IMG/VR virus record: IMGVR_UViG_3300020420_000008
Coordinates: 64,001-128,000 of that record
Reading direction: 5' to 3' (one strand)
Source: a virus
DNA: 64,000 nucleotides
The position numbers were made by a program, and so were the translations under genes. The notes below the pieces were generated by a model. The model saw nothing but the letters and a program-made list of their open reading frames with translations. It was not told the DNA's origin and searched no databases. Below are positions 1 through 64,000 of this stretch, piece by piece. Numbering within the stretch: the first letter of the stretch is position 1; each line of letters begins with the position of its first letter.

Positions 1-171
1 GTGAATTATCATGATAGTTTGTTAAATCTTTTTGAAACTTACATAAGAGAGAGTGAAAAGTTTGAAAACGGAAATAAATCTGCTGGTACAAGAGCAAGAA
101 AAGCTTTGGCAGAAATATCTAAAATCTGTACTGTAAGAAGAAAAGAGATACAAGAGAAGAAGAATGCCTGA
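1..171 (+). CDS. Histone H1-like (Hc1 family) small basic protein, 56 aa; may start upstream of the window
   Basis: Not in the ORF track. Frame 1 from GTG at 1 reads VNYHDSLLNLFETYIRESEKFENGNKSAGTRARKALAEISKICTVRRKEIQEKKNA*. GNKSAGTRARK matches the Hc1 signature as I recall it. The stop overlaps the gp25 ATG. Confidence 0.7.
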   Translation: MNYHDSLLNLFETYIRESEKFENGNKSAGTRARKALAEISKICTVRRKEIQEKKNA

Positions 172-559
172 AACCAGTCAAGTCATATACAGCGATTTCG
201 ATAATCAGTTTATCACAAATCCTATCACAAAGTCTTTAAATAAAAAGACTAATAGAGATGCAGTTAAACAAGCTGTAAAGAACTTGATATTGACTGATTT
301 TGGAGAACGTCCTTTCAATGCAGGTATTGGTTGTAGTATTAGAGGATATCTATTCGAACCTTTCACTGCGTATCTACAAGATCAAATAAAAGAAGCCGTC
401 TTTACTACAATACGCAACTATGAACCAAGAGCCAATATTATCGATTGCTTAGTAGAAGATAGAATAGATTTAAATGCTATATCAATAACAGTTGCATTCG
501 AAATTGTAAATGATCCTCAAGCAATTGTTCTAGATGTAATTTTAGAAAGAGTACGATAA
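164..559 (+). CDS. gp25: Baseplate wedge subunit, gp25-like
   Basis: YSDFD...AVKQAVKNLILTDFGERPF...IRNYEPR motifs; 131 aa; directly upstream of gp6. Confidence 0.93.
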   Translation: MPETSQVIYSDFDNQFITNPITKSLNKKTNRDAVKQAVKNLILTDFGERPFNAGIGCSIRGYLFEPFTAYLQDQIKEAVFTTIRNYEPRANIIDCLVEDRIDLNAISITVAFEIVNDPQAIVLDVILERVR

Positions 560-560
560 C

Positions 561-2324
561 ATGTCTGCTAACACATATTTAAATATAACCGAAGTTGATT
601 TTGCTGATATCAAATCTAATTTAAAAACATATTTACAATCTCAAACACAGTTTAACGACTATGATTTTGACGGTAGTAATATGTCCGTTTTGTTAGATGT
701 ATTATCATACAACACACACTACAATGCATTTTATACCAATATGCTTGCAAATGAAATGTTTCTTGATACAGCACAACAGCGTGACAGCGTGGTATCTAGA
801 GCAAAAGAACTAGGTTATATCACACGTTCTGCAAGAGGCGCAAGTGCAAATGTCACAATCACTTTTACAGGCGTATCAAACGCAATATCAGAATTTGCAC
901 TACCAAAGAATACAACATTTACAACAAGCATAAACAATAGAACATTTACATTCGTTACACCTGAAACAAACATAATAAAAAATATATCAAATACATTTTC
1001 AAAAGCAATAACGATAACAGAAGGAACACCAGTCACACAAGAGTTTACAGTAAGTGATGCATCGCCTGTTAAGTATGTTATACCGAATGAGAATGTTGAT
1101 ACACGAAGTATTCGGGTGGCAGTTAAAGAGTCTTCAACCTCTTCTGCAAATACTATTTACACACAAGCAACAAACATACGTGATGTGAATAACCAATCGG
1201 CTGTTTACTACTTACAAGAGACACATGATAAACAATATGAAATATTATTTGGCACTGGTTCTCTAGGAAAACCTGTAGTGAATGGAAACATAATACAAGT
1301 AGAATATAGGGTATGTCATGGTATACAGACAAACGGCGCTAATACTTTCTCTATTGATAATTTATCAGTTACTCCTAGTTACACAAGCACTAATCTCGCA
1401 GTAAATTCAGTAGCGAGAGGAGGAGTAGAAATAGAAAGTGTTGATAGTATAAAGTTTAACGCACCAAGAAATTACAAGATTCAAAATCGTGCAGTTGTTG
1501 CAAAAGACTTTGAAAGAATAATATTAAATGAGAACACTAATTTATCATCAGTCGTAGCATTTGGTGGTGAAGAAGCAGAACCTGCCGTTCATGGTAAAGT
1601 TTACATTGCTATAAAACCTCAAGGTGAGTTAATACCTACAGCAACACTAAAAGATGAGATAAAGAACTCTATTAAAACTAGAACAATGTTAGGTATTGAT
1701 CCTCTAATTATAGATCCAACATATCTATATGTGATACCCACTATCACAACTTACTACGACACACTCAAAGCAAATATAGGTACTTCAGCAATACAAACAC
1801 TTGTACGTGATTCTATATCTAATTATTCAACAAATAGTTTAGAACAGTTTGGTAAAAAACTACGATACTCTAGATTTGTACGTAATTTAGATAATACAAA
1901 TGACGCAGTATTGAATAATGAAGCTGAGTTTCAGATGCAAAAAAGATTTGTACCTAGTAGAACAACAGCAACGCTTGTAGACTTGGAGTTTCATAATACT
2001 ATTGAGAAAAACTCGGTAACATCTACGACATTTACTTTTAATGATTTTATCGCACAGTTAGATGATGACGGTTTAGGTAATATTAGAATTTTTAGATTCA
2101 ATGATCAGAAAGAACAAGTGTTTATCGATGCTACAGCTGGTACAATAAATTACATAACAGGTAAAATATCATTGAATAAATTTGTTGTGTCAGCTTTTGA
2201 TGGTATAGAAGTAAAAGTAAATGCTAGTCCTGTAAATAAAGATATCGTGCCTCTAAGAGAACAGATTATAATTATATCTTCCGCCGATGCAGTTATTAAT
2301 ACACAAGCAGAGGTTACTAATTAA
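561..2324 (+). CDS. gp6: Baseplate wedge subunit gp6
   Basis: DFADIKSNLK...FNDYDFDGSNMSVLLDVLSYNTHYNAFY...NEMFLDTA; QNRAVVAKDF; GKVYIAIKP. Confidence 0.95.
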   Translation: MSANTYLNITEVDFADIKSNLKTYLQSQTQFNDYDFDGSNMSVLLDVLSYNTHYNAFYTNMLANEMFLDTAQQRDSVVSRAKELGYITRSARGASANVTITFTGVSNAISEFALPKNTTFTTSINNRTFTFVTPETNIIKNISNTFSKAITITEGTPVTQEFTVSDASPVKYVIPNENVDTRSIRVAVKESSTSSANTIYTQATNIRDVNNQSAVYYLQETHDKQYEILFGTGSLGKPVVNGNIIQVEYRVCHGIQTNGANTFSIDNLSVTPSYTSTNLAVNSVARGGVEIESVDSIKFNAPRNYKIQNRAVVAKDFERIILNENTNLSSVVAFGGEEAEPAVHGKVYIAIKPQGELIPTATLKDEIKNSIKTRTMLGIDPLIIDPTYLYVIPTITTYYDTLKANIGTSAIQTLVRDSISNYSTNSLEQFGKKLRYSRFVRNLDNTNDAVLNNEAEFQMQKRFVPSRTTATLVDLEFHNTIEKNSVTSTTFTFNDFIAQLDDDGLGNIRIFRFNDQKEQVFIDATAGTINYITGKISLNKFVVSAFDGIEVKVNASPVNKDIVPLREQIIIISSADAVINTQAEVTN

Positions 2325-5143
2325 TGGCACTTGATGCAAAACTATCAACATTAGTAGAAAATCAGTTTCCTGCTTTTTATAAAGAAGAAGGTCCTAAATT
2401 TCTTGCTTTCATTAAAGCTTATTACCAGTACTTAGAAACAACTGGTAAACAACAAGATATTCAGAGAAACTTAAAAAACTACAAAGATATTGATACTACA
2501 TTAGACGAGTATATACAATACTTTCGTTCAGAGTTGATGCCTGAAATACCTGATGACGCTCTTGCGGATAAGAGATTGCTTGCCAAACGTATTAAAGACT
2601 TATATACAACAAAAGGTACAATCGATTCGTATAAGTTATTATTTAAAATACTTTATGATGAAGATGTTGAAATAAATTTTCCTGCGGATCAAATGCTTAA
2701 AGTATCTGATGGTGATTTTAGAATTGACAGATACTTGGTTACTCATCATGATCCTAGAGCGTATACTCTCATAGGAAAAACAATAAAAGGAACTGATAGT
2801 CAAGCTGAAGGCTTAGTAGAAGACGTAAAAAGACTTGTAGCTAAAAACAGAGATGTTGATCAAATTCTTTTGTCGAATGTAAAAGGTTCTTTTAATCATT
2901 TAGAAGCAATACAATTAAAAGGTGTACCAAATAGTTATGCACCAATTGTTGAGTGTGGTATACGTAGAGTTACAGTTGCAACAGGTGGTGGTGAATATAG
3001 AAAAGGTGATATCGTAGATATTATATCTTCTAAAACAGGTGCATTTGCCAAAGCAGTTGTAACAGATACTACAAATTTACAAAGTAAAGTTAACTTCAAT
3101 CTCATAGATGGTGGTTCAGGTTACGTAACAAGTGAAGAAGATCAAGGCACAATATTAGAGTATGTTGGTGGAGATGGAACAGCACCTGCCAGTTTTAAAA
3201 TATTTGCTGGTGATTTGACTGATACTTTTGCACTTAGTTTATGTGTAAATAAATTTGCTTCAAACACTATTTTTGGTTCTACTGCACCTAGAGTCAACTA
3301 CAGAGATGGTAGTTTCGGCATTATGGATTCACATGCAAATACTTTGTTATCTAGTCCTGATTTTGGGTTTAGAGAATCTAATGAAACTTTGACAGAAGGA
3401 ACAAATTTTAGAACAAACGCAAATGCTGTTTTAATTATAGCCAACACTTCTGATCCAGGTGTTGTAGTTGGTGATAGTTTATTTGGAGTAACTTCTTCAG
3501 CAAACGCAATAGTAAAAGCTATACGAAGAACATATGACACAACATTAGATAATGTTATTCTTGCAGTTGATACTTACAAAAATTTTCAAGCCAATGAAAA
3601 GGTTAATAAAGGAACAGATGAGGGTACTACAATAGGTACTGTCAAAGCAACAGGCGGTTTCTTTGCAAATACAATAGGTTATCATGTTATTCAAGTAGCA
3701 AACACTGATGGTGGTGGAGGAGTAACACAAGGCGATGAACTTGTAGGAATTAAATCAGGTGCTTTCGGTGTTGTTAAAAAAGTATTAGACATTACAGCTA
3801 GTAATCAATATGATCATGATGGTGATAGTACTCCTGATAGAAAAATTATTACTATGCAAGTAACATCAAATACTACATCAAACACAACAAGTCAATTCGA
3901 TGCTGGAGCCATGAAAGCATTTATAGAAAAAGAAGGTATTAGAAAAGTTGATAGTTCAGTTATCGTAGGAAACAATGTGAGTCAATCTGCTAATACATTA
4001 ATAGAAAATATTCATACTAAATTATCTGATTCGTTGTTATTTGTCAACAATACAGTTGGTACAATTGCTAGATTATCTAATAGATTAGGTGGACAGAACT
4101 TTACAGTGGCACCTAAAGTTGTAGTAGAGCATAGGAATGTTGCCGCCTTAGGTATCGGCGAAGCTTATCTTACTGTTCAATATGACGATATAAATTTTGC
4201 TACAGGCAATTCAAATATAACAGCACTTGATACTAATGACAGATTAGAACAAGCAACAACTGGTGCTAAAGGTAATATTATGAATGTTGGACAAACAATT
4301 CAACATGCCAATACAACTTATCAAACTGTTCTTAGATTATGGCAAGATGATTTGCAAAGAGAACCTGGAAATATTAATTGGGCTAATGATGCTATTGTAA
4401 CTACAAAACATTTTGATGATGCAAGTCGAAGCTCAGTAAAAGGAACAGGAACAATTAAAATAGTAGGCGTACAAGATGAAGGTGTATTAGGTGAAAACGC
4501 AAATATCACAGCCGATGTTGGTGCAAATGGCTCTATAAAAACTGCTAGAGTTATAGACTCTGGTTTCTCATACAAACCAAAAGAAACAATACTTTTTTCT
4601 TCTTCAGGTAGAACAAATGCCATTCAAGCAACAGGCACAATTACTATAGATGGTATAGCAAACGCTGAAGGTTATTATGCGTCTACAAGAGGACACGTAT
4701 CATCATCTAGAGGTTTTATACAAGATAGTAATTTTTACCAAGAGTTTTCATATGAAATTGCCGCCTCTATAGCACTAACAAGATATAGAGATGTTGCTTT
4801 GAGATTGATACATCCAGCTGGACAAAAGTTTTTCGGAAAATTTAAAGTTTCGACAAACGCTATGAGTCAATCAGTATCTACAAGTTTAATAAGAACAAGA
4901 AAAGTTGCAACAGGCACAATAGCCATCAATAACAATGCAAATACGATAACAGGAACTGGTACACAATTAACAACAGAATTTGCAAACGGACAATCAATAA
5001 TAATAGGTCCAATTAGCAATGTCTTTTATCAAGCACGACTAAATATAGTCAACAGTGCAACTAGTGCCAATCTCGCTGTGAATTGGACACATGGTAATAT
5101 AACAGGAGCAAATGCTCATTATTTTTCAGGAACGGTATCATAA
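2324..5143 (+). CDS. gp7: Baseplate wedge initiator, gp7-like
   Basis: N-term QFPAFYKEE..FIKAYYQYLE..IKDLYTTKGTIDSYKLLFKILY; C-term IQDSNFYQEFSYEI..HPAG; sits between gp6 and gp8; TAATG coupling. Confidence 0.8.
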   Translation: MALDAKLSTLVENQFPAFYKEEGPKFLAFIKAYYQYLETTGKQQDIQRNLKNYKDIDTTLDEYIQYFRSELMPEIPDDALADKRLLAKRIKDLYTTKGTIDSYKLLFKILYDEDVEINFPADQMLKVSDGDFRIDRYLVTHHDPRAYTLIGKTIKGTDSQAEGLVEDVKRLVAKNRDVDQILLSNVKGSFNHLEAIQLKGVPNSYAPIVECGIRRVTVATGGGEYRKGDIVDIISSKTGAFAKAVVTDTTNLQSKVNFNLIDGGSGYVTSEEDQGTILEYVGGDGTAPASFKIFAGDLTDTFALSLCVNKFASNTIFGSTAPRVNYRDGSFGIMDSHANTLLSSPDFGFRESNETLTEGTNFRTNANAVLIIANTSDPGVVVGDSLFGVTSSANAIVKAIRRTYDTTLDNVILAVDTYKNFQANEKVNKGTDEGTTIGTVKATGGFFANTIGYHVIQVANTDGGGGVTQGDELVGIKSGAFGVVKKVLDITASNQYDHDGDSTPDRKIITMQVTSNTTSNTTSQFDAGAMKAFIEKEGIRKVDSSVIVGNNVSQSANTLIENIHTKLSDSLLFVNNTVGTIARLSNRLGGQNFTVAPKVVVEHRNVAALGIGEAYLTVQYDDINFATGNSNITALDTNDRLEQATTGAKGNIMNVGQTIQHANTTYQTVLRLWQDDLQREPGNINWANDAIVTTKHFDDASRSSVKGTGTIKIVGVQDEGVLGENANITADVGANGSIKTARVIDSGFSYKPKETILFSSSGRTNAIQATGTITIDGIANAEGYYASTRGHVSSSRGFIQDSNFYQEFSYEIAASIALTRYRDVALRLIHPAGQKFFGKFKVSTNAMSQSVSTSLIRTRKVATGTIAINNNANTITGTGTQLTTEFANGQSIIIGPISNVFYQARLNIVNSATSANLAVNWTHGNITGANAHYFSGTVS

Positions 5144-6903
5144 TGACTTCTTATGCTAGTAAAGAAATGAACATCATGGGTGCAAAAGCTTTTGTAGACT
5201 CTGTAAATGAGTCAGACGGAAGAAGCACAAAAAATTCTACAATACTTTATGCTGTTCTAGGTAAAAGTACACATTGGCCCAACGAGCCCAATGCACCTAC
5301 AGCTACAGAGACAATAAAAGATAAACATTACACTATCTGGAAAGATGCCATAGGAGCTAAGAAAATAAACCCGTCAGATGTAAGTCATGTTGTTCCTAGA
5401 CATGATTGGGCTACAGGTAGAGTTTATCCTATGTACAAGCACACAAATACTAACTTATACTTATCCGACTTCTACATATTAACAGATCAAAATAATGTGT
5501 ATAAATGTTTGTATAATAATAAAGGTGGGCAGTCAACTGTGAAGCCAGCTGGTTTCTCAACAACACCTTTTACTACATCAGATGGTTATACTTGGAAGTA
5601 TATGTACACTATCAGTTTAGGACTAGCAAGTAAATTCTTGACAGCATCACATATGCCAGTTCAAACTCTCTCAGAGAGTGATGGTAGTGCAGAGCAAACT
5701 AATCAACTTGCAGTTCAAAATGCATCAGTAAACGGCGCCATTCAGATTATAGAAACAAATGATGTAGGTTCAGGTTATGGTATGTTAAATAGTACCGCTG
5801 TTATAGGTGCTACATCAACTACGGTTCAGTTAGCACAAGGTAATCCTTCTTCAGTAGATAATCATTATAACGGCGACTCAGTTTATATTCAGTCAGGCAC
5901 TGGACTAGGACAACTTAGAAGAATTGTAAATTATGATGGTTCTACAAGGACTCTTACGACAAATACAGGCTTTACAACAACACCTGATACAACTTCTACT
6001 GTAATTGTTTCACCAACAGTAAATATAATAGGCGATGGTGTAGGTGCTTTAGCTTATTCACTAGTAAATACAAATGGTAATATATCGAATGTAAATGTAA
6101 TAGCAACTGGTTCTAAGTATACACATGCCAAAGCTTTTATTACATCAAATACAGTTACAGGAACTGGAGCAACTGCCAATGTAATCATATCACCCATAGG
6201 TGGACATGGTAAAGATGCAATAAGAGAATTAGGTGGTAATAAAATCTGTCTAAATGCACAATTTAAAGGTAGTCAAGGTGTTTCAGCAACAGGTAAAGGA
6301 TTTGTTCCTGCGAATACAGAATTTAGAACAGTAAGCATTCTCAAAGATCCTATTCTTAAAGTTGATTCTAATAACGCTATTATGACAGAAGCAATAGCAA
6401 ATACATCTAATAGTGCAGACACATTAAGATTAACAACAAGATTAAATATTTCATATCAACAATTAATAAATACTATACCACAGAATCAGTTTCAGATAGA
6501 TGATGAGATAACAAATGAGAGAATGAGATTGAATGCTGAAAATGGTACTATTGGATTCATTACTGAACTAAATGCGTCAGCAAGAGAAAATGCTTCTGTA
6601 GCACAAGCATCAAATGGTGCAAACGGAACAATAGTTTTTATTAAAGATGATGAGTTATTAAGCGATACATCATTCTTTAATATCTATCTAAATAATGTAG
6701 ATAGTTATGGTAATCATGTCGCTTTTACGAAAAACGACATTTTGTTAAAAAGAGGAAGTTCTACAAAAGTTGCAACTGTATCAGATATATCAGGTCCAGA
6801 GGCAAATACATATTCAGGTGAATTTATACATGTAGAAAACTTTCAGAAAGTTGATAGAGCAGTAGATCAAACTGAAGATATAAAAGTTATACTAGATTTT
6901 TAA
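5143..6903 (+). CDS. gp8: Baseplate wedge subunit gp8 (extended)
   Basis: VVPRHDW..FYILTDQNNVYKCLYN..DGYTWKYMYTI; C-term YSGEFIHVEN..R..DQTEDIKVILDF. Confidence 0.9.
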   Translation: MTSYASKEMNIMGAKAFVDSVNESDGRSTKNSTILYAVLGKSTHWPNEPNAPTATETIKDKHYTIWKDAIGAKKINPSDVSHVVPRHDWATGRVYPMYKHTNTNLYLSDFYILTDQNNVYKCLYNNKGGQSTVKPAGFSTTPFTTSDGYTWKYMYTISLGLASKFLTASHMPVQTLSESDGSAEQTNQLAVQNASVNGAIQIIETNDVGSGYGMLNSTAVIGATSTTVQLAQGNPSSVDNHYNGDSVYIQSGTGLGQLRRIVNYDGSTRTLTTNTGFTTTPDTTSTVIVSPTVNIIGDGVGALAYSLVNTNGNISNVNVIATGSKYTHAKAFITSNTVTGTGATANVIISPIGGHGKDAIRELGGNKICLNAQFKGSQGVSATGKGFVPANTEFRTVSILKDPILKVDSNNAIMTEAIANTSNSADTLRLTTRLNISYQQLINTIPQNQFQIDDEITNERMRLNAENGTIGFITELNASARENASVAQASNGANGTIVFIKDDELLSDTSFFNIYLNNVDSYGNHVAFTKNDILLKRGSSTKVATVSDISGPEANTYSGEFIHVENFQKVDRAVDQTEDIKVILDF

Positions 6904-6914
6904 AGGTAAAGTAG

Positions 6915-9900
6915 ATGGCACTCGAAACAAATTTAAACCAAAGTCCTTACTATGACGATTTTGATGAAACAAAAAACTACAACAGAATTTTGTTTCGTCC
7001 TGGTTTTGCTGTACAAGCTAGAGAATTAACTCAGCTACAGACAATACTACAAAATCAAATAGAAAGATTTGGTAACGAAATACTAGTAGACGGTACAATT
7101 GTTACAGGTTCTGCTCTAAAAATAGAAGATATAGACTTTGTAAAACTCAGAGATAAAGACGCTAATAACAGAGTTATTCTACTAACAGACTTTTTCTCAG
7201 GTGGTGTCGTAGCAAATGCAACAATCACCGGTACTACTTCAGGTATGACAGCACAACTAATAGATGTTGCTGATGGTTCTGAGGCGGCTAATCCAGACAA
7301 CATGACACTCTTTGTCAAATACACGAACTCAGGTACAAATAACACAACAAAAGCTTTTGTTGACAATGAAGTTCTTACTTTAAGAACTAGAACAGGAGCA
7401 AGTTTCATAGTTGCCGCCAATACGGGAAGTTCTAGTTCTACAGGTTTAGGTACAAGAGCATCGGTATCAGACGGTATTATTTTTCATAAAGGGCATTTTG
7501 TAAGAGTTGGCGCTCAAAGTCATATAGTAGATAAGTATAGCACATCGCCATCAAAGAAGGTGGGCTTTCAAACAGTAGAGACATTAGTTAACTCAAACAT
7601 TGATAGTAGCTTGGCAGACAATGCATCAGGTTCTACTAACTTCGCCGCCCCTGGAGCAGACAGATTAAAAATGTTACCTACTCTTGCATCAAGAGTTACG
7701 GGTGCCGCCAATACTGCTACTTTCTTTACAATAGCTGAATTGAAAGATGGTGTACTAATTCGAAACAACAAAGACACAATGTACTCAGACATTGGTAAAC
7801 ATGTCGCTATGAAGTTTCACGAAACATTAGGTAACTATGCAACAGAACCTTTTACAATTCGTGTTCGTGAACATCTAAAATCTAGTGAGAACTTAGGTAG
7901 ATATAATTCAGATGAAGGCGGAGATGCAAATAAACTTATAGCTGAAGTTGACAAAGGTATTGGTTATGTAAACGGACAAAAAGTTCAATTAATAAATCCT
8001 ACACCTTTAGAAATAGATAAAGCAACAGACTTCACTACAAGAGATGCAAGAGTTTTAACACAAACTTTTGGAAACTATGTCTTTATTAAAGAAGTTGCTG
8101 GTACATGGGACTTTCAAGGACTTAGAGAAGTCTCATTACGTAGTGCCGCCGGTACAGCAATAAGTAGTAAAACTTTTGGCGATACTACAGCTCCAGGTTC
8201 TGAAATAGGTACAGCTAAAGTAAGAGGCTTTTCATATCACTCAGGCATAGCAGGAACTGCCGATGGACAATTTAAATTATATCTATTTGATATAAGAATG
8301 AATAGCACTAAGAACTTTGCAGATGTACGTTCAATATTTGAAGCAGAGTCAACACACAACTCAATAGCAGATATTGTTCTTACCGGAAGTAATGCTGTTC
8401 TGCAAGAGCCAAGTAATAACCTATTAGTATTACCATTCTCAGCATTAGGTACAAAAACTTTAAAAGATTCGTCTAATAATGTTGATACTCAGTTTGTTTT
8501 TAGAACCGAAAAGACAGTTACATTTACACCTTCTGGTGCATCATTGAGTGCTACAGTTACAGCAAACTCAGCACATGCAGGTGGTGTAGAAACTCTCAAT
8601 GAAACAGGTAGTCCTTTATCAGCAGGTAATGAGAGAAAAGTTATTGTGGTATCTAAAGCACAAACTTTGACAGTTCCTAGAAGTGGGCATATCGCATCAT
8701 TTGGAACTAAAACAATAACAGGTGCTGGTGGTAGTAAATTCAACGAAGACTATCAAGCAGGTGATATTATAAGATTGACAGATAGTACAAATCCTTTTAC
8801 AGGTAGTGCAGGAACAGAAGATCATATTATAGCAAGTATCAATAGTGCTACAAGTATCACAACTAAAGATACAATATCAGCAACAAGAAGTGGACTAGGA
8901 ACTAGTGATGCTGTATCGCATCGACAAGTATTTCCAAAAGGTTATGTTTTCGATACTTCCGCCAATGGTATCATACAGTCTTCATCAACTCAACACAACA
9001 TAAATTTACAACAAGCTAATGTTGTAAGCAGTTTTTCTGCTTCTGTATATTTTAATGTTCTACGCTCAAGTGCCGTGCCTACTGCAAAAACAATTAAAAA
9101 GAGTAGATATATAAACATCAATACCCAATCTCATTCAGCAGGCGCAAATGGTCCGTGGAGTTTAGGTGTTGCAGATGTTTTTAAAATAGAAGCAGTATAT
9201 CTTGGAGCAGATACATCATCAGTTACCACAAGTGATCAAAATGTAACAAGTCACTTTGATCTTGACACAGGACAAAAAGATGATATGTATGATATAGGAA
9301 AACTTGTGAAGAAATCTACAAGTTCTCTCAATATAACAAACAAAGCTATACTTGTCAAGTTCTCATTTTTCGAAAGAAATACTTCTCAAGGTATAGGTTT
9401 CTTATCAGTAGATTCATATCCAGTAGATGACTCAACAGAAAGTGCAACAACTATTAAGACATTTGAAATACCAAAATACAAATCAGTTACAACGGGTAAG
9501 ACATATGAATTGCGTGACTCTGTAGATTTTCGTCCTATGAAAGCCAATACTTGTGATCCTACTACAACAGCTACGATTGCAGGTTCACCAACAAATCCAG
9601 GAGCAGAAAAGTCAGCACCTAATACATTTACTATAGATTCAGATGGTGCATATAATGTTGCGCCTGACGAAAACTTTCAAGCAGATATTCAACAATATCT
9701 ACCTAGAAAAGACAGAATTGTAATTACAGAAGAAGGTAAACTAGAAGCTATCAAAGGTATACCTGCCGAAACACCAAAAGTACCTGAAGAAAAAGCAAAC
9801 GCTATGACATTAGGTGTTTTAAATGTACCTGTATATCCATCTCTATCATCAAAAGTTGCTAGAGATAATGATAAAGGTGACTATGGTGTAAAACTTACGT

Positions 9901-12884
9901 TAGAAAATAATAGACGATACACAATGAAAGACTTGAGAGGTATCGATGAGAGATTGAAGAATGCTGAATATTATTCTTCATTAAACGCTCTTGAAGCAAG
10001 TGTAAAGAATAAGCAGTTATTTAATGGCTCTGGCTTTGATAGATTTAAAAATGGTTTCTTTGTAGAAAACTTTGACGGACACAATCTATCAGATTCAACA
10101 AAGAAAGGCTACAGAGCATCTATTGATAGAAATAAAAATATACTACGTCCTTACTTCAAGAGAAGAGATATTCTCATGGAGAAAGATAAGTCATTTACTT
10201 CTACAAATGTTACACAGACAGGCAACTTACTCACATTAGCTTACACAAGTGTTTCTTTTATAAATCAAGATAAAGCAAGTAAAGCTAGAAATCCAGTTCA
10301 AGAATTAACATTTAACTGGCAAGGTAACTTGACATTAGATCCACCTATGGATAATACACCTGACATTACAGCATTGCCTGATATTCAAATGGATTTCTCA
10401 GGTATGTTCGATGCTTTTGAGCAATTGGCTGCCTCTACAGGATTTACTGGTACCGATTGGGGCGGTTGGATTAATACTGACAATGCTCAAATTACAAATA
10501 TAACAACAGAAACTAATAGTTCAACAATATCTACTGTAGGTACTTTGCAACAAGAACAGATACGACAAGGTATTCAAACATCTATTAGTCCTGCTAATCA
10601 GACATTTAACATAGGTAACTATGTACAACAAGTAGCTGTTCGTGAGTTTATGCGTTCAAGACTTGTTAAGTTTACTGCACATGGTATGAAACCTAGCACA
10701 AGAGTTTATCCTTATTTTGATGATGAACAAGTAAGTGGTTTTACAACACCAACAAACTCTGCACACGCAAATACTGCCGCCGAAGGTAGTGCATTGATTA
10801 CTAACTCAGCTGGTTCTGTTCATGGTGTGTTTAGAATACCTGATACAAATACCTTGAAGTTTAGAATTGGTACTAGACGATTTAAATTACAAGACGTTGC
10901 AAACAATCAAATAGCAAGTGATTTGACAACAACATCTTCTTTCGCAGATTATACTAGTATACCTCTTACAATTACTCAAAGAGGTGCTTCTATGAATCTT
11001 GTAGTTCCTCAAGTAAATACAGAGGACGTAACAGAAACAAGAACTCAGACTTCTAGAGTTGTACTCAGCACACGTTCTGTAAATCCAGATCCTATATCAC
11101 AAACATTCTCAGTAAATGAAGAGCAATCTTCTGGTGTTTTTATCACTAAAGTTGATTTATACTTCTTCAGAAAAGCAGGTAATTTACCAATCACTGTTCA
11201 GATACGTGAGGTAGAAAACGGACATCCTACGCCTAATATTCTGCCATACGCATCGAAAACTTTATTTCCATCATCTATAAATGCAAGCACAACCTCTGCT
11301 ACAACAGCGACAACATTTACATTTGACTCACCAGTATTTTTAAAGAACTACAAAGATTATTGTATCACAATAGTTCCTGCTGGTAACTCAGATGAGTATG
11401 CAGTATGGGTGGCAAAACTAGGTGCAAAAGATGTTGATACAGGCGAGTTAATTGATAAACAACCAGGTGCTGGTGTTCTACTTAGTTCTGCAAACGATAA
11501 AACATATACAGCTATTCAATCTGAAGACTTAAAATTTCAGTTGCATAGAGCCGAGTTTTCAAAGACACAAGGTACTGTATTCATAGAAAATCCTGATAAC
11601 GATTTCTTCACATATGATAATAAAGCTGGCACATTTAATCCTGAAGAAAAGATACGTGCTGAATCTGTATTGAAGTTTTCTAATAATCAGACTGTATCAG
11701 TAGGGCATGTTCTTAAAACGAAAGCTACATCAGGTGCTAACTTTGCAAATGGTACTGTAAGACAGATTGTACAAAACAGTGTAGCTGGACAAGTAACTGT
11801 CAAGCTAGATGCTTATGGTGATTTTCCAACAACCGCAAGTTCTAATACTAATAATGTTTATATAAGTGGTAGTACAACACACGGAGGTTGGGCTGGAAAT
11901 ACAGTTTTATTTACAGCAAATACAAATAACGGTTTCTTAGATTTTATAGATGAACTCAATGAAAAGATGACTCTGAAAAACTCAACGTATACAGGAAACG
12001 CAAATGGTTTTATAAGAGGGCAAGTTAGTGGTGCTTCTGCTAGAGTTTTAACCGCAGAAAATATTGTAAACAATGTCATGGTGCCTAAGATACCTGTTAT
12101 GAACTTAGCAAACACATCTTCAACATTTTCTGTAAGAACCGCAACTACAGGTGGTGTTATTAATACTAACTTTAAAAGTTTAGATTTAGAGGTAGAGAAT
12201 CCATTTACAGATAATGCGAAATCAGTTCATAGTAAAGTAAATGAATCAGCTTTGACTGCCGTGAATGGTTCTAAGAAAACTCTTGTCGTTAGAGGATTTT
12301 TAAATACAAGTGATTCTAAAGTATCACCAATCATAGATTTGTCAAGAGCAAATTCATACATTTTAGAAAATGTTATTAACGATAGTTCTACAAATGAAGA
12401 GAAGCAAGAAGTTGGTAGTGCAGTAACACGATACTTCTCAAAACCAGTTGAACTTGCTGACGGACAAGATGCTGAAGATTTAAGAATATATGTAACAGCT
12501 TATAAGCCTTCAGGTACAAACGTAAAAGTTTATGCACAATTATTAGCATCATCAGATGGTGAGCCTCTCGCTGATAAAGATTACACTTTGTTAACGCAAG
12601 CTACATCAGCAAGTGTTATTTCTGATACAGCCGATACAAATGATTTTAAAGAGTTCGAATATACTCTATCTGCAAATACTGATGGACAGAATTTCTTAGG
12701 AAGTAATAATGATAATCAGGCGAAACTAAATACCGCTGATAGTAATATTGTTTCGTATAGAACTTCAAGTGGTGTTGTGCATAAGACATATAAAACATTT
12801 GCTTTTAAGATTGTTTTGACATCAACATCAAATGCAAGCGTACCTTTTGTAAAAGATTTGAGAGCAATAGCATTACAGGTGTAA
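6915..12884 (+). CDS. Large virion structural protein, DUF4815/VrlC-like, 1989 aa
   Basis: TNLNQSPYYDDFDETKNYNRILFRPGFAVQARELTQLQTILQNQIERFG, NFAAPGADRLK, RRYTMKDL, DRFKNGFFVENF, DPISQTF, C-term P.VKDLRAIAL; usual position after gp8 in marine T4-likes. Confidence 0.85.
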   Translation: MALETNLNQSPYYDDFDETKNYNRILFRPGFAVQARELTQLQTILQNQIERFGNEILVDGTIVTGSALKIEDIDFVKLRDKDANNRVILLTDFFSGGVVANATITGTTSGMTAQLIDVADGSEAANPDNMTLFVKYTNSGTNNTTKAFVDNEVLTLRTRTGASFIVAANTGSSSSTGLGTRASVSDGIIFHKGHFVRVGAQSHIVDKYSTSPSKKVGFQTVETLVNSNIDSSLADNASGSTNFAAPGADRLKMLPTLASRVTGAANTATFFTIAELKDGVLIRNNKDTMYSDIGKHVAMKFHETLGNYATEPFTIRVREHLKSSENLGRYNSDEGGDANKLIAEVDKGIGYVNGQKVQLINPTPLEIDKATDFTTRDARVLTQTFGNYVFIKEVAGTWDFQGLREVSLRSAAGTAISSKTFGDTTAPGSEIGTAKVRGFSYHSGIAGTADGQFKLYLFDIRMNSTKNFADVRSIFEAESTHNSIADIVLTGSNAVLQEPSNNLLVLPFSALGTKTLKDSSNNVDTQFVFRTEKTVTFTPSGASLSATVTANSAHAGGVETLNETGSPLSAGNERKVIVVSKAQTLTVPRSGHIASFGTKTITGAGGSKFNEDYQAGDIIRLTDSTNPFTGSAGTEDHIIASINSATSITTKDTISATRSGLGTSDAVSHRQVFPKGYVFDTSANGIIQSSSTQHNINLQQANVVSSFSASVYFNVLRSSAVPTAKTIKKSRYININTQSHSAGANGPWSLGVADVFKIEAVYLGADTSSVTTSDQNVTSHFDLDTGQKDDMYDIGKLVKKSTSSLNITNKAILVKFSFFERNTSQGIGFLSVDSYPVDDSTESATTIKTFEIPKYKSVTTGKTYELRDSVDFRPMKANTCDPTTTATIAGSPTNPGAEKSAPNTFTIDSDGAYNVAPDENFQADIQQYLPRKDRIVITEEGKLEAIKGIPAETPKVPEEKANAMTLGVLNVPVYPSLSSKVARDNDKGDYGVKLTLENNRRYTMKDLRGIDERLKNAEYYSSLNALEASVKNKQLFNGSGFDRFKNGFFVENFDGHNLSDSTKKGYRASIDRNKNILRPYFKRRDILMEKDKSFTSTNVTQTGNLLTLAYTSVSFINQDKASKARNPVQELTFNWQGNLTLDPPMDNTPDITALPDIQMDFSGMFDAFEQLAASTGFTGTDWGGWINTDNAQITNITTETNSSTISTVGTLQQEQIRQGIQTSISPANQTFNIGNYVQQVAVREFMRSRLVKFTAHGMKPSTRVYPYFDDEQVSGFTTPTNSAHANTAAEGSALITNSAGSVHGVFRIPDTNTLKFRIGTRRFKLQDVANNQIASDLTTTSSFADYTSIPLTITQRGASMNLVVPQVNTEDVTETRTQTSRVVLSTRSVNPDPISQTFSVNEEQSSGVFITKVDLYFFRKAGNLPITVQIREVENGHPTPNILPYASKTLFPSSINASTTSATTATTFTFDSPVFLKNYKDYCITIVPAGNSDEYAVWVAKLGAKDVDTGELIDKQPGAGVLLSSANDKTYTAIQSEDLKFQLHRAEFSKTQGTVFIENPDNDFFTYDNKAGTFNPEEKIRAESVLKFSNNQTVSVGHVLKTKATSGANFANGTVRQIVQNSVAGQVTVKLDAYGDFPTTASSNTNNVYISGSTTHGGWAGNTVLFTANTNNGFLDFIDELNEKMTLKNSTYTGNANGFIRGQVSGASARVLTAENIVNNVMVPKIPVMNLANTSSTFSVRTATTGGVINTNFKSLDLEVENPFTDNAKSVHSKVNESALTAVNGSKKTLVVRGFLNTSDSKVSPIIDLSRANSYILENVINDSSTNEEKQEVGSAVTRYFSKPVELADGQDAEDLRIYVTAYKPSGTNVKVYAQLLASSDGEPLADKDYTLLTQATSASVISDTADTNDFKEFEYTLSANTDGQNFLGSNNDNQAKLNTADSNIVSYRTSSGVVHKTYKTFAFKIVLTSTSNASVPFVKDLRAIALQV

Positions 12885-12885
12885 A

Positions 12886-13122
12886 ATGGGACTAAGTTAT
12901 GGAAAAACTGGAAACGGAGAGTTATACAAAGTTAAAAATGAAGAAACTCTCAGAAGAGATAGTAGAAATAGTGCCATACTTGAAACTGATATGAATAGTT
13001 TAGAATTATATAGAAGAAGACGAGAGCAAGTAAAACAAAAAGATAAAGAGATACAAGAGATGAAAGAAGAAATTGCTAATCTAAAGGATCTTGTACATTC
13101 ACTTATTAATAAAGAAGGTTAG
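12886..13122 (+). CDS. Small coiled-coil protein
   Basis: LRRDSRNSAIL followed by a heptad-rich C-terminus; abuts both neighbours. Confidence 0.7.
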   Translation: MGLSYGKTGNGELYKVKNEETLRRDSRNSAILETDMNSLELYRRRREQVKQKDKEIQEMKEEIANLKDLVHSLINKEG

Positions 13123-13124
13123 AT

Positions 13125-16100
13125 ATGACTGTAACCATAGCAAATACAAATCTTGTAGATAGCTTCAATACTTGGAGATTGAATACTAATTTAGCCGCCA
13201 CGACTATTAGTAACAATGTTGTAACAGTGAGTAAGACTGGTGCAGTAAGAGGTGGAACAACAAAAGGTGATGGACATATAAAAGGTATTTTTAGTGCTAA
13301 TGATTTAAGATCAAGTGCCATACGAGGTGGTAACACTACAAATCAAAGTGCTATAACTCTTCACTCTAATACAACAATAGAAGCCAGAACTTTTACAATA
13401 AATGCAAATACAGAATTTACAGGTAATGTAAATTTTACCACAACGACTACTGATAGAATCATATTAGGAGATATATCACGTATTCGTGTTACAGGTGGTA
13501 ATTCAGGAGACTTTTTACGAAAGACAGGTGTAGATCAAATAACAGCCGCCCAAATGGGACTTAGACAATTAAGCGATTTATCTTCTAACTCAGCACATAT
13601 AATTTTATCTTCTTCTAATACTGCTTTCTCAGAAGAACTTAATACACCTGATTTAAGATTTTCAGCAGGTACAGATGGACAAGATGTATTCCGAGTTTAT
13701 GGTGACGGCGACTCTACAGGAGGTAATTCAGATTTACTAATACAGCTTGTAAGTGCAGATGGAGACAGTAATTTAAAAATTCAAACAAATGCTAATAATA
13801 CAGTACATACTTTCGGCGCAGATGGTAACTTTCAATCTACTGGTAGACTTACAACTGTAGGTATAACAACATCAGGAACAATATTACCATCAGGAGCATC
13901 AGTAAACCTAGGTTCAGGTTCAGCTAAATTTTTAGATGGTAATTTTTCTGGCACAGTAACTACTGATAAGTTAAATATCAGTACAACAGCAGGAGATGGT
14001 GTTAGTTCAGATTTATTACCTGCAACTCATAATGCAAGAGATTTAGGTAATACAAACTATCAGTGGAGAAATATTTTCTCATCAGGAACTTCCACACTAA
14101 ACAACGTAACGATAGGCGGTACTCTAGGTACTACAGGAGATTTAACGGCAGTAAATCTGATAGCGACAGGTGATGTAGATTTAGGTAACGCAACAACAGA
14201 TACAATCACAGTAACAGGACAATTTGATTCAGATTTGATACCTTCTACAGATAACGCTAGAGATTTAGGTTCTTCTTCAAAAGAATGGAAAGATTTGTAT
14301 ATAGATGGTGTAGCAAATATAGACGAACTCTCAGTTGCAACAGGAAGTGGACAAGGTGTTTCTACTTCACTTATACCGAAGACAGATGGCACACACAATC
14401 TAGGTTCAACTAATAGAGAATGGCAAAACCTATTCATAGATGGTACAGCACATATAGACACTTTAGATGTTGATGAAAATGCTACATTCGGTGGTACAAT
14501 AACAGCTACAAGTGGTACAACAACATTATCAACTGGTGCTATTAGTGTAGCTAACATAACAACATTGAACACAACAGGCTTAGCAAGTCTAGACGGTGGT
14601 ATAGATGTTGATGGTGTTTTTACAGTAGCAGACTCTTCAGGTAATATGGCAACTACAGGTACAGCAACTGTAGGAGGTTTAACAAGTCTGAATGGTGGTA
14701 TAGCAGTAGACACAAATAAGTTCACTGTTGCAGATACATCAGGTAATGTAGCTACCGCTGGTTCTCTTACAGTTGCAGGTACAACTACGTTAAATGGTGA
14801 TGTCACACTAGGTGATAGTAGCACTGACACAGTAACTATAAATGGTACAATTGCCGGCACTTCAACATTTAATAACTTAGCTACGACAGGTGCTACTGAT
14901 ATAGGTGATAATGTCAATGACACACTAACAGTTACTGCTTCAGTAGACTCAAATTTTATTCCTACAGGTACTGTAAATTTAGGTTCTAACTCAAGTAGAT
15001 GGACAAATGGTTATATAACTAATTTAGTAGGAAGAAATATTACTCTAGGTGCCAGTGGCGATGCTTCTGGAACAAACTCTCTCACAATATTCGGTGACAT
15101 TACAATAGATGGTGATATCAATCAATCTACAGGACAAACAATCGCCGCCACGGCAGGCGATTTTACTAACGCTACAGTTTCTACATTACTCAATGTACAA
15201 GGAAACGCAGATTTAGGTAATGCCGCCTCAGACACGATAACTTTCGCAGGTACTGTAGACTCAGATATTATTCCTAACGGAGCAAGTAGAGATTTAGGTA
15301 GTACAAGTGCTAGATGGGACGTAGGATATTTTAACGACATAAACGTAGCAGATGATTTTGCTCTCACAGATGACTTGACAGTTGGTGGAGACGCCGGCGT
15401 AACGGGAACGGTATCAGCTGGAGCATTAAATGTGTCTGGTGCAACAAACCTTGCTGGTGATGTTGACTTTGATGGTGCGATAACAAGAGATGGCGGTACT
15501 GTTCTATTCGATACAAATGGTGTACTTAATCAAGCATCGATTGCTACAGGTGCTATAGCTTCAGCAAAACTTGCAAGTGTAGTTACAGGTGCTAGTGTAG
15601 GTTCAGCATCAGCCGTACCAGTTATCACATTCAATAGTAAAGGACAAATAACGGCGGCAACAACTGCAACAGTAGCAGGTGTTACGGGTTTTGCAGTTGG
15701 TAACGCCGCCGACGGAAAAAAATTCACGATTACAACCGCAGATGGTTCTACATTTGATGCGACAGTAGGTGCAGGTTCTATAGGAACAAATGAGATGTCC
15801 ACAATCTCAGGACTTACCGCAACAACATATGGTTCTGCAACTCAAGTACCTGTCTTAACAGTAAATGCTAAAGGACGTGTTACAGCCGCCTCTCAAGTAG
15901 CTGTAGCTGGTATATCAAGCGTTGCTTATACAAGTGCAAACAATAATGTAAGAGTTAGCACAGGTGATGGTAAAACACACGACTTGACAGTTGCACCAGC
16001 AACTGATAGCGTAAGAGGTGTTGCATCATTTGATAGTGGAGATTTTGATGTAAGTTCAGGTGCCGTAACACTCAAGAATGCTACAACAGGTGCCGTACTC

Positions 16101-18020
16101 GCAATAGCAGGTACTGCTAATGAAACTGACGTTTCACGTTCAAACGGTACAGTGACAGTAGGACTACCACAAGATGTAACGATTGCAAGAGATTTAGATG
16201 TTACAAGAGATGTGTCTATCACAGGTAATTTATCAGTCGCTGGTACAACAACTACAGTCAACTCAACAACAGTATCTATAGCAGATCCAATATTCGAACT
16301 TGGTGCAGACGGCTCAGATGATAATTTGGATCGTGGTATTATCATGAAATATAATAATGGCACAGATGCAAAGAAAGCTTTTATAGGGTTCGATGATAGT
16401 GATGGTAAGTTCGCAATGATACCGGATGCTACTGATACTGCATCAGTAATATCAGGTACAGTAGGTACACTAAAAGCTAATATAGAAGGAAATATAACTG
16501 GTAATTTAAATGGAGATGTCACTGGTGATGTAACAGGAAATATCTCATCATCTGGTACAAGTGCGTTCTCAGGCACTTTAAATTTAAATGGCGCAACAGT
16601 TCAAAATGCCGCCTTTAATCTCACAGGCGCTTTATCAGGTAATGCGACAACAGCAACAACACTACAAAATGCTAGAACAATAGGTGGTGTAAGTTTTAAT
16701 GGTAGTGCAAATATCAATCTTCCTGGTGTTAATACAGCTGGTAATCAGAATACTTCAGGTAACGCCGCCACTGCTACAAAACTGGCGGCTACAAAAACAA
16801 TTGGTGGAACAGCATTTGATGGTTCTGGTAACATAGATGTAAAAGTAAAAACAGTTTCTGAAGGTGCATCTACTGCCGATCATTTTCTAACATTTGTTTC
16901 TAGTAGCACAACTACAAACGTACAAGATATAAAAGAAGATGCGGATTTAAAATATAAGCCTTCTACAGGAACTTTGACTTCAGCAATAGTATCCGCAGGA
17001 ACAAACTTCCTCGGTGATACATTTAAAAATACAAGCAATCAAAATGTTATAACAAAGACAGGTACAGGTGTTGGTGAAAACCTATTTCATGGTAATTCAA
17101 GTACGTCTTCACAATGGGCGAGTGGAGTAAATATAGACTTGAGATGGAGTACTGATGGTTCTCCAGGAAGTTCTGATCCTAATGCAGGTTCAATTTCAAG
17201 TTTAACTGGAGCTGATGCAAGTATTTTTGGTGAACTAAGATTTCCTTCAGGAGGTGTTTTAGTAGCTGAAGGCGATCTTGGCGGCGCTTCTGTTTCAGCA
17301 GGTAAATTAGCATCGAATGCAGTAACCACTGTAAAAATAGCGAACGGTGCTGTAACAGGTGATAAGATAGCTAGTGGTGCTGTTACAACAAATAAGATAG
17401 GTGCAAATGCTGTTGGTAATGCCGCCATAAACAACAGTGCATCTTTCACTATGGGTGCTTTGACAGTAGATAACATAACACTAGATGGTAATGAAATTGA
17501 TGTTGGTTCTGGTAATTTAACATTAGATGTTAACGGCGATATCAATTTAAATGCAGACGGCGGTGATGTAATTTTTCAAGATAATACTACAACATATGGT
17601 GGTATTAGTAACAGTAGTGGTAATATAAGAATATCATCTGGAAATTCAACAATGCTCACTGGTTCTGGAGCAAATGCGACTTTTGCAGGAAGCTTAGGTG
17701 TTAATGGCACTATAACAGCGACTAACGATATTACAGCGTTTGGTTCTTTATCTGATATTACATTAAAAGAAAACATTCAACCTATCGAAAATGCTTTAGA
17801 TAAAGTTTCAAAAATTCGTGGTGTTACATTCAACTATATTGATACACCAGACAAAAGAGTACCTGGTGTCATTGCACAAGAATTACAAGAAGTATTACCT
17901 GAAGCTGTTTATGAAACAGAAAATGGTAAACTCGCTGTTAGATATGATAACACAATAGCATTATTATTAGAAGCTATAAAAGAACTCAAGAAAGAAGTTG
18001 AAGAATTGAAAGGTAAGTAA
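13125..18020 (+). CDS. Long tail fibre with C-terminal intramolecular chaperone (peptidase S74-like)
   Basis: G/T/S-rich fibre with repeated SDLIP..(R)DLGSS..W motifs; C-term SDITLKENIQPIENALDKV..RGVTF..GVIAQELQEVLPEAV..LLEAIKEL. Confidence 0.88.
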   Translation: MTVTIANTNLVDSFNTWRLNTNLAATTISNNVVTVSKTGAVRGGTTKGDGHIKGIFSANDLRSSAIRGGNTTNQSAITLHSNTTIEARTFTINANTEFTGNVNFTTTTTDRIILGDISRIRVTGGNSGDFLRKTGVDQITAAQMGLRQLSDLSSNSAHIILSSSNTAFSEELNTPDLRFSAGTDGQDVFRVYGDGDSTGGNSDLLIQLVSADGDSNLKIQTNANNTVHTFGADGNFQSTGRLTTVGITTSGTILPSGASVNLGSGSAKFLDGNFSGTVTTDKLNISTTAGDGVSSDLLPATHNARDLGNTNYQWRNIFSSGTSTLNNVTIGGTLGTTGDLTAVNLIATGDVDLGNATTDTITVTGQFDSDLIPSTDNARDLGSSSKEWKDLYIDGVANIDELSVATGSGQGVSTSLIPKTDGTHNLGSTNREWQNLFIDGTAHIDTLDVDENATFGGTITATSGTTTLSTGAISVANITTLNTTGLASLDGGIDVDGVFTVADSSGNMATTGTATVGGLTSLNGGIAVDTNKFTVADTSGNVATAGSLTVAGTTTLNGDVTLGDSSTDTVTINGTIAGTSTFNNLATTGATDIGDNVNDTLTVTASVDSNFIPTGTVNLGSNSSRWTNGYITNLVGRNITLGASGDASGTNSLTIFGDITIDGDINQSTGQTIAATAGDFTNATVSTLLNVQGNADLGNAASDTITFAGTVDSDIIPNGASRDLGSTSARWDVGYFNDINVADDFALTDDLTVGGDAGVTGTVSAGALNVSGATNLAGDVDFDGAITRDGGTVLFDTNGVLNQASIATGAIASAKLASVVTGASVGSASAVPVITFNSKGQITAATTATVAGVTGFAVGNAADGKKFTITTADGSTFDATVGAGSIGTNEMSTISGLTATTYGSATQVPVLTVNAKGRVTAASQVAVAGISSVAYTSANNNVRVSTGDGKTHDLTVAPATDSVRGVASFDSGDFDVSSGAVTLKNATTGAVLAIAGTANETDVSRSNGTVTVGLPQDVTIARDLDVTRDVSITGNLSVAGTTTTVNSTTVSIADPIFELGADGSDDNLDRGIIMKYNNGTDAKKAFIGFDDSDGKFAMIPDATDTASVISGTVGTLKANIEGNITGNLNGDVTGDVTGNISSSGTSAFSGTLNLNGATVQNAAFNLTGALSGNATTATTLQNARTIGGVSFNGSANINLPGVNTAGNQNTSGNAATATKLAATKTIGGTAFDGSGNIDVKVKTVSEGASTADHFLTFVSSSTTTNVQDIKEDADLKYKPSTGTLTSAIVSAGTNFLGDTFKNTSNQNVITKTGTGVGENLFHGNSSTSSQWASGVNIDLRWSTDGSPGSSDPNAGSISSLTGADASIFGELRFPSGGVLVAEGDLGGASVSAGKLASNAVTTVKIANGAVTGDKIASGAVTTNKIGANAVGNAAINNSASFTMGALTVDNITLDGNEIDVGSGNLTLDVNGDINLNADGGDVIFQDNTTTYGGISNSSGNIRISSGNSTMLTGSGANATFAGSLGVNGTITATNDITAFGSLSDITLKENIQPIENALDKVSKIRGVTFNYIDTPDKRVPGVIAQELQEVLPEAVYETENGKLAVRYDNTIALLLEAIKELKKEVEELKGK

Positions 18021-19109
18021 ATGGCACTACAATCTTCAGGCGCAATATCAATCAAAAATGTACAAGACGAGTTTTCGCCTACAGGCGGAACAGGAGGCGC
18101 AGGAATAAAATTTAGTGAATACTATAGAAATGGTAGTATTATTGCCAGTGATGCAGTAGGAGGAAGTATACCTAATTCGGGTGCAATATCACTAAGTCAA
18201 TTTAGAGGTGCTATGGATTACTCAGAAGTAACAATCAGTGGTAATCATAACAATTCAAATCTTAGATCCTTAGCAAATGCCGCCGGTTTTAACGGAACTA
18301 ATCCAGTTCGTATAACAATAAATGCTGGATATTATTTAGCAACTACAACAAGCAATTATGGAATGAGAACAGGTTCTTTTCCTAGTGAATTAAAAGTAGA
18401 TAATTATGCTTACATTATGGGTAAAGGAGGAACAGGCGGACAGGCTCCTAGTGCAGGAGGTTCAGGTGGAGGACATGCTCTTCTTCTTGAAACAAATGTA
18501 ACACGATGGAATAACCTTAGTAACGGAACTTGTTCCGCCGGTGGAGGTGGAGGAGGTTCAGGTAGATATAACGATAGCGGTTCTGTTAGATCCGCCGCCG
18601 GTGGAGGTGGAGGTGCTGGAGGTGGTGATGGCGGACGTGCCGCCGGTGGTGGATTTGTTGGTGGTGGTGCAGGTAGTAATTCTGGAGGAGGCTCAGGTAG
18701 TACTGGTAGTATTGCACACTCGGCGGCAGGAAGTGCTGAAGGTAGTAATATTGCAGGACGTGGTGGTACAGCTGGTGGAGGAGGAGGCGGCTGGGGCCGA
18801 GATCAAAATAAAGGTAATACAACGAGAACGACAGCAGGCTCCGGTGGCGGAGGTGGAAGAGCATTTCCTGGAACTGGTGGCGGTGGTGGTAGTAATCCTG
18901 GCTTTGCAAATCCTGGAGGTGGTGGAGGAAGTTCTACTGGTGGAGGCGGGGGTGGCTCCACTCATACCGGCGGTGGTGGCGGTGGTTGGGGTTCTTCTGG
19001 TGGTGGCGCCGGTGGAGGCGGCGGTGGTGGCGGTGGTAGAGCCGTACATCGAAACGGAAGAAGTATTTCACACAACAACAATAGATTTCATGGATCAATA
19101 GCAGGATAA
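18021..19109 (+). CDS. Polyglycine tail-fibre tip adhesin, T2/S16 gp38-like
   Basis: IMGKGGTGG..GGHAL, AGGGGGG and many glycine runs separated by variable loops; C-term GGRAV..FHGSIAG; starts immediately after the S74-bearing fibre. Confidence 0.75.
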   Translation: MALQSSGAISIKNVQDEFSPTGGTGGAGIKFSEYYRNGSIIASDAVGGSIPNSGAISLSQFRGAMDYSEVTISGNHNNSNLRSLANAAGFNGTNPVRITINAGYYLATTTSNYGMRTGSFPSELKVDNYAYIMGKGGTGGQAPSAGGSGGGHALLLETNVTRWNNLSNGTCSAGGGGGGSGRYNDSGSVRSAAGGGGGAGGGDGGRAAGGGFVGGGAGSNSGGGSGSTGSIAHSAAGSAEGSNIAGRGGTAGGGGGGWGRDQNKGNTTRTTAGSGGGGGRAFPGTGGGGGSNPGFANPGGGGGSSTGGGGGGSTHTGGGGGGWGSSGGGAGGGGGGGGGRAVHRNGRSISHNNNRFHGSIAG

Positions 19110-19114
19110 TTATT

Positions 19115-20011
19115 ATGTATATGAACGCAGATATGATGAAGAAAACACTTAATTTATGTGATGAAGCTCACAAAGGATATGAAATAGGACTTAAAATATT
19201 ACAGGATAAAGGATATCTATCTTTATATAATGAACATGGAGAAAGTCATGCAGGTTTGATGACAATCCCTGAGTGGTTGCTTGTATATAGAACATTTGTT
19301 AATTCATATTGGCCCGAAGATAAAGTAAAAGAATTAGAAGATGCATACTCTCAAGAAGATAATGAAAATGATGTAACACCGAGTTTTAAAAATGATACAG
19401 CATTATTAAAACAATTGTCAGATGTTTATGTTACTACTACTAAAGATAGAAATCCAGATTTAACAGAAGAAGAAATAAAATCTAAAGATAAACAATGGTG
19501 GTTTGACGAGAATCAAGGTCCATATGGTTATTCATTTTGGATGATTGATAAAACAAAACCAGCACCTATTGAAGCCGTAATATATTGGAATAATCATACT
19601 GTAACAAATGATTGGTATATAACAATAGATGGTTATGAAACACAAGGTACAAAAGAAGTATTAAATAACAAGACTGTAGAAGAAATAAAAGCTAGATTAG
19701 ATGAATTAGTTACAGAGAGAGTAGGAGAACCATTAGCTTCTCAAGATGTAGAACCTGTTGACTTTGATGAATATGGTGGAGTAATAATGAATAAAAGTAT
19801 GAAAGACGCTGATGATGAAGATACTTTTATGGTTACAGATCATCTAGGCAATTCAGTTGCGGTAGATGGTATGGAGAAAGCTATAGAAACTGCTACAGCA
19901 TATAGAAAGGCTAAAGCAGAGTTTCAATTATCTTTTTTCATATGGAGAAAAATAACTGAACCAGGTGGTTATTTTGCTTGGAGAGAAGAGAATATAGCAG
20001 ATTACTTATAG
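19115..20011 (+). CDS. Hypothetical acidic protein
   Basis: 298-aa ORF filling the gap between neighbours; no motif recognised. Confidence 0.7.
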   Translation: MYMNADMMKKTLNLCDEAHKGYEIGLKILQDKGYLSLYNEHGESHAGLMTIPEWLLVYRTFVNSYWPEDKVKELEDAYSQEDNENDVTPSFKNDTALLKQLSDVYVTTTKDRNPDLTEEEIKSKDKQWWFDENQGPYGYSFWMIDKTKPAPIEAVIYWNNHTVTNDWYITIDGYETQGTKEVLNNKTVEEIKARLDELVTERVGEPLASQDVEPVDFDEYGGVIMNKSMKDADDEDTFMVTDHLGNSVAVDGMEKAIETATAYRKAKAEFQLSFFIWRKITEPGGYFAWREENIADYL

Positions 20012-20020
20012 TACTCATAT

Positions 20021-20028
20021 TATAAATA
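20021..20028 (+). promoter_or_regulatory. T4-type late promoter TATAAATA
   Basis: Exact consensus in an intergenic gap; gp55 is encoded in the window. Confidence 0.85.
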
Positions 20029-20050
20029 GTACATAAACAAAGGTGTTAAG

Positions 20051-20401
20051 ATGGGTGCTAAAGCTAACATAGTCGTGGATCAAGGTACAGATTTCGCAAC
20101 AACAATCACTGTTAGAGACAATAGTGGTGTTGCTGTAAATCTTACAAACTACACCGGACATGGACAAATAAGAAAACATTATACTTCAACTGTTGCACAT
20201 AATATGCAGATAGTATTTGAAAGTCCAAGAGAAAGTGGGCAATTAACAATGAAGCTATCTAGAGGACAGACAGCAAACTTAGCTTCGGGAAGATATGTTT
20301 ATGATGTAGAAGTAACAGATAGTGCAAACACACGTTCAAGATTGATAGAAGGCATAGTCACAGTAACACCACAAGTAACACGCAGTAACGAGAGTACATA
20401 A
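20051..20401 (+). CDS. Small virion/fibre-associated protein
   Basis: ANIVVDQGTDF..NLTNYTG.GQIRKHY..GRYVYDVEV..RLIEGIVTVTPQVT resembles a family common in marine T4-likes; late promoter and RBS upstream. Confidence 0.75.
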   Translation: MGAKANIVVDQGTDFATTITVRDNSGVAVNLTNYTGHGQIRKHYTSTVAHNMQIVFESPRESGQLTMKLSRGQTANLASGRYVYDVEVTDSANTRSRLIEGIVTVTPQVTRSNEST

Positions 20402-20403
20402 AA

Positions 20404-23400
20404 ATGGCGGACTTTGATGTTACGCTAGGTTCAAATAAAGGTAACTTAAATGTAGAGTTCGATAAACCTACGCAAGATTTAACTTTAAAGAATCAGGCGG
20501 CTACTAAGACAAATATAAGAGACTTCAACGATGTTGATAGCAACACTTTTCAAGGTGCACCGGCGGCGAATGGTGAGTCTATACTTGTCTATAATGCCAA
20601 TACAAAACTCTTTCAGTTACGCTCAGGTAATATAAGACTTAGAGAAAATCCAGCACATTATTCAGGATTAAAGTATACAGCCGAAGGTGCTTTTATACCT
20701 GACACAAACAATGCTTACGATTTAGGTTCTCCAGGAAGAAGATTTAGAACACTATTCTTATCTGGCGAAACAATTAAGTTAGGTAATTTAAATCTTTCTG
20801 ATTCAGGTGATACAATCACTATCACAAAAGATACTATTATCGATGGTGTTATTCAGAATGTTGTTATTGGTACTCTCAGCACACAAACTCTAAACACAGA
20901 TAATTTTGAAGCCGCCAATCTAGTAGCGAATAGTACATTTACTGTAGAAACACCAAGAGCCTTTTTTAATCAAGGTATGACTGTAAAGTCGGGTGTCATA
21001 CAAGCGAGTAATACACATCTTCATGCAAATAATATATCGATAAGAAATAATCTAACTGTCAACGGTGCTATCATACTCAGAGGTAGCACAATGAATCTTG
21101 GTGATGGCGGTGATGTCATAAATCTTGGTGCTACAGTTAATACTAGTATTTTACCTACAAGTTCTAATTTGCTTGATATTGGTGCGCCTGCACAGAAATA
21201 CGCAAATGTATTTACAACAAGCGTAAAAGGTTTACAAACACCAACAGAAGGTACAGATGGTGCTAATAAAGCATATGTAGACGATAGTATAGGCAATATA
21301 AGCACAACGGCAGATGGCACAACACTAGGTACTGGTTTCAATACACTGAATGATGGCGCATCAGTAGGATTTCAAGCTAGTGATAATTTAATATCCACTC
21401 TTGATAATATCAATGAGACAGCTTTTAATATTTTTAAAAATACATATGTTCGTGATGTAACTTTTGCTTCAGATAAAACATCAGGTGGTGCTGGCACGAC
21501 TGTTACTCTTACATTGACTGTAACAGGAAATGCAACTAGATTTGATATTAATTGGGGCGATGGTTCTACTGATACTGACGTAACTGATACAACACCGAGT
21601 CATACATATACATCAAATGCAGGTTCTCCATATACAGTTGTAGTTACTGCTAGAAATCATAATGCTATTTCAGGTTCTAAGGGAAGTTCAGCATCTTTTA
21701 CAAGAACAAATTTCATAACAATATTCTTAGCTGATCCAGTTCCTTCATTTACTATTCATGATGCATCGACAGATGGTAACTTAATAACAACAACATCTAC
21801 AGGTGTACCGGTATATTTAAATAATACAACGACTAATATACCAAATACAGCTATTACAGCAACTTTCTCCGTAAATTGGGGAGACGGCACTGCTACTGAA
21901 AATGTTACAGGAAAAACAGAAAATGGTGGACCTCAAGGTGGTAGGTTAGCACACACATATACAAATGCATCAGGTACAGGAAGACATACAGTAACACTAA
22001 ACGTAGTTAGTTTTGATGCTGGTGATCCTTCTGTTCTGCCTCTCAGTACAACTTCATTGATAAAAGTATTTGATGCTTCTATAGCATCACCTAATCATCT
22101 AGGTACAAAGACAATATCGCTCAACACTTCTTCTGTTGGTACGAATCCTAAAGTTGCATCAGGTTTTACAACAAACGGTGTTTCAGGAACAAACGCTGGT
22201 GATAACGTAACTCGCTATACTACATCAGGTGCAATTGCAACTGCCGCCATGGGCTCATTTTTCTTTCAAGCAGATGGTGGTACTCTAAGTGCATTTGTAG
22301 ATGGTAGTGCAGACGGACAAAAAGCTATTACTAATGCAAATGATGAAGGAACTTTTACAAGTCTCATCATTGACGATGAGCAAGATTATAACAGCTTTGA
22401 TGCAGATGGCAATACTGTAGCAGTAAATAGTAGAATATATGCTCCAGGATTATTCGAAGGTTATAAAGCACGAATATCAAAGAGTAATTTCTCAACAGGC
22501 TTACACTCTCTTCAATTACAATCAACTGCTGGTAATACTAACACATTGAAGTTTATCAGAGATGATGTAACAATAACACCTACAACAAGTGTAGGTTCTG
22601 CAACACTTACACAGGCGTCAGCTGGTACATTATCTTATATATCAGGTATACCTTACTATACAAATGATGCAACACTCACTCTTGCTGGTGTAACTGTACA
22701 AAGTTTTACAGGACAAACTTTTCAAGACACAACATCACCTGTAGTAGTAGAAAACTCTACTGACTTAGAAGGCACATCAGGTAATGCAATAGGAACAAAT
22801 AACTTTACATACGCAAATATAGATGGTAGTACAACTATGTTAGAAAGTGGTACACCAAAAGTAAATATAGGAACAGCATCACCTTACGCTCTAGGTAATC
22901 TTACAGTAAATGTAAATGGTGGCGGTAAACGTGTAGAAAGATTACAAGTAAAAGCAAAGAACTCAAACGGAACTGGTAGTGCTGTAATATTAGCATCGCC
23001 TGCAATACAAGCATATAATGGTAGTAAATCGTTTGATGAGACTGCGATACCTGTATCAGACTCACTAGGTGCTGGCTTTGATAATGATGCCAAACGTATT
23101 CATAGTTTGACTGGTGGTGCAGTAGCATTTAGTAATTCTACTGATTACTTTGCAGATAACGCTTTTACAGGTGCCCAAACAGTAGCAGGCACAACTGAAG
23201 CGATAGTGCGATACGATACACTAAAGCACTTCACAACTGATTTGTCAAGTGGTTATTTACCAGCTGGACCTAATTTAAATACAGGACGTTCAGGTGCCCA
23301 ACATTTTGTTTTTGCTTTCAAGAGAACAACTGTTTCACGTTTTAGTATTACGCTTACGGGTAAAGTATCAGGACTTTTTGTAGCTGTTCCTAATACTGCA

Positions 23401-23685
23401 ATGGATACAGCATCAGGTATAAATGGTTGGGGAGATGCGTCAATACAATATGCAGGTTCTGGTGTTCCTGGTTCAGACACAAGTAACGGCGGTAACGGAA
23501 GTAACGGTATTGCAGAAACAGGTTCTGATAAAATTATAGATGGTACAAATTATAGTAATCAAACATTTACAATGACACTTGGTACTGTGTCTTCATCAAA
23601 CTCATTTAATAATCAGATACTTATCTCTATAGTCCTAAATAGTGATGATAGTTTAACTGCACTATCGATAGGAGTACCGAGTTAA
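20404..23685 (+). CDS. Virion structural/fibre protein with two PKD-like Ig domains
   Basis: FDINWGDGS..PSHTY..YTVVVTARN and FSVNWGDGT..AHTY..HTVTLNV; fibre-type IP..YDLGS motif near the N-terminus. Confidence 0.75.
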   Translation: MADFDVTLGSNKGNLNVEFDKPTQDLTLKNQAATKTNIRDFNDVDSNTFQGAPAANGESILVYNANTKLFQLRSGNIRLRENPAHYSGLKYTAEGAFIPDTNNAYDLGSPGRRFRTLFLSGETIKLGNLNLSDSGDTITITKDTIIDGVIQNVVIGTLSTQTLNTDNFEAANLVANSTFTVETPRAFFNQGMTVKSGVIQASNTHLHANNISIRNNLTVNGAIILRGSTMNLGDGGDVINLGATVNTSILPTSSNLLDIGAPAQKYANVFTTSVKGLQTPTEGTDGANKAYVDDSIGNISTTADGTTLGTGFNTLNDGASVGFQASDNLISTLDNINETAFNIFKNTYVRDVTFASDKTSGGAGTTVTLTLTVTGNATRFDINWGDGSTDTDVTDTTPSHTYTSNAGSPYTVVVTARNHNAISGSKGSSASFTRTNFITIFLADPVPSFTIHDASTDGNLITTTSTGVPVYLNNTTTNIPNTAITATFSVNWGDGTATENVTGKTENGGPQGGRLAHTYTNASGTGRHTVTLNVVSFDAGDPSVLPLSTTSLIKVFDASIASPNHLGTKTISLNTSSVGTNPKVASGFTTNGVSGTNAGDNVTRYTTSGAIATAAMGSFFFQADGGTLSAFVDGSADGQKAITNANDEGTFTSLIIDDEQDYNSFDADGNTVAVNSRIYAPGLFEGYKARISKSNFSTGLHSLQLQSTAGNTNTLKFIRDDVTITPTTSVGSATLTQASAGTLSYISGIPYYTNDATLTLAGVTVQSFTGQTFQDTTSPVVVENSTDLEGTSGNAIGTNNFTYANIDGSTTMLESGTPKVNIGTASPYALGNLTVNVNGGGKRVERLQVKAKNSNGTGSAVILASPAIQAYNGSKSFDETAIPVSDSLGAGFDNDAKRIHSLTGGAVAFSNSTDYFADNAFTGAQTVAGTTEAIVRYDTLKHFTTDLSSGYLPAGPNLNTGRSGAQHFVFAFKRTTVSRFSITLTGKVSGLFVAVPNTAMDTASGINGWGDASIQYAGSGVPGSDTSNGGNGSNGIAETGSDKIIDGTNYSNQTFTMTLGTVSSSNSFNNQILISIVLNSDDSLTALSIGVPS

Positions 23686-24527
23686 TGGCAATATCTGATT
23701 CACAGAAAGTAGATTATTTGTGGAAAAAGCTTGGTTATGGTAAAGCTAAGACTGACACAAATACCAATAAGAAAGCGCCTAACGAAGCGATAGACTCACC
23801 TTTGCTGATGAGAGGTGATATCATATGGGCTCAAGCAGACTTGATACCATCTACGATACCCGATGCAACTAATACTCATGTAAGAGTTTACAAGGCTACT
23901 ACAGCAATAGAAACTACAGAAGATAATACAGCAACAGCAAATAGAACTTGGAAAACAGGACAAACAGATTGGATACCAACACAGTTTGGTTCTACATATC
24001 TTGTCAAAGTATATACTGATTCGGCAGGGGCGGCAAATGCACCTTCAACAGGCACACAGCTTTTCGCAACTGGTTCTGGTAATGATGATGAATGGTTCTT
24101 TGACTATGAGGCTGGTGTACTACATTTTATAGGTTCAAATATACCATCGTCAGTCTCAGGTAAAAAAGTTTTCATAGAAGGTGCTAGATACATAGGTGCA
24201 AAAGGTATAGCTTCTGCTAATAACATGACTACACTAGGTGCTAAAATTGTACAAGCAAATACCATCTCTATGGCGAATACTACATCAACATCATCACTAA
24301 AAATAACAGGTGCAAATAGTACTGTAAAATCAGCAAATGTTGTTATAGAAAAAGTTGCAACTATAGGAGAACTTAGATTAGGTAATCATATAGATAATGG
24401 TGTACTTATAGGAAGAACATTTAATAAAAGAGTAGGTTTTGTTGCACCAGGAAGTTTTGGAACAGTTTTTCAAATCGCCGCCAATGGTACACCTACTTTT
24501 ACTAATCTAACAGGTGGTAGCTACTAA
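23685..24527 (+). CDS. Putative virion structural protein
   Basis: TAATG-coupled to the previous gene; EWFFDYEAGVLHF..GARYIG; ends GGSY, similar to the GGTY end of 25274. Confidence 0.7.
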   Translation: MAISDSQKVDYLWKKLGYGKAKTDTNTNKKAPNEAIDSPLLMRGDIIWAQADLIPSTIPDATNTHVRVYKATTAIETTEDNTATANRTWKTGQTDWIPTQFGSTYLVKVYTDSAGAANAPSTGTQLFATGSGNDDEWFFDYEAGVLHFIGSNIPSSVSGKKVFIEGARYIGAKGIASANNMTTLGAKIVQANTISMANTTSTSSLKITGANSTVKSANVVIEKVATIGELRLGNHIDNGVLIGRTFNKRVGFVAPGSFGTVFQIAANGTPTFTNLTGGSY

Positions 24528-24542
24528 TTATGAAAGAGTGAA

Positions 24543-25214
24543 ATGAGTGATTATTCATATATAAATCCAAAATCTTTTGAAGAATCTAGCAATCAAGCCA
24601 TAGCAGAACTACATGAAACTATAATAACTTTACGTGCTAGAATATTTACTTTAGAAAAAGAAGTTAAAGATGAAAAAGAAAAATTAAAACATGCGAAAAA
24701 TGATGTTTTACTTAAAGAGAAAGCTTTCGATAACGGTTTAAAATTATTAAATACAGGTGATGAAGAATTATTAAGATTGAGAAAAGAAGTGAAATATTAT
24801 GAAGATAATATAGATTTGGTATGGAAAAGAAGAATACGTCCTGAAAAACTTAAACAAGAAAAAGAAGAAAAAATTAAAAAAAGTGTCATAGGTAGACTTG
24901 GTGCAGTAGGTTGGCAAAAGATTATAACTGATTTAAAACGAGCTTTTGATAGAGATAGAAAAAAATTCGAACAAACTCAAACTAAATACAGTAAATTAGT
25001 AGAAGATAATGAAAATATGCCTGTTCCTGACTCTGTTATGCAGTCAATAGACGAAAGAGTAACGGATTTGCAGAATGAATTAAAGCTTGCAAAAGAAGAT
25101 TTAGAGTATTATAAAAAATTTATTAAAGATAAGTCTGTAATAACAAAGAGACTAAACGCTACAGGAAGACAACAACGTAAAAGTTTAAGAGAACAATTAG
25201 GTATTAAGAAATAA
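24543..25214 (+). CDS. Hypothetical Lys/Glu-rich coiled-coil protein
   Basis: 223 aa, heptad-rich; weak internal repeat (LRKEVKYYEDNI / AKEDLEYYKKFI). Confidence 0.7.
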   Translation: MSDYSYINPKSFEESSNQAIAELHETIITLRARIFTLEKEVKDEKEKLKHAKNDVLLKEKAFDNGLKLLNTGDEELLRLRKEVKYYEDNIDLVWKRRIRPEKLKQEKEEKIKKSVIGRLGAVGWQKIITDLKRAFDRDRKKFEQTQTKYSKLVEDNENMPVPDSVMQSIDERVTDLQNELKLAKEDLEYYKKFIKDKSVITKRLNATGRQQRKSLREQLGIKK

Positions 25215-25221
25215 TAATTAT

Positions 25222-25229
25222 TATAAATA
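25222..25229 (+). promoter_or_regulatory. T4-type late promoter TATAAATA
   Basis: Exact consensus upstream of fibre 25274. Confidence 0.85.
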
Positions 25230-25273
25230 AACAATAGATTAACTTAAAGAAGAGAATTTAAGGAGCTTTTCAA

Positions 25274-28200
25274 ATGGCAAGTGTTAACACAATTATAATA
25301 AAAAACTCAGCCGTAACTGGTAAAACACCAGTTGCCTCTGATTTAGAAGTAGGCGAATTGGCTCTGAATACGGCTGATGGTTTACTTTTTACAAAGCAAG
25401 CTGATAGTACAATTATCAAGATAGCAGGAGATAATCTATCTTTAACAAATGAAGTTGTAAATGATGGAGCCGCCAACGAAGGTGCTAAAATAAATCTTAT
25501 CAACGCTCTAGCATCAGGTAACGTAAACGAAGGATCGTTTACAATCGAAGGTTCTTCCACTGTACAAGTAACTCATGACTCAACAAATAATAAAGTCGTA
25601 CTAAGTTCAGGTGGTGGAACAGTTACAGGTATATCCTCAGGAGGCACAACTGTTAATCCAGCATCAGGAGTTATAGACTTTGTTGGTGGGAATGGTATTA
25701 CTGTAACTGCTAATGATGGCACTGATGCCTTAACTTTAGCAATAGGTGGTGCTGATAGTAGTTCAAATGCAGTTTCCGGTGTCAAGACATATTCAACACA
25801 ACAGATATTCAACGCTGGACTTACAACAGGTAATGGAGCTACTAGTGCAGGATTCATTCACTTTTTAGAAGATAGTACCGATGGCACTAACAAAGTAATA
25901 TTGCAAGGTGCATCAAGTGGTAGTGATATAACCTTAACTCTTCCTGTTGTAACAAGTACAACTCTTGTAGGTGAAGCTGGTGCCCAAACTCTTACAGAAA
26001 AAACACTTACCGCACCAACAATTAACGGCGTAGTTGGAGGTACAACTACTTCACAGACAATTACAACACTTAACACATCAACTATAAATCTTGGTGGGGC
26101 GGCAATAACATCAACAGCCGCCGAACTTAACTTACTTGATGGTGTAGCAGGACTTGTACAAGCTGACTTTACAAAACTGGCGGCAGTCGATGCAACGGCA
26201 GCCGAACTTAATATATTAGACGGAGATACTTCTGCTACATCTACCACAGTTGCTGATGCAGACAGAGTAGTATTGAACGACAATGGTACTATGGTACAGG
26301 TTGCCGTAACAGACTTGGCTGCCTACTTTGACGATGAAATCACAGCAATGCCTAATCTTGTTGCAACTGGTGCGTTAAACTCAGGTACTATTACTTCTGG
26401 TTTTGGTAACATAAACAACGGCGCTTCAACAATAACTACAACAGGACAAATCAGTGGTGGCGCTCTTGTAGTTGATACTATAACAGTTGATGGTTCAACA
26501 GTAACTGCATCAGGAGATTTAACACTAGATAGTGGTGGTGATATCGTTTTAGATGCTGACGGCGCAAACGTAACAATAAAAGATGCTGGCGCATCAGTAT
26601 TAGATATTGCAAACAGTTCAGGAGACGTAGAACTTACAGTTAGCACAGCCGACAAAAACTTTGCAATCAAAGGAACAGATGGTAGTTCAGGCATAACAGC
26701 CTTAGACATAGACATGGCACTTGCAGGTAAAGCAACCTTTAATGGTGAAATAGTCACAACAAGCTCTATTACTGGTGGTTCTTTAGTTGCAGATGGTACA
26801 ACAATAAACAACTCAACTATAACTGATACTGGATCCAACTTTAAAATAGACGCTTCCGGTTCAATTAATCTTGATGCCGCCGGTTCTGGAGCCGTGGGTA
26901 CTATTTCGTTTGCAGATGCTGGATTAAACTATGGTATAATCTTACCAAGTGCTAATGACGATTTCATGCTTCGTCCAGCACAAACTGATAAAGACATAAT
27001 ACTTCAAGGTAATGATGACGGTTCTGTAATAGATATGTTAAAGCTAGATGCTAGTGATGCAGGTAATGCAACATTTAGTGGCTCAATAACATCAACAGCA
27101 GGAGATGTAACCATAACAGCTGGTGATTTAAATATCACTAAGAGTGCATCTGAACAAGCAGAAATAAATCTTTTTGAAGCTACTGGCGCAGGCACTAACA
27201 AAATCACAGTAAAACCTGCTACAGCAACTTTAGGTGGTGATACTGTTCTTACTTTACCGGCAGAAACTGGCTTAGTAATTACAACCGCATCTTCAAACAT
27301 AGTTAACGCAAACATAAGTGGATCGGCGGCAATAGCAGATAGTAAGCTTGCTAAAATTACAACAACTGATAAAGTTGGTGCCCAATCTATCGATATAACT
27401 TCAGCAACAGACGGCTCTTCTGGTGGCGGCGCATTTGCTCTAGCTGATGATGACTTTTTCTTGGTACATGACACTGGTGCTGGAGCTACTAAGAAAGTAT
27501 TGATGTCACAACTAGAAACTTATGTTGGTATCGGTGCAGGTGGTTTAGCAATCACAGCAATTGACATAGATGGTGGTACAGATATTGGTGCTGATCTTGT
27601 AGATGGTGACTTGTTCATTGTTGACGATGGTGCAAACGGAACAAATAGAAAATCTGCAATATCTAGAATTGGTGATTATATCTTTAATAAGATATCAACC
27701 GCCACAGCCACGGACATATCTATAACCGATGCTGGTGTTGCTACTATTAATCCTAATTCTGTTGCAATGGGTACTGACACAACTGGTAACTATGTTGCTA
27801 CTATAGCTGTTGGTTCAAACTTACAAACAACTGGCGCCTCTACAGGCGAAACTATAGCACACACAATCAACTTAGCTACAAATCCAGACATTGCAGGAAC
27901 ATTAGCTGTTACTGGTGATGTCACAATGGACGCATCTGCTAGTGTTGCTGGTAATCTAACTGTTACAGGAAACTTAGAAGTAAACGGTACAACAACTACT
28001 GTTAATACTGATAACTTATCAGTAGAAGATTCACTAATCGAACTTGCGAGAGGTAACACCTCTGATACACTAGACGTAGGGTTCTTTGGAAATTTCGGCG
28101 CCGGCTCAGATGTTGATCAAGCAGGTTTAGTAAGAGATGCAGATCATGGTTCAACAGTAAACGGTGTAACACTACCTAAACCTTTCGTACTATTTACCGA

Positions 28201-28414
28201 TCATGATACTACTCCTGATTCTGGAACAGTTAACTTCACAGGTACAGAAGGAACAGATTGGAGCTATGCACCTCTAGCAGTTGGACATATATCACTTGGT
28301 GCATCAGGAGCCGCCGGTACTGCACATATCAAAAGATTAACCGCAGGTTCTGGCTCACTAGCAAACATTGTTGGTGAAATAAAGCACTTCAAGATAGATG
28401 GTGGAACATACTAA
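25274..28414 (+). CDS. Tail fibre with T4 gp37-like N-terminal domain
   Basis: IIIKNSAVTGKTPVASDLEVGELALNTADGLLFTK resembles the T4 gp37 N-terminus; TAAELN repeats; late promoter and AAGGAG RBS upstream. Confidence 0.8.
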   Translation: MASVNTIIIKNSAVTGKTPVASDLEVGELALNTADGLLFTKQADSTIIKIAGDNLSLTNEVVNDGAANEGAKINLINALASGNVNEGSFTIEGSSTVQVTHDSTNNKVVLSSGGGTVTGISSGGTTVNPASGVIDFVGGNGITVTANDGTDALTLAIGGADSSSNAVSGVKTYSTQQIFNAGLTTGNGATSAGFIHFLEDSTDGTNKVILQGASSGSDITLTLPVVTSTTLVGEAGAQTLTEKTLTAPTINGVVGGTTTSQTITTLNTSTINLGGAAITSTAAELNLLDGVAGLVQADFTKLAAVDATAAELNILDGDTSATSTTVADADRVVLNDNGTMVQVAVTDLAAYFDDEITAMPNLVATGALNSGTITSGFGNINNGASTITTTGQISGGALVVDTITVDGSTVTASGDLTLDSGGDIVLDADGANVTIKDAGASVLDIANSSGDVELTVSTADKNFAIKGTDGSSGITALDIDMALAGKATFNGEIVTTSSITGGSLVADGTTINNSTITDTGSNFKIDASGSINLDAAGSGAVGTISFADAGLNYGIILPSANDDFMLRPAQTDKDIILQGNDDGSVIDMLKLDASDAGNATFSGSITSTAGDVTITAGDLNITKSASEQAEINLFEATGAGTNKITVKPATATLGGDTVLTLPAETGLVITTASSNIVNANISGSAAIADSKLAKITTTDKVGAQSIDITSATDGSSGGGAFALADDDFFLVHDTGAGATKKVLMSQLETYVGIGAGGLAITAIDIDGGTDIGADLVDGDLFIVDDGANGTNRKSAISRIGDYIFNKISTATATDISITDAGVATINPNSVAMGTDTTGNYVATIAVGSNLQTTGASTGETIAHTINLATNPDIAGTLAVTGDVTMDASASVAGNLTVTGNLEVNGTTTTVNTDNLSVEDSLIELARGNTSDTLDVGFFGNFGAGSDVDQAGLVRDADHGSTVNGVTLPKPFVLFTDHDTTPDSGTVNFTGTEGTDWSYAPLAVGHISLGASGAAGTAHIKRLTAGSGSLANIVGEIKHFKIDGGTY

Positions 28415-28421
28415 TAAATAG

Positions 28422-28450
28422 TTGACAAGCTAACGAATCTATTATATAAT
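28422..28450 (+). promoter_or_regulatory. Perfect sigma70 consensus promoter
   Basis: TTGACA (28422-28427), 17 bp, TATAAT (28445-28450). Confidence 0.75.
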
Positions 28451-28508
28451 AGATAGCTATAAATGTAAATGTATCCTTTTTTAAGGATTTTTAGGAAGAC
28501 GGCTAGAT

Positions 28509-30065
28509 ATGCCTAGTGTTAATGTAATAACCTTAAAACGGTCCGCCGTTAAGGGTAAAGTCCCTACAATTAGTAACCTGACTTCAGGTGAATTGGCAGT
28601 TAACACTAGAGATGGTAGACTATATTCAGCAAACACTACTCACGTATATGAAATAGGTGCAAATCCCCATAACCTAACAGTGGGTTCTGGTGGATTTTCT
28701 ATTGCAAATGGTAATATTACATTTCCTAGTGCAGATGGTACTGAAAATCAAATACTTAAAACAGATGGAGCAGGCACTCTTTCATTTCAAGATGCAGGCT
28801 CAATAGGTACAACCAATCTAACTCTCACAGGTAATACAGCTTTCTCAGGCAACAATATCTTTGCTGGTACTGTTACTTTTAATGAAGAAGTAACATCAAC
28901 ACAACAATTTAACTTTGAAGGACCGGTTACATTTAAAGGTGACGCAGTTTATCAAGGTTCTTCAAGACACACCGCAAATGTTTCCATTCGTGCTTCTCTC
29001 GCTGTACAGCAATATGAATTTACATCTAATACAGGACAAACATTATTTAAAGGTACTTCAGATAGTCAAGGACTTTTAAGTTATACTCCTGGTAATATAT
29101 CAGTATATAAAGATGGTATAAAATTACGTCCCACTATAGACTTTGCAGAAACGGATTCTGGCACTGTTACACTTCAAGACGGAACATCTAATAATAATAT
29201 TATTACAATTGAACAATATGGTTCAAATCATTTTCAACATTACACTTATGTTGCAACAAACGGACAAACAACATTTACAGGTGCTGACTCTACAGGAAAA
29301 ACATTATCATATACTGCACAAAATCCTTTAGGCGGTGGTGTTAAAGTATATCTAAACGGTGTAAGATTACGAGCAAATACAGATGTTGTAGCAACAAACG
29401 GAACAGATGTTGTTCTTCAAGATGGTACAAGTAATAATGATGTTGTGATGATTGAATCTTTAGGTGCTTATCCTTATCAATCATTTGAATATACAGCAAT
29501 CAAGGGACAAACAACATTTAACGGACTTGATAGATTTGGTAAACAGTTAGAATATGAAATAGACAAAGCTACAGTCTACTTAAATGGTGTAAAACTTAAA
29601 GAAGGCACAGACTGGACTGCTATTAATGGTGAAAGAGTTGTATTACAAGAACCTGTTTCAAATAATGATGTTATAACTATTGACTCACATGGACCGGAAC
29701 CTGCAATCCTTTCCGCTCAAAATGAAATTCATTATGCTAATACAACAGTTCTAAAAACAAAAGAGATTTTATTATTTGACGATTTATCATCAACAGTTGT
29801 AGATCAATTTCCTACAACAGATTTCATTTCAGCACAATATCTTATACAAGCTACAAATCCAAACGGCGTATCATTTGCCACCTACAATGTTGCACATGAT
29901 AGAGGACAATCATTCTTATCAGAATTTGGACGTATAAATAGCAATGGAAGTATTATGACAGTTACCTCAGATGTTTCTGAGAACTTGTTAAGAATTAAGG
30001 TTGAGCCACAGACAACAAATACAAAGCTTAAAATTCAAGCTACAAGAATGAGGAAAGCAAGATAA
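28509..30065 (+). CDS. Tail fibre-like protein with gp37-like N-terminus and three tandem beta repeats
   Basis: ITLKRSAVKGKVPTISNLTSGELAVNTRDGRLYS; three copies of GQT.F.G..LxY..VY..G.KL..V.LQ..SNN. Confidence 0.8.
   Translation: MPSVNVITLKRSAVKGKVPTISNLTSGELAVNTRDGRLYSANTTHVYEIGANPHNLTVGSGGFSIANGNITFPSADGTENQILKTDGAGTLSFQDAGSIGTTNLTLTGNTAFSGNNIFAGTVTFNEEVTSTQQFNFEGPVTFKGDAVYQGSSRHTANVSIRASLAVQQYEFTSNTGQTLFKGTSDSQGLLSYTPGNISVYKDGIKLRPTIDFAETDSGTVTLQDGTSNNNIITIEQYGSNHFQHYTYVATNGQTTFTGADSTGKTLSYTAQNPLGGGVKVYLNGVRLRANTDVVATNGTDVVLQDGTSNNDVVMIESLGAYPYQSFEYTAIKGQTTFNGLDRFGKQLEYEIDKATVYLNGVKLKEGTDWTAINGERVVLQEPVSNNDVITIDSHGPEPAILSAQNEIHYANTTVLKTKEILLFDDLSSTVVDQFPTTDFISAQYLIQATNPNGVSFATYNVAHDRGQSFLSEFGRINSNGSIMTVTSDVSENLLRIKVEPQTTNTKLKIQATRMRKAR
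29013..29693 (+). repeat. Three tandem ~75-aa beta repeats in fibre 28509
   Basis: GQT(L/T)F.G / VY(K/L)(D/N)G(I/V)(K/R)L / LQ(D/E)..SNN repeated three times. Confidence 0.85.
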
Positions 30066-30427
30066 TGGCAAAGAGTAAGGCAAGAATATTTGCAGATTTA
30101 GCAGATAAGTATTCGCAAGTATCAACGACAGCAACAGGTACAGCAATACAAACAGTTGACTCTGTACAAGCTTTAGATACTAGTTCTGTAGTTTTTAATA
30201 TTATGGCAACAAAAGGAACCGACTTTCATTATTGTACTGTAGTAGTCGCTATGACTTCAGCTACAGATTGTGACTTTACACAGTTCGGTGATATTCAATC
30301 TTCTAATCTCGTTACTTTTACGGCAGACTCAGACATAGGTCCTCCTAGAATTTTAAGACTCAGAGCAACGCCTGCAACTACTGGTACCCTAAATCTAAAA
30401 ATAACACGCATAGGCGTTGCTAGATAA
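30065..30427 (+). CDS. Small virion protein resembling the C-terminal domain of the preceding fibre
   Basis: VD..(S/T)(E/Q)FG.I.S...(V/F)T(S/A)D..LR....P pattern shared with the C-terminus of 28509..30065; TAATG coupling. Confidence 0.7.
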   Translation: MAKSKARIFADLADKYSQVSTTATGTAIQTVDSVQALDTSSVVFNIMATKGTDFHYCTVVVAMTSATDCDFTQFGDIQSSNLVTFTADSDIGPPRILRLRATPATTGTLNLKITRIGVAR

Positions 30428-30434
30428 CTCTTAT

Positions 30435-30442
30435 TATAAATA
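30435..30442 (+). promoter_or_regulatory. T4-type late promoter TATAAATA
   Basis: Exact consensus upstream of fibre 30471. Confidence 0.85.
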
Positions 30443-30470
30443 AGAGAAATTAGACGGATAGGGAAATCTA

Positions 30471-33400
30471 ATGGCATCTTCAAAAGAATTTGTAGTCAAA
30501 CATGGTTTGGCTATTGGAACACCAAGCAATATAGTTTTCAATTCAAGCGGAGTTTTACAAGCTTCAGCAACGGCAAACGCAACAATCAATATAACAGGTT
30601 TCGATATTGATGGTGCTACTGACATAGGAGCAGATTTAGTCGATGCTGATTTGCTCATTGTTGATGATGGTGCTGGAGGTACGAATAGAAAAACAGCACT
30701 ATCAAGAATCAAGAAATATGTTTACTCAGCCGTATCAGGTGACGCAACAGTAAGTGATACTGGTGCTTTAACAATCGCCGCCACATCAATTGAGAACTCT
30801 ATGTTAGCAGGTTCTATTGCTAACGATAAATTGTCAAATTCTACAGTAAGCTTTGGTGGAGTTTCATTGGCACTCGGTGCGTCAGACGCAACACCAGCTT
30901 TTGATTTGTCAGATGCTACAAATTATCCCACAAGTTCTCTATCTGGTACTATCACAAACACACAGTTAGCAGGTTCTATTGCTAACTCAAAACTAACTAA
31001 TTCAACTATTACAGTTACAGATGGCTCTAACTCTACTGCAACAGCGTTAGGTGGTACAATAACTTTTTCTGGTACTGCAAACGAAACTACAGTCTCAGAA
31101 AGTTCAGGTACAGTCACAGTAGGTTTACCAGATAATGTTACGTTAGCATCAAATCTAAACGTAGGAAAAAATGTAGTCATTAGTGGTAACTTAACAGTAT
31201 CAGGAACACAAACTGTAATAGACACTAATACTTTAAATGTTGGTGATAATATTATCACACTGAATAGTGATGAGACAGGTACACCATCACAAAATGCTGG
31301 TATCGAAGTCGAAAGAGGTACAGGTACAAACGTACAACTAAGATGGAATGAAACTTCAGATAAGTGGCAGTTTACAAATGATGGTTCTTCATATGAAGAT
31401 ATAGGTGCTGGTATCACAGTACAAGAAGAAGGTTCTGCATTATCAACGGCGGCTACTACATTAAACTTTGTAGGTTCGGCAGTTACAGCTACAGGTTCAG
31501 GTGCTACAAAAACAATTACAATAGCTGATAGTGATCTTGTTGCTGACACATCGCCTCAGTTAGGCGGCGACTTAGATTTAAATGGTAGTAGTATTATAGG
31601 TTCAGGACATATTGATATTGGTGATAACAACAGATTGAAATTAGGTGCATCAGATGATTTACAAATATATCATGATGGTTCTCATAGTTATATCAATGAA
31701 ACTGGTACTGGATATCTAATACTAAAGTCTAGTGAAATACAAATACAGTCTGATGGTGGTGAAGACATGGCTAAGTTTGAGCCAGATGGTTCAGTCAGAC
31801 TTTATCACAATAATGTAGAAAAAATTACAACAACTTCTGGTGGCGTCACAGTAGCTGGTAATATAGTTGTAACAGGAACAGTTGATGGTGTAGATGTGGC
31901 GGCTCTTAGCACATCAGTATCAGGTAAATTAACAGACGTAGTAGATGATACTTCACCTCAACTCGGTGGTAGCTTAGATGCACAAACAAATAATATAACA
32001 AATGTTGGTAAACTTGGTATTGGTACTACCAGTGTTGGTTCAGATTTTAGTTTACATGTTGAAAAATCTGGTGAAAATAATGTAATGATTACAGGTGATA
32101 CGAGTACATTAGGATCAAGATTAACACTAAAAAATACTAATACTGGTGCTAATGCCTTTAATCAGATTGAATTTGCAGATGCAGGTGGACAGTCTACAAG
32201 TGCTATCACAGGATATAATACGGATCAATCAAATAACTATGGAGATTTAGCATTCTCTACAAGAGATGCACAAGGTTCACCACCAGCCGAAAGAGTTCGT
32301 ATCAAAAGAGATGGTAAAGTTGGTATCGGAAAAACAAGTCCAAGTACAGCACTTGATGTAAATGGTACAGTTACAGCTACAGCTTTCGCCGGAGATGGTT
32401 CTGCATTAACAGGTGTACCAAATAGTGTATCAAATGGTAGTAACGATAGAATACTTACATCAACTGGTGGAAATGGAATAAATGCTGAATCAGACTTTCA
32501 GTTCGATGGTACCAACGTATTCATTCCAGCTGAAATCAGACATATTGGAGATCCAGATACTAAACTAGGATTTACTACTGATACAATTACATTGACTGCT
32601 GGTGGAGTTGCCATACAAACGATGACATCTTCTCAGATAAAAATTATTGATAGTAAAGAATTGGCGTTTGGTACTGCTGACGATATGACATTGATGCATG
32701 ATGGTACTAATTCTGAAATTAGAAACAGAACTGGTGAACTACAAGTCAGAGCAAACACCATAAAATTAAAAAATAATGATAATAACGAAACTTATCTCTC
32801 TGGTGTAAATGGTGGCGCTGTAGAACTTTATCATAATAACATTAAGAAATTAGAAACAACATCAACAGGTGCTACAGTAACAGGAGCAGTTGTAGCTACA
32901 ACTGCACAAATAGGTGGTACAGATGGTGTTGCTGTATCACAAGGTGCAATATCTATCAAGAATGGTGGCGCTCAATCATATATAGATTTCTACTGCGAAT
33001 CATCAAACGCACATTATGCTAGACTACTAGCTCCTGCACATGCTGACTTTTCTGGTAATATTTCTATTACTCTTCCTTCAGGAGATGATACACTTGTTGG
33101 TAGAGCAACGACAGATACATTAACAAATAAAACACTAACATCTCCTAATATAACTACGCCATCTATATCTGATCCTACTGTTACAGGTAAAGCAGATATG
33201 GCTACTGTTCAATTAGATACTATAGCAGTAGAAAATCCAGCATCACATCACACATATACAACAACAGTTGCAAGTAAAACTTCAGCACACCCGTATACAG
33301 GACAAGGTTCTTCAAGTGCATATTTCTTAGATGGTAAAGAATCACCATCTATAGTTCTAGCACCAAATATGACATATAGATTCGATCAAGCTGATAATAC

Positions 33401-35663
33401 AAACAATGGACACCCTTTACGATTTTATCTAGATGCCGCCAAGACTACAGCTTATACAACTGGTGTTACAAATAATGGAACTCCAGGAAGTTCAGGTGCG
33501 TATACACAGATTGTTGTGACAGATGCAACTCCACCAGTTCTTTACTACCAATGTTCAGCACATGGCTACATGGGTTCTGTTGCTTCATCTCTTACAGAGG
33601 GTACAACAGATCATCTAACAGAAGGCTCAACAAATCTATACTACACAGATGCTAGAGTTAATACACATTTAAATACAGGTTCTGCATCTTCAGGACAAAT
33701 TCTTGGTTGGAATGGAAGCGACTTTGCTTGGCAAGCCGATGGTGGTGGTAGTGCTATCACAATTCAAGATGAAGGTTCTTCATTATCAACAGCCGCCTCA
33801 ACAATTAACTTTGTAGGTGCTGGAGTTACTGCATCAGGTACAGGTGCAACAAAGACTATCACAATTTCAGGTGGTGGTGGAGGTAGTTCGCTTTCCGTTA
33901 AAGATGAGGGTTCTGCGTTATCAACAGCCGCCACAACACTAAACTTTGTAGGTGCTGGAGTTGTTGCTTCTGGTACAGGTGCTGAGAAAACAATTACTAT
34001 AGCTGGCGGTGGTAGTGGCATTACAGTACAAGACGAAGGCTCAGCACTATCTACATCTGGAACGACATTAAATTTTGTCGGCTCAGGTGTTACAGCATCA
34101 GGTACAGGTGCAACTAAAACAATAACAATCTCTGGTGGTGGTGGAGGTTCAGGTGGTTCTACAGGCATTGGAGGACAATTTACTACTGGAACTGGTAATG
34201 GTTCAACAACAGCATTTACATCACCTGTTAATACAAACTTAGCGAATAATCTTATTGTGTCTGTAGATGGAATAATGCAACGTCCGACAACAGACTACAC
34301 AGTATCAGGTACAACAGTCACTTTTGGCACTGCACCACCTACGGGAACAGCAGTTATGGTTCGTTCTTTCCAAGGTGCGATGAGTTCAAAAGCAGACTTT
34401 ACTATACAAAACTTTACAGCTAATGGTTCTAATACTGTTTATAAACTAGCAGAGTCAGTAACAAGTGGAGATCACGTATTAGTATCTATTAATGGTATCA
34501 TTCAAAGAAATGCAACTGATTATACTTATAGTACAGCCACTGGAAATATTACTTTCGATGCCGCCCCAACATCAGGCGACATAATTAGTTTTAGAACTTT
34601 TGACTTACAACAAAGCACTTCTGCTACTGTAAGTGATACTGCACCAACTAATCCTAGAAATGGTGATTTTTGGTTTGACTCATCGTCAGCTAAATTGTAT
34701 ATGCGATATGAAGATGGCAGTTCTAATCAGTGGGTATCATTGAGTGTTTCAGGTACAGATGGTTCAGATGGTTCAGGAGCTGTTACATCTTATACTAACT
34801 TAGCTGGATTTCCTAGTTCTGGTAACAGTGTAGGAGATTTTGCTTTTGCACAAGATACAAAAGCAATATATCATTGGGACGGCACTGAATGGGATAGAAT
34901 CAACGCAGGTGGTGATGAGAATCCTAGATTAACAACAACACCAGCAACAACGCTTTCACTAGATGGTTCAACTGGAGCTAATGGAACATTAGTAATTGCC
35001 GCCTCAGATCCAGAGGGTTTTCCAATCACGTATTCACATGACACGAATCCAGCAAGTCCCAATCAAGTAACAAGTATTACAAACTCTGGCGGTACATTTA
35101 CAGTAGTACCATCGACAAACTCAGCACATGCTGGTACTTTTACACTAAGATTGAAAGCAAGTGATGGTGTACACATTACATCTCACGCAGTAGCTGTCAC
35201 TCTAGCATTCATTAAGTCATATAGGTATATTAAAGTAGTAATAAATTCTGTACAAGGCGGAGGAACCCAAGCCCAAGTTACAGAATTGTCAATTGCTGAT
35301 AATTCACAGACAACTTCTCAAGTTACGGCGGCTAGTTTTACATCTTATGGAACATCGGCTCCAGATCCAAACACTCATTTAAATACTAACTCTACTGGAA
35401 CAAGTAGTTCTCACACTAACTTAAATTTTACTGGTGGAACTTGGACGGCAGAAATTGACTTAGGAAATACATATGATGTAGGAACAGGAATTAAATACCT
35501 ACAAGTAGGTACATCAGATGATGCTAATCGTTTTCCTAATAGTGTTACTGTATATGGTGCAAATCAATCAAATTATTCTGATCAAGAAGCAATAGTAACA
35601 AATGCTAGTGTTCCAGCATATAATGGTGTCCGTCAAATGAGACTTGTAGATTTGGATTCATAG
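30471..35663 (+). CDS. Mosaic long tail fibre, 1730 aa (QDEG repeats, cupredoxin-like domain, Ig-like adapter, variable C-terminal tip)
   Basis: DTSPQLGG motifs, GIGTTS/GIGKTSP fibre motifs, GHPLRF..YYQCSAHGYMG, adapter shared with the two downstream genes. Confidence 0.85.
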   Translation: MASSKEFVVKHGLAIGTPSNIVFNSSGVLQASATANATINITGFDIDGATDIGADLVDADLLIVDDGAGGTNRKTALSRIKKYVYSAVSGDATVSDTGALTIAATSIENSMLAGSIANDKLSNSTVSFGGVSLALGASDATPAFDLSDATNYPTSSLSGTITNTQLAGSIANSKLTNSTITVTDGSNSTATALGGTITFSGTANETTVSESSGTVTVGLPDNVTLASNLNVGKNVVISGNLTVSGTQTVIDTNTLNVGDNIITLNSDETGTPSQNAGIEVERGTGTNVQLRWNETSDKWQFTNDGSSYEDIGAGITVQEEGSALSTAATTLNFVGSAVTATGSGATKTITIADSDLVADTSPQLGGDLDLNGSSIIGSGHIDIGDNNRLKLGASDDLQIYHDGSHSYINETGTGYLILKSSEIQIQSDGGEDMAKFEPDGSVRLYHNNVEKITTTSGGVTVAGNIVVTGTVDGVDVAALSTSVSGKLTDVVDDTSPQLGGSLDAQTNNITNVGKLGIGTTSVGSDFSLHVEKSGENNVMITGDTSTLGSRLTLKNTNTGANAFNQIEFADAGGQSTSAITGYNTDQSNNYGDLAFSTRDAQGSPPAERVRIKRDGKVGIGKTSPSTALDVNGTVTATAFAGDGSALTGVPNSVSNGSNDRILTSTGGNGINAESDFQFDGTNVFIPAEIRHIGDPDTKLGFTTDTITLTAGGVAIQTMTSSQIKIIDSKELAFGTADDMTLMHDGTNSEIRNRTGELQVRANTIKLKNNDNNETYLSGVNGGAVELYHNNIKKLETTSTGATVTGAVVATTAQIGGTDGVAVSQGAISIKNGGAQSYIDFYCESSNAHYARLLAPAHADFSGNISITLPSGDDTLVGRATTDTLTNKTLTSPNITTPSISDPTVTGKADMATVQLDTIAVENPASHHTYTTTVASKTSAHPYTGQGSSSAYFLDGKESPSIVLAPNMTYRFDQADNTNNGHPLRFYLDAAKTTAYTTGVTNNGTPGSSGAYTQIVVTDATPPVLYYQCSAHGYMGSVASSLTEGTTDHLTEGSTNLYYTDARVNTHLNTGSASSGQILGWNGSDFAWQADGGGSAITIQDEGSSLSTAASTINFVGAGVTASGTGATKTITISGGGGGSSLSVKDEGSALSTAATTLNFVGAGVVASGTGAEKTITIAGGGSGITVQDEGSALSTSGTTLNFVGSGVTASGTGATKTITISGGGGGSGGSTGIGGQFTTGTGNGSTTAFTSPVNTNLANNLIVSVDGIMQRPTTDYTVSGTTVTFGTAPPTGTAVMVRSFQGAMSSKADFTIQNFTANGSNTVYKLAESVTSGDHVLVSINGIIQRNATDYTYSTATGNITFDAAPTSGDIISFRTFDLQQSTSATVSDTAPTNPRNGDFWFDSSSAKLYMRYEDGSSNQWVSLSVSGTDGSDGSGAVTSYTNLAGFPSSGNSVGDFAFAQDTKAIYHWDGTEWDRINAGGDENPRLTTTPATTLSLDGSTGANGTLVIAASDPEGFPITYSHDTNPASPNQVTSITNSGGTFTVVPSTNSAHAGTFTLRLKASDGVHITSHAVAVTLAFIKSYRYIKVVINSVQGGGTQAQVTELSIADNSQTTSQVTAASFTSYGTSAPDPNTHLNTNSTGTSSSHTNLNFTGGTWTAEIDLGNTYDVGTGIKYLQVGTSDDANRFPNSVTVYGANQSNYSDQEAIVTNASVPAYNGVRQMRLVDLDS
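33756..34130 (+). repeat. Three tandem ~37-aa (Q/K)DEGS.LST...NFVG.GV.ASGTGA.KTITI repeats; a fourth copy at ~31413-31523
   Basis: Visible in protein and DNA; copies separated by glycine linkers. Confidence 0.9.
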
Positions 35664-37487
35664 TAAGAAGATAGGAGAATAGAAAATGGCATTAAACTTT
35701 CCAGATAGTCCAAGCAACGGAGATGTTGCACATGGATTCACTTATAATTCAACTAAAGGTGTTTGGGAAGCGAATAGAGATGCGGTTGTAAGTGATACTG
35801 CACCAAGTAATCCTAGAAATGGTGAGTTCTGGTTTGACTCAACAACAGCTAAACTATATGTTCGTTATGAAGATGGTGATTCTAATCAATGGGTAACTGT
35901 AAACGGAGCAGACGGAGCCGCCGGTGCCTCTGCAACACCAACTGTATATGCAAATACTTCTGTGTTACCATCTTCTGGTAACTCAACAGGAGATTTAGCT
36001 TTCGCAACACTTACAAAATCTCTACATGTTTGGGACGGTTCTGAGTGGGATAGAATTAGTTCAGGTGGTGATGAGATTCCTACATTGACAACAACACCAG
36101 CATCAACTCATAGTTTAAATAGTGATGGAACAAATACGGCAATAACAATTGCCGCCTCAGATCCAGATGGTTTTCCAATTACATACTCACATGACACGAA
36201 TCCAGCAAGTCCTAATCAGGTAACTAATATCGTAAATAATAATGGAGTGTTCACATTAGTACCTTCAACTAACAATGCACATGCTGGTAACTTTACACTA
36301 AGATTAAAAGCAAGTGATGGTGTTAGTATTAAATCTCATTCAATAAACGTGGGATTATCTTTCAATACTACATTTACTTTTGATACTTCTGAGTCTACTA
36401 TTAATACTAATTATACTGGTGATAATAAAGTAGAAGTGGTAGTGTCGGCAGGTAGTGCATCGGCAACAGCACAACAGTCTGGTAAACTCGGTAAAGGTTA
36501 TATTGAATTTAAAATGATTAGCATATTTAGTACACTCATGGTAGGTGTACAAGTTGGAACAAATACAGGTGGTTACAATGCTTCAACTGGACACTACACT
36601 TATGCTTCCAATGGTGGTGGATATCCAGGAGGTTATGGTGCAACGCCAGGAGGTAGTGGAGGATTTACTAATAATGATATAATAATGTTAGCTTATGATA
36701 CAGAAGCCGGTTCAAATGGACAAGTTTGGTGGGGTAAAAATGGAACTTGGAGATCCGGTGTAGTGCCAGGAACTAATGCAGGAAACGATTTAGGCACAGA
36801 TTCAAGTTCGGTTGGACTTCAGCCTGCTTTTCATAATGGTTCTAGTAGTTCTGGTACTGCTCAAGTAGAACTCATAAGTCATACACAAGGCGCACAATAT
36901 ACAATACCAACTGGTTGGAGTTTAGCGTAATTAATAGGGTAGGAGAATAATAAATGGCATTAAACTTTCCAAATAGTCCAAGCAACGGAGCTACAGCACA
37001 TGGATTCACTTATAATTCTAGTAAAGGCGTTTGGAACTCAGGAGGAGTTGCTGATACTGCGGTAACAGTATACGCAAACTTGGCGGCATTTCCTAGTTCA
37101 GGTAATACTGTTGGAGATTATGCTTTTGCTACAAATACGAAAGCATTATATGTCTGGGACGGAGCAGAATGGGATAGAATAAGCACTGGTAATAACGAAA
37201 CACCAAGACTGACTACAACACCAGCATCAACACATGATTTAAGTGGTAGTGGATCGAATACACAAATAACAATTGCCGCCTCAGATCCTGAAGGATTTCC
37301 TGTTACCTATTCATATGATACAAATCCAGCAAATCCAAATCAGATAACCAATGTTGTTGAGAATAATGGTGTATTTACATTAGTACCTTCAACTAATAAT
37401 GCACATGCTGGTAGCTTCACATTGAGACTCAAGGCAAATGATGGTGTTTCAACTATTTCTCACCCTATAACTGTGTCGTTAGCTTTC
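34791..37487 (+). repeat. Three dispersed copies of a ~140-aa adapter module (34791-35210, 35947-36363, 37071-37487)
   Basis: Y.N...PSSGN..GD.AFA..K....WDG.EWDRI..LTTTPA..IAASDP.GFP.TYS.DTNPA.PNQ..VPSTN.AHAG.FTLRLKA.DGV in three adjacent genes. Confidence 0.92.
35686..36930 (+). CDS. Short fibre/adhesin: MALNFP head, shared adapter, SPRY-like C-terminal domain (paralog A)
   Basis: GKGYIEFKM..LMVGV..DIIMLAYD..GQVWWGKNGTW..QYTIPTGW; AGGAG RBS. Confidence 0.8.
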   Translation: MALNFPDSPSNGDVAHGFTYNSTKGVWEANRDAVVSDTAPSNPRNGEFWFDSTTAKLYVRYEDGDSNQWVTVNGADGAAGASATPTVYANTSVLPSSGNSTGDLAFATLTKSLHVWDGSEWDRISSGGDEIPTLTTTPASTHSLNSDGTNTAITIAASDPDGFPITYSHDTNPASPNQVTNIVNNNGVFTLVPSTNNAHAGNFTLRLKASDGVSIKSHSINVGLSFNTTFTFDTSESTINTNYTGDNKVEVVVSAGSASATAQQSGKLGKGYIEFKMISIFSTLMVGVQVGTNTGGYNASTGHYTYASNGGGYPGGYGATPGGSGGFTNNDIIMLAYDTEAGSNGQVWWGKNGTWRSGVVPGTNAGNDLGTDSSSVGLQPAFHNGSSSSGTAQVELISHTQGAQYTIPTGWSLA

Positions 37488-38060
37488 AATACCACATTTA
37501 CATTTAATACATCTAGTTCTGTTATCAATAGTAATTATACTGCTAATAATAAACTTGAAGCTTATGTGCAGAACTCTGATGCACCTGCGGTATCATCACA
37601 ATCTGGTAAACTTGGTAAAGGCTACCTCGAAATCAAATTTATTAGTACTACTAATTCCGCAGATCCAATGTTAGGTTTACAAGTCGGAACAAGTACAGGT
37701 AAATATCATCAGGGTGGTGCATGGATTCACGTTGTCAATGGTAAAGGTTGGCCCAGTAACGATTACGCATATGGACTTGGTGGATCCGGATCTAACTCTA
37801 TTGGCGTTAATGATATATTAATGATAGCTTATGATACAGCCGCCGGTTCGAACGGACAAGTTTGGTTTGGTAAAAATGGAACTTGGGGTAGGAATCCAGC
37901 ATCTACTACAGGATATGGTGTTAATGCCGATTCAAGTTCGGCTGGATTTCGTGTTGCGGTTGATGGGACAAATGCTTCAAAACAAACGCATCAAATAGAA
38001 ATCATAAGTCACACTCAAGGCGCTCAATATACAATACCAACTGGTTGGGCTCTAGCATAA
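36954..38060 (+). CDS. Short fibre/adhesin: MALNFP head, shared adapter, SPRY-like C-terminal domain (paralog B)
   Basis: Colinear paralog of 35686..36930 with a similar RBS/start and the same ISHTQGAQYTIPTGW.LA end. Confidence 0.8.
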   Translation: MALNFPNSPSNGATAHGFTYNSSKGVWNSGGVADTAVTVYANLAAFPSSGNTVGDYAFATNTKALYVWDGAEWDRISTGNNETPRLTTTPASTHDLSGSGSNTQITIAASDPEGFPVTYSYDTNPANPNQITNVVENNGVFTLVPSTNNAHAGSFTLRLKANDGVSTISHPITVSLAFNTTFTFNTSSSVINSNYTANNKLEAYVQNSDAPAVSSQSGKLGKGYLEIKFISTTNSADPMLGLQVGTSTGKYHQGGAWIHVVNGKGWPSNDYAYGLGGSGSNSIGVNDILMIAYDTAAGSNGQVWFGKNGTWGRNPASTTGYGVNADSSSAGFRVAVDGTNASKQTHQIEIISHTQGAQYTIPTGWALA

Positions 38061-38070
38061 CGTATGCTAT

Positions 38071-38078
38071 TATAAATA
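38071..38078 (+). promoter_or_regulatory. T4-type late promoter TATAAATA
   Basis: Exact consensus upstream of 38099. Confidence 0.85.
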
Positions 38079-38098
38079 GAGAAAAAGGAATATAAAGC

Positions 38099-38887
38099 AT
38101 GGTACAGAAAGTTCCATTTACATCGATAAAAGCTAGTGGTAAAATTGCAAGTACGGGCAATGCTAATATTGACATTGAGCCACATGGAACGGGTGATGTT
38201 CTAATAGGTAATTTTCACTTTGATGCAGATCAATCTATAACTAATTCAAATGACAATCATGTGTTAACATATGATCACAGTGGAGGAAAAATAAGTTTAG
38301 AAGCTTCTTTATCTGATGTTGTTTCTGATACGAGTCCACAATTAGGCGGTAGTTTAGATGTAAATGGAAATAAAATTGTTTCAACAAGCGGTGCTGATAT
38401 TGATATTGAACCTAATGGTACAGGTGATGTTTTACTAGGTAATTTTAAATTTGATGCTGATCAATCTATAACTAATTCTAATGACAATCACGTACTGACA
38501 TACGATCATAGTGCAGGTAAAATAAGTTTAGAAGCTGTCTCAGGTGGAGGTGGAGGAGAAGGCGCCAACATAGTTACGCTAAATCAGAATGGTAATGTTA
38601 CTATACATACAGGCACTGCTAGATGGTATGCGCCTTACAATTTAACTATAAGCAAAATAGATGCAAGAGTAGATACGGCACCTACTGGAGCAAGTATCAA
38701 TATCACAATAAAGAAAAACGGTTCATCGGCGGCAACTATGTCTATCGCCGCCAGTGCAGTAAAAGCAGAAAACACTACAGGCTTTTCTATGAGTGAAGAT
38801 GATTATTTAACAGTAGATACTACTCAAATAGGTTCAACTGATCCAGGTACAAATTTGAAAATTATCTTTCACTATGCTCAAGCATAG
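38099..38887 (+). CDS. Fibre-like protein with an internal 55-aa duplication
   Basis: Two copies of KI.ST..A.IDIEP.GTGDVL.GNF.FDADQSITNSNDNHVLTYDHS.GKISLEA; DTSPQLGG motif between them. Confidence 0.8.
   Translation: MVQKVPFTSIKASGKIASTGNANIDIEPHGTGDVLIGNFHFDADQSITNSNDNHVLTYDHSGGKISLEASLSDVVSDTSPQLGGSLDVNGNKIVSTSGADIDIEPNGTGDVLLGNFKFDADQSITNSNDNHVLTYDHSAGKISLEAVSGGGGGEGANIVTLNQNGNVTIHTGTARWYAPYNLTISKIDARVDTAPTGASINITIKKNGSSAATMSIAASAVKAENTTGFSMSEDDYLTVDTTQIGSTDPGTNLKIIFHYAQA
38141..38536 (+). repeat. Direct repeat of 165 nt (38141-38305 and 38372-38536)
   Basis: Near-identical peptide; offset 231 nt. Confidence 0.92.
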
Positions 38888-38893
38888 AATAAA

Positions 38894-38901
38894 TATAAAT
38901 A
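38894..38901 (+). promoter_or_regulatory. T4-type late promoter TATAAATA
   Basis: Exact consensus upstream of 38935. Confidence 0.85.
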
Positions 38902-38934
38902 GGGTATTAAATTTAAAAAAACGGAGATTAAAAA

Positions 38935-39234
38935 ATGGCATTGACTGATGCAGACGAAAAAGCTGAAGTGATAGCACTATACGGCATTCAATTATTTTCA
39001 GGTGAAGGTGAATTTCCAACTGCCGATACAGCCTTAACAGTTTATCGTGCTGATTTGGGTATAGATGAAAAATATCTAGCTAGTGATTATCATTCTCCTA
39101 TGCCAGAAAATGAGGCTGACTTAATAAACTGGTGGATGGGTGGTACAAGAGATGGTAAGCATGAAATTGTAATGATAGGAACACACACGTTAACTGATCC
39201 AGATAATGTCTGGACAGAATGGACAGGGAGTTAA
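38935..39234 (+). CDS. Hypothetical protein
   Basis: 99 aa; late promoter and GGAG RBS upstream. Confidence 0.7.
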   Translation: MALTDADEKAEVIALYGIQLFSGEGEFPTADTALTVYRADLGIDEKYLASDYHSPMPENEADLINWWMGGTRDGKHEIVMIGTHTLTDPDNVWTEWTGS

Positions 39235-39237
39235 GAT

Positions 39238-40341
39238 ATGTATATAAAATATGTTTCATCATTATCGAGTGACGAATATAGTAGAGCCACGTTTATGCTG
39301 GATGTTGCTGGTTTAGCAACTGGTACTAAAACTTCAACTGATGATTTAAATTCTTTGTCTTGCAACAAAGCCGCCAGTGTAATTTCAGGAACTAGCCCTA
39401 CGTCAGGCATATATACTCAATCAGCATCTTCTATATCTAATACTTCACAAGATGATTACTATCTTTGGATAAACAAATATCATTATGCTAAAGGTAATCC
39501 ATCTACTTTTCAAGCACAAAATAGAATACAAATGGGCTGGACTGATAGTTATTATTTTAGACTTAGACATCAAGACAAAGACGGCGGCAACGCAATGTAT
39601 ACTAATAGTGGCTTTTGGGGACAATATTCCTCAACATCTTACAACTATGGTAAATTGTTCTATGCAATGAGTTCGATTCAAGAAGCTCATATTGTTCTTA
39701 ATGATACAACTTTTTTTATAATGATAAAAAGTACCGGAACTGAAACAAGTATAGATCACGCTTACTGGAGCTTGAATGATATAGAATATGTTCAATCGAT
39801 TGATGATTATCAGTATCAAGCTAATAACAAATATAGTCCTTTCATGAGTTGGTGGGGCTTTAATCTGAATACCATGTATAATAATGGTACCTCTAATACA
39901 TCAACTAATAATCATAGAAATGGTATGTATAGATGTCAATATGTTGATAGACAAGGCACAATGAGAAATTGTACTCCTTATGATAGTTACAATTATGCTT
40001 TTGGACACGTAACAACAACAACTGGTAAGTATTGTAGTATGCACCCTAGAATGGGAGAAAGACAGTTTAAAGTTACAGGAACTGGGGCGGCAAATCATCA
40101 TATGTTAGTACCTTGCGTATATGACGGTACCATGAAAGATGAAACTTCTGATCCTAGAAAAGGTGCTATGCCGAATGTATTTCGTACTACAGACAACTAT
40201 TTTGATGATGGTGACGTATTATTAGATGGCTCAACTAGATACAGAGTTTTTAGAGTACATAAAACAGGACATGCAAACTTTACTTCAGCAACAGAAGAAG
40301 CTTTTTACGCATTTCCAGAAAATAATGTTCCTTACAGTTAA
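39238..40341 (+). CDS. Hypothetical protein, Tyr/Ser/Thr/Asn-rich, probably virion-associated
   Basis: 367-aa ORF in a late operon; beta-rich composition. Confidence 0.7.
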   Translation: MYIKYVSSLSSDEYSRATFMLDVAGLATGTKTSTDDLNSLSCNKAASVISGTSPTSGIYTQSASSISNTSQDDYYLWINKYHYAKGNPSTFQAQNRIQMGWTDSYYFRLRHQDKDGGNAMYTNSGFWGQYSSTSYNYGKLFYAMSSIQEAHIVLNDTTFFIMIKSTGTETSIDHAYWSLNDIEYVQSIDDYQYQANNKYSPFMSWWGFNLNTMYNNGTSNTSTNNHRNGMYRCQYVDRQGTMRNCTPYDSYNYAFGHVTTTTGKYCSMHPRMGERQFKVTGTGAANHHMLVPCVYDGTMKDETSDPRKGAMPNVFRTTDNYFDDGDVLLDGSTRYRVFRVHKTGHANFTSATEEAFYAFPENNVPYS

Positions 40342-40356
40342 TAGTTAGGATATATC

Positions 40357-40554
40357 ATGCCTTCAAACGAAAGTGCAAGTAAAACTACTGCTAACACAGC
40401 ACCTCCAGGAACTTCAGCAGGTTTAAGTAGAGAAAATAAAGGAACTGTTAGTGATGTTACTTTATATAAAATGAAAGGAGGTAGTCAGCAATTGATTGCC
40501 TCTCCTAATTTTATAATCAAGCAAACGGTTCCAGTGCAAAGTTGGAGCGACTAG
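40357..40554 (+). CDS. Small hypothetical protein
   Basis: 65 aa with AGGA RBS; fills the gap before gp13. Confidence 0.5.
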   Translation: MPSNESASKTTANTAPPGTSAGLSRENKGTVSDVTLYKMKGGSQQLIASPNFIIKQTVPVQSWSD

Positions 40555-40566
40555 TTAACTAGTTAT

Positions 40567-40574
40567 TATAAATA
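40567..40574 (+). promoter_or_regulatory. T4-type late promoter TATAAATA
   Basis: Exact consensus upstream of gp13. Confidence 0.85.
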
Positions 40575-40602
40575 GTGACATAATTAGCATAAGGAAGTAG
40601 TT

Positions 40603-41346
40603 ATGTCAACCCCTAATTCAAAAGCGACACTAAAAGATTATTGTCTTAGAAGACTAGGACACCCTGTAGTTGAAATAAACATAGATGATGATCAGGTAGA
40701 TGATAGAATAGATGATGCTCTTGCATATTACCGAGACTATCATTATGATGGTACTGAAAGAGACTTTCTTAAACATCAAATAACATCTACAGATAGAACA
40801 AATAAGTTTATCACAGTACCAGCAAATGTAAGTGGCGTTATAAATGTATTTCCAATAGGAACAGGACTTAACGCTAATAATCTATTTAATCTCAGATATC
40901 AATTAACACTCAATGAAGTCTACGACTGGAGCAAATCTGCGTTTGCAGGTTATGTGTCTACCATGGAGAATATTGCACTGATGCAAGAAATATTTGTAGG
41001 TAAACAAAGTATAAGATTCGCTAGACATACAGATAAATTACACATAGACATGGATTGGGAAAAGAAGACAACTGTAGGTGAATTTATAATAATAGAATGT
41101 TATAGAGTGCTAGATCCAGATGTACACACTTCCGTATGGGGCGATTGGTGGTTGAGACAATATACAACACAACTTATCAAACGTCAATGGGGAGAAAATC
41201 TAAAGAAGTTTGAAGGCTTACAACTTCCTGGTGGTGTACAATTTAACGGACAAACTATCTGGAGCGAAGCTGACGAAGAAATAAAAAGATTAGAAGAAGA
41301 AATAATATCAAAGTTTTCCATGCCTGTCATGGATATGATTGGATAA
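40603..41346 (+). CDS. gp13: Neck protein gp13
   Basis: LKDYCLRRLGHPVVEINIDDDQVDDRIDDAL; KRQWGENLKKFEGLQLPGGVQFNG. Confidence 0.95.
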   Translation: MSTPNSKATLKDYCLRRLGHPVVEINIDDDQVDDRIDDALAYYRDYHYDGTERDFLKHQITSTDRTNKFITVPANVSGVINVFPIGTGLNANNLFNLRYQLTLNEVYDWSKSAFAGYVSTMENIALMQEIFVGKQSIRFARHTDKLHIDMDWEKKTTVGEFIIIECYRVLDPDVHTSVWGDWWLRQYTTQLIKRQWGENLKKFEGLQLPGGVQFNGQTIWSEADEEIKRLEEEIISKFSMPVMDMIG

Positions 41347-41350
41347 TAAC

Positions 41351-42862
41351 ATGCCAACGAATTTTTATTTTGATAATTTTGCTCACACAGGACAGCAAAA
41401 TTTAATAGAAGATTTAATTATCGAATCTATCAAAATATATGGTTACGATAATTTTTACATACCTAGAACAATCGTAAAAGAAGATGATTTGTTTGGTGAA
41501 GATGTATTATCTAAATTCGATAATGCTTTGCCATTAGAAATGTATATTAAAAACGTAGAAGGATTTGATGGTGAAGGTGAGTTTCTTTCAAGATTTAATG
41601 TGGAAGTGAGAGATCAGATAACTTTTTCTATAGCACAAAGAAGATGGCAAGAAGAAGTATCTATAGACGATAGAAAGATAGATGAACAAGGAGAAAGAAT
41701 AAATCGTCCAGTAGAAGGTGATTTGATATTCTTTCCTCTTACAGGACAACTATATGAAATAAAATATGTCGATAAACAACCTATCTTTTATCAGATGGGA
41801 CAGCTACAGATGTATGATTTGCGTTGCGAACTATTTGAGTTTAGCCACGAAAGAATTGACACTGGTGTCAAAGCGATTGATGACTTGGCTGCCAGACATA
41901 CTATCAATGTTCTTAACTTTCAAATACTTCTTGAAGCATCTAAAGAACGTGCATTGGGTACTACTGTACTAACAAATGATAAAGTTACAGGTGTATCGTT
42001 AAGCAATCTTGGTGATTATGATGCTAGTCCTACAGTAACATTTGGTGCACCGCCTGCCGCCCAAGTTGCTATAGCTACATCAACAATAAGTTCAGGAGCT
42101 GTTACAGGAGCTACAGTAAATTCAAATTTACAAGGTTCTGGTTATATAGCCAATGTACCTGTTACTTTTAGCAGTCCAGAAACAACGCAAAGAATACAAG
42201 CTACAGCTACAGCTACAATTTCAGGAGGTTCAGTAAGTGCAGTTACATTAACAGAGAATGGTGGTTTTTATACTTCTGCTCCACCAGTTTCAGTATCAGC
42301 ATCACCTTCAGGTGATGATGCGGTTCTTACATCAACTATTGCAGGTAATCAGCTTTTACAAATTTTAATTCAAAGCGGTGGTTCAGGATACACTTCTGCT
42401 CCTACAATTACGATAGGTACACCTAATAATGCTATACATTTTGCCGCCTCTGGTATAGCAGTTCCTGATGCAAAAGGTAATATAGGTAATATAATAATAA
42501 CAGGTGGCGGTAAATATTATGAAAATGCACCTAGCGTTACTATAGGTAATCCTCCAGATTCTATTAGAGCCACAGGTACAGCACAGATATCAGGTACACA
42601 AGTATCAGGCATAACTATTACAAATCAAGGTAGAGGTTATGTAAACGTAAATGGCACACCTTTCGTTCCCTCTGTAACTTTCTCAGTAGAGACATTTACA
42701 GGTGGCATTAGACTTGAAGATGGTGATGGATTGTTATTAGAAGCTACAGCAAATACAACTCATGAAAACTCTACAGCTAACAATGTTTTCTTTGAAACTA
42801 ACAAATCAGGATTTATAGATTTCTCCGAACTGAATCCTTTTAGTGAAGGAACTGATTGGTAA
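41351..42862 (+). CDS. gp14: Neck protein gp14 with a long repeat insertion
   Basis: QQNLIEDLIIESIKIYG..YIPR..RPVEGDLIFFP..YDLRCELFEFSHE; C-term IDFSELNPF; start moved to the ATG at 41351, after the gp13 stop. Confidence 0.92.
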   Translation: MPTNFYFDNFAHTGQQNLIEDLIIESIKIYGYDNFYIPRTIVKEDDLFGEDVLSKFDNALPLEMYIKNVEGFDGEGEFLSRFNVEVRDQITFSIAQRRWQEEVSIDDRKIDEQGERINRPVEGDLIFFPLTGQLYEIKYVDKQPIFYQMGQLQMYDLRCELFEFSHERIDTGVKAIDDLAARHTINVLNFQILLEASKERALGTTVLTNDKVTGVSLSNLGDYDASPTVTFGAPPAAQVAIATSTISSGAVTGATVNSNLQGSGYIANVPVTFSSPETTQRIQATATATISGGSVSAVTLTENGGFYTSAPPVSVSASPSGDDAVLTSTIAGNQLLQILIQSGGSGYTSAPTITIGTPNNAIHFAASGIAVPDAKGNIGNIIITGGGKYYENAPSVTIGNPPDSIRATGTAQISGTQVSGITITNQGRGYVNVNGTPFVPSVTFSVETFTGGIRLEDGDGLLLEATANTTHENSTANNVFFETNKSGFIDFSELNPFSEGTDW

Positions 42863-43698
42863 TGTTTGGACAGTTTCACTATCATAGCGCCATAAGAAAG
42901 TATATTATCATGTTTGGTAATATGTTTAACGATATAGATGTCGTGCGTTTTAACAGTGCTGGCGATAATGTTCAACAGCTAAGAGTACCTATTGCTTATG
43001 GACCTAGAGAGAAGTTTCTAGCAAAACTTAGGGCAGATCCAGATGGTAGAAGAGAGATAGCAATGGTTCTACCAAGATTATCATTTGAATTAACTTCAAT
43101 GAACTACGCACCTGAACGAGTGTTAAATAGAACACATAAACAATTAGGCATAGGCGGTGGTAATAATTCACTTAGAAAAACTTTTACGCCAGCGCCATAT
43201 GATTTAGATATGTCATTATATGCGATGTTTGCTAATCAAGAAGATGCTGTGCAAGTTGTAGAACAAATCTTACCTTACTTTCGTCCAGAGTGGACAAACA
43301 GTGTAAAGATTGTACCTGAATTGAATACATATGTTGATGTGCCTACTATATTAAATGGTATGACAATAGAAGATAGTTATGATGGTAATTTTGAAGAAAG
43401 ACGAGCCCTCATATATACATTTACTTTTAAAATAAAAGGGTATCTATTTGGACCAGTAACAAATAAAGGTATCATTCGTAGAACACTTGTTAATACATTT
43501 GATCCTCAAGCAAATACAGCAACAGGTAATGTCATTATAAGTACTAGTGACACTAAGTTACAAAGACTTACTTTGACACCAGGTTTACTTGCAAACGGAC
43601 AACCTACATCTAATAGTTCGGCGAGTATACCAATTTCACAAATAAGTGCAAACTCTAATTTTGGTTTTGCTTTTGATAGGGAAGATTTTTTTAACTAA
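42862..43698 (+). CDS. gp15: Tail sheath stabiliser/terminator gp15
   Basis: FYH-like start, FGNMFNDI, VPIAYGPREKF, LPRLSFE, EQILPYFRP; TAATG coupling at 42862. Confidence 0.95.
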   Translation: MFGQFHYHSAIRKYIIMFGNMFNDIDVVRFNSAGDNVQQLRVPIAYGPREKFLAKLRADPDGRREIAMVLPRLSFELTSMNYAPERVLNRTHKQLGIGGGNNSLRKTFTPAPYDLDMSLYAMFANQEDAVQVVEQILPYFRPEWTNSVKIVPELNTYVDVPTILNGMTIEDSYDGNFEERRALIYTFTFKIKGYLFGPVTNKGIIRRTLVNTFDPQANTATGNVIISTSDTKLQRLTLTPGLLANGQPTSNSSASIPISQISANSNFGFAFDREDFFN

Positions 43699-44108
43699 TG
43701 AAAAATAATGTGACAGATGGACTAAACAAAGTTTTCGAAGTGGGGACGGATTTAGTGGAAGTAGATAAAGAAAAGAAACAAGCAGATGTACCTCAAGATG
43801 TAGATAACGATTATAAGTACGCAAGAGAAAACTTATATGGCGTTATCGAAAAGGGCACAGACGCACTAGATAGCTTACTTGACTTAGCAAAAGCGAGTGA
43901 ACACCCTAGAGCATTTGAAGTAGTGGCACAACTTACGAAGACACTTGTAGATGCTAATAAAGACTTACTTGATATACAAAAGAAAGTTAAAGACTTAAAA
44001 AAAGAAGATGATGATAAGCAACAACCTCAAAATGTTACAAATGCTTTATTTGTTGGTAGCACAGCCGAGTTGCAGAAAATGATATCCGGAAGGAATGAAG
44101 ATGTATGA
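43698..44108 (+). CDS. gp16: Terminase small subunit gp16
   Basis: DYKYARENLY..SEHPRAFEV..NALFVGSTAELQK. Confidence 0.95.
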   Translation: MKNNVTDGLNKVFEVGTDLVEVDKEKKQADVPQDVDNDYKYARENLYGVIEKGTDALDSLLDLAKASEHPRAFEVVAQLTKTLVDANKDLLDIQKKVKDLKKEDDDKQQPQNVTNALFVGSTAELQKMISGRNEDV

Positions 44109-44517
44109 ATATAATGTAAAAATAGTAAAAGTGATTGATGGTGATACAGTAGACGTAGACATAGACTTAGGCTTTGGAGTTTGGTTACATAAAGAAAGAG
44201 TACGACTATATGGTATTGATACGCCAGAGTCAAGAACAAGTGATGTAAAAGAAAAGTTTTTTGGACAGAGAGCAAAAGCTTTTCTTACTAAATGGGTAAC
44301 AGCTGGTGATGTCACATTAAGAACAAAGACATATGATGCGAAAGGTAAGTTTGGTAGAATACTTGGTGAGTTATGGTATGCAGGTGAACATAATATAAAT
44401 CAAAAATTGATAGATGAGCATCATGCAGTTGCGTATCACGGACAATCGAAAGAAGAAATACAAGAGCAACATTTAAAGAATAGAGAATTATTGCTTGAAA
44501 AAGATCCTGTAAGATAA
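44101..44517 (+). CDS. Thermonuclease (SNase-like)
   Basis: VKVIDGDTVDVDIDLGF..RVRLYGIDTPESRT..KGKFGRILG; the MYEY start at 44101 fits the RBS better than 44095. Confidence 0.9.
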   Translation: MYEYNVKIVKVIDGDTVDVDIDLGFGVWLHKERVRLYGIDTPESRTSDVKEKFFGQRAKAFLTKWVTAGDVTLRTKTYDAKGKFGRILGELWYAGEHNINQKLIDEHHAVAYHGQSKEEIQEQHLKNRELLLEKDPVR

Positions 44518-46157
44518 TGTCTACTCTAACATATCTTGGTAATCCTAATCTAAAAGCAAAAGGCGTATCTGTAAACTTTGATAAAGAAAATATCAAAGAA
44601 TACATAAAATGTTCTAAAAATCCTGTATATTTTGCAAAAAACTACGTAAAGATTATTAACGTAGATAAAGGACTTGTTCCTTTCAAGTTATATAAATTTC
44701 AAAAAGAAATGGTTGAAACTTTCAATAAAAATCGTTTCAGTATATGTAAACTACCTAGACAGTCAGGTAAATCAACTACAGTCACAGCTTATATATTATG
44801 GTTGATACTATTCAAAGATAGTCAAAATATAGCCATTCTTGCAAACAAAGGTTCTCTTGCAAGAGACTTATTAGGTAAGATACAGTTTGCATATGAATAC
44901 TTACCAAAATGGTTACAGCAAGGTATTGTTGTATGGAATAAAGGTAACATTGAGTTAGAGAATAGCTCTAAGGTTGTTGCCGCCGCCACTTCATCGTCAG
45001 CTATTCGTGGTGGTTCGTATAATCTCATATTCTTAGACGAGTTTGCCTTTGTTGGTAATAATCTAGCGGAAGAGTTCTTCAGTTCTGTTTATCCTACAAT
45101 ATCTTCTGGACAAACTTCTAAAGTAATTATAGTATCTACACCAAATGGTATGAATCATTTCTATAAAATGTGGACTGATGCTGAAGAAAAGAACAGCCAG
45201 TACGTACCTATAGAAGTACACTGGAGCCAAGTTCCAGGAAGAAACGAGAAATGGAAGAAAGAAACAGTTGCAAATACTTCTGAAGAACAGTTTCGTCAAG
45301 AGTTTGAGTGTGAGTTTTTAGGTTCAGCTGGTACACTTATACACCCTACTAAACTTAGAGTATTAGCACATGTGACACCTATAAAGAAATGGCAAGATGT
45401 TGAGATATATGAAGAACCAAAACAAGATGCAATATACACAATGTCTGTTGATGTGTCAAGAGGTGTTGGTTTAGATTATTCTGCTTTTATTGTTGTAGAT
45501 ATATCACAGATGCCTTATAAACTTGTAGCAAAATATAGAAGTAAGGATATATCACCACTATTATACCCTACTATTATTTACAATGTAGCAAAGTATTATA
45601 ACGAAGCTTACGTATTAGTAGAAATAAATGATATAGGACAACAAGTCGCTGATATATTACATCAAGATTTAGAGTATGAAAATATGTTAGCAACGTCTGT
45701 GAAAGGTAGGGCAGGACAACAAATAAGTGGTGGATTTTCCGGTTCATCATCTATGGGTATCAGAACTACAAAACAAGTAAAAAGAATAGGGTGTTCTAAT
45801 CTAAAAGATTTGATTGAGCAAGATAAATTTATTGTACAAGACTATGAAACGATTGTAGAATTATCAACATTTATAAGTAGGGGTGGTAGTTATGAATCTG
45901 AAGAAGGTTCTCATGATGATTTAGTTATGTGTTGCGTTTTATTTTCTTGGTTAGCTAAACAAACATATTTTAGAGATATAACAAATACCGACATACGACA
46001 GAAAATTTATGATGAAAAGCTGAGAATGTTAGATGATGAAGCACTACCTTTTGCTATCATCGATGATGGACAACCAGAAGAGGGTGTTGTTCACTCACAA
46101 GAAGATATAGAAGAATTTATCAGAAAAGGAAACAAAGATAGCTTTAGTGTATTCTAA
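44517..46157 (+). CDS. gp17: Terminase large subunit gp17
   Basis: YLGNPNLK, Walker A PRQSGKST, Walker B IFLDEFAF, STPNG, FRQEFECEF, HDDLVM. Confidence 0.97.
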   Translation: MSTLTYLGNPNLKAKGVSVNFDKENIKEYIKCSKNPVYFAKNYVKIINVDKGLVPFKLYKFQKEMVETFNKNRFSICKLPRQSGKSTTVTAYILWLILFKDSQNIAILANKGSLARDLLGKIQFAYEYLPKWLQQGIVVWNKGNIELENSSKVVAAATSSSAIRGGSYNLIFLDEFAFVGNNLAEEFFSSVYPTISSGQTSKVIIVSTPNGMNHFYKMWTDAEEKNSQYVPIEVHWSQVPGRNEKWKKETVANTSEEQFRQEFECEFLGSAGTLIHPTKLRVLAHVTPIKKWQDVEIYEEPKQDAIYTMSVDVSRGVGLDYSAFIVVDISQMPYKLVAKYRSKDISPLLYPTIIYNVAKYYNEAYVLVEINDIGQQVADILHQDLEYENMLATSVKGRAGQQISGGFSGSSSMGIRTTKQVKRIGCSNLKDLIEQDKFIVQDYETIVELSTFISRGGSYESEEGSHDDLVMCCVLFSWLAKQTYFRDITNTDIRQKIYDEKLRMLDDEALPFAIIDDGQPEEGVVHSQEDIEEFIRKGNKDSFSVF

Positions 46158-46168
46158 ATAACACTTTT

Positions 46169-46176
46169 TATAAATA
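46169..46176 (+). promoter_or_regulatory. T4-type late promoter TATAAATA
   Basis: Exact consensus upstream of gp18. Confidence 0.88.
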
Positions 46177-46227
46177 TTGAGTAATTCAATAGATTAAAAT
46201 CTTGTTATTCTTAGAAGGAGATAAACA

Positions 46228-48174
46228 ATGGCATTTCAAGTATCACCTGGAGTAAATGTAAGCGAAGTTGATCTTACTACTGTTGTGCCTGCCGTTTCAA
46301 CAACAACTGGAGCGATAGCTGGACATTTTCGTTGGGGACCTGCTGATAAGAGAGTACTAATCGATTCTGAAGATAGATTAGTTTCCAACTTTCACAAGCC
46401 TAACGCAAATACAGCCGATGACTTCTTTACGGCAGCCAATTTTTTAGCATATGGTAACTCTCTAGTTACAGTGAGAGTGGTAGACAGTACAGTAGCAAAG
46501 AACGCAGTTTCTGGCACTGTTGCCGCCTACATCTCAAACGATGATTATTATAACGAAGCATATTCACACAACTCAAGCAGTGGAGATTGGGTTGCGAGAT
46601 ATCCTGGTATATTAGGTAACAGTGTAAAAGTATCTGTCTGTCAAAGCAAGGCGGCTTACGAAAGTGCTAGTACTCTGCATACCGCAACATATTCAATAAC
46701 TCAAAACACAAAAACTTTGGTATTTAACCAAGACTCAATAACATTAACCACCGACTTCACAGTTGGAGATATATTATTATTGGGTACGAACTTAGAACAA
46801 AGAAAAATTACAGCAATATCTGGTAACAACATCACACTAGACAGTAACTATACTGGCGACACACTTACTAGAAGTAACAGTGCGATTACAAGAAGATGGG
46901 AGTTCTTCAACTCATTTGATCATGCACCGACAACTACAATCTCCGCTAACACAGTAAATTCTGAAGGCGATGCAATACATGTTGCAGTTGTAGATGAAGA
47001 TGGACATATCACAGGAACAGCAGGTTCTATGATAGAATCATATTCACATGTGTCAATAGCGTCTGATGCTAAGACTGAACAAGGAGGGAACAACTTCTAT
47101 AAAGATGTTATCAATAATAACTCAAACTGGATATGGTGGGGAGCCCACAATGCAAACTTGACAAATGCTGGACAAGAAGCTAAAAAAGGCAATGACGGAA
47201 CAGCAGGTTCAGGTAATAGCTTTGGTGGTGCTACAAAACCAGTAACAAATAGTTTATCACTTGGTAAAGATGGTGGTATACCTACAACAGCAAACTACAC
47301 AGCTGGATATAATAAGTTTAAATCAGCCGATGATGTTGATGTATCACTTATATTAGGTTCATCTGCCGACACAACTCTTGCTACACATTTAATCAATAAT
47401 ATAGCTGAACATAGAAAAGATTGTGTTGCGGTGATATCACCTGAAAGAACAGACGTAGTTAATAATGATAGCTACGATGGTAAACAAGCACAAGATATTG
47501 TAGCATTCAGAAATACCTTACCTTCATCTTCATACAGCGTAATGGATTCAGGTTGGAAATACATGTATGATAAGTATAATGATATATTCAGATATGTGCC
47601 TCTAAACGGAGATACAGCTGGACTCATGGTACAATCAGACTTGACAAGAGATCCATGGTTCTCACCAGCTGGTTATAACAGAGGTAATGTCAAGAATGCA
47701 GTTAAACTAGCATTCAATCCATCGAAAGCAGATAGAGATGAACTCTACAAGAGTGGTGTAAATCCAGTTGTATCATTTCCAGGACAAGGAACAGTTCTGT
47801 TTGGTGATAAGACAATGCTCACACAACCAAGTGCTTTTGATAGAATAAACGTAAGAAGACTATTCATTGTACTAGAAAAAGCAATTGCAACGGCAGCCAA
47901 ATTCACACTATTTGAATTTAACGATGCTTTCACACAATCGCAGTTCAAAAATCTAGTAGAACCATTCTTACGAGATGTTCAAGGACGAAGAGGTATTACA
48001 GATTTCGCAGTTGTATGTGACGGAACAAACAATACAGGAGAAGTGATTGATAGAAATGAATTTGTTGGTGACATATATGTCAAACCATCACGTTCAATAA
48101 ACTTCATTCAACTTAATTTTGTAGCAGTACGTTCAGGCATAGAATTTTCTGAAATAGTAGGCAAAGCAACATAA
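46228..48174 (+). CDS. gp18: Tail sheath protein gp18
   Basis: FQVSPGVNVSEVDLT, PWFSPAGYNRG, FDRINVRRLF, KPSRSINFIQLNFVA. Confidence 0.97.
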   Translation: MAFQVSPGVNVSEVDLTTVVPAVSTTTGAIAGHFRWGPADKRVLIDSEDRLVSNFHKPNANTADDFFTAANFLAYGNSLVTVRVVDSTVAKNAVSGTVAAYISNDDYYNEAYSHNSSSGDWVARYPGILGNSVKVSVCQSKAAYESASTLHTATYSITQNTKTLVFNQDSITLTTDFTVGDILLLGTNLEQRKITAISGNNITLDSNYTGDTLTRSNSAITRRWEFFNSFDHAPTTTISANTVNSEGDAIHVAVVDEDGHITGTAGSMIESYSHVSIASDAKTEQGGNNFYKDVINNNSNWIWWGAHNANLTNAGQEAKKGNDGTAGSGNSFGGATKPVTNSLSLGKDGGIPTTANYTAGYNKFKSADDVDVSLILGSSADTTLATHLINNIAEHRKDCVAVISPERTDVVNNDSYDGKQAQDIVAFRNTLPSSSYSVMDSGWKYMYDKYNDIFRYVPLNGDTAGLMVQSDLTRDPWFSPAGYNRGNVKNAVKLAFNPSKADRDELYKSGVNPVVSFPGQGTVLFGDKTMLTQPSAFDRINVRRLFIVLEKAIATAAKFTLFEFNDAFTQSQFKNLVEPFLRDVQGRRGITDFAVVCDGTNNTGEVIDRNEFVGDIYVKPSRSINFIQLNFVAVRSGIEFSEIVGKAT

Positions 48175-48177
48175 ATA
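48170..48177 (+). promoter_or_regulatory. Late promoter variant CATAAATA
   Basis: Overlaps the gp18 stop; upstream of gp19. Confidence 0.7.
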
Positions 48178-48196
48178 GGGACACAGGAGAAAAAAC

Positions 48197-48745
48197 ATGG
48201 CTTTTAACGTAAATGAGTTTGCTGGCGCCCTAAAATCAGGTGGTGCAAGAAATTCACTCTTTCAAGTAAATATCACAAATCCTATAAACGGAGTTGCTGA
48301 TGCTACTGTTCCTTTTATGTGTAAAGGCGCTCAAGTGCCTGCCGCCACATTGGGAACAATCGAAGTACCATACTTTGGTAGACAAATCAAAGTTGCAGGA
48401 AATAGAACTTATGCTGAGTGGGCACCTACTATTATAAATGATGAAGACATGAGTATACGAAATGCAATGGAACAATGGAATCATTCAATCAACAGTGTTC
48501 AAGGAAACTTGAGAGCCACTGGTGGTTCTGCTCCAAGTCTATACAAAGCTTCAGCACAAGTTACTCAGTTCTCAAAGACAGGTGAAATTTTAAGAGTGTA
48601 TGATTTTGTAGGATTGTACCCATCTGAAGTATCTACTATAGATATGGCGTGGGACGCTGAAACAATTCAAGAGTATACTGTTACATTTCAGTACGACTAT
48701 TGGCAAGTATCAGGCGGAACTACTGGTAACGCTGGCGGAATTTAA
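48197..48745 (+). CDS. gp19: Tail tube protein gp19
   Basis: GGARNSLFQV, VPYFGRQIKVAGNRT, EYTVTFQYDYW. Confidence 0.95.
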   Translation: MAFNVNEFAGALKSGGARNSLFQVNITNPINGVADATVPFMCKGAQVPAATLGTIEVPYFGRQIKVAGNRTYAEWAPTIINDEDMSIRNAMEQWNHSINSVQGNLRATGGSAPSLYKASAQVTQFSKTGEILRVYDFVGLYPSEVSTIDMAWDAETIQEYTVTFQYDYWQVSGGTTGNAGGI

Positions 48746-48768
48746 ACCGAATTGATGATTTCGTGAGT

Positions 48769-48776
48769 CATAAATA
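48769..48776 (+). promoter_or_regulatory. Late promoter variant CATAAATA
   Basis: Upstream of gp20. Confidence 0.7.
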
Positions 48777-48803
48777 GTATAAGACACACGTAAAGGATAT
48801 AAT

Positions 48804-50336
48804 ATGGCAGAAGAAAGAAAAGGTTTTCTGCGAGAAGCAGTAGAACTATTCGGATTTCGTATAGGGCGTCCCGAAAGAGAACAACCACTTCCCTCATTTG
48901 TACCACCTTCTCAAGATGATGGCGCTATCGCTATCAATGAGGGTGGTGCTTTCGGCACAACAGTTGATTTAGATAATAGAATCAAAAGTGAAACTCAATT
49001 AATCACAAAATATAGAGAGATGGCTCTGCAACCAGAGGCAGAGAAAGCTATTGATGATATTGTTAATGAAGCAATTATCATTGACGATAACAAAATGCCT
49101 GTTGAGATGGACTTAGATGAAATTGAAGAACTCTCTGACGATATTAAAGATATAATGAGAGAAGAGTTTACACATTGCTTGAAGCTTTTAAAAATGAACA
49201 CAAAAGGTTATGATGTGTTTCGTAACTGGTATGTTGATGGTAAACTATTTTATCATATTGTAATTGATTTAAAAAGTCCTAGATTAGGTATTAAAGAACT
49301 ACGATATATTGATCCTAGAAAGATTAAGAAAGTTAAGAAACCTGTAAGAAACAGAAAAACAATAGAACAAACTGCAAGCACATTAGGTAAAGAAGTACTA
49401 TCAAAAAAGTTCGAAGAATTTTATCTATTTCAAAGCAAAGGTACAAATGACTCAGGTTCAGGCATCAAAATAGCACCTGATGCTATAGCATATTGTCACA
49501 GCGGTGTTATGGATACACGAAACTATAATGTATTAGGACACATGCATAAAGCAATAAAACCTCTCAATCAGTTGAGAATGCTAGAAGATGCTACAGTTAT
49601 CTATAGACTTGCAAGGGCACCTGAAAGAAGAATATTCTACATTGATGTTGGTAACTTACCAAAACAAAAAGCTGAACAATATCTACGAGATATGATGGTG
49701 AAGCATAAGAATAAATTAGTATATGACGCAAACACTGGTGAAGTAAGAGATGATAGAAAGTTTCTTACAATGCTTGAAGACTACTGGTTACCAAGACGAG
49801 AAGGTGGTAGAGGTACAGAGATAACAACATTACCTGGAGGGCAAAATTTAGGTGAACTAGAAGATGTACAATATTTTAGACGTAAGCTGTATGAGTCTTT
49901 GAACGTACCTGTATCAAGATTAGAGCAAGAAACGCAGTTCAATGTTGGTAGAGCGTCAGAGATAACAAGAGATGAAATTAAATTCTCAAAGTTTATTACA
50001 AGACTACGTTCTAAGTTTTCTGAATTGTTTATGATATTACTTGAAAAGCAGTTATTACTTAAAGGTGTCATGACATTTGGTGAATGGAATGAAATCAAAG
50101 ATTTGATTAAGTTTGACTATCAAGAAGATAACCATTTCTCAGAACTTAGAGATGCAGAAGTATTACGAGAAAGATTAACATTATTACAAGAAATTGATCA
50201 ATATACTGGTAAATATTTCTCTACAGATTGGATTAGAACTAATGTTTTAAAACAAACTGACGAAGAGAAAGAAGATATAGACAAACAAATAGAAGCCGAA
50301 GCAGAAACAGAAGAACCTGCTGATGAAGAAGAATAA
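48804..50336 (+). CDS. gp20: Portal protein gp20
   Basis: YRLARAPERRIFYIDVGNLPKQKAEQY, MLEDYWLPRREGGRGTEITTLPGG. Confidence 0.98.
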   Translation: MAEERKGFLREAVELFGFRIGRPEREQPLPSFVPPSQDDGAIAINEGGAFGTTVDLDNRIKSETQLITKYREMALQPEAEKAIDDIVNEAIIIDDNKMPVEMDLDEIEELSDDIKDIMREEFTHCLKLLKMNTKGYDVFRNWYVDGKLFYHIVIDLKSPRLGIKELRYIDPRKIKKVKKPVRNRKTIEQTASTLGKEVLSKKFEEFYLFQSKGTNDSGSGIKIAPDAIAYCHSGVMDTRNYNVLGHMHKAIKPLNQLRMLEDATVIYRLARAPERRIFYIDVGNLPKQKAEQYLRDMMVKHKNKLVYDANTGEVRDDRKFLTMLEDYWLPRREGGRGTEITTLPGGQNLGELEDVQYFRRKLYESLNVPVSRLEQETQFNVGRASEITRDEIKFSKFITRLRSKFSELFMILLEKQLLLKGVMTFGEWNEIKDLIKFDYQEDNHFSELRDAEVLRERLTLLQEIDQYTGKYFSTDWIRTNVLKQTDEEKEDIDKQIEAEAETEEPADEEE

Positions 50337-50338
50337 AT

Positions 50339-50346
50339 TATAAATA
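50339..50346 (+). promoter_or_regulatory. T4-type late promoter TATAAATA
   Basis: Upstream of the prohead core genes. Confidence 0.85.
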
Positions 50347-50363
50347 AGTGAAAGGAAATAATT

Positions 50364-50594
50364 ATGGCTGACTATAGTACAAAAGACGCAATAGATTTTG
50401 CAGTAGATGGTAAATCTCAAGATTTTAAAAATGCTATACATGATATATTAGCAGATAGAGTTCAATCTGCTATTGAAATAAAAAAATTAGATGTTACTAG
50501 TACTTTTATGCAAGCTGATGATGTAGATACGCTACCTTCAGAAGTTGAGCCAGAAGAAACAGAGGATAAATCCGATGAAACTACAGAGGTTTAA
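50364..50594 (+). CDS. Small acidic prohead core protein (gp67 position)
   Basis: Directly after the portal gene; acidic tail; late promoter upstream. Confidence 0.65.
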   Translation: MADYSTKDAIDFAVDGKSQDFKNAIHDILADRVQSAIEIKKLDVTSTFMQADDVDTLPSEVEPEETEDKSDETTEV

Positions 50595-50787
50595 ACAGTT
50601 TGACGAAAATATCGCCGCCGATTTTGCGAATATGGATAAGCAAGATGATGATCAAGAAGCCAAAGAACTGAAGCCACGTTCTAAAGGTGAAGAGAATTTT
50701 GTAAAAATGCATACATATTCAAAGTCTGATGCTGAGCCAGCAGGACAGGATCATATATTTAATGGTGATATAAAAAATGTTAAGTGA
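50575..50787 (+). CDS. Putative internal head protein
   Basis: GAGGA RBS favours the ATG at 50575; MKLQRFKQFDE resembles T4-type capsid-targeting leaders. Confidence 0.55.
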   Translation: MKLQRFKQFDENIAADFANMDKQDDDQEAKELKPRSKGEENFVKMHTYSKSDAEPAGQDHIFNGDIKNVK

Positions 50788-51013
50788 GAGCGTATTAGAT
50801 ACACTGCGTAAAATTGTAAAAGATAAGCAGGCATCAAAAGTAAAATTTAAAAATGGTAAAATGATGAATATTGATATGACAACTGCAAATATGATAGTGC
50901 AGTCATATGATAAAAGAATTACAAAGCCTGAATTAAAGAAGAAAGTTGAGAAGATGATTGATGGAAGTCCTGAAGGACTTATGAAAGTATTAGATATTAT
51001 GTATAAGAAATAG
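50777..51013 (+). CDS. Putative prohead core protein
   Basis: Basic 78-aa ORF between gp20 and gp21; LSE (gp21-type cleavage motif) at the start. Confidence 0.6.
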   Translation: MLSESVLDTLRKIVKDKQASKVKFKNGKMMNIDMTTANMIVQSYDKRITKPELKKKVEKMIDGSPEGLMKVLDIMYKK

Positions 51014-51022
51014 GGTAAAGAA

Positions 51023-51277
51023 ATGGCAATATCAATAAAGGGAACAGCAACAGCACTTGCTACAGGCACTACAAAGTTTAAAACTGCAACGGCTGTTTAT
51101 CTTTGCGGACATACCTCTGCAACTGAAGTCACATTAAGAAATGAAGATGATGACGCAGATTTAGGTACCATTAAGATACCAGCTAACGGAACTGTCGTAG
51201 TTAATCTAGTAATAGGACAAGGACTCAGAGGTCCAACTACAGTGTTAGGCACACATGTTGCCTCTGGTGGGAGTTAA
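51023..51277 (+). CDS. Small beta-rich hypothetical protein
   Basis: 84 aa; abuts gp21. Confidence 0.65.
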   Translation: MAISIKGTATALATGTTKFKTATAVYLCGHTSATEVTLRNEDDDADLGTIKIPANGTVVVNLVIGQGLRGPTTVLGTHVASGGS

Positions 51278-51279
51278 AG

Positions 51280-51933
51280 ATGGCACTGAAACTCATAACT
51301 GAAACTACAGAAGAAGTAAAATATCTTACTGAAGAAAAAAATGGTAAGAAAGCATTGCATATTGAAGGTATCTTCATGCAAGGTGATATTAAGAATAAGA
51401 ATGGTAGAATGTATCCTAAAGATATACTACTAAAAGAAGTAAATAGATATAACAAAGAATATATTGCTAAGAATAGAGCATATGGAGAATTAGGACATCC
51501 ACAAGGTCCAACTATCAATCTAGAAAGAGTATCGCATATGATAACACAACTAGAACCGGATGGTTCAAACTTTATGGGTAAAGCTAAGATTATGACAGAT
51601 ACACCATATGGTAAAATAGTTGAGTCACTTATAAATGAAGGCGCTCAATTAGGAGTATCAAGTCGTGGTATGGGTAGTCTAAAACAAGTAAATGGTACTA
51701 ACGAGGTGCAGAAAGATTTTTATCTAGCAACTGCCGCCGACATTGTGGCAGATCCGTCAGCACCAAATGCGTTTGTAAATGGCATCATGGAAAGTAAAGA
51801 ATGGGTATGGGATAACGGAATCATTAGAGAAGCCGATATCGCTAGTATGCATAAAGAGGTTAAGACAGCCTCAAAAAGTGAATTAGAGAATGTTAAACTA
51901 AAAGTTTTTGAAAATTTTCTTTCAAAATTATGA
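51280..51933 (+). CDS. gp21: Prohead protease gp21
   Basis: IEGIFMQ..KNKNGRMYP, GELGHP, LGVSSRGMGSL, DIVADPSAPNAFV. Confidence 0.97.
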   Translation: MALKLITETTEEVKYLTEEKNGKKALHIEGIFMQGDIKNKNGRMYPKDILLKEVNRYNKEYIAKNRAYGELGHPQGPTINLERVSHMITQLEPDGSNFMGKAKIMTDTPYGKIVESLINEGAQLGVSSRGMGSLKQVNGTNEVQKDFYLATAADIVADPSAPNAFVNGIMESKEWVWDNGIIREADIASMHKEVKTASKSELENVKLKVFENFLSKL

Positions 51934-51936
51934 TTT

Positions 51937-51944
51937 TATAAATA
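51937..51944 (+). promoter_or_regulatory. T4-type late promoter TATAAATA
   Basis: Upstream of gp22. Confidence 0.88.
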
Positions 51945-51984
51945 GATTGTAAATAACTTAAAATCGATCAAAAGGAGCAAGTAC

Positions 51985-53121
51985 ATGTCCGATCAAGTTC
52001 AAGAAACAAATCTAGAGGAAGATGAAATCCTCGATGATGTAGTTGCTGATCAGGAAGTTGAAGTTGACTTAGATGATAGCATTGATGAGGCGAAAAAAGC
52101 ATCAATGGGCGATCCTTCAGAAATTCCAGATCCAGAAGCTAAAACAAATTCAGGTAAAGAAGCACCAAAAGGTGGAGAACCTATGGTGAAATTACCAAAC
52201 ACAAAAGTTGGTATGATTCAGGCGGCTATGAATCACCTAAAGTCTATGAAAAAAGTTCAGGTTCAAGATATGGTTAATGCTATGATGAAGCCAGAAGGTT
52301 ATGGAAGCATCACAAGCAAAAAGCATAAGTACGGTGAAGAAGTTGAAAATGATTCACCAACATTATCTGAGGTAATAAAAGTATCTAAAGAAGATATTGA
52401 TGTATCTGAAGATATGAAAGCTATGTTTGGTTCTGAAGATTTATCAGAAGACTTCAGAGATAAAGCAACAACTATCTTTGAATCTGCTGTTCTTTCAAAA
52501 GTAAATGAAGTATTAGAGTCTGCTACAATAGACATGAATGCTGAAATTGAAGCTGAAAGAGCAACCGCAAGAGCAGACATGGAAAGTAAGCTTGATGATT
52601 ATCTAGACTACGTTGTAAACGAGTGGGTAAAAGAAAATGAACTAGCTATTGAAAAAGGCATACGTTCAGAAATCGTAGAGAATTTCATGGTAGGACTTAG
52701 AAATCTTTTCACAGAAAACTATATCGACATTCCTGAAGATAAAGTAGATATTGTTGATGAGATGGCAGCCAAAGTCGAAGAGCAAGAACAAGCTGTTAAC
52801 GAAGAAATAGAGAAGAACATTGAACTTAAAAAAGAGTTGAATGCTCTAAAAATGGACAAAGCCTTAGACGAAGTAAGTGAAGGACTCACTGAAACACAAA
52901 AGGAAAAGTTTATATCTTTAGCTGAAGGCGTTGATTATGAAGGTGATGACTACAGCGATAAGTTAAAGACTATAAAAGAGAACTACTTCCCACAAGAAGA
53001 AGTTGTTGAAAATAAAGATGTGTCTGATGAGGAACCTCTAGAAAATTTAGAGGAAGAAACAAAAGTGAACGGCTCTATGGCAAATTATATGAATGCCATA
53101 TCTCGAAGCATCAAAAAGTAG
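51985..53121 (+). CDS. gp22: Prohead core scaffold gp22
   Basis: LSEDFRDKATTIFESAV, LDDYLDYVVNEW..ENELAIE.GI, KLKTIKENYF. Confidence 0.95.
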   Translation: MSDQVQETNLEEDEILDDVVADQEVEVDLDDSIDEAKKASMGDPSEIPDPEAKTNSGKEAPKGGEPMVKLPNTKVGMIQAAMNHLKSMKKVQVQDMVNAMMKPEGYGSITSKKHKYGEEVENDSPTLSEVIKVSKEDIDVSEDMKAMFGSEDLSEDFRDKATTIFESAVLSKVNEVLESATIDMNAEIEAERATARADMESKLDDYLDYVVNEWVKENELAIEKGIRSEIVENFMVGLRNLFTENYIDIPEDKVDIVDEMAAKVEEQEQAVNEEIEKNIELKKELNALKMDKALDEVSEGLTETQKEKFISLAEGVDYEGDDYSDKLKTIKENYFPQEEVVENKDVSDEEPLENLEEETKVNGSMANYMNAISRSIKK

Positions 53122-53126
53122 TAAAT

Positions 53127-53134
53127 TATAAATA
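53127..53134 (+). promoter_or_regulatory. T4-type late promoter TATAAATA
   Basis: Upstream of gp23. Confidence 0.88.
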
Positions 53135-53173
53135 TTGATTAATAGGCTGAAATTAGTTTAAAAGGAGACTAAA

Positions 53174-54562
53174 ATGTATCAATCTGATGAACTTCAAAAG
53201 AAGTGGCAGCCAGTTCTTGAGCATCCTGATTTAGCAGAGATTAAAGATGCACATAAAAGAGCCGTAACTGCAACTCTTCTTGAAAACCAAGAAAGATCCG
53301 CCAGAGAGGAATCTCATGGTACTGGTGGATATCAAGCTCCTTCGCTCTTAGGCGAGGCGGCGCCAACTAACGCAATGGGTGCGTCATCATCAACTGCTAG
53401 TGATGGCTCAATTGACACTTTCGATCCAGTGTTAATCTCGCTCGTAAGACGTTCTATGCCAAATCTAATTGCATATGACATCTGTGGTGTACAACCAATG
53501 AGCGGTCCAACAGGACTTATCTTTGCGATGAGATCCCGACTATCAACACAAGGTGGAACTGAAGCACTGTTCAACGAAACAAACACAGTGTTCTCTGGTT
53601 CGGCGGCAGGAAATAACGCATCACAAGATGTTATAGATGGTGGTTCAACACCTCTACAACAAGCCGGTGCAGATCCAACCGCAAGAGCATCAGGTTCAGG
53701 ATACACCGTTGGTACTGGTATGACAACTGCACAGGCTGAAGCACTAGGTGATGGTGCGTCAAATGCTTTCCAAGAAATGGCTTTCTCAATTGAGAAAATC
53801 TCAGTGACTGCTGTTTCAAGAGCATTAAAAGCTGAGTACACAATGGAATTAGCACAAGACTTGAAAGCAATTCATGGACTTGATGCTGAAACCGAATTGT
53901 CAAACATACTATCTGCTGAAATCTTAGCTGAAATCAACAGAGAAGTTGTGAGAACAATTAACTACACAGCTACAGCTGGTTCACAAAATAACGTGACAAC
54001 CGCAGGTACTTTTGACTTAGACACAGACTCAAACGGACGTTGGAGTGTAGAAAAGTTCAAAGGTTTAATGTTTAACATCGAAAGAGATGCTAACGAAATC
54101 GCAAAAGCTACCAGACGAGGGAAAGGTAACATGATGATCTGCTCATCAGATGTTGCTTCTGCTCTTCAAATGGCTGGTGTTCTCGACTATACACCTGCTC
54201 TTAACAACAATCTACAAGTAGATGACACAGGTAACACCTTTGCTGGTGTTCTTAATGGAAGAATTAAGGTGTATATCGATCCTTATTTCTCACCTGCAAA
54301 CTCCGGTGCATCTGCTGAGAACTACTACACATTAGGCTATAAAGGTTCAAGTGCATTTGATGCTGGACTTTTCTACTGCCCATATGTACCTCTACAGATG
54401 GTAAGAGCAATTGGAGAGAATACTTTCCAACCAAAAATCGGCTTCAAAACTAGATATGGAATGGTAGCAAACCCATTCGCAACATCTAATGCCGATGGTG
54501 CAATAGCTTTTGCTAAGAAGAACATCTACTACAGATTGTCTAAAGTAGCAAACTTAATGTAA
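53174..54562 (+). CDS. gp23: Major capsid protein gp23
   Basis: KWQPVLEH, GVQPMSGPTGLIFAMR, SRALKAEYTMELAQDLKAIHGLDAE, FQPKIGFKTRYG. Confidence 0.99.
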   Translation: MYQSDELQKKWQPVLEHPDLAEIKDAHKRAVTATLLENQERSAREESHGTGGYQAPSLLGEAAPTNAMGASSSTASDGSIDTFDPVLISLVRRSMPNLIAYDICGVQPMSGPTGLIFAMRSRLSTQGGTEALFNETNTVFSGSAAGNNASQDVIDGGSTPLQQAGADPTARASGSGYTVGTGMTTAQAEALGDGASNAFQEMAFSIEKISVTAVSRALKAEYTMELAQDLKAIHGLDAETELSNILSAEILAEINREVVRTINYTATAGSQNNVTTAGTFDLDTDSNGRWSVEKFKGLMFNIERDANEIAKATRRGKGNMMICSSDVASALQMAGVLDYTPALNNNLQVDDTGNTFAGVLNGRIKVYIDPYFSPANSGASAENYYTLGYKGSSAFDAGLFYCPYVPLQMVRAIGENTFQPKIGFKTRYGMVANPFATSNADGAIAFAKKNIYYRLSKVANLM

Positions 54563-54586
54563 TTAGTTTACAAGTTTACGTAAAAC

Positions 54587-54613
54587 AAAAAGGGCGTTTC
54601 GGCGCCCTTTTTT
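54587..54613 (+). terminator. Intrinsic terminator after gp23 with a UUCG loop; potentially bidirectional
   Basis: AAAAAGGGCGT-TTCG-GCGCCCTTTTTT. Confidence 0.92.
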
Positions 54614-54621
54614 ATTGTTCT

Positions 54622-54629
54622 TATAAATA
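54622..54629 (+). promoter_or_regulatory. T4-type late promoter TATAAATA
   Basis: After the gp23 terminator; upstream of gp3. Confidence 0.88.
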
Positions 54630-54649
54630 GTGGATAAGGAGTATTAGAT

Positions 54650-55186
54650 ATGAGTTCACTACAAAGAACAATGCCTGAGAATTTAAGTTTTCTCTCACCT
54701 ACAGGTTTTAAATTTGCAATACAGAAGTTACCTCATGTAAACTATTTCTGCACTAGTGCAGATATTCCTGATATAACTTTAGGACAAGTTGATCAAGAAA
54801 ACTTATTCATAAGAATACCTGTACCAGGAGATAAACTAGCATTCTCACCTTTAAACTTATCGTTTGCTATAGATGAAGATATGAAGAACTTCAAAGAGAT
54901 ATACGATTGGTTAATAGGTTTAGGTTATCCAGATAACTTTGAACAAAGAGCAAATCTACAAAGTGCCTTACAACAAAGAAACGAAAGATCAGGTTTAGTA
55001 TATTCTGATGGTAGTTTAATTATTACAACTGCACAATATCAACCAAATATATTAATAAACTTCATAGACTTATATCCCATAAGTATAGGTGGTTTAGAAT
55101 TTAGTACTCAAAGTACCGATATCGAATATTTGCAAGGCTCCGTTTCATTCAATTATAGAAAGTATACGATTGACTTTATAAAATAA
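54650..55186 (+). CDS. gp3: Tail tube terminator/completion protein gp3
   Basis: FLSPTGFKF..LPHVNYFC..IP.I.LG, PGDKLAF, F.IDEDMKNFKEIYDW. Confidence 0.92.
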   Translation: MSSLQRTMPENLSFLSPTGFKFAIQKLPHVNYFCTSADIPDITLGQVDQENLFIRIPVPGDKLAFSPLNLSFAIDEDMKNFKEIYDWLIGLGYPDNFEQRANLQSALQQRNERSGLVYSDGSLIITTAQYQPNILINFIDLYPISIGGLEFSTQSTDIEYLQGSVSFNYRKYTIDFIK

Positions 55187-55198
55187 ATATGTTATAGT
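55170..55198 (+). promoter_or_regulatory. Sigma70-like (early/middle) promoter at the start of the recombination module
   Basis: TTGACT, 17 bp, TATAGT with TGn extension; at the boundary between structural genes and the uvsY block. Confidence 0.7.
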
Positions 55199-55204
55199 GA
55201 TAGT

Positions 55205-55438
55205 ATGATTGTAAAAAATGATAAGTATATACTTGATCTACAAGGCTCTTTAGGCACTGTCTATGGAGAAGGTAAGTTATTGTTCAAAGGTTTCAGTGGT
55301 ACTGCAATCAAAGAATATATAAGATACGTCCCCGAACATCGACATAAATTTAGAGGTGTCAAAGAGCATCAACGTAAATTGGAGCTTGCTAAAGACTATG
55401 AGCAAGCTAAACTTAAAGCAAGGGAAAATAATAAATGA
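55205..55438 (+). CDS. Hypothetical protein
   Basis: 77 aa; ATG only 6 nt after a sigma70-like -10 box, so possibly leaderless. Confidence 0.6.
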   Translation: MIVKNDKYILDLQGSLGTVYGEGKLLFKGFSGTAIKEYIRYVPEHRHKFRGVKEHQRKLELAKDYEQAKLKARENNK

Positions 55439-55689
55439 ATTGGTTAGTAGTAGTGATATTCTCAGGCGTTGTCGGAGGATATCAAGATTTATATATTTTA
55501 CAGAAACCTTCTTTCGTTTCAAGAGAAGAATGTAGAACAAAATTAAGCACAGAAGAACTCAAAGTTGCACTCACAAAGCAACTAACAAAAGAGTATCCAG
55601 CTTATAAGCCTATCGAAAGAATAGTTTGTGCAACAGAGAAACAAATACAACAAGTATTAAATGATAGTTATGGTAAAAGAGATACATGA
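55435..55689 (+). CDS. Hypothetical protein with hydrophobic N-terminus and two Cys
   Basis: MNWLVVVIFS; overlapping start/stop coupling on both sides. Confidence 0.65.
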   Translation: MNWLVVVIFSGVVGGYQDLYILQKPSFVSREECRTKLSTEELKVALTKQLTKEYPAYKPIERIVCATEKQIQQVLNDSYGKRDT

Positions 55690-56117
55690 AAATAGAAGAT
55701 ATTATGGAGATGTGGACTAAAGATAGTTCCATCGATGAAACCGAATTAGCTACTGAAAGTTCTAACATACCTGTACTTCACAACAAATATCTAAAAATAT
55801 TCATGGCAGAGCGTATAAAACTATTTTCTGCGAAAGCTGAACTTAAAAAGAAACGTAGAGTTTTACTTGAATATTATCTTGGTGAACTTGATCAAGAAGA
55901 ACTTAAAGAACTTGGTAGAGAACCTTTCTATAAGAAACTATTAAAGAACGAAGTTGATTTATATATCGATAGTGATAACTCATTGACAGAGCAAAGTTTG
56001 CGAGTGTCGGTACAAGAAGAAAAGGTGAACTATTTAGAAGCTGTTTTACGACAAATAAATAACAGAGGATTTCAAATAAAAAATGCAATCGACTGGAACA
56101 GATTCATTACAGGATAG
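55686..56117 (+). CDS. uvsY: Recombination mediator UvsY
   Basis: W.KDS.ID..EL..ES..IP.LHNKYL; INNRGFQIKNAIDW. Confidence 0.92.
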   Translation: MKIEDIMEMWTKDSSIDETELATESSNIPVLHNKYLKIFMAERIKLFSAKAELKKKRRVLLEYYLGELDQEELKELGREPFYKKLLKNEVDLYIDSDNSLTEQSLRVSVQEEKVNYLEAVLRQINNRGFQIKNAIDWNRFITG

Positions 56118-56180
56118 AGAAGAAGTAGTAACTAAACTGAAATTGAGAATAGCTAAATTTAAAAAAGATCATGCTGAAAT

Positions 56181-57731
56181 ATGGAACAAGAAGTACGACT
56201 ATCCAGAAGTGAGAGTAGTAGAAGAGACTCAATCAGAGTCAGAAAATACAACTCCGTCTATATACAAGTTGATGCTGAAAAATCAACTTGCAGAGAAATA
56301 AGTGAGTACTTTACATTTGATGTTCCTGGTGCATCATTTATGCCAGCATATCGCAATCGCTATTGGGACGGTAAAATTAGATTATTCAATCTTAATACAA
56401 AGCTTATCTATAGCGGACTTATATATCACATAAAACTATTTGCAGAACAGCGTGACTATGATTTATTTTTAGAAGATAATCTAGATTCTGTTCATGATAT
56501 ATCTATACCTCAATTGAAATCCTTTACTAAAGATTATAAAATAAAACCTTACGACTATCAGCTTGGCGCTTTCGCTCATGCTTTAAGAACAGAAAGAGCG
56601 TTAATACTTTCACCAACTGCAAGTGGTAAATCATTAATTATATTCATGTTATGTGATTATCTGAAAGGTAGAAAGCTTATCATCGTTCCTACCACTTCAT
56701 TAGTATTTCAGTTAGATAAAGATTTCGAATCATATTATACTAACAGGATTTATTCTACACACTTAATCATGTCCGGACAAGACAAAAATGCAGATGCAGA
56801 CATTTTTATTTCTACATGGCAATCTATTTACAAACAACCAAAGAAATGGTTCGATCAGTTCGATGTTGTGATAGGTGATGAAGCACATCTATTCAAAGCT
56901 AATTCTCTTACGAAGATAATGACTAAATTAGAAAACTGTAATTATAGATATGGTTTTACAGGTACACTAGATGATACACAAACTCATAGATTGGTTTTAG
57001 AAGGTTTATTTGGTTCTGTTATGAAAGCTATTTCTACGAAAGAACTTATAGATACTGATAGAATAGCTGATTTGAGAATAAAAGCATTAGTTCTAAAATA
57101 TCCTGAAAATGTTCGTAAGATGATGGCTAAACAAAAATATGATGTAGAGATGAAATTTATTGCTAGTTGGGAACCTAGAAATAATTTCATAAAGAACTTA
57201 GCAATAAGTAGAAAAGGTAATACACTATTGCTATTTCAATATGTAGAAAAGCATGGAAAGGTGTTGTATAATCTCATAAATAGTGCAGTATCAGACAGAA
57301 AAGTATTTTTTATTCATGGAGGTGTTGATGCTGAGGAAAGAGAAGAAGCAAGAGAGATTACAGAAAAAGAGAGTGATGCCATTATCATTGCTAGTTATGG
57401 AACTTTCTCAACTGGTATCAACATACGAAACTTACATAATATTATTTTTGCTTCTCCTAGTAAGTCCCGTATAAGAAACTTACAATCTATAGGAAGAGGT
57501 TTACGTAAAGGCGACAAAAAGAGTGTAGCCACTCTTTATGATATATCTGATGATTTGACTTACAAATCTTGGAATAATTTTACACTTAAACACTTTGCTG
57601 TAAGAGTAAAGATTTATAATGAAGAAGAGTTTGATTATAAGATATACAATATAAGGTTAAAAGATGATAGTAATAATAAAACTAACGAGCGGAGAAACAA
57701 TATTAGCGAGGCAGTTCTACCGATCCAATGA
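56181..57731 (+). CDS. uvsW: UvsW helicase
   Basis: WDGKIRLF, SPTASGKS, DEAH, GFTGT, ASYGTFSTGINI, LQSIGRGLR. Confidence 0.96.
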   Translation: MEQEVRLSRSESSRRDSIRVRKYNSVYIQVDAEKSTCREISEYFTFDVPGASFMPAYRNRYWDGKIRLFNLNTKLIYSGLIYHIKLFAEQRDYDLFLEDNLDSVHDISIPQLKSFTKDYKIKPYDYQLGAFAHALRTERALILSPTASGKSLIIFMLCDYLKGRKLIIVPTTSLVFQLDKDFESYYTNRIYSTHLIMSGQDKNADADIFISTWQSIYKQPKKWFDQFDVVIGDEAHLFKANSLTKIMTKLENCNYRYGFTGTLDDTQTHRLVLEGLFGSVMKAISTKELIDTDRIADLRIKALVLKYPENVRKMMAKQKYDVEMKFIASWEPRNNFIKNLAISRKGNTLLLFQYVEKHGKVLYNLINSAVSDRKVFFIHGGVDAEEREEAREITEKESDAIIIASYGTFSTGINIRNLHNIIFASPSKSRIRNLQSIGRGLRKGDKKSVATLYDISDDLTYKSWNNFTLKHFAVRVKIYNEEEFDYKIYNIRLKDDSNNKTNERRNNISEAVLPIQ

Positions 57732-58035
57732 CAAAATAACTGTTATTGATCCTTTGAAGATGGAGTTTGTTACTGATATGGGTATGCCTGCTATGCATTC
57801 AACTTTTTGGATACCTTTGTCGAAAGAAGAAATTAGCATTGACATAGACATGTCACATGTGATAATATGTACGGAAGCACCTACAGATTTATCGCAGTTT
57901 TATACTAACTCTATGATTAAAATAAAACAAGGCGATACTGAAGAAAGTAAAAAACTTATTGAGGAGAAAGTTAAGAATGCTATTAAACAATTCACAAAGC
58001 ATACATCTAATACAAGTAGTTGGACAATGCACTGA
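57664..58035 (+). CDS. Hypothetical protein upstream of gp55
   Basis: IIKLTSGETILA start; overlaps the uvsW 3' end and is TGATG-coupled to gp55. Confidence 0.7.
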   Translation: MIVIIKLTSGETILARQFYRSNDKITVIDPLKMEFVTDMGMPAMHSTFWIPLSKEEISIDIDMSHVIICTEAPTDLSQFYTNSMIKIKQGDTEESKKLIEEKVKNAIKQFTKHTSNTSSWTMH

Positions 58036-58598
58036 TGGTTAAAGCTAAAAGACAAAAACATAATTATGTTGACAATAAAAAATTTTTAGCTGAGATGATA
58101 ACATATAGAAGATCAGTTACACAAGCAACTGACTTTGGTGTAGAACGTCCTAGAGTACCTTTTTATATTGGTGATTGTATCATGAAAATTGCTACACACT
58201 TATCATACAAACCTAATTTTATAAACTACACATTTAGAGAAGAGATGATATCAGATGGCGTAGAAAATTGCTTACAGTATATTGATAACTTTGATCCTGA
58301 AAAGTCTAAGAATCCTTTCGCATATTTTACACAGATTATATATTTTGCATTTCTAAGACGAATACAGAAAGAAAAGAAATATCTATATACAAAATATAAA
58401 GCATCAGAAAACACAAATTTGTTTGGAGAAACTTCAGAAAACTCTGGAGAGAACGGCAGAAATTATAATGATAAAATTAAATATAATGAGTGGAGTGAAG
58501 AATATATGAATGATTTTATAGAAAACTTTGAGGAAAATAAAAGAAAGAAAAAGAGAAAAATTATCGCACCTTTAGATAAGTTTATGGCTGAGCAATGA
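58035..58598 (+). CDS. gp55: Late-transcription sigma factor gp55
   Basis: NYVDNKKFL, IATHLSYKPNFINYT, EMISDGVENC, NPFAYFTQIIYFAFLRRIQKEKK; ATG at 58035. Confidence 0.97.
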   Translation: MVKAKRQKHNYVDNKKFLAEMITYRRSVTQATDFGVERPRVPFYIGDCIMKIATHLSYKPNFINYTFREEMISDGVENCLQYIDNFDPEKSKNPFAYFTQIIYFAFLRRIQKEKKYLYTKYKASENTNLFGETSENSGENGRNYNDKIKYNEWSEEYMNDFIENFEENKRKKKRKIIAPLDKFMAEQ

Positions 58599-59656
58599 GA
58601 ATAGCTATCATTAATGACACTCACTGGGGTGCTAGAAATGATTCACAACAATTCTTAGATTATTTCAAAAAGTTTATAGATAATATATTTCTACCTTACA
58701 TAGATGAAAACAAAATAGATACTGTCATACATCTTGGTGATATCGTAGATAGACGTAAGTACATAAACTATGTCACACTTAGACATCTAAAAGATAATCT
58801 GATACAGCCGTTGTTAGATAGAAAAGTGAACCTAAATGTTATCATTGGTAATCATGATGTACCCTACAAGAATACTAATGAAATAAACTCTATGGCAGAA
58901 TTGTTCGATAAGCATAGTGTAAAATATTATTCAGAACCTGAAGTCGTAACATTTGATGGTACTGATATACTACTTGTGCCTTGGATAAACACATCTAATT
59001 ATGCGAACTCTATGGATATGATAAAGAATACAAAAGCACAGATTTGTATGGGACATCTAGAGATAGCAGGTTGTACTCTCATGAGAGGTATAACTTCCGA
59101 TCATGGTATTAGTATAGATACTTTCAAACATTTTGACACAGTACTTTCAGGACACTTTCATACAAAATCTACAAGTAATAATGTGCATTATCTTGGTACA
59201 CAATATGAACTGACTTGGACAGATTACCAAGATCCTAAAGGCTTTCATGTGTTTGACACAAACACTAGAGAGATAGAGATGGTACGAAATCCATATCGTA
59301 TGTTTCATAAAGTATTCTATGATGATGTAAAGAATACTTCAGAAGAGATACTACACAAAGATTACTCCATGTTTGGTAACACATATGTCAAAGTGATTAC
59401 ACAAGAAAAAGAAAATCCATATACATTTGATTTGTTCATGGACAAACTCTATCAAGAAAATCCTATCGCAGTACAGATTGTAGATGATCACTTGAACTTA
59501 CATTTAGAAGGTGATGACGATTTAATCAATCAAACTCAAGATACTGTGACTATATTATCTAACTACATTGAGAACATGGAGACTAATGTACCAAAGAAAA
59601 GACTCGACAACTTAATGAGAACCTTGTATAATGAAGCTTTATATATGGAAGTGTAA
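58595..59656 (+). CDS. gp47: Recombination nuclease gp47 (Mre11/SbcD-like)
   Basis: DTHWG, HLGD..DRRK, GNHD, GHLE, SGHFH. Confidence 0.96.
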   Translation: MRIAIINDTHWGARNDSQQFLDYFKKFIDNIFLPYIDENKIDTVIHLGDIVDRRKYINYVTLRHLKDNLIQPLLDRKVNLNVIIGNHDVPYKNTNEINSMAELFDKHSVKYYSEPEVVTFDGTDILLVPWINTSNYANSMDMIKNTKAQICMGHLEIAGCTLMRGITSDHGISIDTFKHFDTVLSGHFHTKSTSNNVHYLGTQYELTWTDYQDPKGFHVFDTNTREIEMVRNPYRMFHKVFYDDVKNTSEEILHKDYSMFGNTYVKVITQEKENPYTFDLFMDKLYQENPIAVQIVDDHLNLHLEGDDDLINQTQDTVTILSNYIENMETNVPKKRLDNLMRTLYNEALYMEV

Positions 59657-61368
59657 TGATATACTTTGAAAATATTCGATGGAAGAACTTTCTATCAACA
59701 GGTAATCAATGGACAAACATACCTTTAAACACACACTCAAATACAATTATAGTAGGTGAGAATGGTGCTGGTAAGTCAACGATACTTGATGCACTATGTT
59801 TTGTACTGTTTAACAAACCTTTTCGTAAAATAAGTAAATCGCAAATGTTAAACTCAATCAACATGGGCGGACTTGAAGTAGAAGTAAAATTTAGAATTGG
59901 TAAGATGAACTATACTATACGTAGAGGTATGAAACCAAATATATTTGAAATACATCAAGACAGCACTTTACTCAATCAACCAGGTTCAGCTAGAGATTAT
60001 CAGAAGCAACTAGAAGAAACTATACTTAAACTAAACTTTAAATCTTTCACACAGATAGTTGTTCTTGGTGCATCTACATTTATACCTTTCATGCAACTGT
60101 CTGTGTCGCATAGACGAGAGGTGATAGAAGATTTATTAGATATTAGTATATTCTCTAATATGGGTAAACTATTGAAAGATAGAGTTGCAGAGAACAAAGA
60201 ATCTATACGTGACTCAGACTACCAGATAGATTTACTTAAAACAAAAATAGATACACAACAATCCTACATTCGAAAACTAAAAGAGCAGAATGATGATACA
60301 ATAGCTACATTTCAAAACTTGATAGATGGTGCCCAAGATGAAATCAATGACTTAACACAACTATCAAATGGTATAGTTGAGAAGATAGAGTTTCTATCAG
60401 AAGATGTTGCACCTCTCAAAGTCAATGAAAATAAGAAAGCTAAACTTATCGACATTCACAATAGAATGCAAAGAAAGATAAAGAATGCGGAGAAGAGAAT
60501 AGCTTTCTTCAATGATAATGCGGAGTGTCCTACTTGTTCTCAAGATATCAGTGATGATATTCGTGATAGTAAAATATCAGAAACAAATGCTACCATAGTA
60601 GAAGTAAAAGCTGGTGAAGGCGAGTTGCAAAAACAATTATCTGAACTCGATGGTAAAATAAATGATATGTTATCAGCACAACAAAGATTGGTAGGATTAC
60701 AAACAGAGATTGCTGAAAACAATTCTAGTATAAAATCTCTGAATAAATCTATACAGAAAAACCAGAAAGAAATAGAGAAGATAAAAGATACTGGTGTCGA
60801 TAGTGCTGAAACATATGAGAAACTTAAACTTTATGAAGACGATAAGAGACTCAACGAACAGAGAAAAGAAGAGTTAGTTAATGATAGAGAACTATTCAGT
60901 GTAGCAGTAAATATGCTCAAAGATGATGGTATCAAAAAGAAAATCATCAAACAGTATGTGCCAGTTATGAACAAACTTATCAACAAATATTTGGCTGCCT
61001 TAGATTTCTTTGTACTGTTCGAACTAGATGAACAGTTCAATGAAGTTATTAAGAGTAGACATAGAGATGAGTTTTCGTATGCATCATTCTCGGAAGGTGA
61101 GAAAATGAGAATAGACTTAGCATTACTATTCACATGGCGTTCTATAGCAAAACTCAAAAACTCTATCAATACAAATCTACTAATACTTGATGAAGTATTC
61201 GATGCATCTCTAGATAATAATGGTTGTGATGAATTTCTAAAACTATTGAACCAGCTAGATAACCAGACAAATGTATTTGTAATATCTCATAAAGGTGATA
61301 TACTATCTGAGAAGTTTAAGAATCAGATACGATTTGAGAAATATAAAAACTTTAGTAGGGTGGCATAA
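59656..61368 (+). CDS. gp46: Recombination ATPase gp46 (Rad50/SbcC-like)
   Basis: GENGAGKST, CPTC zinc hook, FSEGEKMRIDL, LILDEVFD, ISH. Confidence 0.97.
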   Translation: MIYFENIRWKNFLSTGNQWTNIPLNTHSNTIIVGENGAGKSTILDALCFVLFNKPFRKISKSQMLNSINMGGLEVEVKFRIGKMNYTIRRGMKPNIFEIHQDSTLLNQPGSARDYQKQLEETILKLNFKSFTQIVVLGASTFIPFMQLSVSHRREVIEDLLDISIFSNMGKLLKDRVAENKESIRDSDYQIDLLKTKIDTQQSYIRKLKEQNDDTIATFQNLIDGAQDEINDLTQLSNGIVEKIEFLSEDVAPLKVNENKKAKLIDIHNRMQRKIKNAEKRIAFFNDNAECPTCSQDISDDIRDSKISETNATIVEVKAGEGELQKQLSELDGKINDMLSAQQRLVGLQTEIAENNSSIKSLNKSIQKNQKEIEKIKDTGVDSAETYEKLKLYEDDKRLNEQRKEELVNDRELFSVAVNMLKDDGIKKKIIKQYVPVMNKLINKYLAALDFFVLFELDEQFNEVIKSRHRDEFSYASFSEGEKMRIDLALLFTWRSIAKLKNSINTNLLILDEVFDASLDNNGCDEFLKLLNQLDNQTNVFVISHKGDILSEKFKNQIRFEKYKNFSRVA

Positions 61369-61898
61369 TGGGCAAGCGAAGTGATTTTGAAAGAAAAGAG
61401 AGAGATTTCTATCCTACACCAGAAGAGGCAGTTTTACCTTTATTACCTCACATAGAGAACGCTTTTAAATTTATAGAACCTTGTGCTGGTGATGGTTCAT
61501 TGACAAGACATCTAATGAAATATAAAGATCCTTGGTGTGTACTACAATCTGATATAGAACCGAAACATGGTGTACGTGAGGGCGATGCATTTGATATAGA
61601 AGCAGACTTGTATTCTCATGTGGATTATTGTATTACTAACCCACCTTGGGATAGAAAGATACTACACCCACTAATAGAAAAATTAACAAGCATAGCACCA
61701 ACTTGGCTACTATTTGATGCTGATTGGATACACACGAAACAAAGCAAACCTTATTTAAAACATTTAAAAAAAGTAGTGAGTGTTGGTAGAGTTAAATGGA
61801 TACCAGGAACAAAGTCAGTGGGTAAAGATAATTGTTGCTGGTACTTTTTCACACCTGCATATGAATATGGTATAATAGAATTTTATGGAAGAGAATAA
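61368..61898 (+). CDS. Small DNA amino-methyltransferase (m6A or m4C)
   Basis: DFYPTP, motif I FIEPCAGDGSL, motif IV ITNPPW; 176 aa with no obvious TRD. Confidence 0.85.
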   Translation: MGKRSDFERKERDFYPTPEEAVLPLLPHIENAFKFIEPCAGDGSLTRHLMKYKDPWCVLQSDIEPKHGVREGDAFDIEADLYSHVDYCITNPPWDRKILHPLIEKLTSIAPTWLLFDADWIHTKQSKPYLKHLKKVVSVGRVKWIPGTKSVGKDNCCWYFFTPAYEYGIIEFYGRE

Positions 61899-62106
61899 AA
61901 TGTGGAATGTGCCAAATATATTAAAATTTAAAAAACCTGAAGTAGAATCTAAAGAAATAGAAATAAAAGAAGTAGATACTAGAGTAAACATACACACACT
62001 CTACAAACATAGATGGGTTTGGTATCATTTGATATTATGTATACAAGTGATCTTGACAAACATACTTTTAGTTGGTATACTAGTAACATTAGCAATAAAA
62101 TTATGA
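61885..62106 (+). CDS. Small membrane protein (start may be 61900)
   Basis: RWVWYHLIL followed by a long C-terminal hydrophobic helix. Confidence 0.6.
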   Translation: MEENKMWNVPNILKFKKPEVESKEIEIKEVDTRVNIHTLYKHRWVWYHLILCIQVILTNILLVGILVTLAIKL

Positions 62107-62112
62107 GAGACA

Positions 62113-63420
62113 ATGACTAATAGAGATTTATACAGACTCAACGAACAAGAACATAAAGATAAAGATATATCAAGGATATACAAAACTTGGACAGAGAGTG
62201 AAGATTTAGATTCTATACCTGATATAGACTCTAAGCAATTATCAGAAGATTTAACAAGCGACTTAACAGAAGTATGTTCTATGAACGTATCAGAATATAC
62301 TCTATTTAAAAAATGGCTTGAGATACAAGGTAAATATCCTACAGAGAAAAGAAACACATTATTTGATGGTGTGCAACGAGTTTTACTAGATGATAGTCAG
62401 TCTAGAACTATATCTAGAATTAGAAGTCAAATCTGGAAACCAGAGAGTGTTGACGATTATATGAAACTAGAACCTGAAATGGTTTTATGTAATAAGAATC
62501 CTGATGAAATTGCTCAATATAATACTCTAAGATCCTTTATCAGCACTGCCGAAAATAATAATAATGTTGGTAGAAATCTATACTACTATATTATAGATAA
62601 AGTTACAAAAAAATATCTAGGCACAATCTGTATGTCTTCTGATTATCTAGATTTAACACCAAGAGATAATTATATTGGTTGGACTAGAGAAAAGAAAACC
62701 GAAGATAAGATGATAAACTATACTACAGTTGGCTCTACAATTGTACCAACACAACCTCTAGGTTTTAATTATGTTGGTGGTAAGTTGCTTGCTCTATTAT
62801 GTTTATCTGATACAGTACAGAAAGATTGGAAAGAACAGTATGGTGATACATTAGTATCTGTAACTACAACATCACTATATGGAAAAGCAAAAGTTGGTGG
62901 TATGTCACAATATGATAATCTCAAACATTGGAAGAAGATGGGATATTCACAAGGTTCTGTAGCGTATAAACCAAAGAAAGAAACAACGAAACGATTACGT
63001 GACTGGTTAAAAAAGTATTATTCTGAAAAATACTTTGAATGGTATGTTGCACTCAAACCTAGTGGACAACCATACAAACGTGATCACAAGAATCGTTCAC
63101 ACCAATTCGCATTCTCAAAGTTAGGTATAGATAAGTCTATAGTAAGATCCGAACATCAAAGAGGTATCTACTATTCACCACTATACACAAACACTTGTGA
63201 GTTTTTGCGAGGCGAGATTTCAGAGGACAAACTTGTCAAATCTTTTGATACAAGTACAGAGTATCTAGTCAATCTCTGGAAGGACAAGTATGCACGAAAG
63301 CGAATAACCTCTCTCATAAACAGTGATCGTGTGTCCTCTGAAACTTTATTCTATGACGATTTAGCTTATCTTGATTGGGAAGATTGTAAAGAAAAGTACT
63401 TGACTCAAGTAGGTAGATAA
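62113..63420 (+). CDS. DUF4338 / Druantia DruA-like protein
   Basis: VGRNLYYYIID..LG.I....L..RDNYIGW, VP..P.G....GGKLLALL, VTTTSLYGK..SQY..L..W...GYSQG match the DUF4338 motif series as I recall it. Confidence 0.75.
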   Translation: MTNRDLYRLNEQEHKDKDISRIYKTWTESEDLDSIPDIDSKQLSEDLTSDLTEVCSMNVSEYTLFKKWLEIQGKYPTEKRNTLFDGVQRVLLDDSQSRTISRIRSQIWKPESVDDYMKLEPEMVLCNKNPDEIAQYNTLRSFISTAENNNNVGRNLYYYIIDKVTKKYLGTICMSSDYLDLTPRDNYIGWTREKKTEDKMINYTTVGSTIVPTQPLGFNYVGGKLLALLCLSDTVQKDWKEQYGDTLVSVTTTSLYGKAKVGGMSQYDNLKHWKKMGYSQGSVAYKPKKETTKRLRDWLKKYYSEKYFEWYVALKPSGQPYKRDHKNRSHQFAFSKLGIDKSIVRSEHQRGIYYSPLYTNTCEFLRGEISEDKLVKSFDTSTEYLVNLWKDKYARKRITSLINSDRVSSETLFYDDLAYLDWEDCKEKYLTQVGR

Positions 63421-63429
63421 TGCTATTAT
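63400..63429 (+). promoter_or_regulatory. Sigma70-like promoter for the DUF262-like gene
   Basis: TTGACT, 18 bp, TATTAT with TGn extension. Confidence 0.6.
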
Positions 63430-63461
63430 AGAATCATCAAATTAAAGAGAGGTATTATATT

Positions 63462-64000
63462 ATGGACGTATGCGAAAGGCTAGAAAGCCCTCTCAGGGAA
63501 GTTATGCTTTTACCTGATTTTATAGAGAAGGCTGGATTATTAACAACACAAACAATGGTAGCAGATTACTCTCACCAAGCTAATAGAAAAACTAGGTGGA
63601 GTGAAGAGATGATGAGTATGTTTTTTCGTTCATCTGTTCTTAATCAACTTCCAGCACCTATAGTTATTGTAGATTTAGAGAAGTGTTTAGAACATGCTAA
63701 CGAGACAAATAATCAATCGGATATTGTGTACTTTACATTATGGTTTATTCAAAATGGTGCAAAATATTTAATATTAGATGGTAACAATAGAATTATGGTT
63801 ACAAAAAAAATATTAAATGATGAAGTAAAGTTACCAACAGATATTCCTTTACATACAGGACCTGATGGTAAACTAGTACAAACATCAAATATAAAGTTAG
63901 GTGCTACTTTTTCTACATTAGATAAAGCTTTAAGAGATTCTTTTGATACTAGTGAAGTAGAAGTTCATGTATACACAAAATTAACAGAAGTAAAAATGGG
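63462..64000 (+). CDS. DUF262/ParB-Srx-like protein, truncated by the window end
   Basis: Not in the ORF track. GAGAGG RBS; MDVCERLES..DYSHQANRKTRWSEEM..SSVLNQLPAPIVI..YLILDGNNR (DGQQR-like); open to position 64000. Confidence 0.6.
   Translation, partial: MDVCERLESPLREVMLLPDFIEKAGLLTTQTMVADYSHQANRKTRWSEEMMSMFFRSSVLNQLPAPIVIVDLEKCLEHANETNNQSDIVYFTLWFIQNGAKYLILDGNNRIMVTKKILNDEVKLPTDIPLHTGPDGKLVQTSNIKLGATFSTLDKALRDSFDTSEVEVHVYTKLTEVKM

Follow-up and report, generated by a model that had tools for sequence, protein, structure and literature searches.

Known and possible phage shields against restriction

Multispecific C5 methylases of the Bacillus phages SPR, phi3T, and rho11s protect several sites with one enzyme (GGCC, GCNGC, GAGCTC, and CCGG), reading each full site via a separate target-recognition domain. 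The Mom protein of phage Mu is a DNA adenine N6-methylcarbamoyl transferase with the motif (C/G)A(C/G)N(C/T). DpdA-type systems use 7-deazaguanine, which is found at GA and GGC in phage CAjan (PMC7544227) and at GA in phage iggy (PMC10484667). In many T4-like phages the hydroxymethyl-cytosine system is missing, and the survival of their seemingly unmodified DNA under restriction has been a puzzle since at least 2010 (PMC2993671). DUF4338, the domain of the Druantia component DruA, has been described as a GNAT domain (PMC10853773), and the DruA-like proteins of cyanophages are mentioned only as structural look-alikes (Phold preprint).

A flank-dependent purge of restriction-type words

The genome analyzed here is a 146.6-kb record of an ocean T4-like phage, rated 76% complete; the window is the whole 64-kb stretch of it that an initial annotation had read. 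GCGC occurs 39 times in the window, each time as GGCGC or GCGCC, and CGCG does not occur at all. GGCC is present in four copies (5276, 18795, 19311, and 37750), each as GGGCC or GGCCC, and GWGCWC is present solely as GGTGCACC, in two copies (20554 and 42044). The site counts and coordinates that the initial annotation gave for GCGC, GGCC, and GTGCAC were all reproduced. The sites are as follows.

837–60336, no strand: span of the GCGC sites, inside the genome-wide purge
2133–53980, no strand: span of 17 CAGCTG sites, all CCAGCTG and/or CAGCTGG, the C-initial counterpart of the rule
5275–5280, no strand: surviving GGCC as TGGCCC, with Trp-Pro as TGG CCC (same form at 19311 and 37750)
15709–15715, no strand: CCGACGG, the sole CGWCG of the window, flanked on both sides
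18794–18799, no strand: surviving GGCC as GGGCCG, G-flanked
20554–20561, no strand: GGTGCACC, GWGCWC with both flanks
42044–42051, no strand: GGTGCACC, GWGCWC with both flanks

Expected numbers were derived from 200 synonymous-codon shuffles in which every protein and the codon usage of each gene are preserved; this null is conservative because the retained codon usage has already been molded by the purge. On this basis, HGCGCD is absent from the window against 15.5 ± 3.6 expected (shuffle minimum 6), HGGCCD is absent against 28.5 expected, and GWGCWC is found twice against 23.1 expected, both copies being doubly flanked (2.0 of that form expected). Codon choice follows the same pattern. All four Trp-Pro pairs use CCC, although CCC makes up 4% of proline codons, and the 13 Gly-Ala-Gln triplets are written GGT GCC CAA (7) or GGC GCW CAA (6), both as the initial annotation had claimed. 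Ala-Ala pairs are GCC GCC in 76 of 128 cases, while GCC accounts for 11% of alanine codons. The annotation had named loss of the flank dependence under such controls as a refuting outcome; the dependence persists after amino-acid context and codon usage are controlled for.

Across the genome, the under-representation of short palindromes was confirmed with a null preserving both the proteins and their codon usage. Approximately 20 restriction-type words are purged, among them CGCG (0/37, observed/expected), GCGC, GGCC, GACC, GCNGC, GWGCWC, CAGCTG, and CGWCG, as well as GAATTC (0/37.5), AGATCT (0 vs ~50), AACGTT, CTGCAG, CTTAAG, GCTAGC, CACGTG, CTCGAG, and others. Unflanked GCGC, GGCC, and GWGCWC are each absent, where codon shuffles give 36, 56, and ~47 copies. 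For GCGC the counts are 0/36.5 as HGCGCD and 54/51 when flanked, and for GGCC they are 0/56 as HGGCCD and 7/17 when flanked. The codon-shuffle null places unflanked GCGC in several reading frames and on both strands, and none is present. GTGCAC without both flanks is found at 0/12.5, and GGTGCACC at 5/2.9. The rule extends to GACC, GCNGC, CAGCTG, and CGWCG: GACC falls to 1/290 when unflanked and stands at 52/58 as GGACC, while CAGCTG rises from 0/21 unflanked to 18/13 with one flank and 7/1.0 with both. HGACC and GGTCD combined give the same 1/290, so that the depletion is strand-symmetric and acts at the DNA level. For the G-initial purged palindromes taken together, the values are 3/241 unflanked, 175/114 with one flank, and 23/12 with both.

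The flank-conditional purge is thus far beyond chance. The proposal that one GG/CC-context rule covers many unrelated sites is supported, flanked copies being as frequent as expected or more so, and more sites have been added to it. Sites that inherently contain GG or CC, described earlier as common, occur approximately as expected (CCGG, 59/77; CCWGG, 85/98; GGWCC, 52/58). No longer motif or further context was found around the surviving sites, making a single dinucleotide rule the simplest account. A rule based on the GC dinucleotide or specific to GGC was ruled out because GGACC and GGTGCACC do not contain GGC. Our literature search found no paper describing flank-conditional site avoidance.

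The rule has a polarity. Rescue is general for G-initial sites and partial for C-initial ones, while A/T-initial sites in which the outer base is repeated are never rescued (0/38 and 0/11). A 5′ C flank, which is as GC-rich, fails to rescue G-initial sites, and a GG lying within the word (GGCC, GGTC) gives no protection. CCGG is retained in the cultured phage HTVC008M as well (51/60), whereas three podoviruses keep 0 of ~24. Read from sequence, this polarity would fix the base pair alone, namely a G that follows a G, paired with a C that precedes a C. The initial annotation had favored guanine on the grounds that inner-C methylation would already block HaeIII-type enzymes at GGCC; the argument is logically sound but presupposes a HaeIII-like enzyme and a methyl-like mark.

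Phage distribution of the rule and a candidate gene

In three contigs from other metagenomes (sheath protein identity 79–90%), the rule is retained for GACC, GCGC (0 unflanked vs 17 flanked), and GCWGC, yet GGCC is not purged at all; the set of purged words differs among close relatives. The cultured T4-like phages HTVC008M, Mosig, KVP40, and Aeh1 obey the rule, and the obeying phages span SAR11, Vibrio, and Aeromonas hosts, on different sites. In HTVC008M, GATC stands at 0/197 unflanked with 83 flanked copies, and GANTC at 0/201 unflanked vs 43. Further sites whose copies are all flanked are GTATAC (BstZ17I, 14) in HTVC008M, GATC in BamHI context (19) in Mosig, the SalI (18), SphI (7), and BssHII (9) sites in KVP40, and the SacI (11) and ApaLI (7) sites in Aeh1. 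In contrast, the T4-like phages RB43, Syn9, S-PM2, and DLP6 lack the rule, RB43 giving 0/137 unflanked and then 2/63 with one flank. RB49 shows no flank rescue, although the test is a weak one. The podoviruses HTVC011P and HTVC019P, which infect the same SAR11 strain as HTVC008M, have purged GATC even where it is flanked (0/36 and 0/34). Melnitz is ambiguous (GATC 10/221 unflanked, 10/134 with one flank, and 3/9 with both), and four genomes (G001, G002, G003, and G004) are uninformative because almost nothing is purged in them.

The presence of the rule in some T4-like phages and its absence from same-host podoviruses indicate that the exemption is a trait of the phage lineage and not of the enzymes or the host. 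Such a lineage-bound distribution is what a phage-borne shield would be predicted to produce. RB43, RB49, Syn9, the DruA-negative genome G005, and the podoviruses rule out that GG/CC flanks exert a physical effect on restriction enzymes in general.

The initial annotation had seen no dpdA, folE, or queCDE gene in the window and had advised searching the rest of the genome and asking whether a gene accompanies the rule. It overlooked a candidate writer inside the window, a DruA/DUF4338 gene, which lies in the following setting.

58595–61368, plus strand: gp47 (Mre11-like) and gp46 (Rad50-like), conserved anchors immediately preceding the DruA-like gene
61368–61898, plus strand: 176-aa ORF located shortly before the DruA-like gene, a possible partner or rival writer, with weak methylase-like and MADS-like matches
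62113–63420, plus strand: 435-aa DruA/DUF4338 protein with a predicted GNAT acyltransferase fold, candidate writer (PF14236, PADLOC, AF2)
63462–64000, plus strand: first part of a 467-aa ORF that follows the DruA-like gene and continues past the window, with a weak C-terminal HNH match

The DruA-like protein matches PF14236 at 80.5 bits, where the curated cut-off is 27 (82 bits in a six-frame search), and the PADLOC DruA model at 72.6 bits. Its AF2 model has a pLDDT of 83.7, and all top Foldseek and VIA matches of this model are GNATs. The best structural match is phage Mu Mom (8bv8_B; Z 9.9 over 172 aligned residues at 8% identity), a match that is level with ordinary GNATs such as SpeG and AAC(6′) (Z 9.4 over ~146 residues). 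A profile search of solved structures with the DruA-like protein gave no match. A GNAT fold shared by a predicted model is insufficient to establish a DNA substrate, and we know of no DUF4338 protein with a demonstrated DNA activity. The 176-aa ORF is weakly matched by PADLOC mad2 (E 5e-4) and MTase_II (E 5e-3); it has no Pfam match and no homologue in HTVC008M. Besides these genes and the HNH protein, cobT/cobS-like genes are found nearby, and six other lineages have these neighbors as well. Every lineage examined has the gp47–gp46 pair ahead of its DruA-like gene, and a druB–E operon, with its DruE helicase, is absent among the neighbors here and in the six other lineages.

PF14236 is present in five of seven rule-obeying genomes (this phage, HTVC008M with two copies, Mosig, G006, and the L304 lineage) and in none of ten non-obeying ones (Fisher p = 0.003, with kinship ignored). 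A prospective test fitted in two of two cases, the complete genome G006, which has the gene, showing rescue and the complete genome G005, which lacks it, showing none. In another six independent loci that carry DruA, the values are 3/137 unflanked, 43/69 with one flank, and 9/10 with both. However, KVP40 and Aeh1 obey the rule yet lack PF14236, so either these two phages use another writer or the mark is not written by DruA. One flank fails to rescue GATC in the DruA-bearing Mosig, G006, L351, and L293–297, and CCGG is purged in the DruA-bearing L348. When tblastn, blastp, and small HMMs were used to look for a gene present in every rule-obeying phage, the T4 core alone proved common to this phage, KVP40, and Aeh1. 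A gp61.1-like protein was discarded as the discriminating gene on account of a homologue in RB49 (E 1e-9), as was a split DNA polymerase as a correlate, the split being confined to this record. Most genomes with a DruA-like gene come from marine phages that are related to one another.

Origin of the exemption

The following explanation is proposed. The phage would face many host restriction enzymes, whose target words would have been deleted via silent codon choice, with a target tolerated where its outermost G has a G before it or, equivalently, its outermost C is followed by a C. The packaged DNA would carry a covalent protective mark at its GG/CC steps (~7,800 steps, 15% of G:C pairs), located at either the 3′ G of a GpG or the C paired with it; with its end base pair marked, a target could not be cut. 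The mark would be made by the phage lineage and not by the host, DpdA, or a classical methylase. Its likeliest writer would be the Mom-like DruA/DUF4338 GNAT at 62113–63420, which, if it works as Mu Mom does, would modify an exocyclic amine of C or G once the DNA has been replicated. The sequence evidence gives this explanation as a whole, a lineage-made GG/CC mark with DruA as candidate writer, a probability of about 0.5. That the shield is a covalent mark of some kind is somewhat better favored, while the assignment of the DruA-like protein as its writer is tentative, the odds lying against it. It is puzzling for this explanation that a mark within GGCC or GGTC would fail while a mark on the outer G would protect.

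An exemption that requires no covalent mark but stems from some other peculiarity of these phages (non-covalent shielding, slow cutting that the phage tolerates, or selection by flank-reading nucleases) is rather unlikely. It would accommodate both the lack of a writer gene common to all obeying phages and the failure of marks inside GGCC, which is awkward for a base mark. However, the genomes that exclude a physical effect of the flanks also exclude an enzyme-general property, the equally GC-rich 5′ C flank does not rescue G-initial sites, flanked sites are as frequent as expected or more so, which goes beyond a milder depletion, and protection of incoming DNA requires something carried along with it. 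Several site-specific methylases with overlapping survivors (one for GGNCC, with further ones covering GGCGC, GGCWGCC, and GGTGCACC), or marking by the host, would be very improbable. The GACC and GGCC survivors do all fall within GGNCC, but at least three more specificities would be needed, all starting with GG, and the survivors have no extra context. Furthermore, the rule acts on different sites across SAR11, Vibrio, and Aeromonas phages, and podoviruses from the same host strain are unprotected, which speaks against a host-made mark.

Ordinary m5C or m4C on the C preceding a C, written by an unrecognized small methylase such as the 176-aa ORF at 61368–61898, is unlikely. Methylation of the terminal C of a site blocks or impairs many enzymes (Sau3AI, HinfI, AvaII, and ApaLI), and the ORF has its weak methylase-like matches. 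Methylation of the inner C of GGCC, however, protects against HaeIII, and it is this C that a C-before-C mark would modify, yet unflanked GGCC is purged. The methylase families PF00145 (C5), PF01555 (N4/N6), and PF02086 (D12) have no match in this record, nor do PF00145 and PF01555 in HTVC008M, KVP40, or Aeh1, and the lack of a Pfam match and of an HTVC008M homologue counts against the ORF itself. A GNAT match (PF00583) is likewise missing from KVP40 and Aeh1. A DpdA-type guanine transglycosylase placing a preQ0-like base at GG, for which the initial annotation had correctly cited preQ0 at GA and GGC in CAjan, is scarcely likely. Partial, restriction-blocking modification at the dinucleotide level is known for 7-deazaguanines (PMC7544227, PMC10484667), and the polarity, a G after a G, fits a mark on guanine. 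However, six-frame searches for the TGT family (PF01702) returned nothing from this record (at E ≤ 1) and nothing from HTVC008M, Mosig, KVP40, Aeh1, Melnitz, Syn9, RB43, and DLP6, while all 14 control genomes matched, and FolE and QueC/D/E are absent from the ~70 proteins scanned against Pfam. In addition, KVP40-like phages with DpdA2 have well under 1% of their nucleotides modified (PMC10516641), whereas the GG rule needs ~15% of G. Genes may be missing from the record, which is 76% complete; the cultured genomes HTVC008M, Mosig, KVP40, and Aeh1, in which no TGT-family gene was found either, are complete. The gene search advised earlier thus yielded a DruA-like candidate that tracks the rule, while no TGT, C5, or N4/N6 gene was recovered.

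Implications and comparison with known systems

A purge that depends on the flank leaves a strong, quantitative footprint in the genome, here of a putative GG/CC shield, and the rule offers an easy way to screen the sequences of uncultured phages for hidden DNA modification. Because the cultured HTVC008M, Mosig, KVP40, and Aeh1 show the footprint, it is directly testable. Were the DruA-like gene the writer, a family with thousands of ocean-virome members and a Druantia component would gain a function, the first biochemical one for DruA, and phage biology would gain a second Mom-like chemistry and a new base modification in the phage repertoire. It is possible, if doubtful, that DruA/DUF4338 proteins in general are DNA base acyltransferases that mark GG/CC, serving as a genome-wide shield against restriction on ~15% of G:C pairs in abundant marine T4-like phages, the cultured SAR11 phages HTVC008M and Mosig among them, and as a self-DNA label in type I Druantia.

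The loss of ~20 short palindromes by synonymous, strand-symmetric changes resembles the palindrome avoidance of virulent phages. It differs in its flank dependence, copies with a repeated outer G or C being found at the expected frequency or enriched. The multispecific C5 methylases likewise protect several unrelated sites by one phage enzyme, here a candidate one; however, no C5 gene was found, and protection depends on the flank and not on the site. DpdA systems share a partial, dinucleotide-specified base modification that shields overlapping restriction sites (PMC7544227, PMC10484667), here an inferred footprint; in this case GG is the motif whatever base comes next, instead of GA or GGC, and DpdA/TGT was not found. 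DruA of type I Druantia belongs to the same Pfam and PADLOC families as the phage protein (80.5 and 72.6 bits), yet the phage gene stands solo after gp47–gp46 in a lytic phage, with no adjoining dru gene. The likeness to Mu Mom would comprise a phage enzyme, a post-replication base mark in a very short degenerate context, many blocked enzymes, and, for the DruA-like protein, the GNAT fold. Mom differs in acting on adenine, the footprint here being GG/CC with G or C as the presumed target, and it shares 8–10% sequence identity with the DruA-like protein, a match level with that of ordinary GNATs.

Flank-dependent depletion of restriction-type words

In this genome, restriction-type words are purged except in copies whose outermost G follows another G or, in the mirror image, whose outermost C precedes another C. 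The initial annotation had described such a GG/CC-overlap rule for GCGC, GGCC and GWGCWC, and all of its coordinates and counts were reproduced upon recount. Genes were called, and 200 genomes were generated by within-gene synonymous-codon shuffling, which preserves the proteins and the codon usage of each gene. Counts are written below as observed/expected, the expectation being that of the shuffle null. Words with none, one, or two such G/C neighbors are referred to as unflanked, one-flank, and both-flank copies, respectively.

Restriction-type words in the whole genome (observed/expected)
Unflanked GCGC (HGCGCD): 0/36.5
Flanked GCGC: 54/51
Unflanked GGCC: 0/56
Flanked GGCC: 7/17
GTGCAC lacking one or the other flank: 0/12.5
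GGTGCACC: 5/2.9
Remaining GWGCWC: 0/34
CGCG: 0/37
CCGG: 59/77
CCWGG: 85/98
GGWCC: 52/58

Within the window alone, unflanked GCGC stands at 0/15.5, unflanked GGCC at 0/28.5, and GWGCWC at 2/23.1. The coding sequence is recoded accordingly: all 4 Trp-Pro pairs use CCC, though this codon accounts for 4% of Pro codons, and GWGCWC is avoided in all 13 Gly-Ala-Gln triplets. The shuffle counts and the dipeptide recoding thus demonstrate that the flank dependence is not removed by amino-acid and codon context, the explanation that the initial annotation had named as capable of refuting its observation.

The rule is broader than first described, and approximately 20 restriction-type words are purged. 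GACC/GGTC is kept only as GGACC (1/290 unflanked vs 52/58), GCWGC only as GGCWGCC (11 copies; 0/109 in other contexts), and CGWCG only as CCGWCGG. GCSGC is kept as GGCGGC/GCCGCC, with 126 copies vs 14 expected because Ala-Ala pairs are rewritten (GCC GCC in 76 of 128). The mirror flank can rescue C-initial sites, as for CAGCTG (0/21 unflanked, 18/13 one flank, 7/1.0 both). At A-initial purged sites (AACGTT, AGATCT), a repeated outer base never rescues (0/38 and 0/11). A search for further sequence context around the survivors found none. Some words, for example CATCC/GGATG (29/140) and GAGCT (36/167), are only partially purged genome-wide, and their survivors lie in other contexts (TGGATG; GGAGCT, ~45% kept) that the GG/CC rule does not explain.

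The phage and the distribution of the rule

The window covers bases 64001-128000 of an IMG/VR virus record that is linear and comprises 146,609 bp; CheckV estimates 76% completeness, so the record may be incomplete. The phage is T4-like, its GC content is 35.8%, and almost every gene lies on a single strand. Its major capsid protein shares 67% identity with that of the Pelagibacter phage Mosig, and marine-type genes are present (PhoH, PstS, ThyX, class II ribonucleotide reductase, and cobS/cobT-like). The type of its permuted tmRNA hints at an alphaproteobacterial host.

Features of the genome (L001–L004 are stretches of the record)
L003:9770-10460 (genome 47.8–48.5 kb, outside the window): permuted tmRNA of alphaproteobacterial type (Rfam RF01849, 89 bits), tag ANDDFAPVDYALAA, followed by tRNA-Gly(ACC) and a manA RNA motif
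L001:228-2751 (genome 228-2751): gp43 DNA polymerase in two ORFs that overlap (228-1670 and 1663-2751); the split may be real or the result of a frameshift or sequencing error; one ORF of 831–924 aa in each of HTVC008M, KVP40, Aeh1, RB49 and the metagenomic genome G001
L001:11582-17265 and L002:14836-18168: sugar-nucleotide gene set (KdsA-like DAHP_synth_1, KpsC/S-like Capsule_synth protein, GT1 glycosyltransferase, 1274-aa protein with cytidylyltransferase and DUF5824 domains) that may serve cell surface or DNA decoration, beside a DHO_dh-like protein and a 2OG-Fe(II) oxygenase
L002:2252-3079 (genome 21252-22079): protein like that of T4 gene 61.1; its N-terminal domain (~110 aa) is conserved and its tail Lys-rich; homologues in HTVC008M, KVP40, Aeh1, G001 and RB49
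L004:2862-4954 (genome 59862-61954): zeta-toxin-like P-loop kinase (homologue in HTVC008M) and a 409-aa protein that belongs to no known family, within the baseplate gene cluster

Whole genomes of comparison phages were subjected to the same shuffle test.

Rule in comparison phages (observed/expected)
HTVC008M, obeys: GATC 0/197 unflanked, 83 flanked copies; GANTC 0/201 vs 43; GTATAC 0/23 vs 14
Mosig, obeys: GATC solely as GGATCC (19/6.5); GTATAC 0/17 unflanked, 7/8 one flank, 3/1.8 both
KVP40, obeys: G-initial sites 12/394 unflanked, 56/160 one flank, 16/15 both
Aeh1, obeys: 0/100 unflanked, 25/49 one flank; CTTAAG solely with both flanks (5/4.3)
RB43, disobeys: 0/137 unflanked, 2/63 one flank, 0/7 both, for the same six-cutters as are rescued in KVP40 and Aeh1

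The rule is likewise not obeyed by RB49, Syn9, S-PM2 and DLP6. The RB49 case is weak because its informative purged sites are mostly GG-initial, the sole others being GCATGC (0/6), GCCGGC (0/2) and GAATTC, which is not rescued in any genome permitting the test. Two podoviruses from the Pelagibacter strain of HTVC008M purge GATC and GANTC whatever the flank (one-flank G-initial sites 0/57 and 0/60). RB43, the other non-obeying phages and these same-host podoviruses exclude explanations by a general effect of restriction enzymes, GG/CC stacking or the host. As read from these genomes, the shield is a property of the phage lineage. Three close relatives from other metagenomes share the rule and do not purge GGCC, as expected if host enzymes vary while the shield is constant.

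Two distinct patterns were also observed. The complete 162-kb T4-like contig G005 (L315-L323), which lacks DruA, purges unflanked TCGA (16/118) and keeps it as TTCGA or TCGAA (99/175 one flank, 29/55 both), a TT/AA flank rule. GGCC is reversed in HTVC008M (L169-L176) and RB49 (L221-L229), where GGGCC/GGCCC is purged (1/16 and 0/38) and unflanked GGCC persists (21/64 and 74/131).

Probable nature and candidate writer of the shield

The shield is probably a covalent mark (probability roughly 0.6, on the basis of sequence statistics). Rescue is general at G-initial and partial at C-initial sites, and CGCG, CTGCAG and CTTAAG are rescued in no case in this genome. A GG internal to the word (GGCC, GGTC) gives no protection; an extra outer G does. 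Words of the CC..GG type are retained, with CCGG at roughly the expected number in this genome and in HTVC008M (51/60) and absent from three podoviruses of the HTVC008M host. These observations fit a mark on a G preceded by G or on its paired C followed by C, which would act on the outermost pair of the target and, for some enzymes, also just outside it.

Read as a shield carried by the phage, the single GG/CC-context mark proposed by the initial annotation has good support; its suggested DpdA/guanine form does not, since the TGT/DpdA family has no match in this record (76% complete), HTVC008M, Mosig, KVP40 or Aeh1. The CAjan precedent that it named is real (PMC7544227), and machinery of that type was sought and not found. 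In DpdA2-carrying KVP40-like phages, the share of modified guanines falls far short of what a GG-wide rule requires (PMC10516641). C5 and N4/N6 methylases have no match in this record, HTVC008M, KVP40 or Aeh1, nor do D12 methylases in this record.

When the gene content of related obeying phages (this phage, HTVC008M, Mosig) was compared with that of non-obeying ones, a single enzyme-sized family stood out.

Window 62113-63420: 435-aa ORF, DruA-like (Pfam DruA/DUF4338, 80.5 bits; PADLOC DruA, 72.6 bits)

The literature classes DUF4338 as a domain of GNAT acetyltransferase type (PMC10853773). The AlphaFold model of the ORF (pLDDT 83.7) matches GNAT enzymes only, the best being phage Mu Mom (8bv8; Foldseek probability 0.99–1.0; VIA Z 9.9 over 172 residues), on a par with SpeG and AAC(6') (VIA Z 9.4). 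Among GNATs, Mom alone is known to modify a DNA base within a short motif and thereby evade many restriction enzymes.

A six-frame search detected the family (PF14236) in this phage, HTVC008M (two copies) and Mosig and in none of Melnitz, Syn9, S-PM2, RB49, RB43, DLP6 and three podoviruses. The rule-obeying KVP40 and Aeh1 lack it as well. Its association with the rule gives a Fisher p of 0.003, a statistic that ignores kinship. Two complete metagenomic genomes served as a prospective test. G006, with two DruA copies, shows rescue of GTCGAC (0/9 unflanked, 5/5 one flank, 3/0.8 both) and GTGCAC (0/14, 1/12, 7/3.9), and G005, with none, shows no rescue of GTAC (0/156, 0/154, 0/15.6). When six more unrelated DruA-bearing loci are pooled, unflanked copies stand at 3/137, one-flank copies at 43/69 and both-flank copies at 9/10. 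Metagenomes contain thousands of proteins of this family, and the gene lies directly 3′ of gp47-gp46 in all lineages examined.

The DruA-like GNAT is a possible, if somewhat doubtful, writer of the mark. KVP40 and Aeh1 obey the rule yet have no DruA, GNAT, TGT or methylase match; one flank does not rescue GATC in Mosig, G006 or the DruA-bearing L351 and L293-297 group; and CCGG is purged in the DruA-bearing locus L348. A 176-aa ORF upstream of the gene, with weak methylase-like matches, could be its partner or its rival.

Some DruA-bearing phages encode a MazZ-like dATP/dGTP diphosphohydrolase (PF18909) and an Rv2179c-like exonuclease directly after the gene (L349:12086-12523; L350:12628-13125 and 18212-19330). 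A second DruA copy, shorter than the first, is present in each of L350, HTVC008M and G006.

The cultured phages allow an immediate test of the shield. It would resemble Mom or DpdA as a short-motif anti-restriction modification, here combined with site avoidance.

Follow-up and report, generated by a model that had tools for sequence, protein, structure and literature searches.

An uncultured T4-like myovirus from the sea, one of the pelagimyophages (genome ~146.6 kb), whose genome bears signs of an alphaproteobacterial host, has been nearly emptied of about 20 restriction-type words, except for copies whose last C precedes another C. The words are GCWGC, GCSGC, GCGC, CGCG, GGCC, GGTC, GWGCWC, GAGCT(C), GGATG, CGWCG, CYCGRG, GAATTC, CTGCAG, AGATCT, AACGTT, CTTAAG, GCTAGC, GCATGC, CACGTG and GTCGAC. 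The explanation we favour, with a probability of roughly 0.6, combines many Type II-like restriction activities with a shield on the phage DNA, located on the C of C-then-C. A literature search retrieved no earlier report of a flank rule based on a terminal C followed by C. The window analysed here is a stretch of 64,000 nucleotides that forms part of this genome; it was controlled with 200 amino-acid-preserving codon shuffles, counts being summed over both strands, and genome-wide observed/expected ratios were likewise computed against codon shuffles.

The pattern is seen in GCNGC, which a preliminary description of the window had held to be tolerated in a single flanking context. This holds for all 81 sites, which are either GCCGCC/GGCGGC (72) or the palindrome GGCWGCC (9); with their flanks they read TGCCGCC (24), AGCCGCC (12), CGCCGCC (10), GGCGGCA (11), GGCGGCT (9), GGCGGCG (6), GGCAGCC (5) and GGCTGCC (4), and no further flank was found among them. 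The coordinates quoted in that description were each checked and are correct. GCCGCC, as in-frame Ala-Ala, is first met at 4142..4147 (+ strand; 46 in the window, also at 4760, 7413, 8145, 34998 and 51733), and an overlapping pair lies at 44979-44987 (GCCGCCGCC). GGCGGC, in most cases GCG-GCN (Ala-Ala) after a codon whose final base is G, is first met at 7283..7288 (+ strand; 26 in the window, also at 15653, 52221 and 53602). The window's only GCWGC sites are the nine GGCWGCC at 10427 (GGCTGCC, 10427..10433), 26197, 26317, 41887, 46431, 47892, 52764, 53205 and 60993, the last of which is kept in the relative L093. Against the window shuffles, HGCDGC is absent (0 vs 127.4±6.0, shuffle minimum 111), as are HGCWGCD (0 vs 99.9±9.0) and GCCGCD (0 vs 14.6±3.6), none of them near expectation. 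GCCGCC is enriched 12-fold (72 strand counts vs 6.0±2.1; binomial tail 3e-68) and GGCWGCC reaches 18 strand counts vs 1.8±1.8 (3e-20). Since the GCNGC total, 162, is close to the shuffled 168.5, the site has been redistributed rather than depleted, as the earlier statement that it is not simply avoided implied. Across the whole 146.6-kb genome, 137 of 140 GCNGC sites conform; the three others are all GCSGC with one flank absent, and one exception (genome position 48092) sits within the phage tmRNA gene.

Ala-Ala codons have been rewritten, as had also been proposed. In-frame Ala-Ala, a dipeptide that cannot be coded without GCNGC, accounts for 128 of the 140 genomic sites and is spelled GCC-GCC 76 times, GCG-GCN 41 times, GCW-GCC 10 times and GCC-GCA once, as compared with a single-Ala usage of 45% GCA, 37% GCT, 11% GCC and 7% GCG. 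The base before the pair is G in 40 of 41 GCG-GCN and in 10 of 10 GCW-GCC. Ala-Ala is also under-used (128 vs 224 expected by composition); because it always spells GCNGC, the dipeptides appear to have been partly lost and the remainder rewritten to forms that would be shielded. Phage restriction-site avoidance as surveyed previously (PMC6286503) similarly involves short palindromes depleted on both strands against a codon-preserving expectation, and many sites, the set of which varies among related phages. It differs in that the survivors here obey one flank rule and the unavoidable Ala-Ala is rewritten, the tolerated form being 13-14-fold enriched.

The flank rule is broader than GCNGC and covers GGTC, GCGC, GGCC, GTGCAC and AGCTC, which persist only or mainly with a following C. 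All 18 GGTC/GACC sites of the window are GGTCC (GGWCC), one of them at 2390..2394 (+ strand); all 39 GCGC sites have a 5′ G or a 3′ C, starting with GGCGC at 837..841 (+ strand); and all four GGCC sites (5276, 18795, 19311 and 37750) are GGGCC/GGCCC, that at 5276..5280 (+ strand) reading GGCCC. The window's only GTGCAC sites, 20554..20561 and 42044-42051, belong to a genomic set of five, all of which read GGTGCACC. Genome-wide, GGTC followed by C is observed 52 times against 57.4 expected (0.91), and GGTCD once against 308 (0.00; P=7e-41). WGCGCW (0 vs 64), CGCG (0 vs 79) and HGGCCD (0 vs 125) are missing, GCGC followed by C has a ratio of 1.16, all seven GGCC survivors are GGGCC, and GWGCWC is reduced to 10 strand counts vs 106. 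The ratios with and without the following C are ~0.7 vs 0.00 for GCWGC, 13.9 vs 0.11 for GCCGC and 0.45 vs 0.11 for AGCTC; binomial tails for the flank rule span 4e-5 to 3e-68, and rescue by a terminal C-then-C is seen in at least seven different avoided words. In a pooled, unbiased test on all depleted 4-, 5- and 6-mers, only the class ending in C with C as the next base was relieved (0.47, 0.36 and 0.19, respectively), every other pair of last and next base giving 0.00-0.17. Words unable to carry C-then-C at an end, including CGCG, CTGCAG, AGATCT and AACGTT, are at zero, without survivors. For GGATG, to which no flank can offer relief, 14 of 29 survivors are TGG-ATG (Trp-Met) and thus forced by the protein, which indicates that selection reaches single sites. 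Some words are less accommodating: no survivors with a following C were found for GAATTC, GAGCAC/GTGCTC and GAGCTC (0 vs 12.8, 10.7, 8.9 and 5.4 expected), and GGATG and CCCGC are depleted despite an internal CC, both of which count against a shield.

In the favoured scheme, selection by the many Type II-like restriction activities would purge these words from phage DNA, while the C before C, which corresponds on the opposite strand to the latter G of GG, would carry protection, so that a site escapes when its outermost C:G pair is a C-then-C pair. A single shielded end would suffice for GCGC, GGCC, GGTC and AGCTC; GCNGC would need two shielded positions, either on one strand (GC*CGC*C, the asterisk following the shielded C) or on both (GCWGC*C), as would GTGCAC, and sites with no C able to precede C would have no escape form, hence the zeros. 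From the sequence pattern, the shield would be a covalent modification that the phage directs and that is added after replication; its motif would be the size of a dinucleotide, and ~15% of C:G pairs would be affected. The preliminary description had placed a protective mark at GG, either on its second G or on the C paired with that G, which is the best fit to the computed data, but its confinement to GGC/GCC was too narrow, because any of the four bases may stand ahead of the C that meets the flanking C (A in GTGCAC|C, T in GGTC|C, C in GGCC|C and G in GCGC|C).

Related phages carry the same rule with other sets of words. Rescue forms in L093 (89% nucleotide identity) are identical to those of the window's phage. 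L010 and L096 avoid GCWGC, GCGC and GGTC, rescue taking the same forms, but avoid neither GGCC nor GCSGC, and L010 spells Ala-Ala as GCS-GCN, with different codon pairs at the same positions. The window's phage would thus appear to have gained GGCC and GCSGC avoidance relative to L010 and L096 with rescue unchanged, and the comparison suggests that the flank rule is a property of the lineage acting on different enzymes. At GATC and GANTC, the same relief is found in two cultured Pelagibacter myophages, HTVC008M and Mosig. Ratios in HTVC008M, with vs without the following C, are 0.80 vs 0.10 for GATC, 0.89 vs 0.04 for GAATC, 1.09 vs 0.00 for GAGTC and 0.76 vs 0.05 for GCATC, and six of six GATC sites in 50 kb of Mosig are GGATCC. 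No relief was seen in HTVC019P, a podovirus of the same host strain as HTVC008M, HTCC1062 (GATC 0/176, GATCC 0/34, GCGC 0/42, GCGCC 0/8), at GATC in Melnitz, or, for C-then-C, in CRP-6 and Mel-JY03; as these last two give none, the method is unbiased. Relief that differs among phages of one host strain favours a phage-specific trait, and its presence in HTVC008M and Mosig together with its absence from the other four favours a phage-specific C-then-C shield, although HTVC019P and the myophages may have had different natural host strains in their selective history. A second type of rescue, with C preceded by G, occurs in Melnitz, S-CAM9 and HTVC008M.

It is unlikely, though the best placed of the alternatives, that the phage DNA is unmodified and that host restriction enzymes have extended specificities excluding a 5′ G or 3′ C (WGCGCW, HGGCCD, GGTCD, HGCDGC). 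Each forbidden set fits a degenerate pattern, HaeI (WGGCCW) is an enzyme with such flank specificity, and no modification gene was found in the genome. Against this, one flank exclusion would have to be shared by at least seven unrelated words, and by GATC, GANTC and GCATC in other phages; HTVC019P, on the same host, avoids GATCC and GCGCC as fully as other flanks, and Melnitz gives no relief at GATC. HGCDGC and GGTCD are moreover asymmetric and degenerate, unlike known Type II sites. Somewhat less likely again is a shield placed by a host-encoded orphan enzyme with a CC-type motif, common to the hosts of these myophages. In the three lineages with strong relief (the window's phage, HTVC008M and Mosig) the hosts are, or seem to be, SAR11-like alphaproteobacteria, relief-free Melnitz infects OM43, and no phage gene for the shield was found; however, HTVC019P also grows in HTCC1062 with zero relief, and full marking of a fast-replicating T4-like genome by a host enzyme would be rare, yet rescued forms stand at their expected frequency without residual selection.

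The preliminary description had offered another reading, namely that GC steps outside GGC/GCC are methylated and GCNGC is then attacked by a BisI-like methyl-directed nuclease. This accounts for the GCNGC pattern alone and is very improbable, being contradicted by GGTC, which has no GC step and survives only as GGTCC, and by GGCC, whose GC step always lies within GGCC; it also leaves unexplained GTGCAC|C, AGCTC|C and the single flank needed by GCGC, and no GpC methyltransferase gene was found in the genome. A non-restriction origin (codon-pair or translational preference, mutation bias or assembly artefact) has in its favour a mild general depletion of CCC/GGG and Shine-Dalgarno-like words, but hardly merits credence given that depletion of the words, mostly classical palindromes, affects both strands and all frames, with counts of 0 vs 35-125 expected in amino-acid-preserving shuffles, that the close relative L010 encodes Ala-Ala at these positions with other codon pairs, and that several TARA samples yielded the same genome in independent assemblies.

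Known marks offer partial parallels to the proposed shield. The chlorovirus proteins M.CviPII and M.CviQIX are C5 methyltransferases that mark the first C of CC, and the m5C placed by M.CviQIX blocks HaeIII (10.1101/2022.06.10.495194). Like M.CviPI (GC), they are virus-encoded and recognize a dinucleotide; the C methylated by M.CviQIX is the position proposed here, and the M.CviPI motif fits the C-preceded-by-G rescue of Melnitz, S-CAM9 and HTVC008M. Melnitz encodes a C5 methyltransferase, whereas PF00145 genes are absent from the window's phage, HTVC008M and S-CAM9. As GGCC is avoided here although its inner C always precedes C, the mark would be unlike M.CviPII-type m5C and would fail to block the GGCC enzyme, so either the chemistry or the enzymes differ from the M.CviQIX case. 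Phage CAjan carries dPreQ0, a 7-deazaguanine, at GA and GGC, which blocks HaeIII (PMC7544227). That mark is similarly post-replicative, motif-specific, present on a minority of G and protective against restriction, and its GGC motif overlaps the GGC/GCC wording of the preliminary description; it differs in that the window's phage has no DpdA/TGT gene, avoids GGCC and, fully, the GA-containing GAATTC and AGATCT, and extends rescue to TCC, ACC and CCC contexts. The GNAT-fold Mom protein of phage Mu modifies N6 of dA in double-stranded DNA with a carbamoylmethyl group via Gly-tRNAGly (PMC13219725, PMC7261163), and is thus one phage enzyme that, as proposed here, marks some copies of a single base, set by a short degenerate context, and protects broadly against restriction, whereas the footprint here falls on C:G pairs and not on A.

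Whole-genome six-frame searches of the window's phage found no known DNA-modification pathway genes: no C5, N4/N6 or Dam methyltransferase, TGT/DpdA, thymidylate-synthase-like hydroxymethylase, TET/JBP or TAGT. One DNA methyltransferase alone is recognisable, a 176-aa minimal amino-methyltransferase at 61368..61898 (+ strand; phrog_799, 6.5e-35; motifs FYPTP, EPCAGDG and NPPW), which has no target-recognition domain and whose nearest folds are M.BseCI, M.TaqI, METTL5 and KsgA. It is probably adenine-directed and probably not the shielding enzyme; absent from HTVC008M, which has relief, and present in CRP-6 and Mel-JY03, which have none, it is neither necessary nor sufficient. It is followed by a 73-aa ORF (61885..62106, + strand), for which a family search found none and whose equivalents have 70 aa in L093 and 74 aa in L096, and then by a 435-aa protein of the DruA/DUF4338 family (62113..63420, + strand; PF14236, 1.5e-22). 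The predicted GNAT-fold core of this DruA-like protein (residues ~114-380) has Mu Mom (8bv8) as its best structural match (E 8e-4; Z 9.6, rmsd 3.6 over 166 aa, with ordinary GNATs tied within 1 Z). The protein is twice as long as Mom, no sequence-level match between the two was found, and its DNA role is only putative. In many T4-like phages of the sea its gene follows gp46 directly or, as in this genome, closely, and full-length orthologues among cultured phages occur only in Mosig and HTVC008M; in four other contigs bearing DruA-like genes relief is no more than faint (0.24 vs 0.09-0.17), and the link to relief is weak and confounded with phylogeny. The Mom-like DruA-family protein is a weak, speculative candidate for the shielding enzyme, whose target would be an exocyclic amine, either N4 on C or N2 on G. 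The presence of the same footprint in cultured Pelagibacter phages makes the idea of a shield testable.

The GCNGC pattern in the window is real and far beyond chance, and it is one face of a more general rule. The preliminary description had claimed that GCNGC is kept only where both GC dinucleotides sit within GGC or GCC, and all 81 sites in the window conform, 72 being GCCGCC or GGCGGC and 9 being GGCWGCC (W, A or T), with no other form; the coordinates it quoted for such sites are all correct. Against 200 shuffles preserving every protein and the codon usage, with both strands counted together, HGCDGC/GCHGCD (H, A, C or T; D, A, G or T) is found 0 times versus 127.4±6.0, GCCGCC 72 times versus 6.0±2.1, GGCWGCC 18 times versus 1.8, and GCNGC as a whole 162 times versus 168.5. 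Across the whole genome, again on both strands, GCNGC totals 280 versus 305 expected and the only depleted form within it is HGCDGC (3 versus 232), GCCGCC being enriched 13.5-fold and GGCWGCC 5.6-fold. Since the total stays close to that of the shuffles, GCNGC has been redistributed, not lost. The flank rule is obeyed by 137 of the 140 GCNGC sites in the whole record, and one of the three exceptions lies within the phage tmRNA gene. Selection by an enzyme of the Fnu4HI/TseI type, with GCNGC or GCWGC as its target, would require a depletion blind to the flanks, and is not borne out, HGCDGC alone being depleted and GCCGCC and GGCWGCC enriched.

The protein-coding consequence falls on alanine pairs, which cannot avoid GCNGC because Ala-Ala is always spelled GCN-GCN; in-frame Ala-Ala accounts for 128 of the 140 genome sites. 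Tabulated by codon pair, GCC-GCC makes up 76 of these 128, although GCC serves only 11% of single alanines (GCA 45%, GCT 37%, GCG 7%), in keeping with the recoding that had been proposed. The remainder comprises GCG-GCN (41, of which 40 stand behind a codon ending in G) and GCW-GCC (10, all behind such a codon), with one exception. The dipeptide itself is under-used, at 128 versus 224. In L010, a close relative, the same conserved Ala-Ala positions are spelled GCG-GCT, GCC-GCA and similar, so that the rewriting is recent and specific.

Observed and expected counts for words beyond GCNGC, from codon shuffles with amino acids preserved, reveal the wider rule. GGTC followed by C is present at 52 observed to 57.4 expected, and followed by A, G or T at 1 to 308; avoidance of GGTC/GACC is common to the relatives L010, L093 and L096. 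We know of no restriction enzyme with a four-base asymmetric specificity of this kind. For GCGC, WGCGCW occurs 0 times versus 64, and all 54 sites are flanked by G on the 5′ side or by C on the 3′ side. GGCC is reduced to 14 versus 163 expected on both strands, with HGGCCD at 0 versus 125 and all seven sites reading GGGCC; the five GTGCAC sites are, without exception, GGTGCACC; and AGCTC stands at 0.45 of expectation when C follows and at 0.11 with other next bases. As A, T, C or G may precede the rescued C, the motif is a C followed by C (hereafter C|C), not GCC, and the original GGC/GCC wording thus fits GCNGC but is too narrow as a motif. When all depleted 4-, 5- and 6-mers are pooled by their last base and the next base, only the combination of C then C is relieved (0.47, 0.36 and 0.19, respectively), every other pair lying at 0.00–0.17. 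About 15% of the C residues in the genome have C as the next base.

Words in which a C|C end is impossible leave no survivors (CGCG, CTGCAG, AGATCT, AACGTT, CTTAAG, CACGTG, CYCGRG and CGATCG), and CGWCG leaves almost none. Counted on both strands, CGCG is found 0 times versus 79, GAATTC 0 versus 83, CTGCAG 0 versus 71, AGATCT 0 versus 110 and AACGTT 0 versus 70. The avoided words are short and mostly palindromic, and are depleted on both strands against an amino-acid-preserving null, as in restriction-site avoidance. GAATTC and most forms of GWGCWC have no rescued copies, and GGATG and CCCGC are depleted despite having CC inside. The FokI-type site GGATG/CATCC is depleted fivefold genome-wide (29 versus 153), and 14 of the 29 surviving GGATG encode Trp-Met, a pair that can only be spelled TGG-ATG; where, as for this word, no context is helpful, survivors are forced by the protein.

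The explanation with the best support is twofold: the phage avoids many restriction sites, and a phage-specific shield would cover the C:G pair wherever one C precedes another. Many restriction sites would have been selected out of the phage genome, and the shield would spare those carrying such an end. The statistical footprint, read from sequence alone, would be compatible with a mark on the first C of CC. In the relatives L010 (82% amino-acid identity) and L096, the avoided words include GCWGC, GCGC, CGCG and GGTC but not GGCC or GCSGC (S, C or G), and both share with the phage the rescue forms GGCWGCC, GGCGC and GGTCC; in L093 (89% nucleotide identity) the rescue forms are as in the phage. 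Relative to L010 and L096, the phage has added the avoidance of GGCC and GCSGC, again with C|C rescue; that a single flank rule holds for enzymes encountered at separate times speaks for a property of the phage DNA itself.

Cultured phages point the same way. HTVC008M, a Pelagibacter myophage, avoids different words, and its survivors follow the same rule: GATC followed by C is observed 111 times to 140 expected, versus 55 to 540 with any other next base, and the observed-to-expected ratio before C versus other bases is 0.89 versus 0.04 for GAATC, 1.09 versus 0.00 for GAGTC and 0.76 versus 0.05 for GCATC. In 50 kb of Mosig, a second Pelagibacter myophage, all six GATC sites lie in GGATCC. HTVC019P (L103), a 42-kb podovirus that shares its isolation host strain with HTVC008M, has 0 GATC versus 176 expected, including 0 GATCC versus 34, and GCGC, GGCC, CCGG and CGCG at 0 versus 42, 24, 27 and 24, with no flank-dependent survivors and no relief; Melnitz, an OM43 phage, avoids GATC, likewise with no relief. 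Relief present in some phages and absent from these two is therefore phage-specific, not intrinsic to the enzymes or the host.

One alternative places the mark on the flanking, second C of CC; this is less likely than a mark on the site's own last C, because every GGCC would then be marked within the site and still depend on a mark outside it. C5 methylation of the M.CviPII/M.CviQIX type has the matching motif, C followed by C being that of these chlorovirus enzymes. The activity of M.CviQIX has been assayed by HaeIII resistance, and its m5C blocks HaeIII (10.1101/2022.06.10.495194); here, by contrast, the phage avoids GGCC, in which the inner C always precedes C, so the mark does not act like M.CviQIX m5C, and no PF00145 gene was found in six frames. 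Methylation at GGNCC alone is discarded, as it would cover GGTCC and GGGCC but not GCGCC, GCCGCC, GTGCACC or AGCTCC. A 7-deazaguanine installed through the DpdA pathway is opposed by the empty six-frame search for PF01702, and a GGC-specific deazaguanine is ruled out by the avoidance of GGCC, the TCC and ACC contexts and the absence of DpdA. Hydroxymethyl-cytosine with glycosylation, as in T-even phages, finds neither PF00303 nor a TET-associated glycosyltransferase (TAGT), the thymidylate synthase is ThyX, and the heavy site avoidance argues against global replacement of C. Phosphorothioate at CpsC is set aside, since it would alter a phosphate beyond the scissile bonds and the genome showed no dnd/ssp genes, and very-short-patch repair and deamination bias are rejected, as both would deplete other words.

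Searched in all six frames, the entire 146.6-kb record gave no match to PF00145, PF01555, PF01702, PF00303, PF02086 or PF20691, and thus no C5 methyltransferase, N4/N6 methyltransferase, Dam, DpdA/TGT, thymidylate-synthase-type hydroxymethylase or TAGT; the same search for TET/JBP (PF12851) also had no match, but its control was unmatched too, which makes it uninformative. Among about 70 non-structural proteins compared with Pfam, including replication, nucleotide-metabolism and sugar genes, the only DNA-modifying enzyme is a gamma-class amino-methyltransferase of 176 aa (window 61368-61898). It is the only methyltransferase found in the genome, carries motifs X (FYPTP), I (EPCAGDG) and IV (NPPW) in order on a Rossmann fold, with invariant motif columns and no target-recognition domain, and matches phrog_799 but no Pfam family. 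Its model (pLDDT 87.6) resembles N6-adenine methyltransferases, the nearest folds being M.BseCI, M.TaqI, METTL5 and KsgA, and GANTC as its target is a guess. The family is large, with about 6,600 homologues of 170–185 aa at about 60% identity and metagenomic homologues in the thousands, and the cultured phages that carry it are nearly all phages of Alphaproteobacteria. As the C|C shield, this enzyme is neither necessary nor sufficient: HTVC008M has strong relief yet no homologue, and CRP-6 and Mel-JY03 have homologues and no relief.

A weak candidate for the shield enzyme is a DruA/DUF4338-family gene of 435 aa (window 62113-63420), with about 3,900 homologues. Its model, built from 28 homologues (pLDDT 84), contains a GNAT core at residues ~114-380, and its top match is phage Mu Mom 8bv8 (Foldseek E 8e-4; VIA-align Z 9.6, rmsd 3.6 over 166 residues), with the ordinary GNATs SpeG and AAC(6′) within 1 Z of Mom in the structural ranking. 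A profile of the family compared with PDB sequences did not find Mom and gave no sequence-level match. DUF4338 had earlier been called a GNAT (PMC10853773), and Mom, itself a GNAT, uses Gly-tRNAGly to modify adenine in double-stranded DNA (PMC13219725). Among cultured phages, full-length orthologues are confined to Mosig (its DUF4338 gene) and HTVC008M (86149-87255); Melnitz, CRP-6 and Mel-JY03 lack the gene, tblastn gave no match in HTVC019P, and four more contigs with DruA-like genes have only faint relief. The correlation is small and confounded with phylogeny, and the gene as shield enzyme is a lead, not a finding. We regard as improbable the fuller proposal that pelagimyophages bear an undescribed dinucleotide-motif hypermodification, on the C before C or its paired G, set by this GNAT-fold protein, which would transfer an acyl or aminoacyl group, as Mom does, to an exocyclic amine of C or G in double-stranded DNA; if true, it would suggest a role for DruA in bacterial Druantia type I systems. 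Synechococcus phages carry a shorter DruA-like paralogue family, which one GenBank record names ‘methylcarbamoylase mom’.

Many marine and freshwater T4-like contigs have a DruA/DUF4338-family gene immediately downstream of gp46 or a short way behind it (around position 10001 in the contigs L104-L107), the latter being the arrangement in the phage itself. In L096, a TAGT gene (PF20691; L096:11107-12018) stands in place of the DruA-like gene, and its neighbour is homologous to the small methyltransferase. The region behind gp46 has the look of a hot spot for genes of DNA modification. Following the DruA-like gene, a 467-aa protein straddles the window end (genome 127462-128865; L009:462-1865 in that piece of the record); it has a weak C-terminal HNH_4 match, and a GmrSD-like assignment is supported by neither Pfam nor PADLOC. 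A kinase with a weak Zeta_toxin match and a 409-aa ‘restriction-like’ protein without a family likewise find no support as the cause of the purge, and a single nuclease could not account for some twenty different specificities.

The record, of which the window is bases 64001-128000, is a single sequence of 146,609 bp with 35% G+C and A in excess of T on the plus strand. It belongs to a T4-like myovirus; among cultured phages, its tail sheath is closest to those of Stenotrophomonas phage DLP6 and of the myophages of Pelagibacter and OM43, with about 50% identity, and these are its nearest cultured relatives; megablast of 10 kb of the genome against cultured phages gave no match. Several TARA Oceans samples yielded contigs of 146.4–146.6 kb, in three assemblies with differing end points, so the genome is probably complete and circularly permuted, despite a CheckV estimate of 76%. 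Outside the window, a two-piece (permuted) tmRNA with the tag ANDDFAPVDYALAA (genome 47777-48227; L007:9777-10227 in that piece) overlaps a tRNA-Gly with anticodon ACC, the sole tRNA found; given the use of Gly-tRNAGly by Mom, the presence of a phage tRNA-Gly beside a possible Mom-like system could be coincidental or not. The two-piece tmRNA and the relatives infecting SAR11 are indirect signs that point to an alphaproteobacterial host. Two further pieces of the record (L005:11582-17265 and L006:14836-18168) hold a sugar-nucleotide set with a Kdo-8-phosphate-synthase-like protein (DAHP_synth_1), a cytidylyltransferase domain in a 1274-aa protein, a KpsC/KpsS-like capsule synthesis protein and a GT1 glycosyltransferase. 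Two adjacent overlapping ORFs of 480 and 362 aa (L005:228-2751) together encode the family B DNA polymerase, and the genome further encodes a plastocyanin-like copper protein, ThyX, a class II ribonucleotide reductase, PhoH, MazG and CobS.

A second footprint was seen in Melnitz (L099), S-CAM9 (L100) and, in part, HTVC008M (L092, L097, L098), in which avoided words that begin with C survive behind G (G|CCGGT, G|CCTCC, G|CCTGA and G|CCGA); C preceded by G is the motif of the chlorovirus enzyme M.CviPI. Melnitz has a C5 methyltransferase gene (4070-5170 of its record), which fits the notion that rescue footprints report short-motif marks. The test thus split phages into C-followed-by-C and C-preceded-by-G groups, one of the latter with a matching C5 methyltransferase.

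If a C|C shield is real, widespread T4-like ocean phages of SAR11-type bacteria guard their DNA with an undescribed mark, whose motif could be deduced from ordinary sequence data as a ‘rescue footprint’ left in the avoided sites. The footprint test is applicable to any phage genome, cultured or not, and the prediction is directly testable in HTVC008M and Mosig, both of them cultured on Pelagibacter HTCC1062. SAR11 phages, whose host genome is very small, would be under restriction pressure from roughly twenty specificities, and the forced recoding of Ala-Ala would be a clean natural case of DNA-level selection altering both codon-pair choice and dipeptide content.
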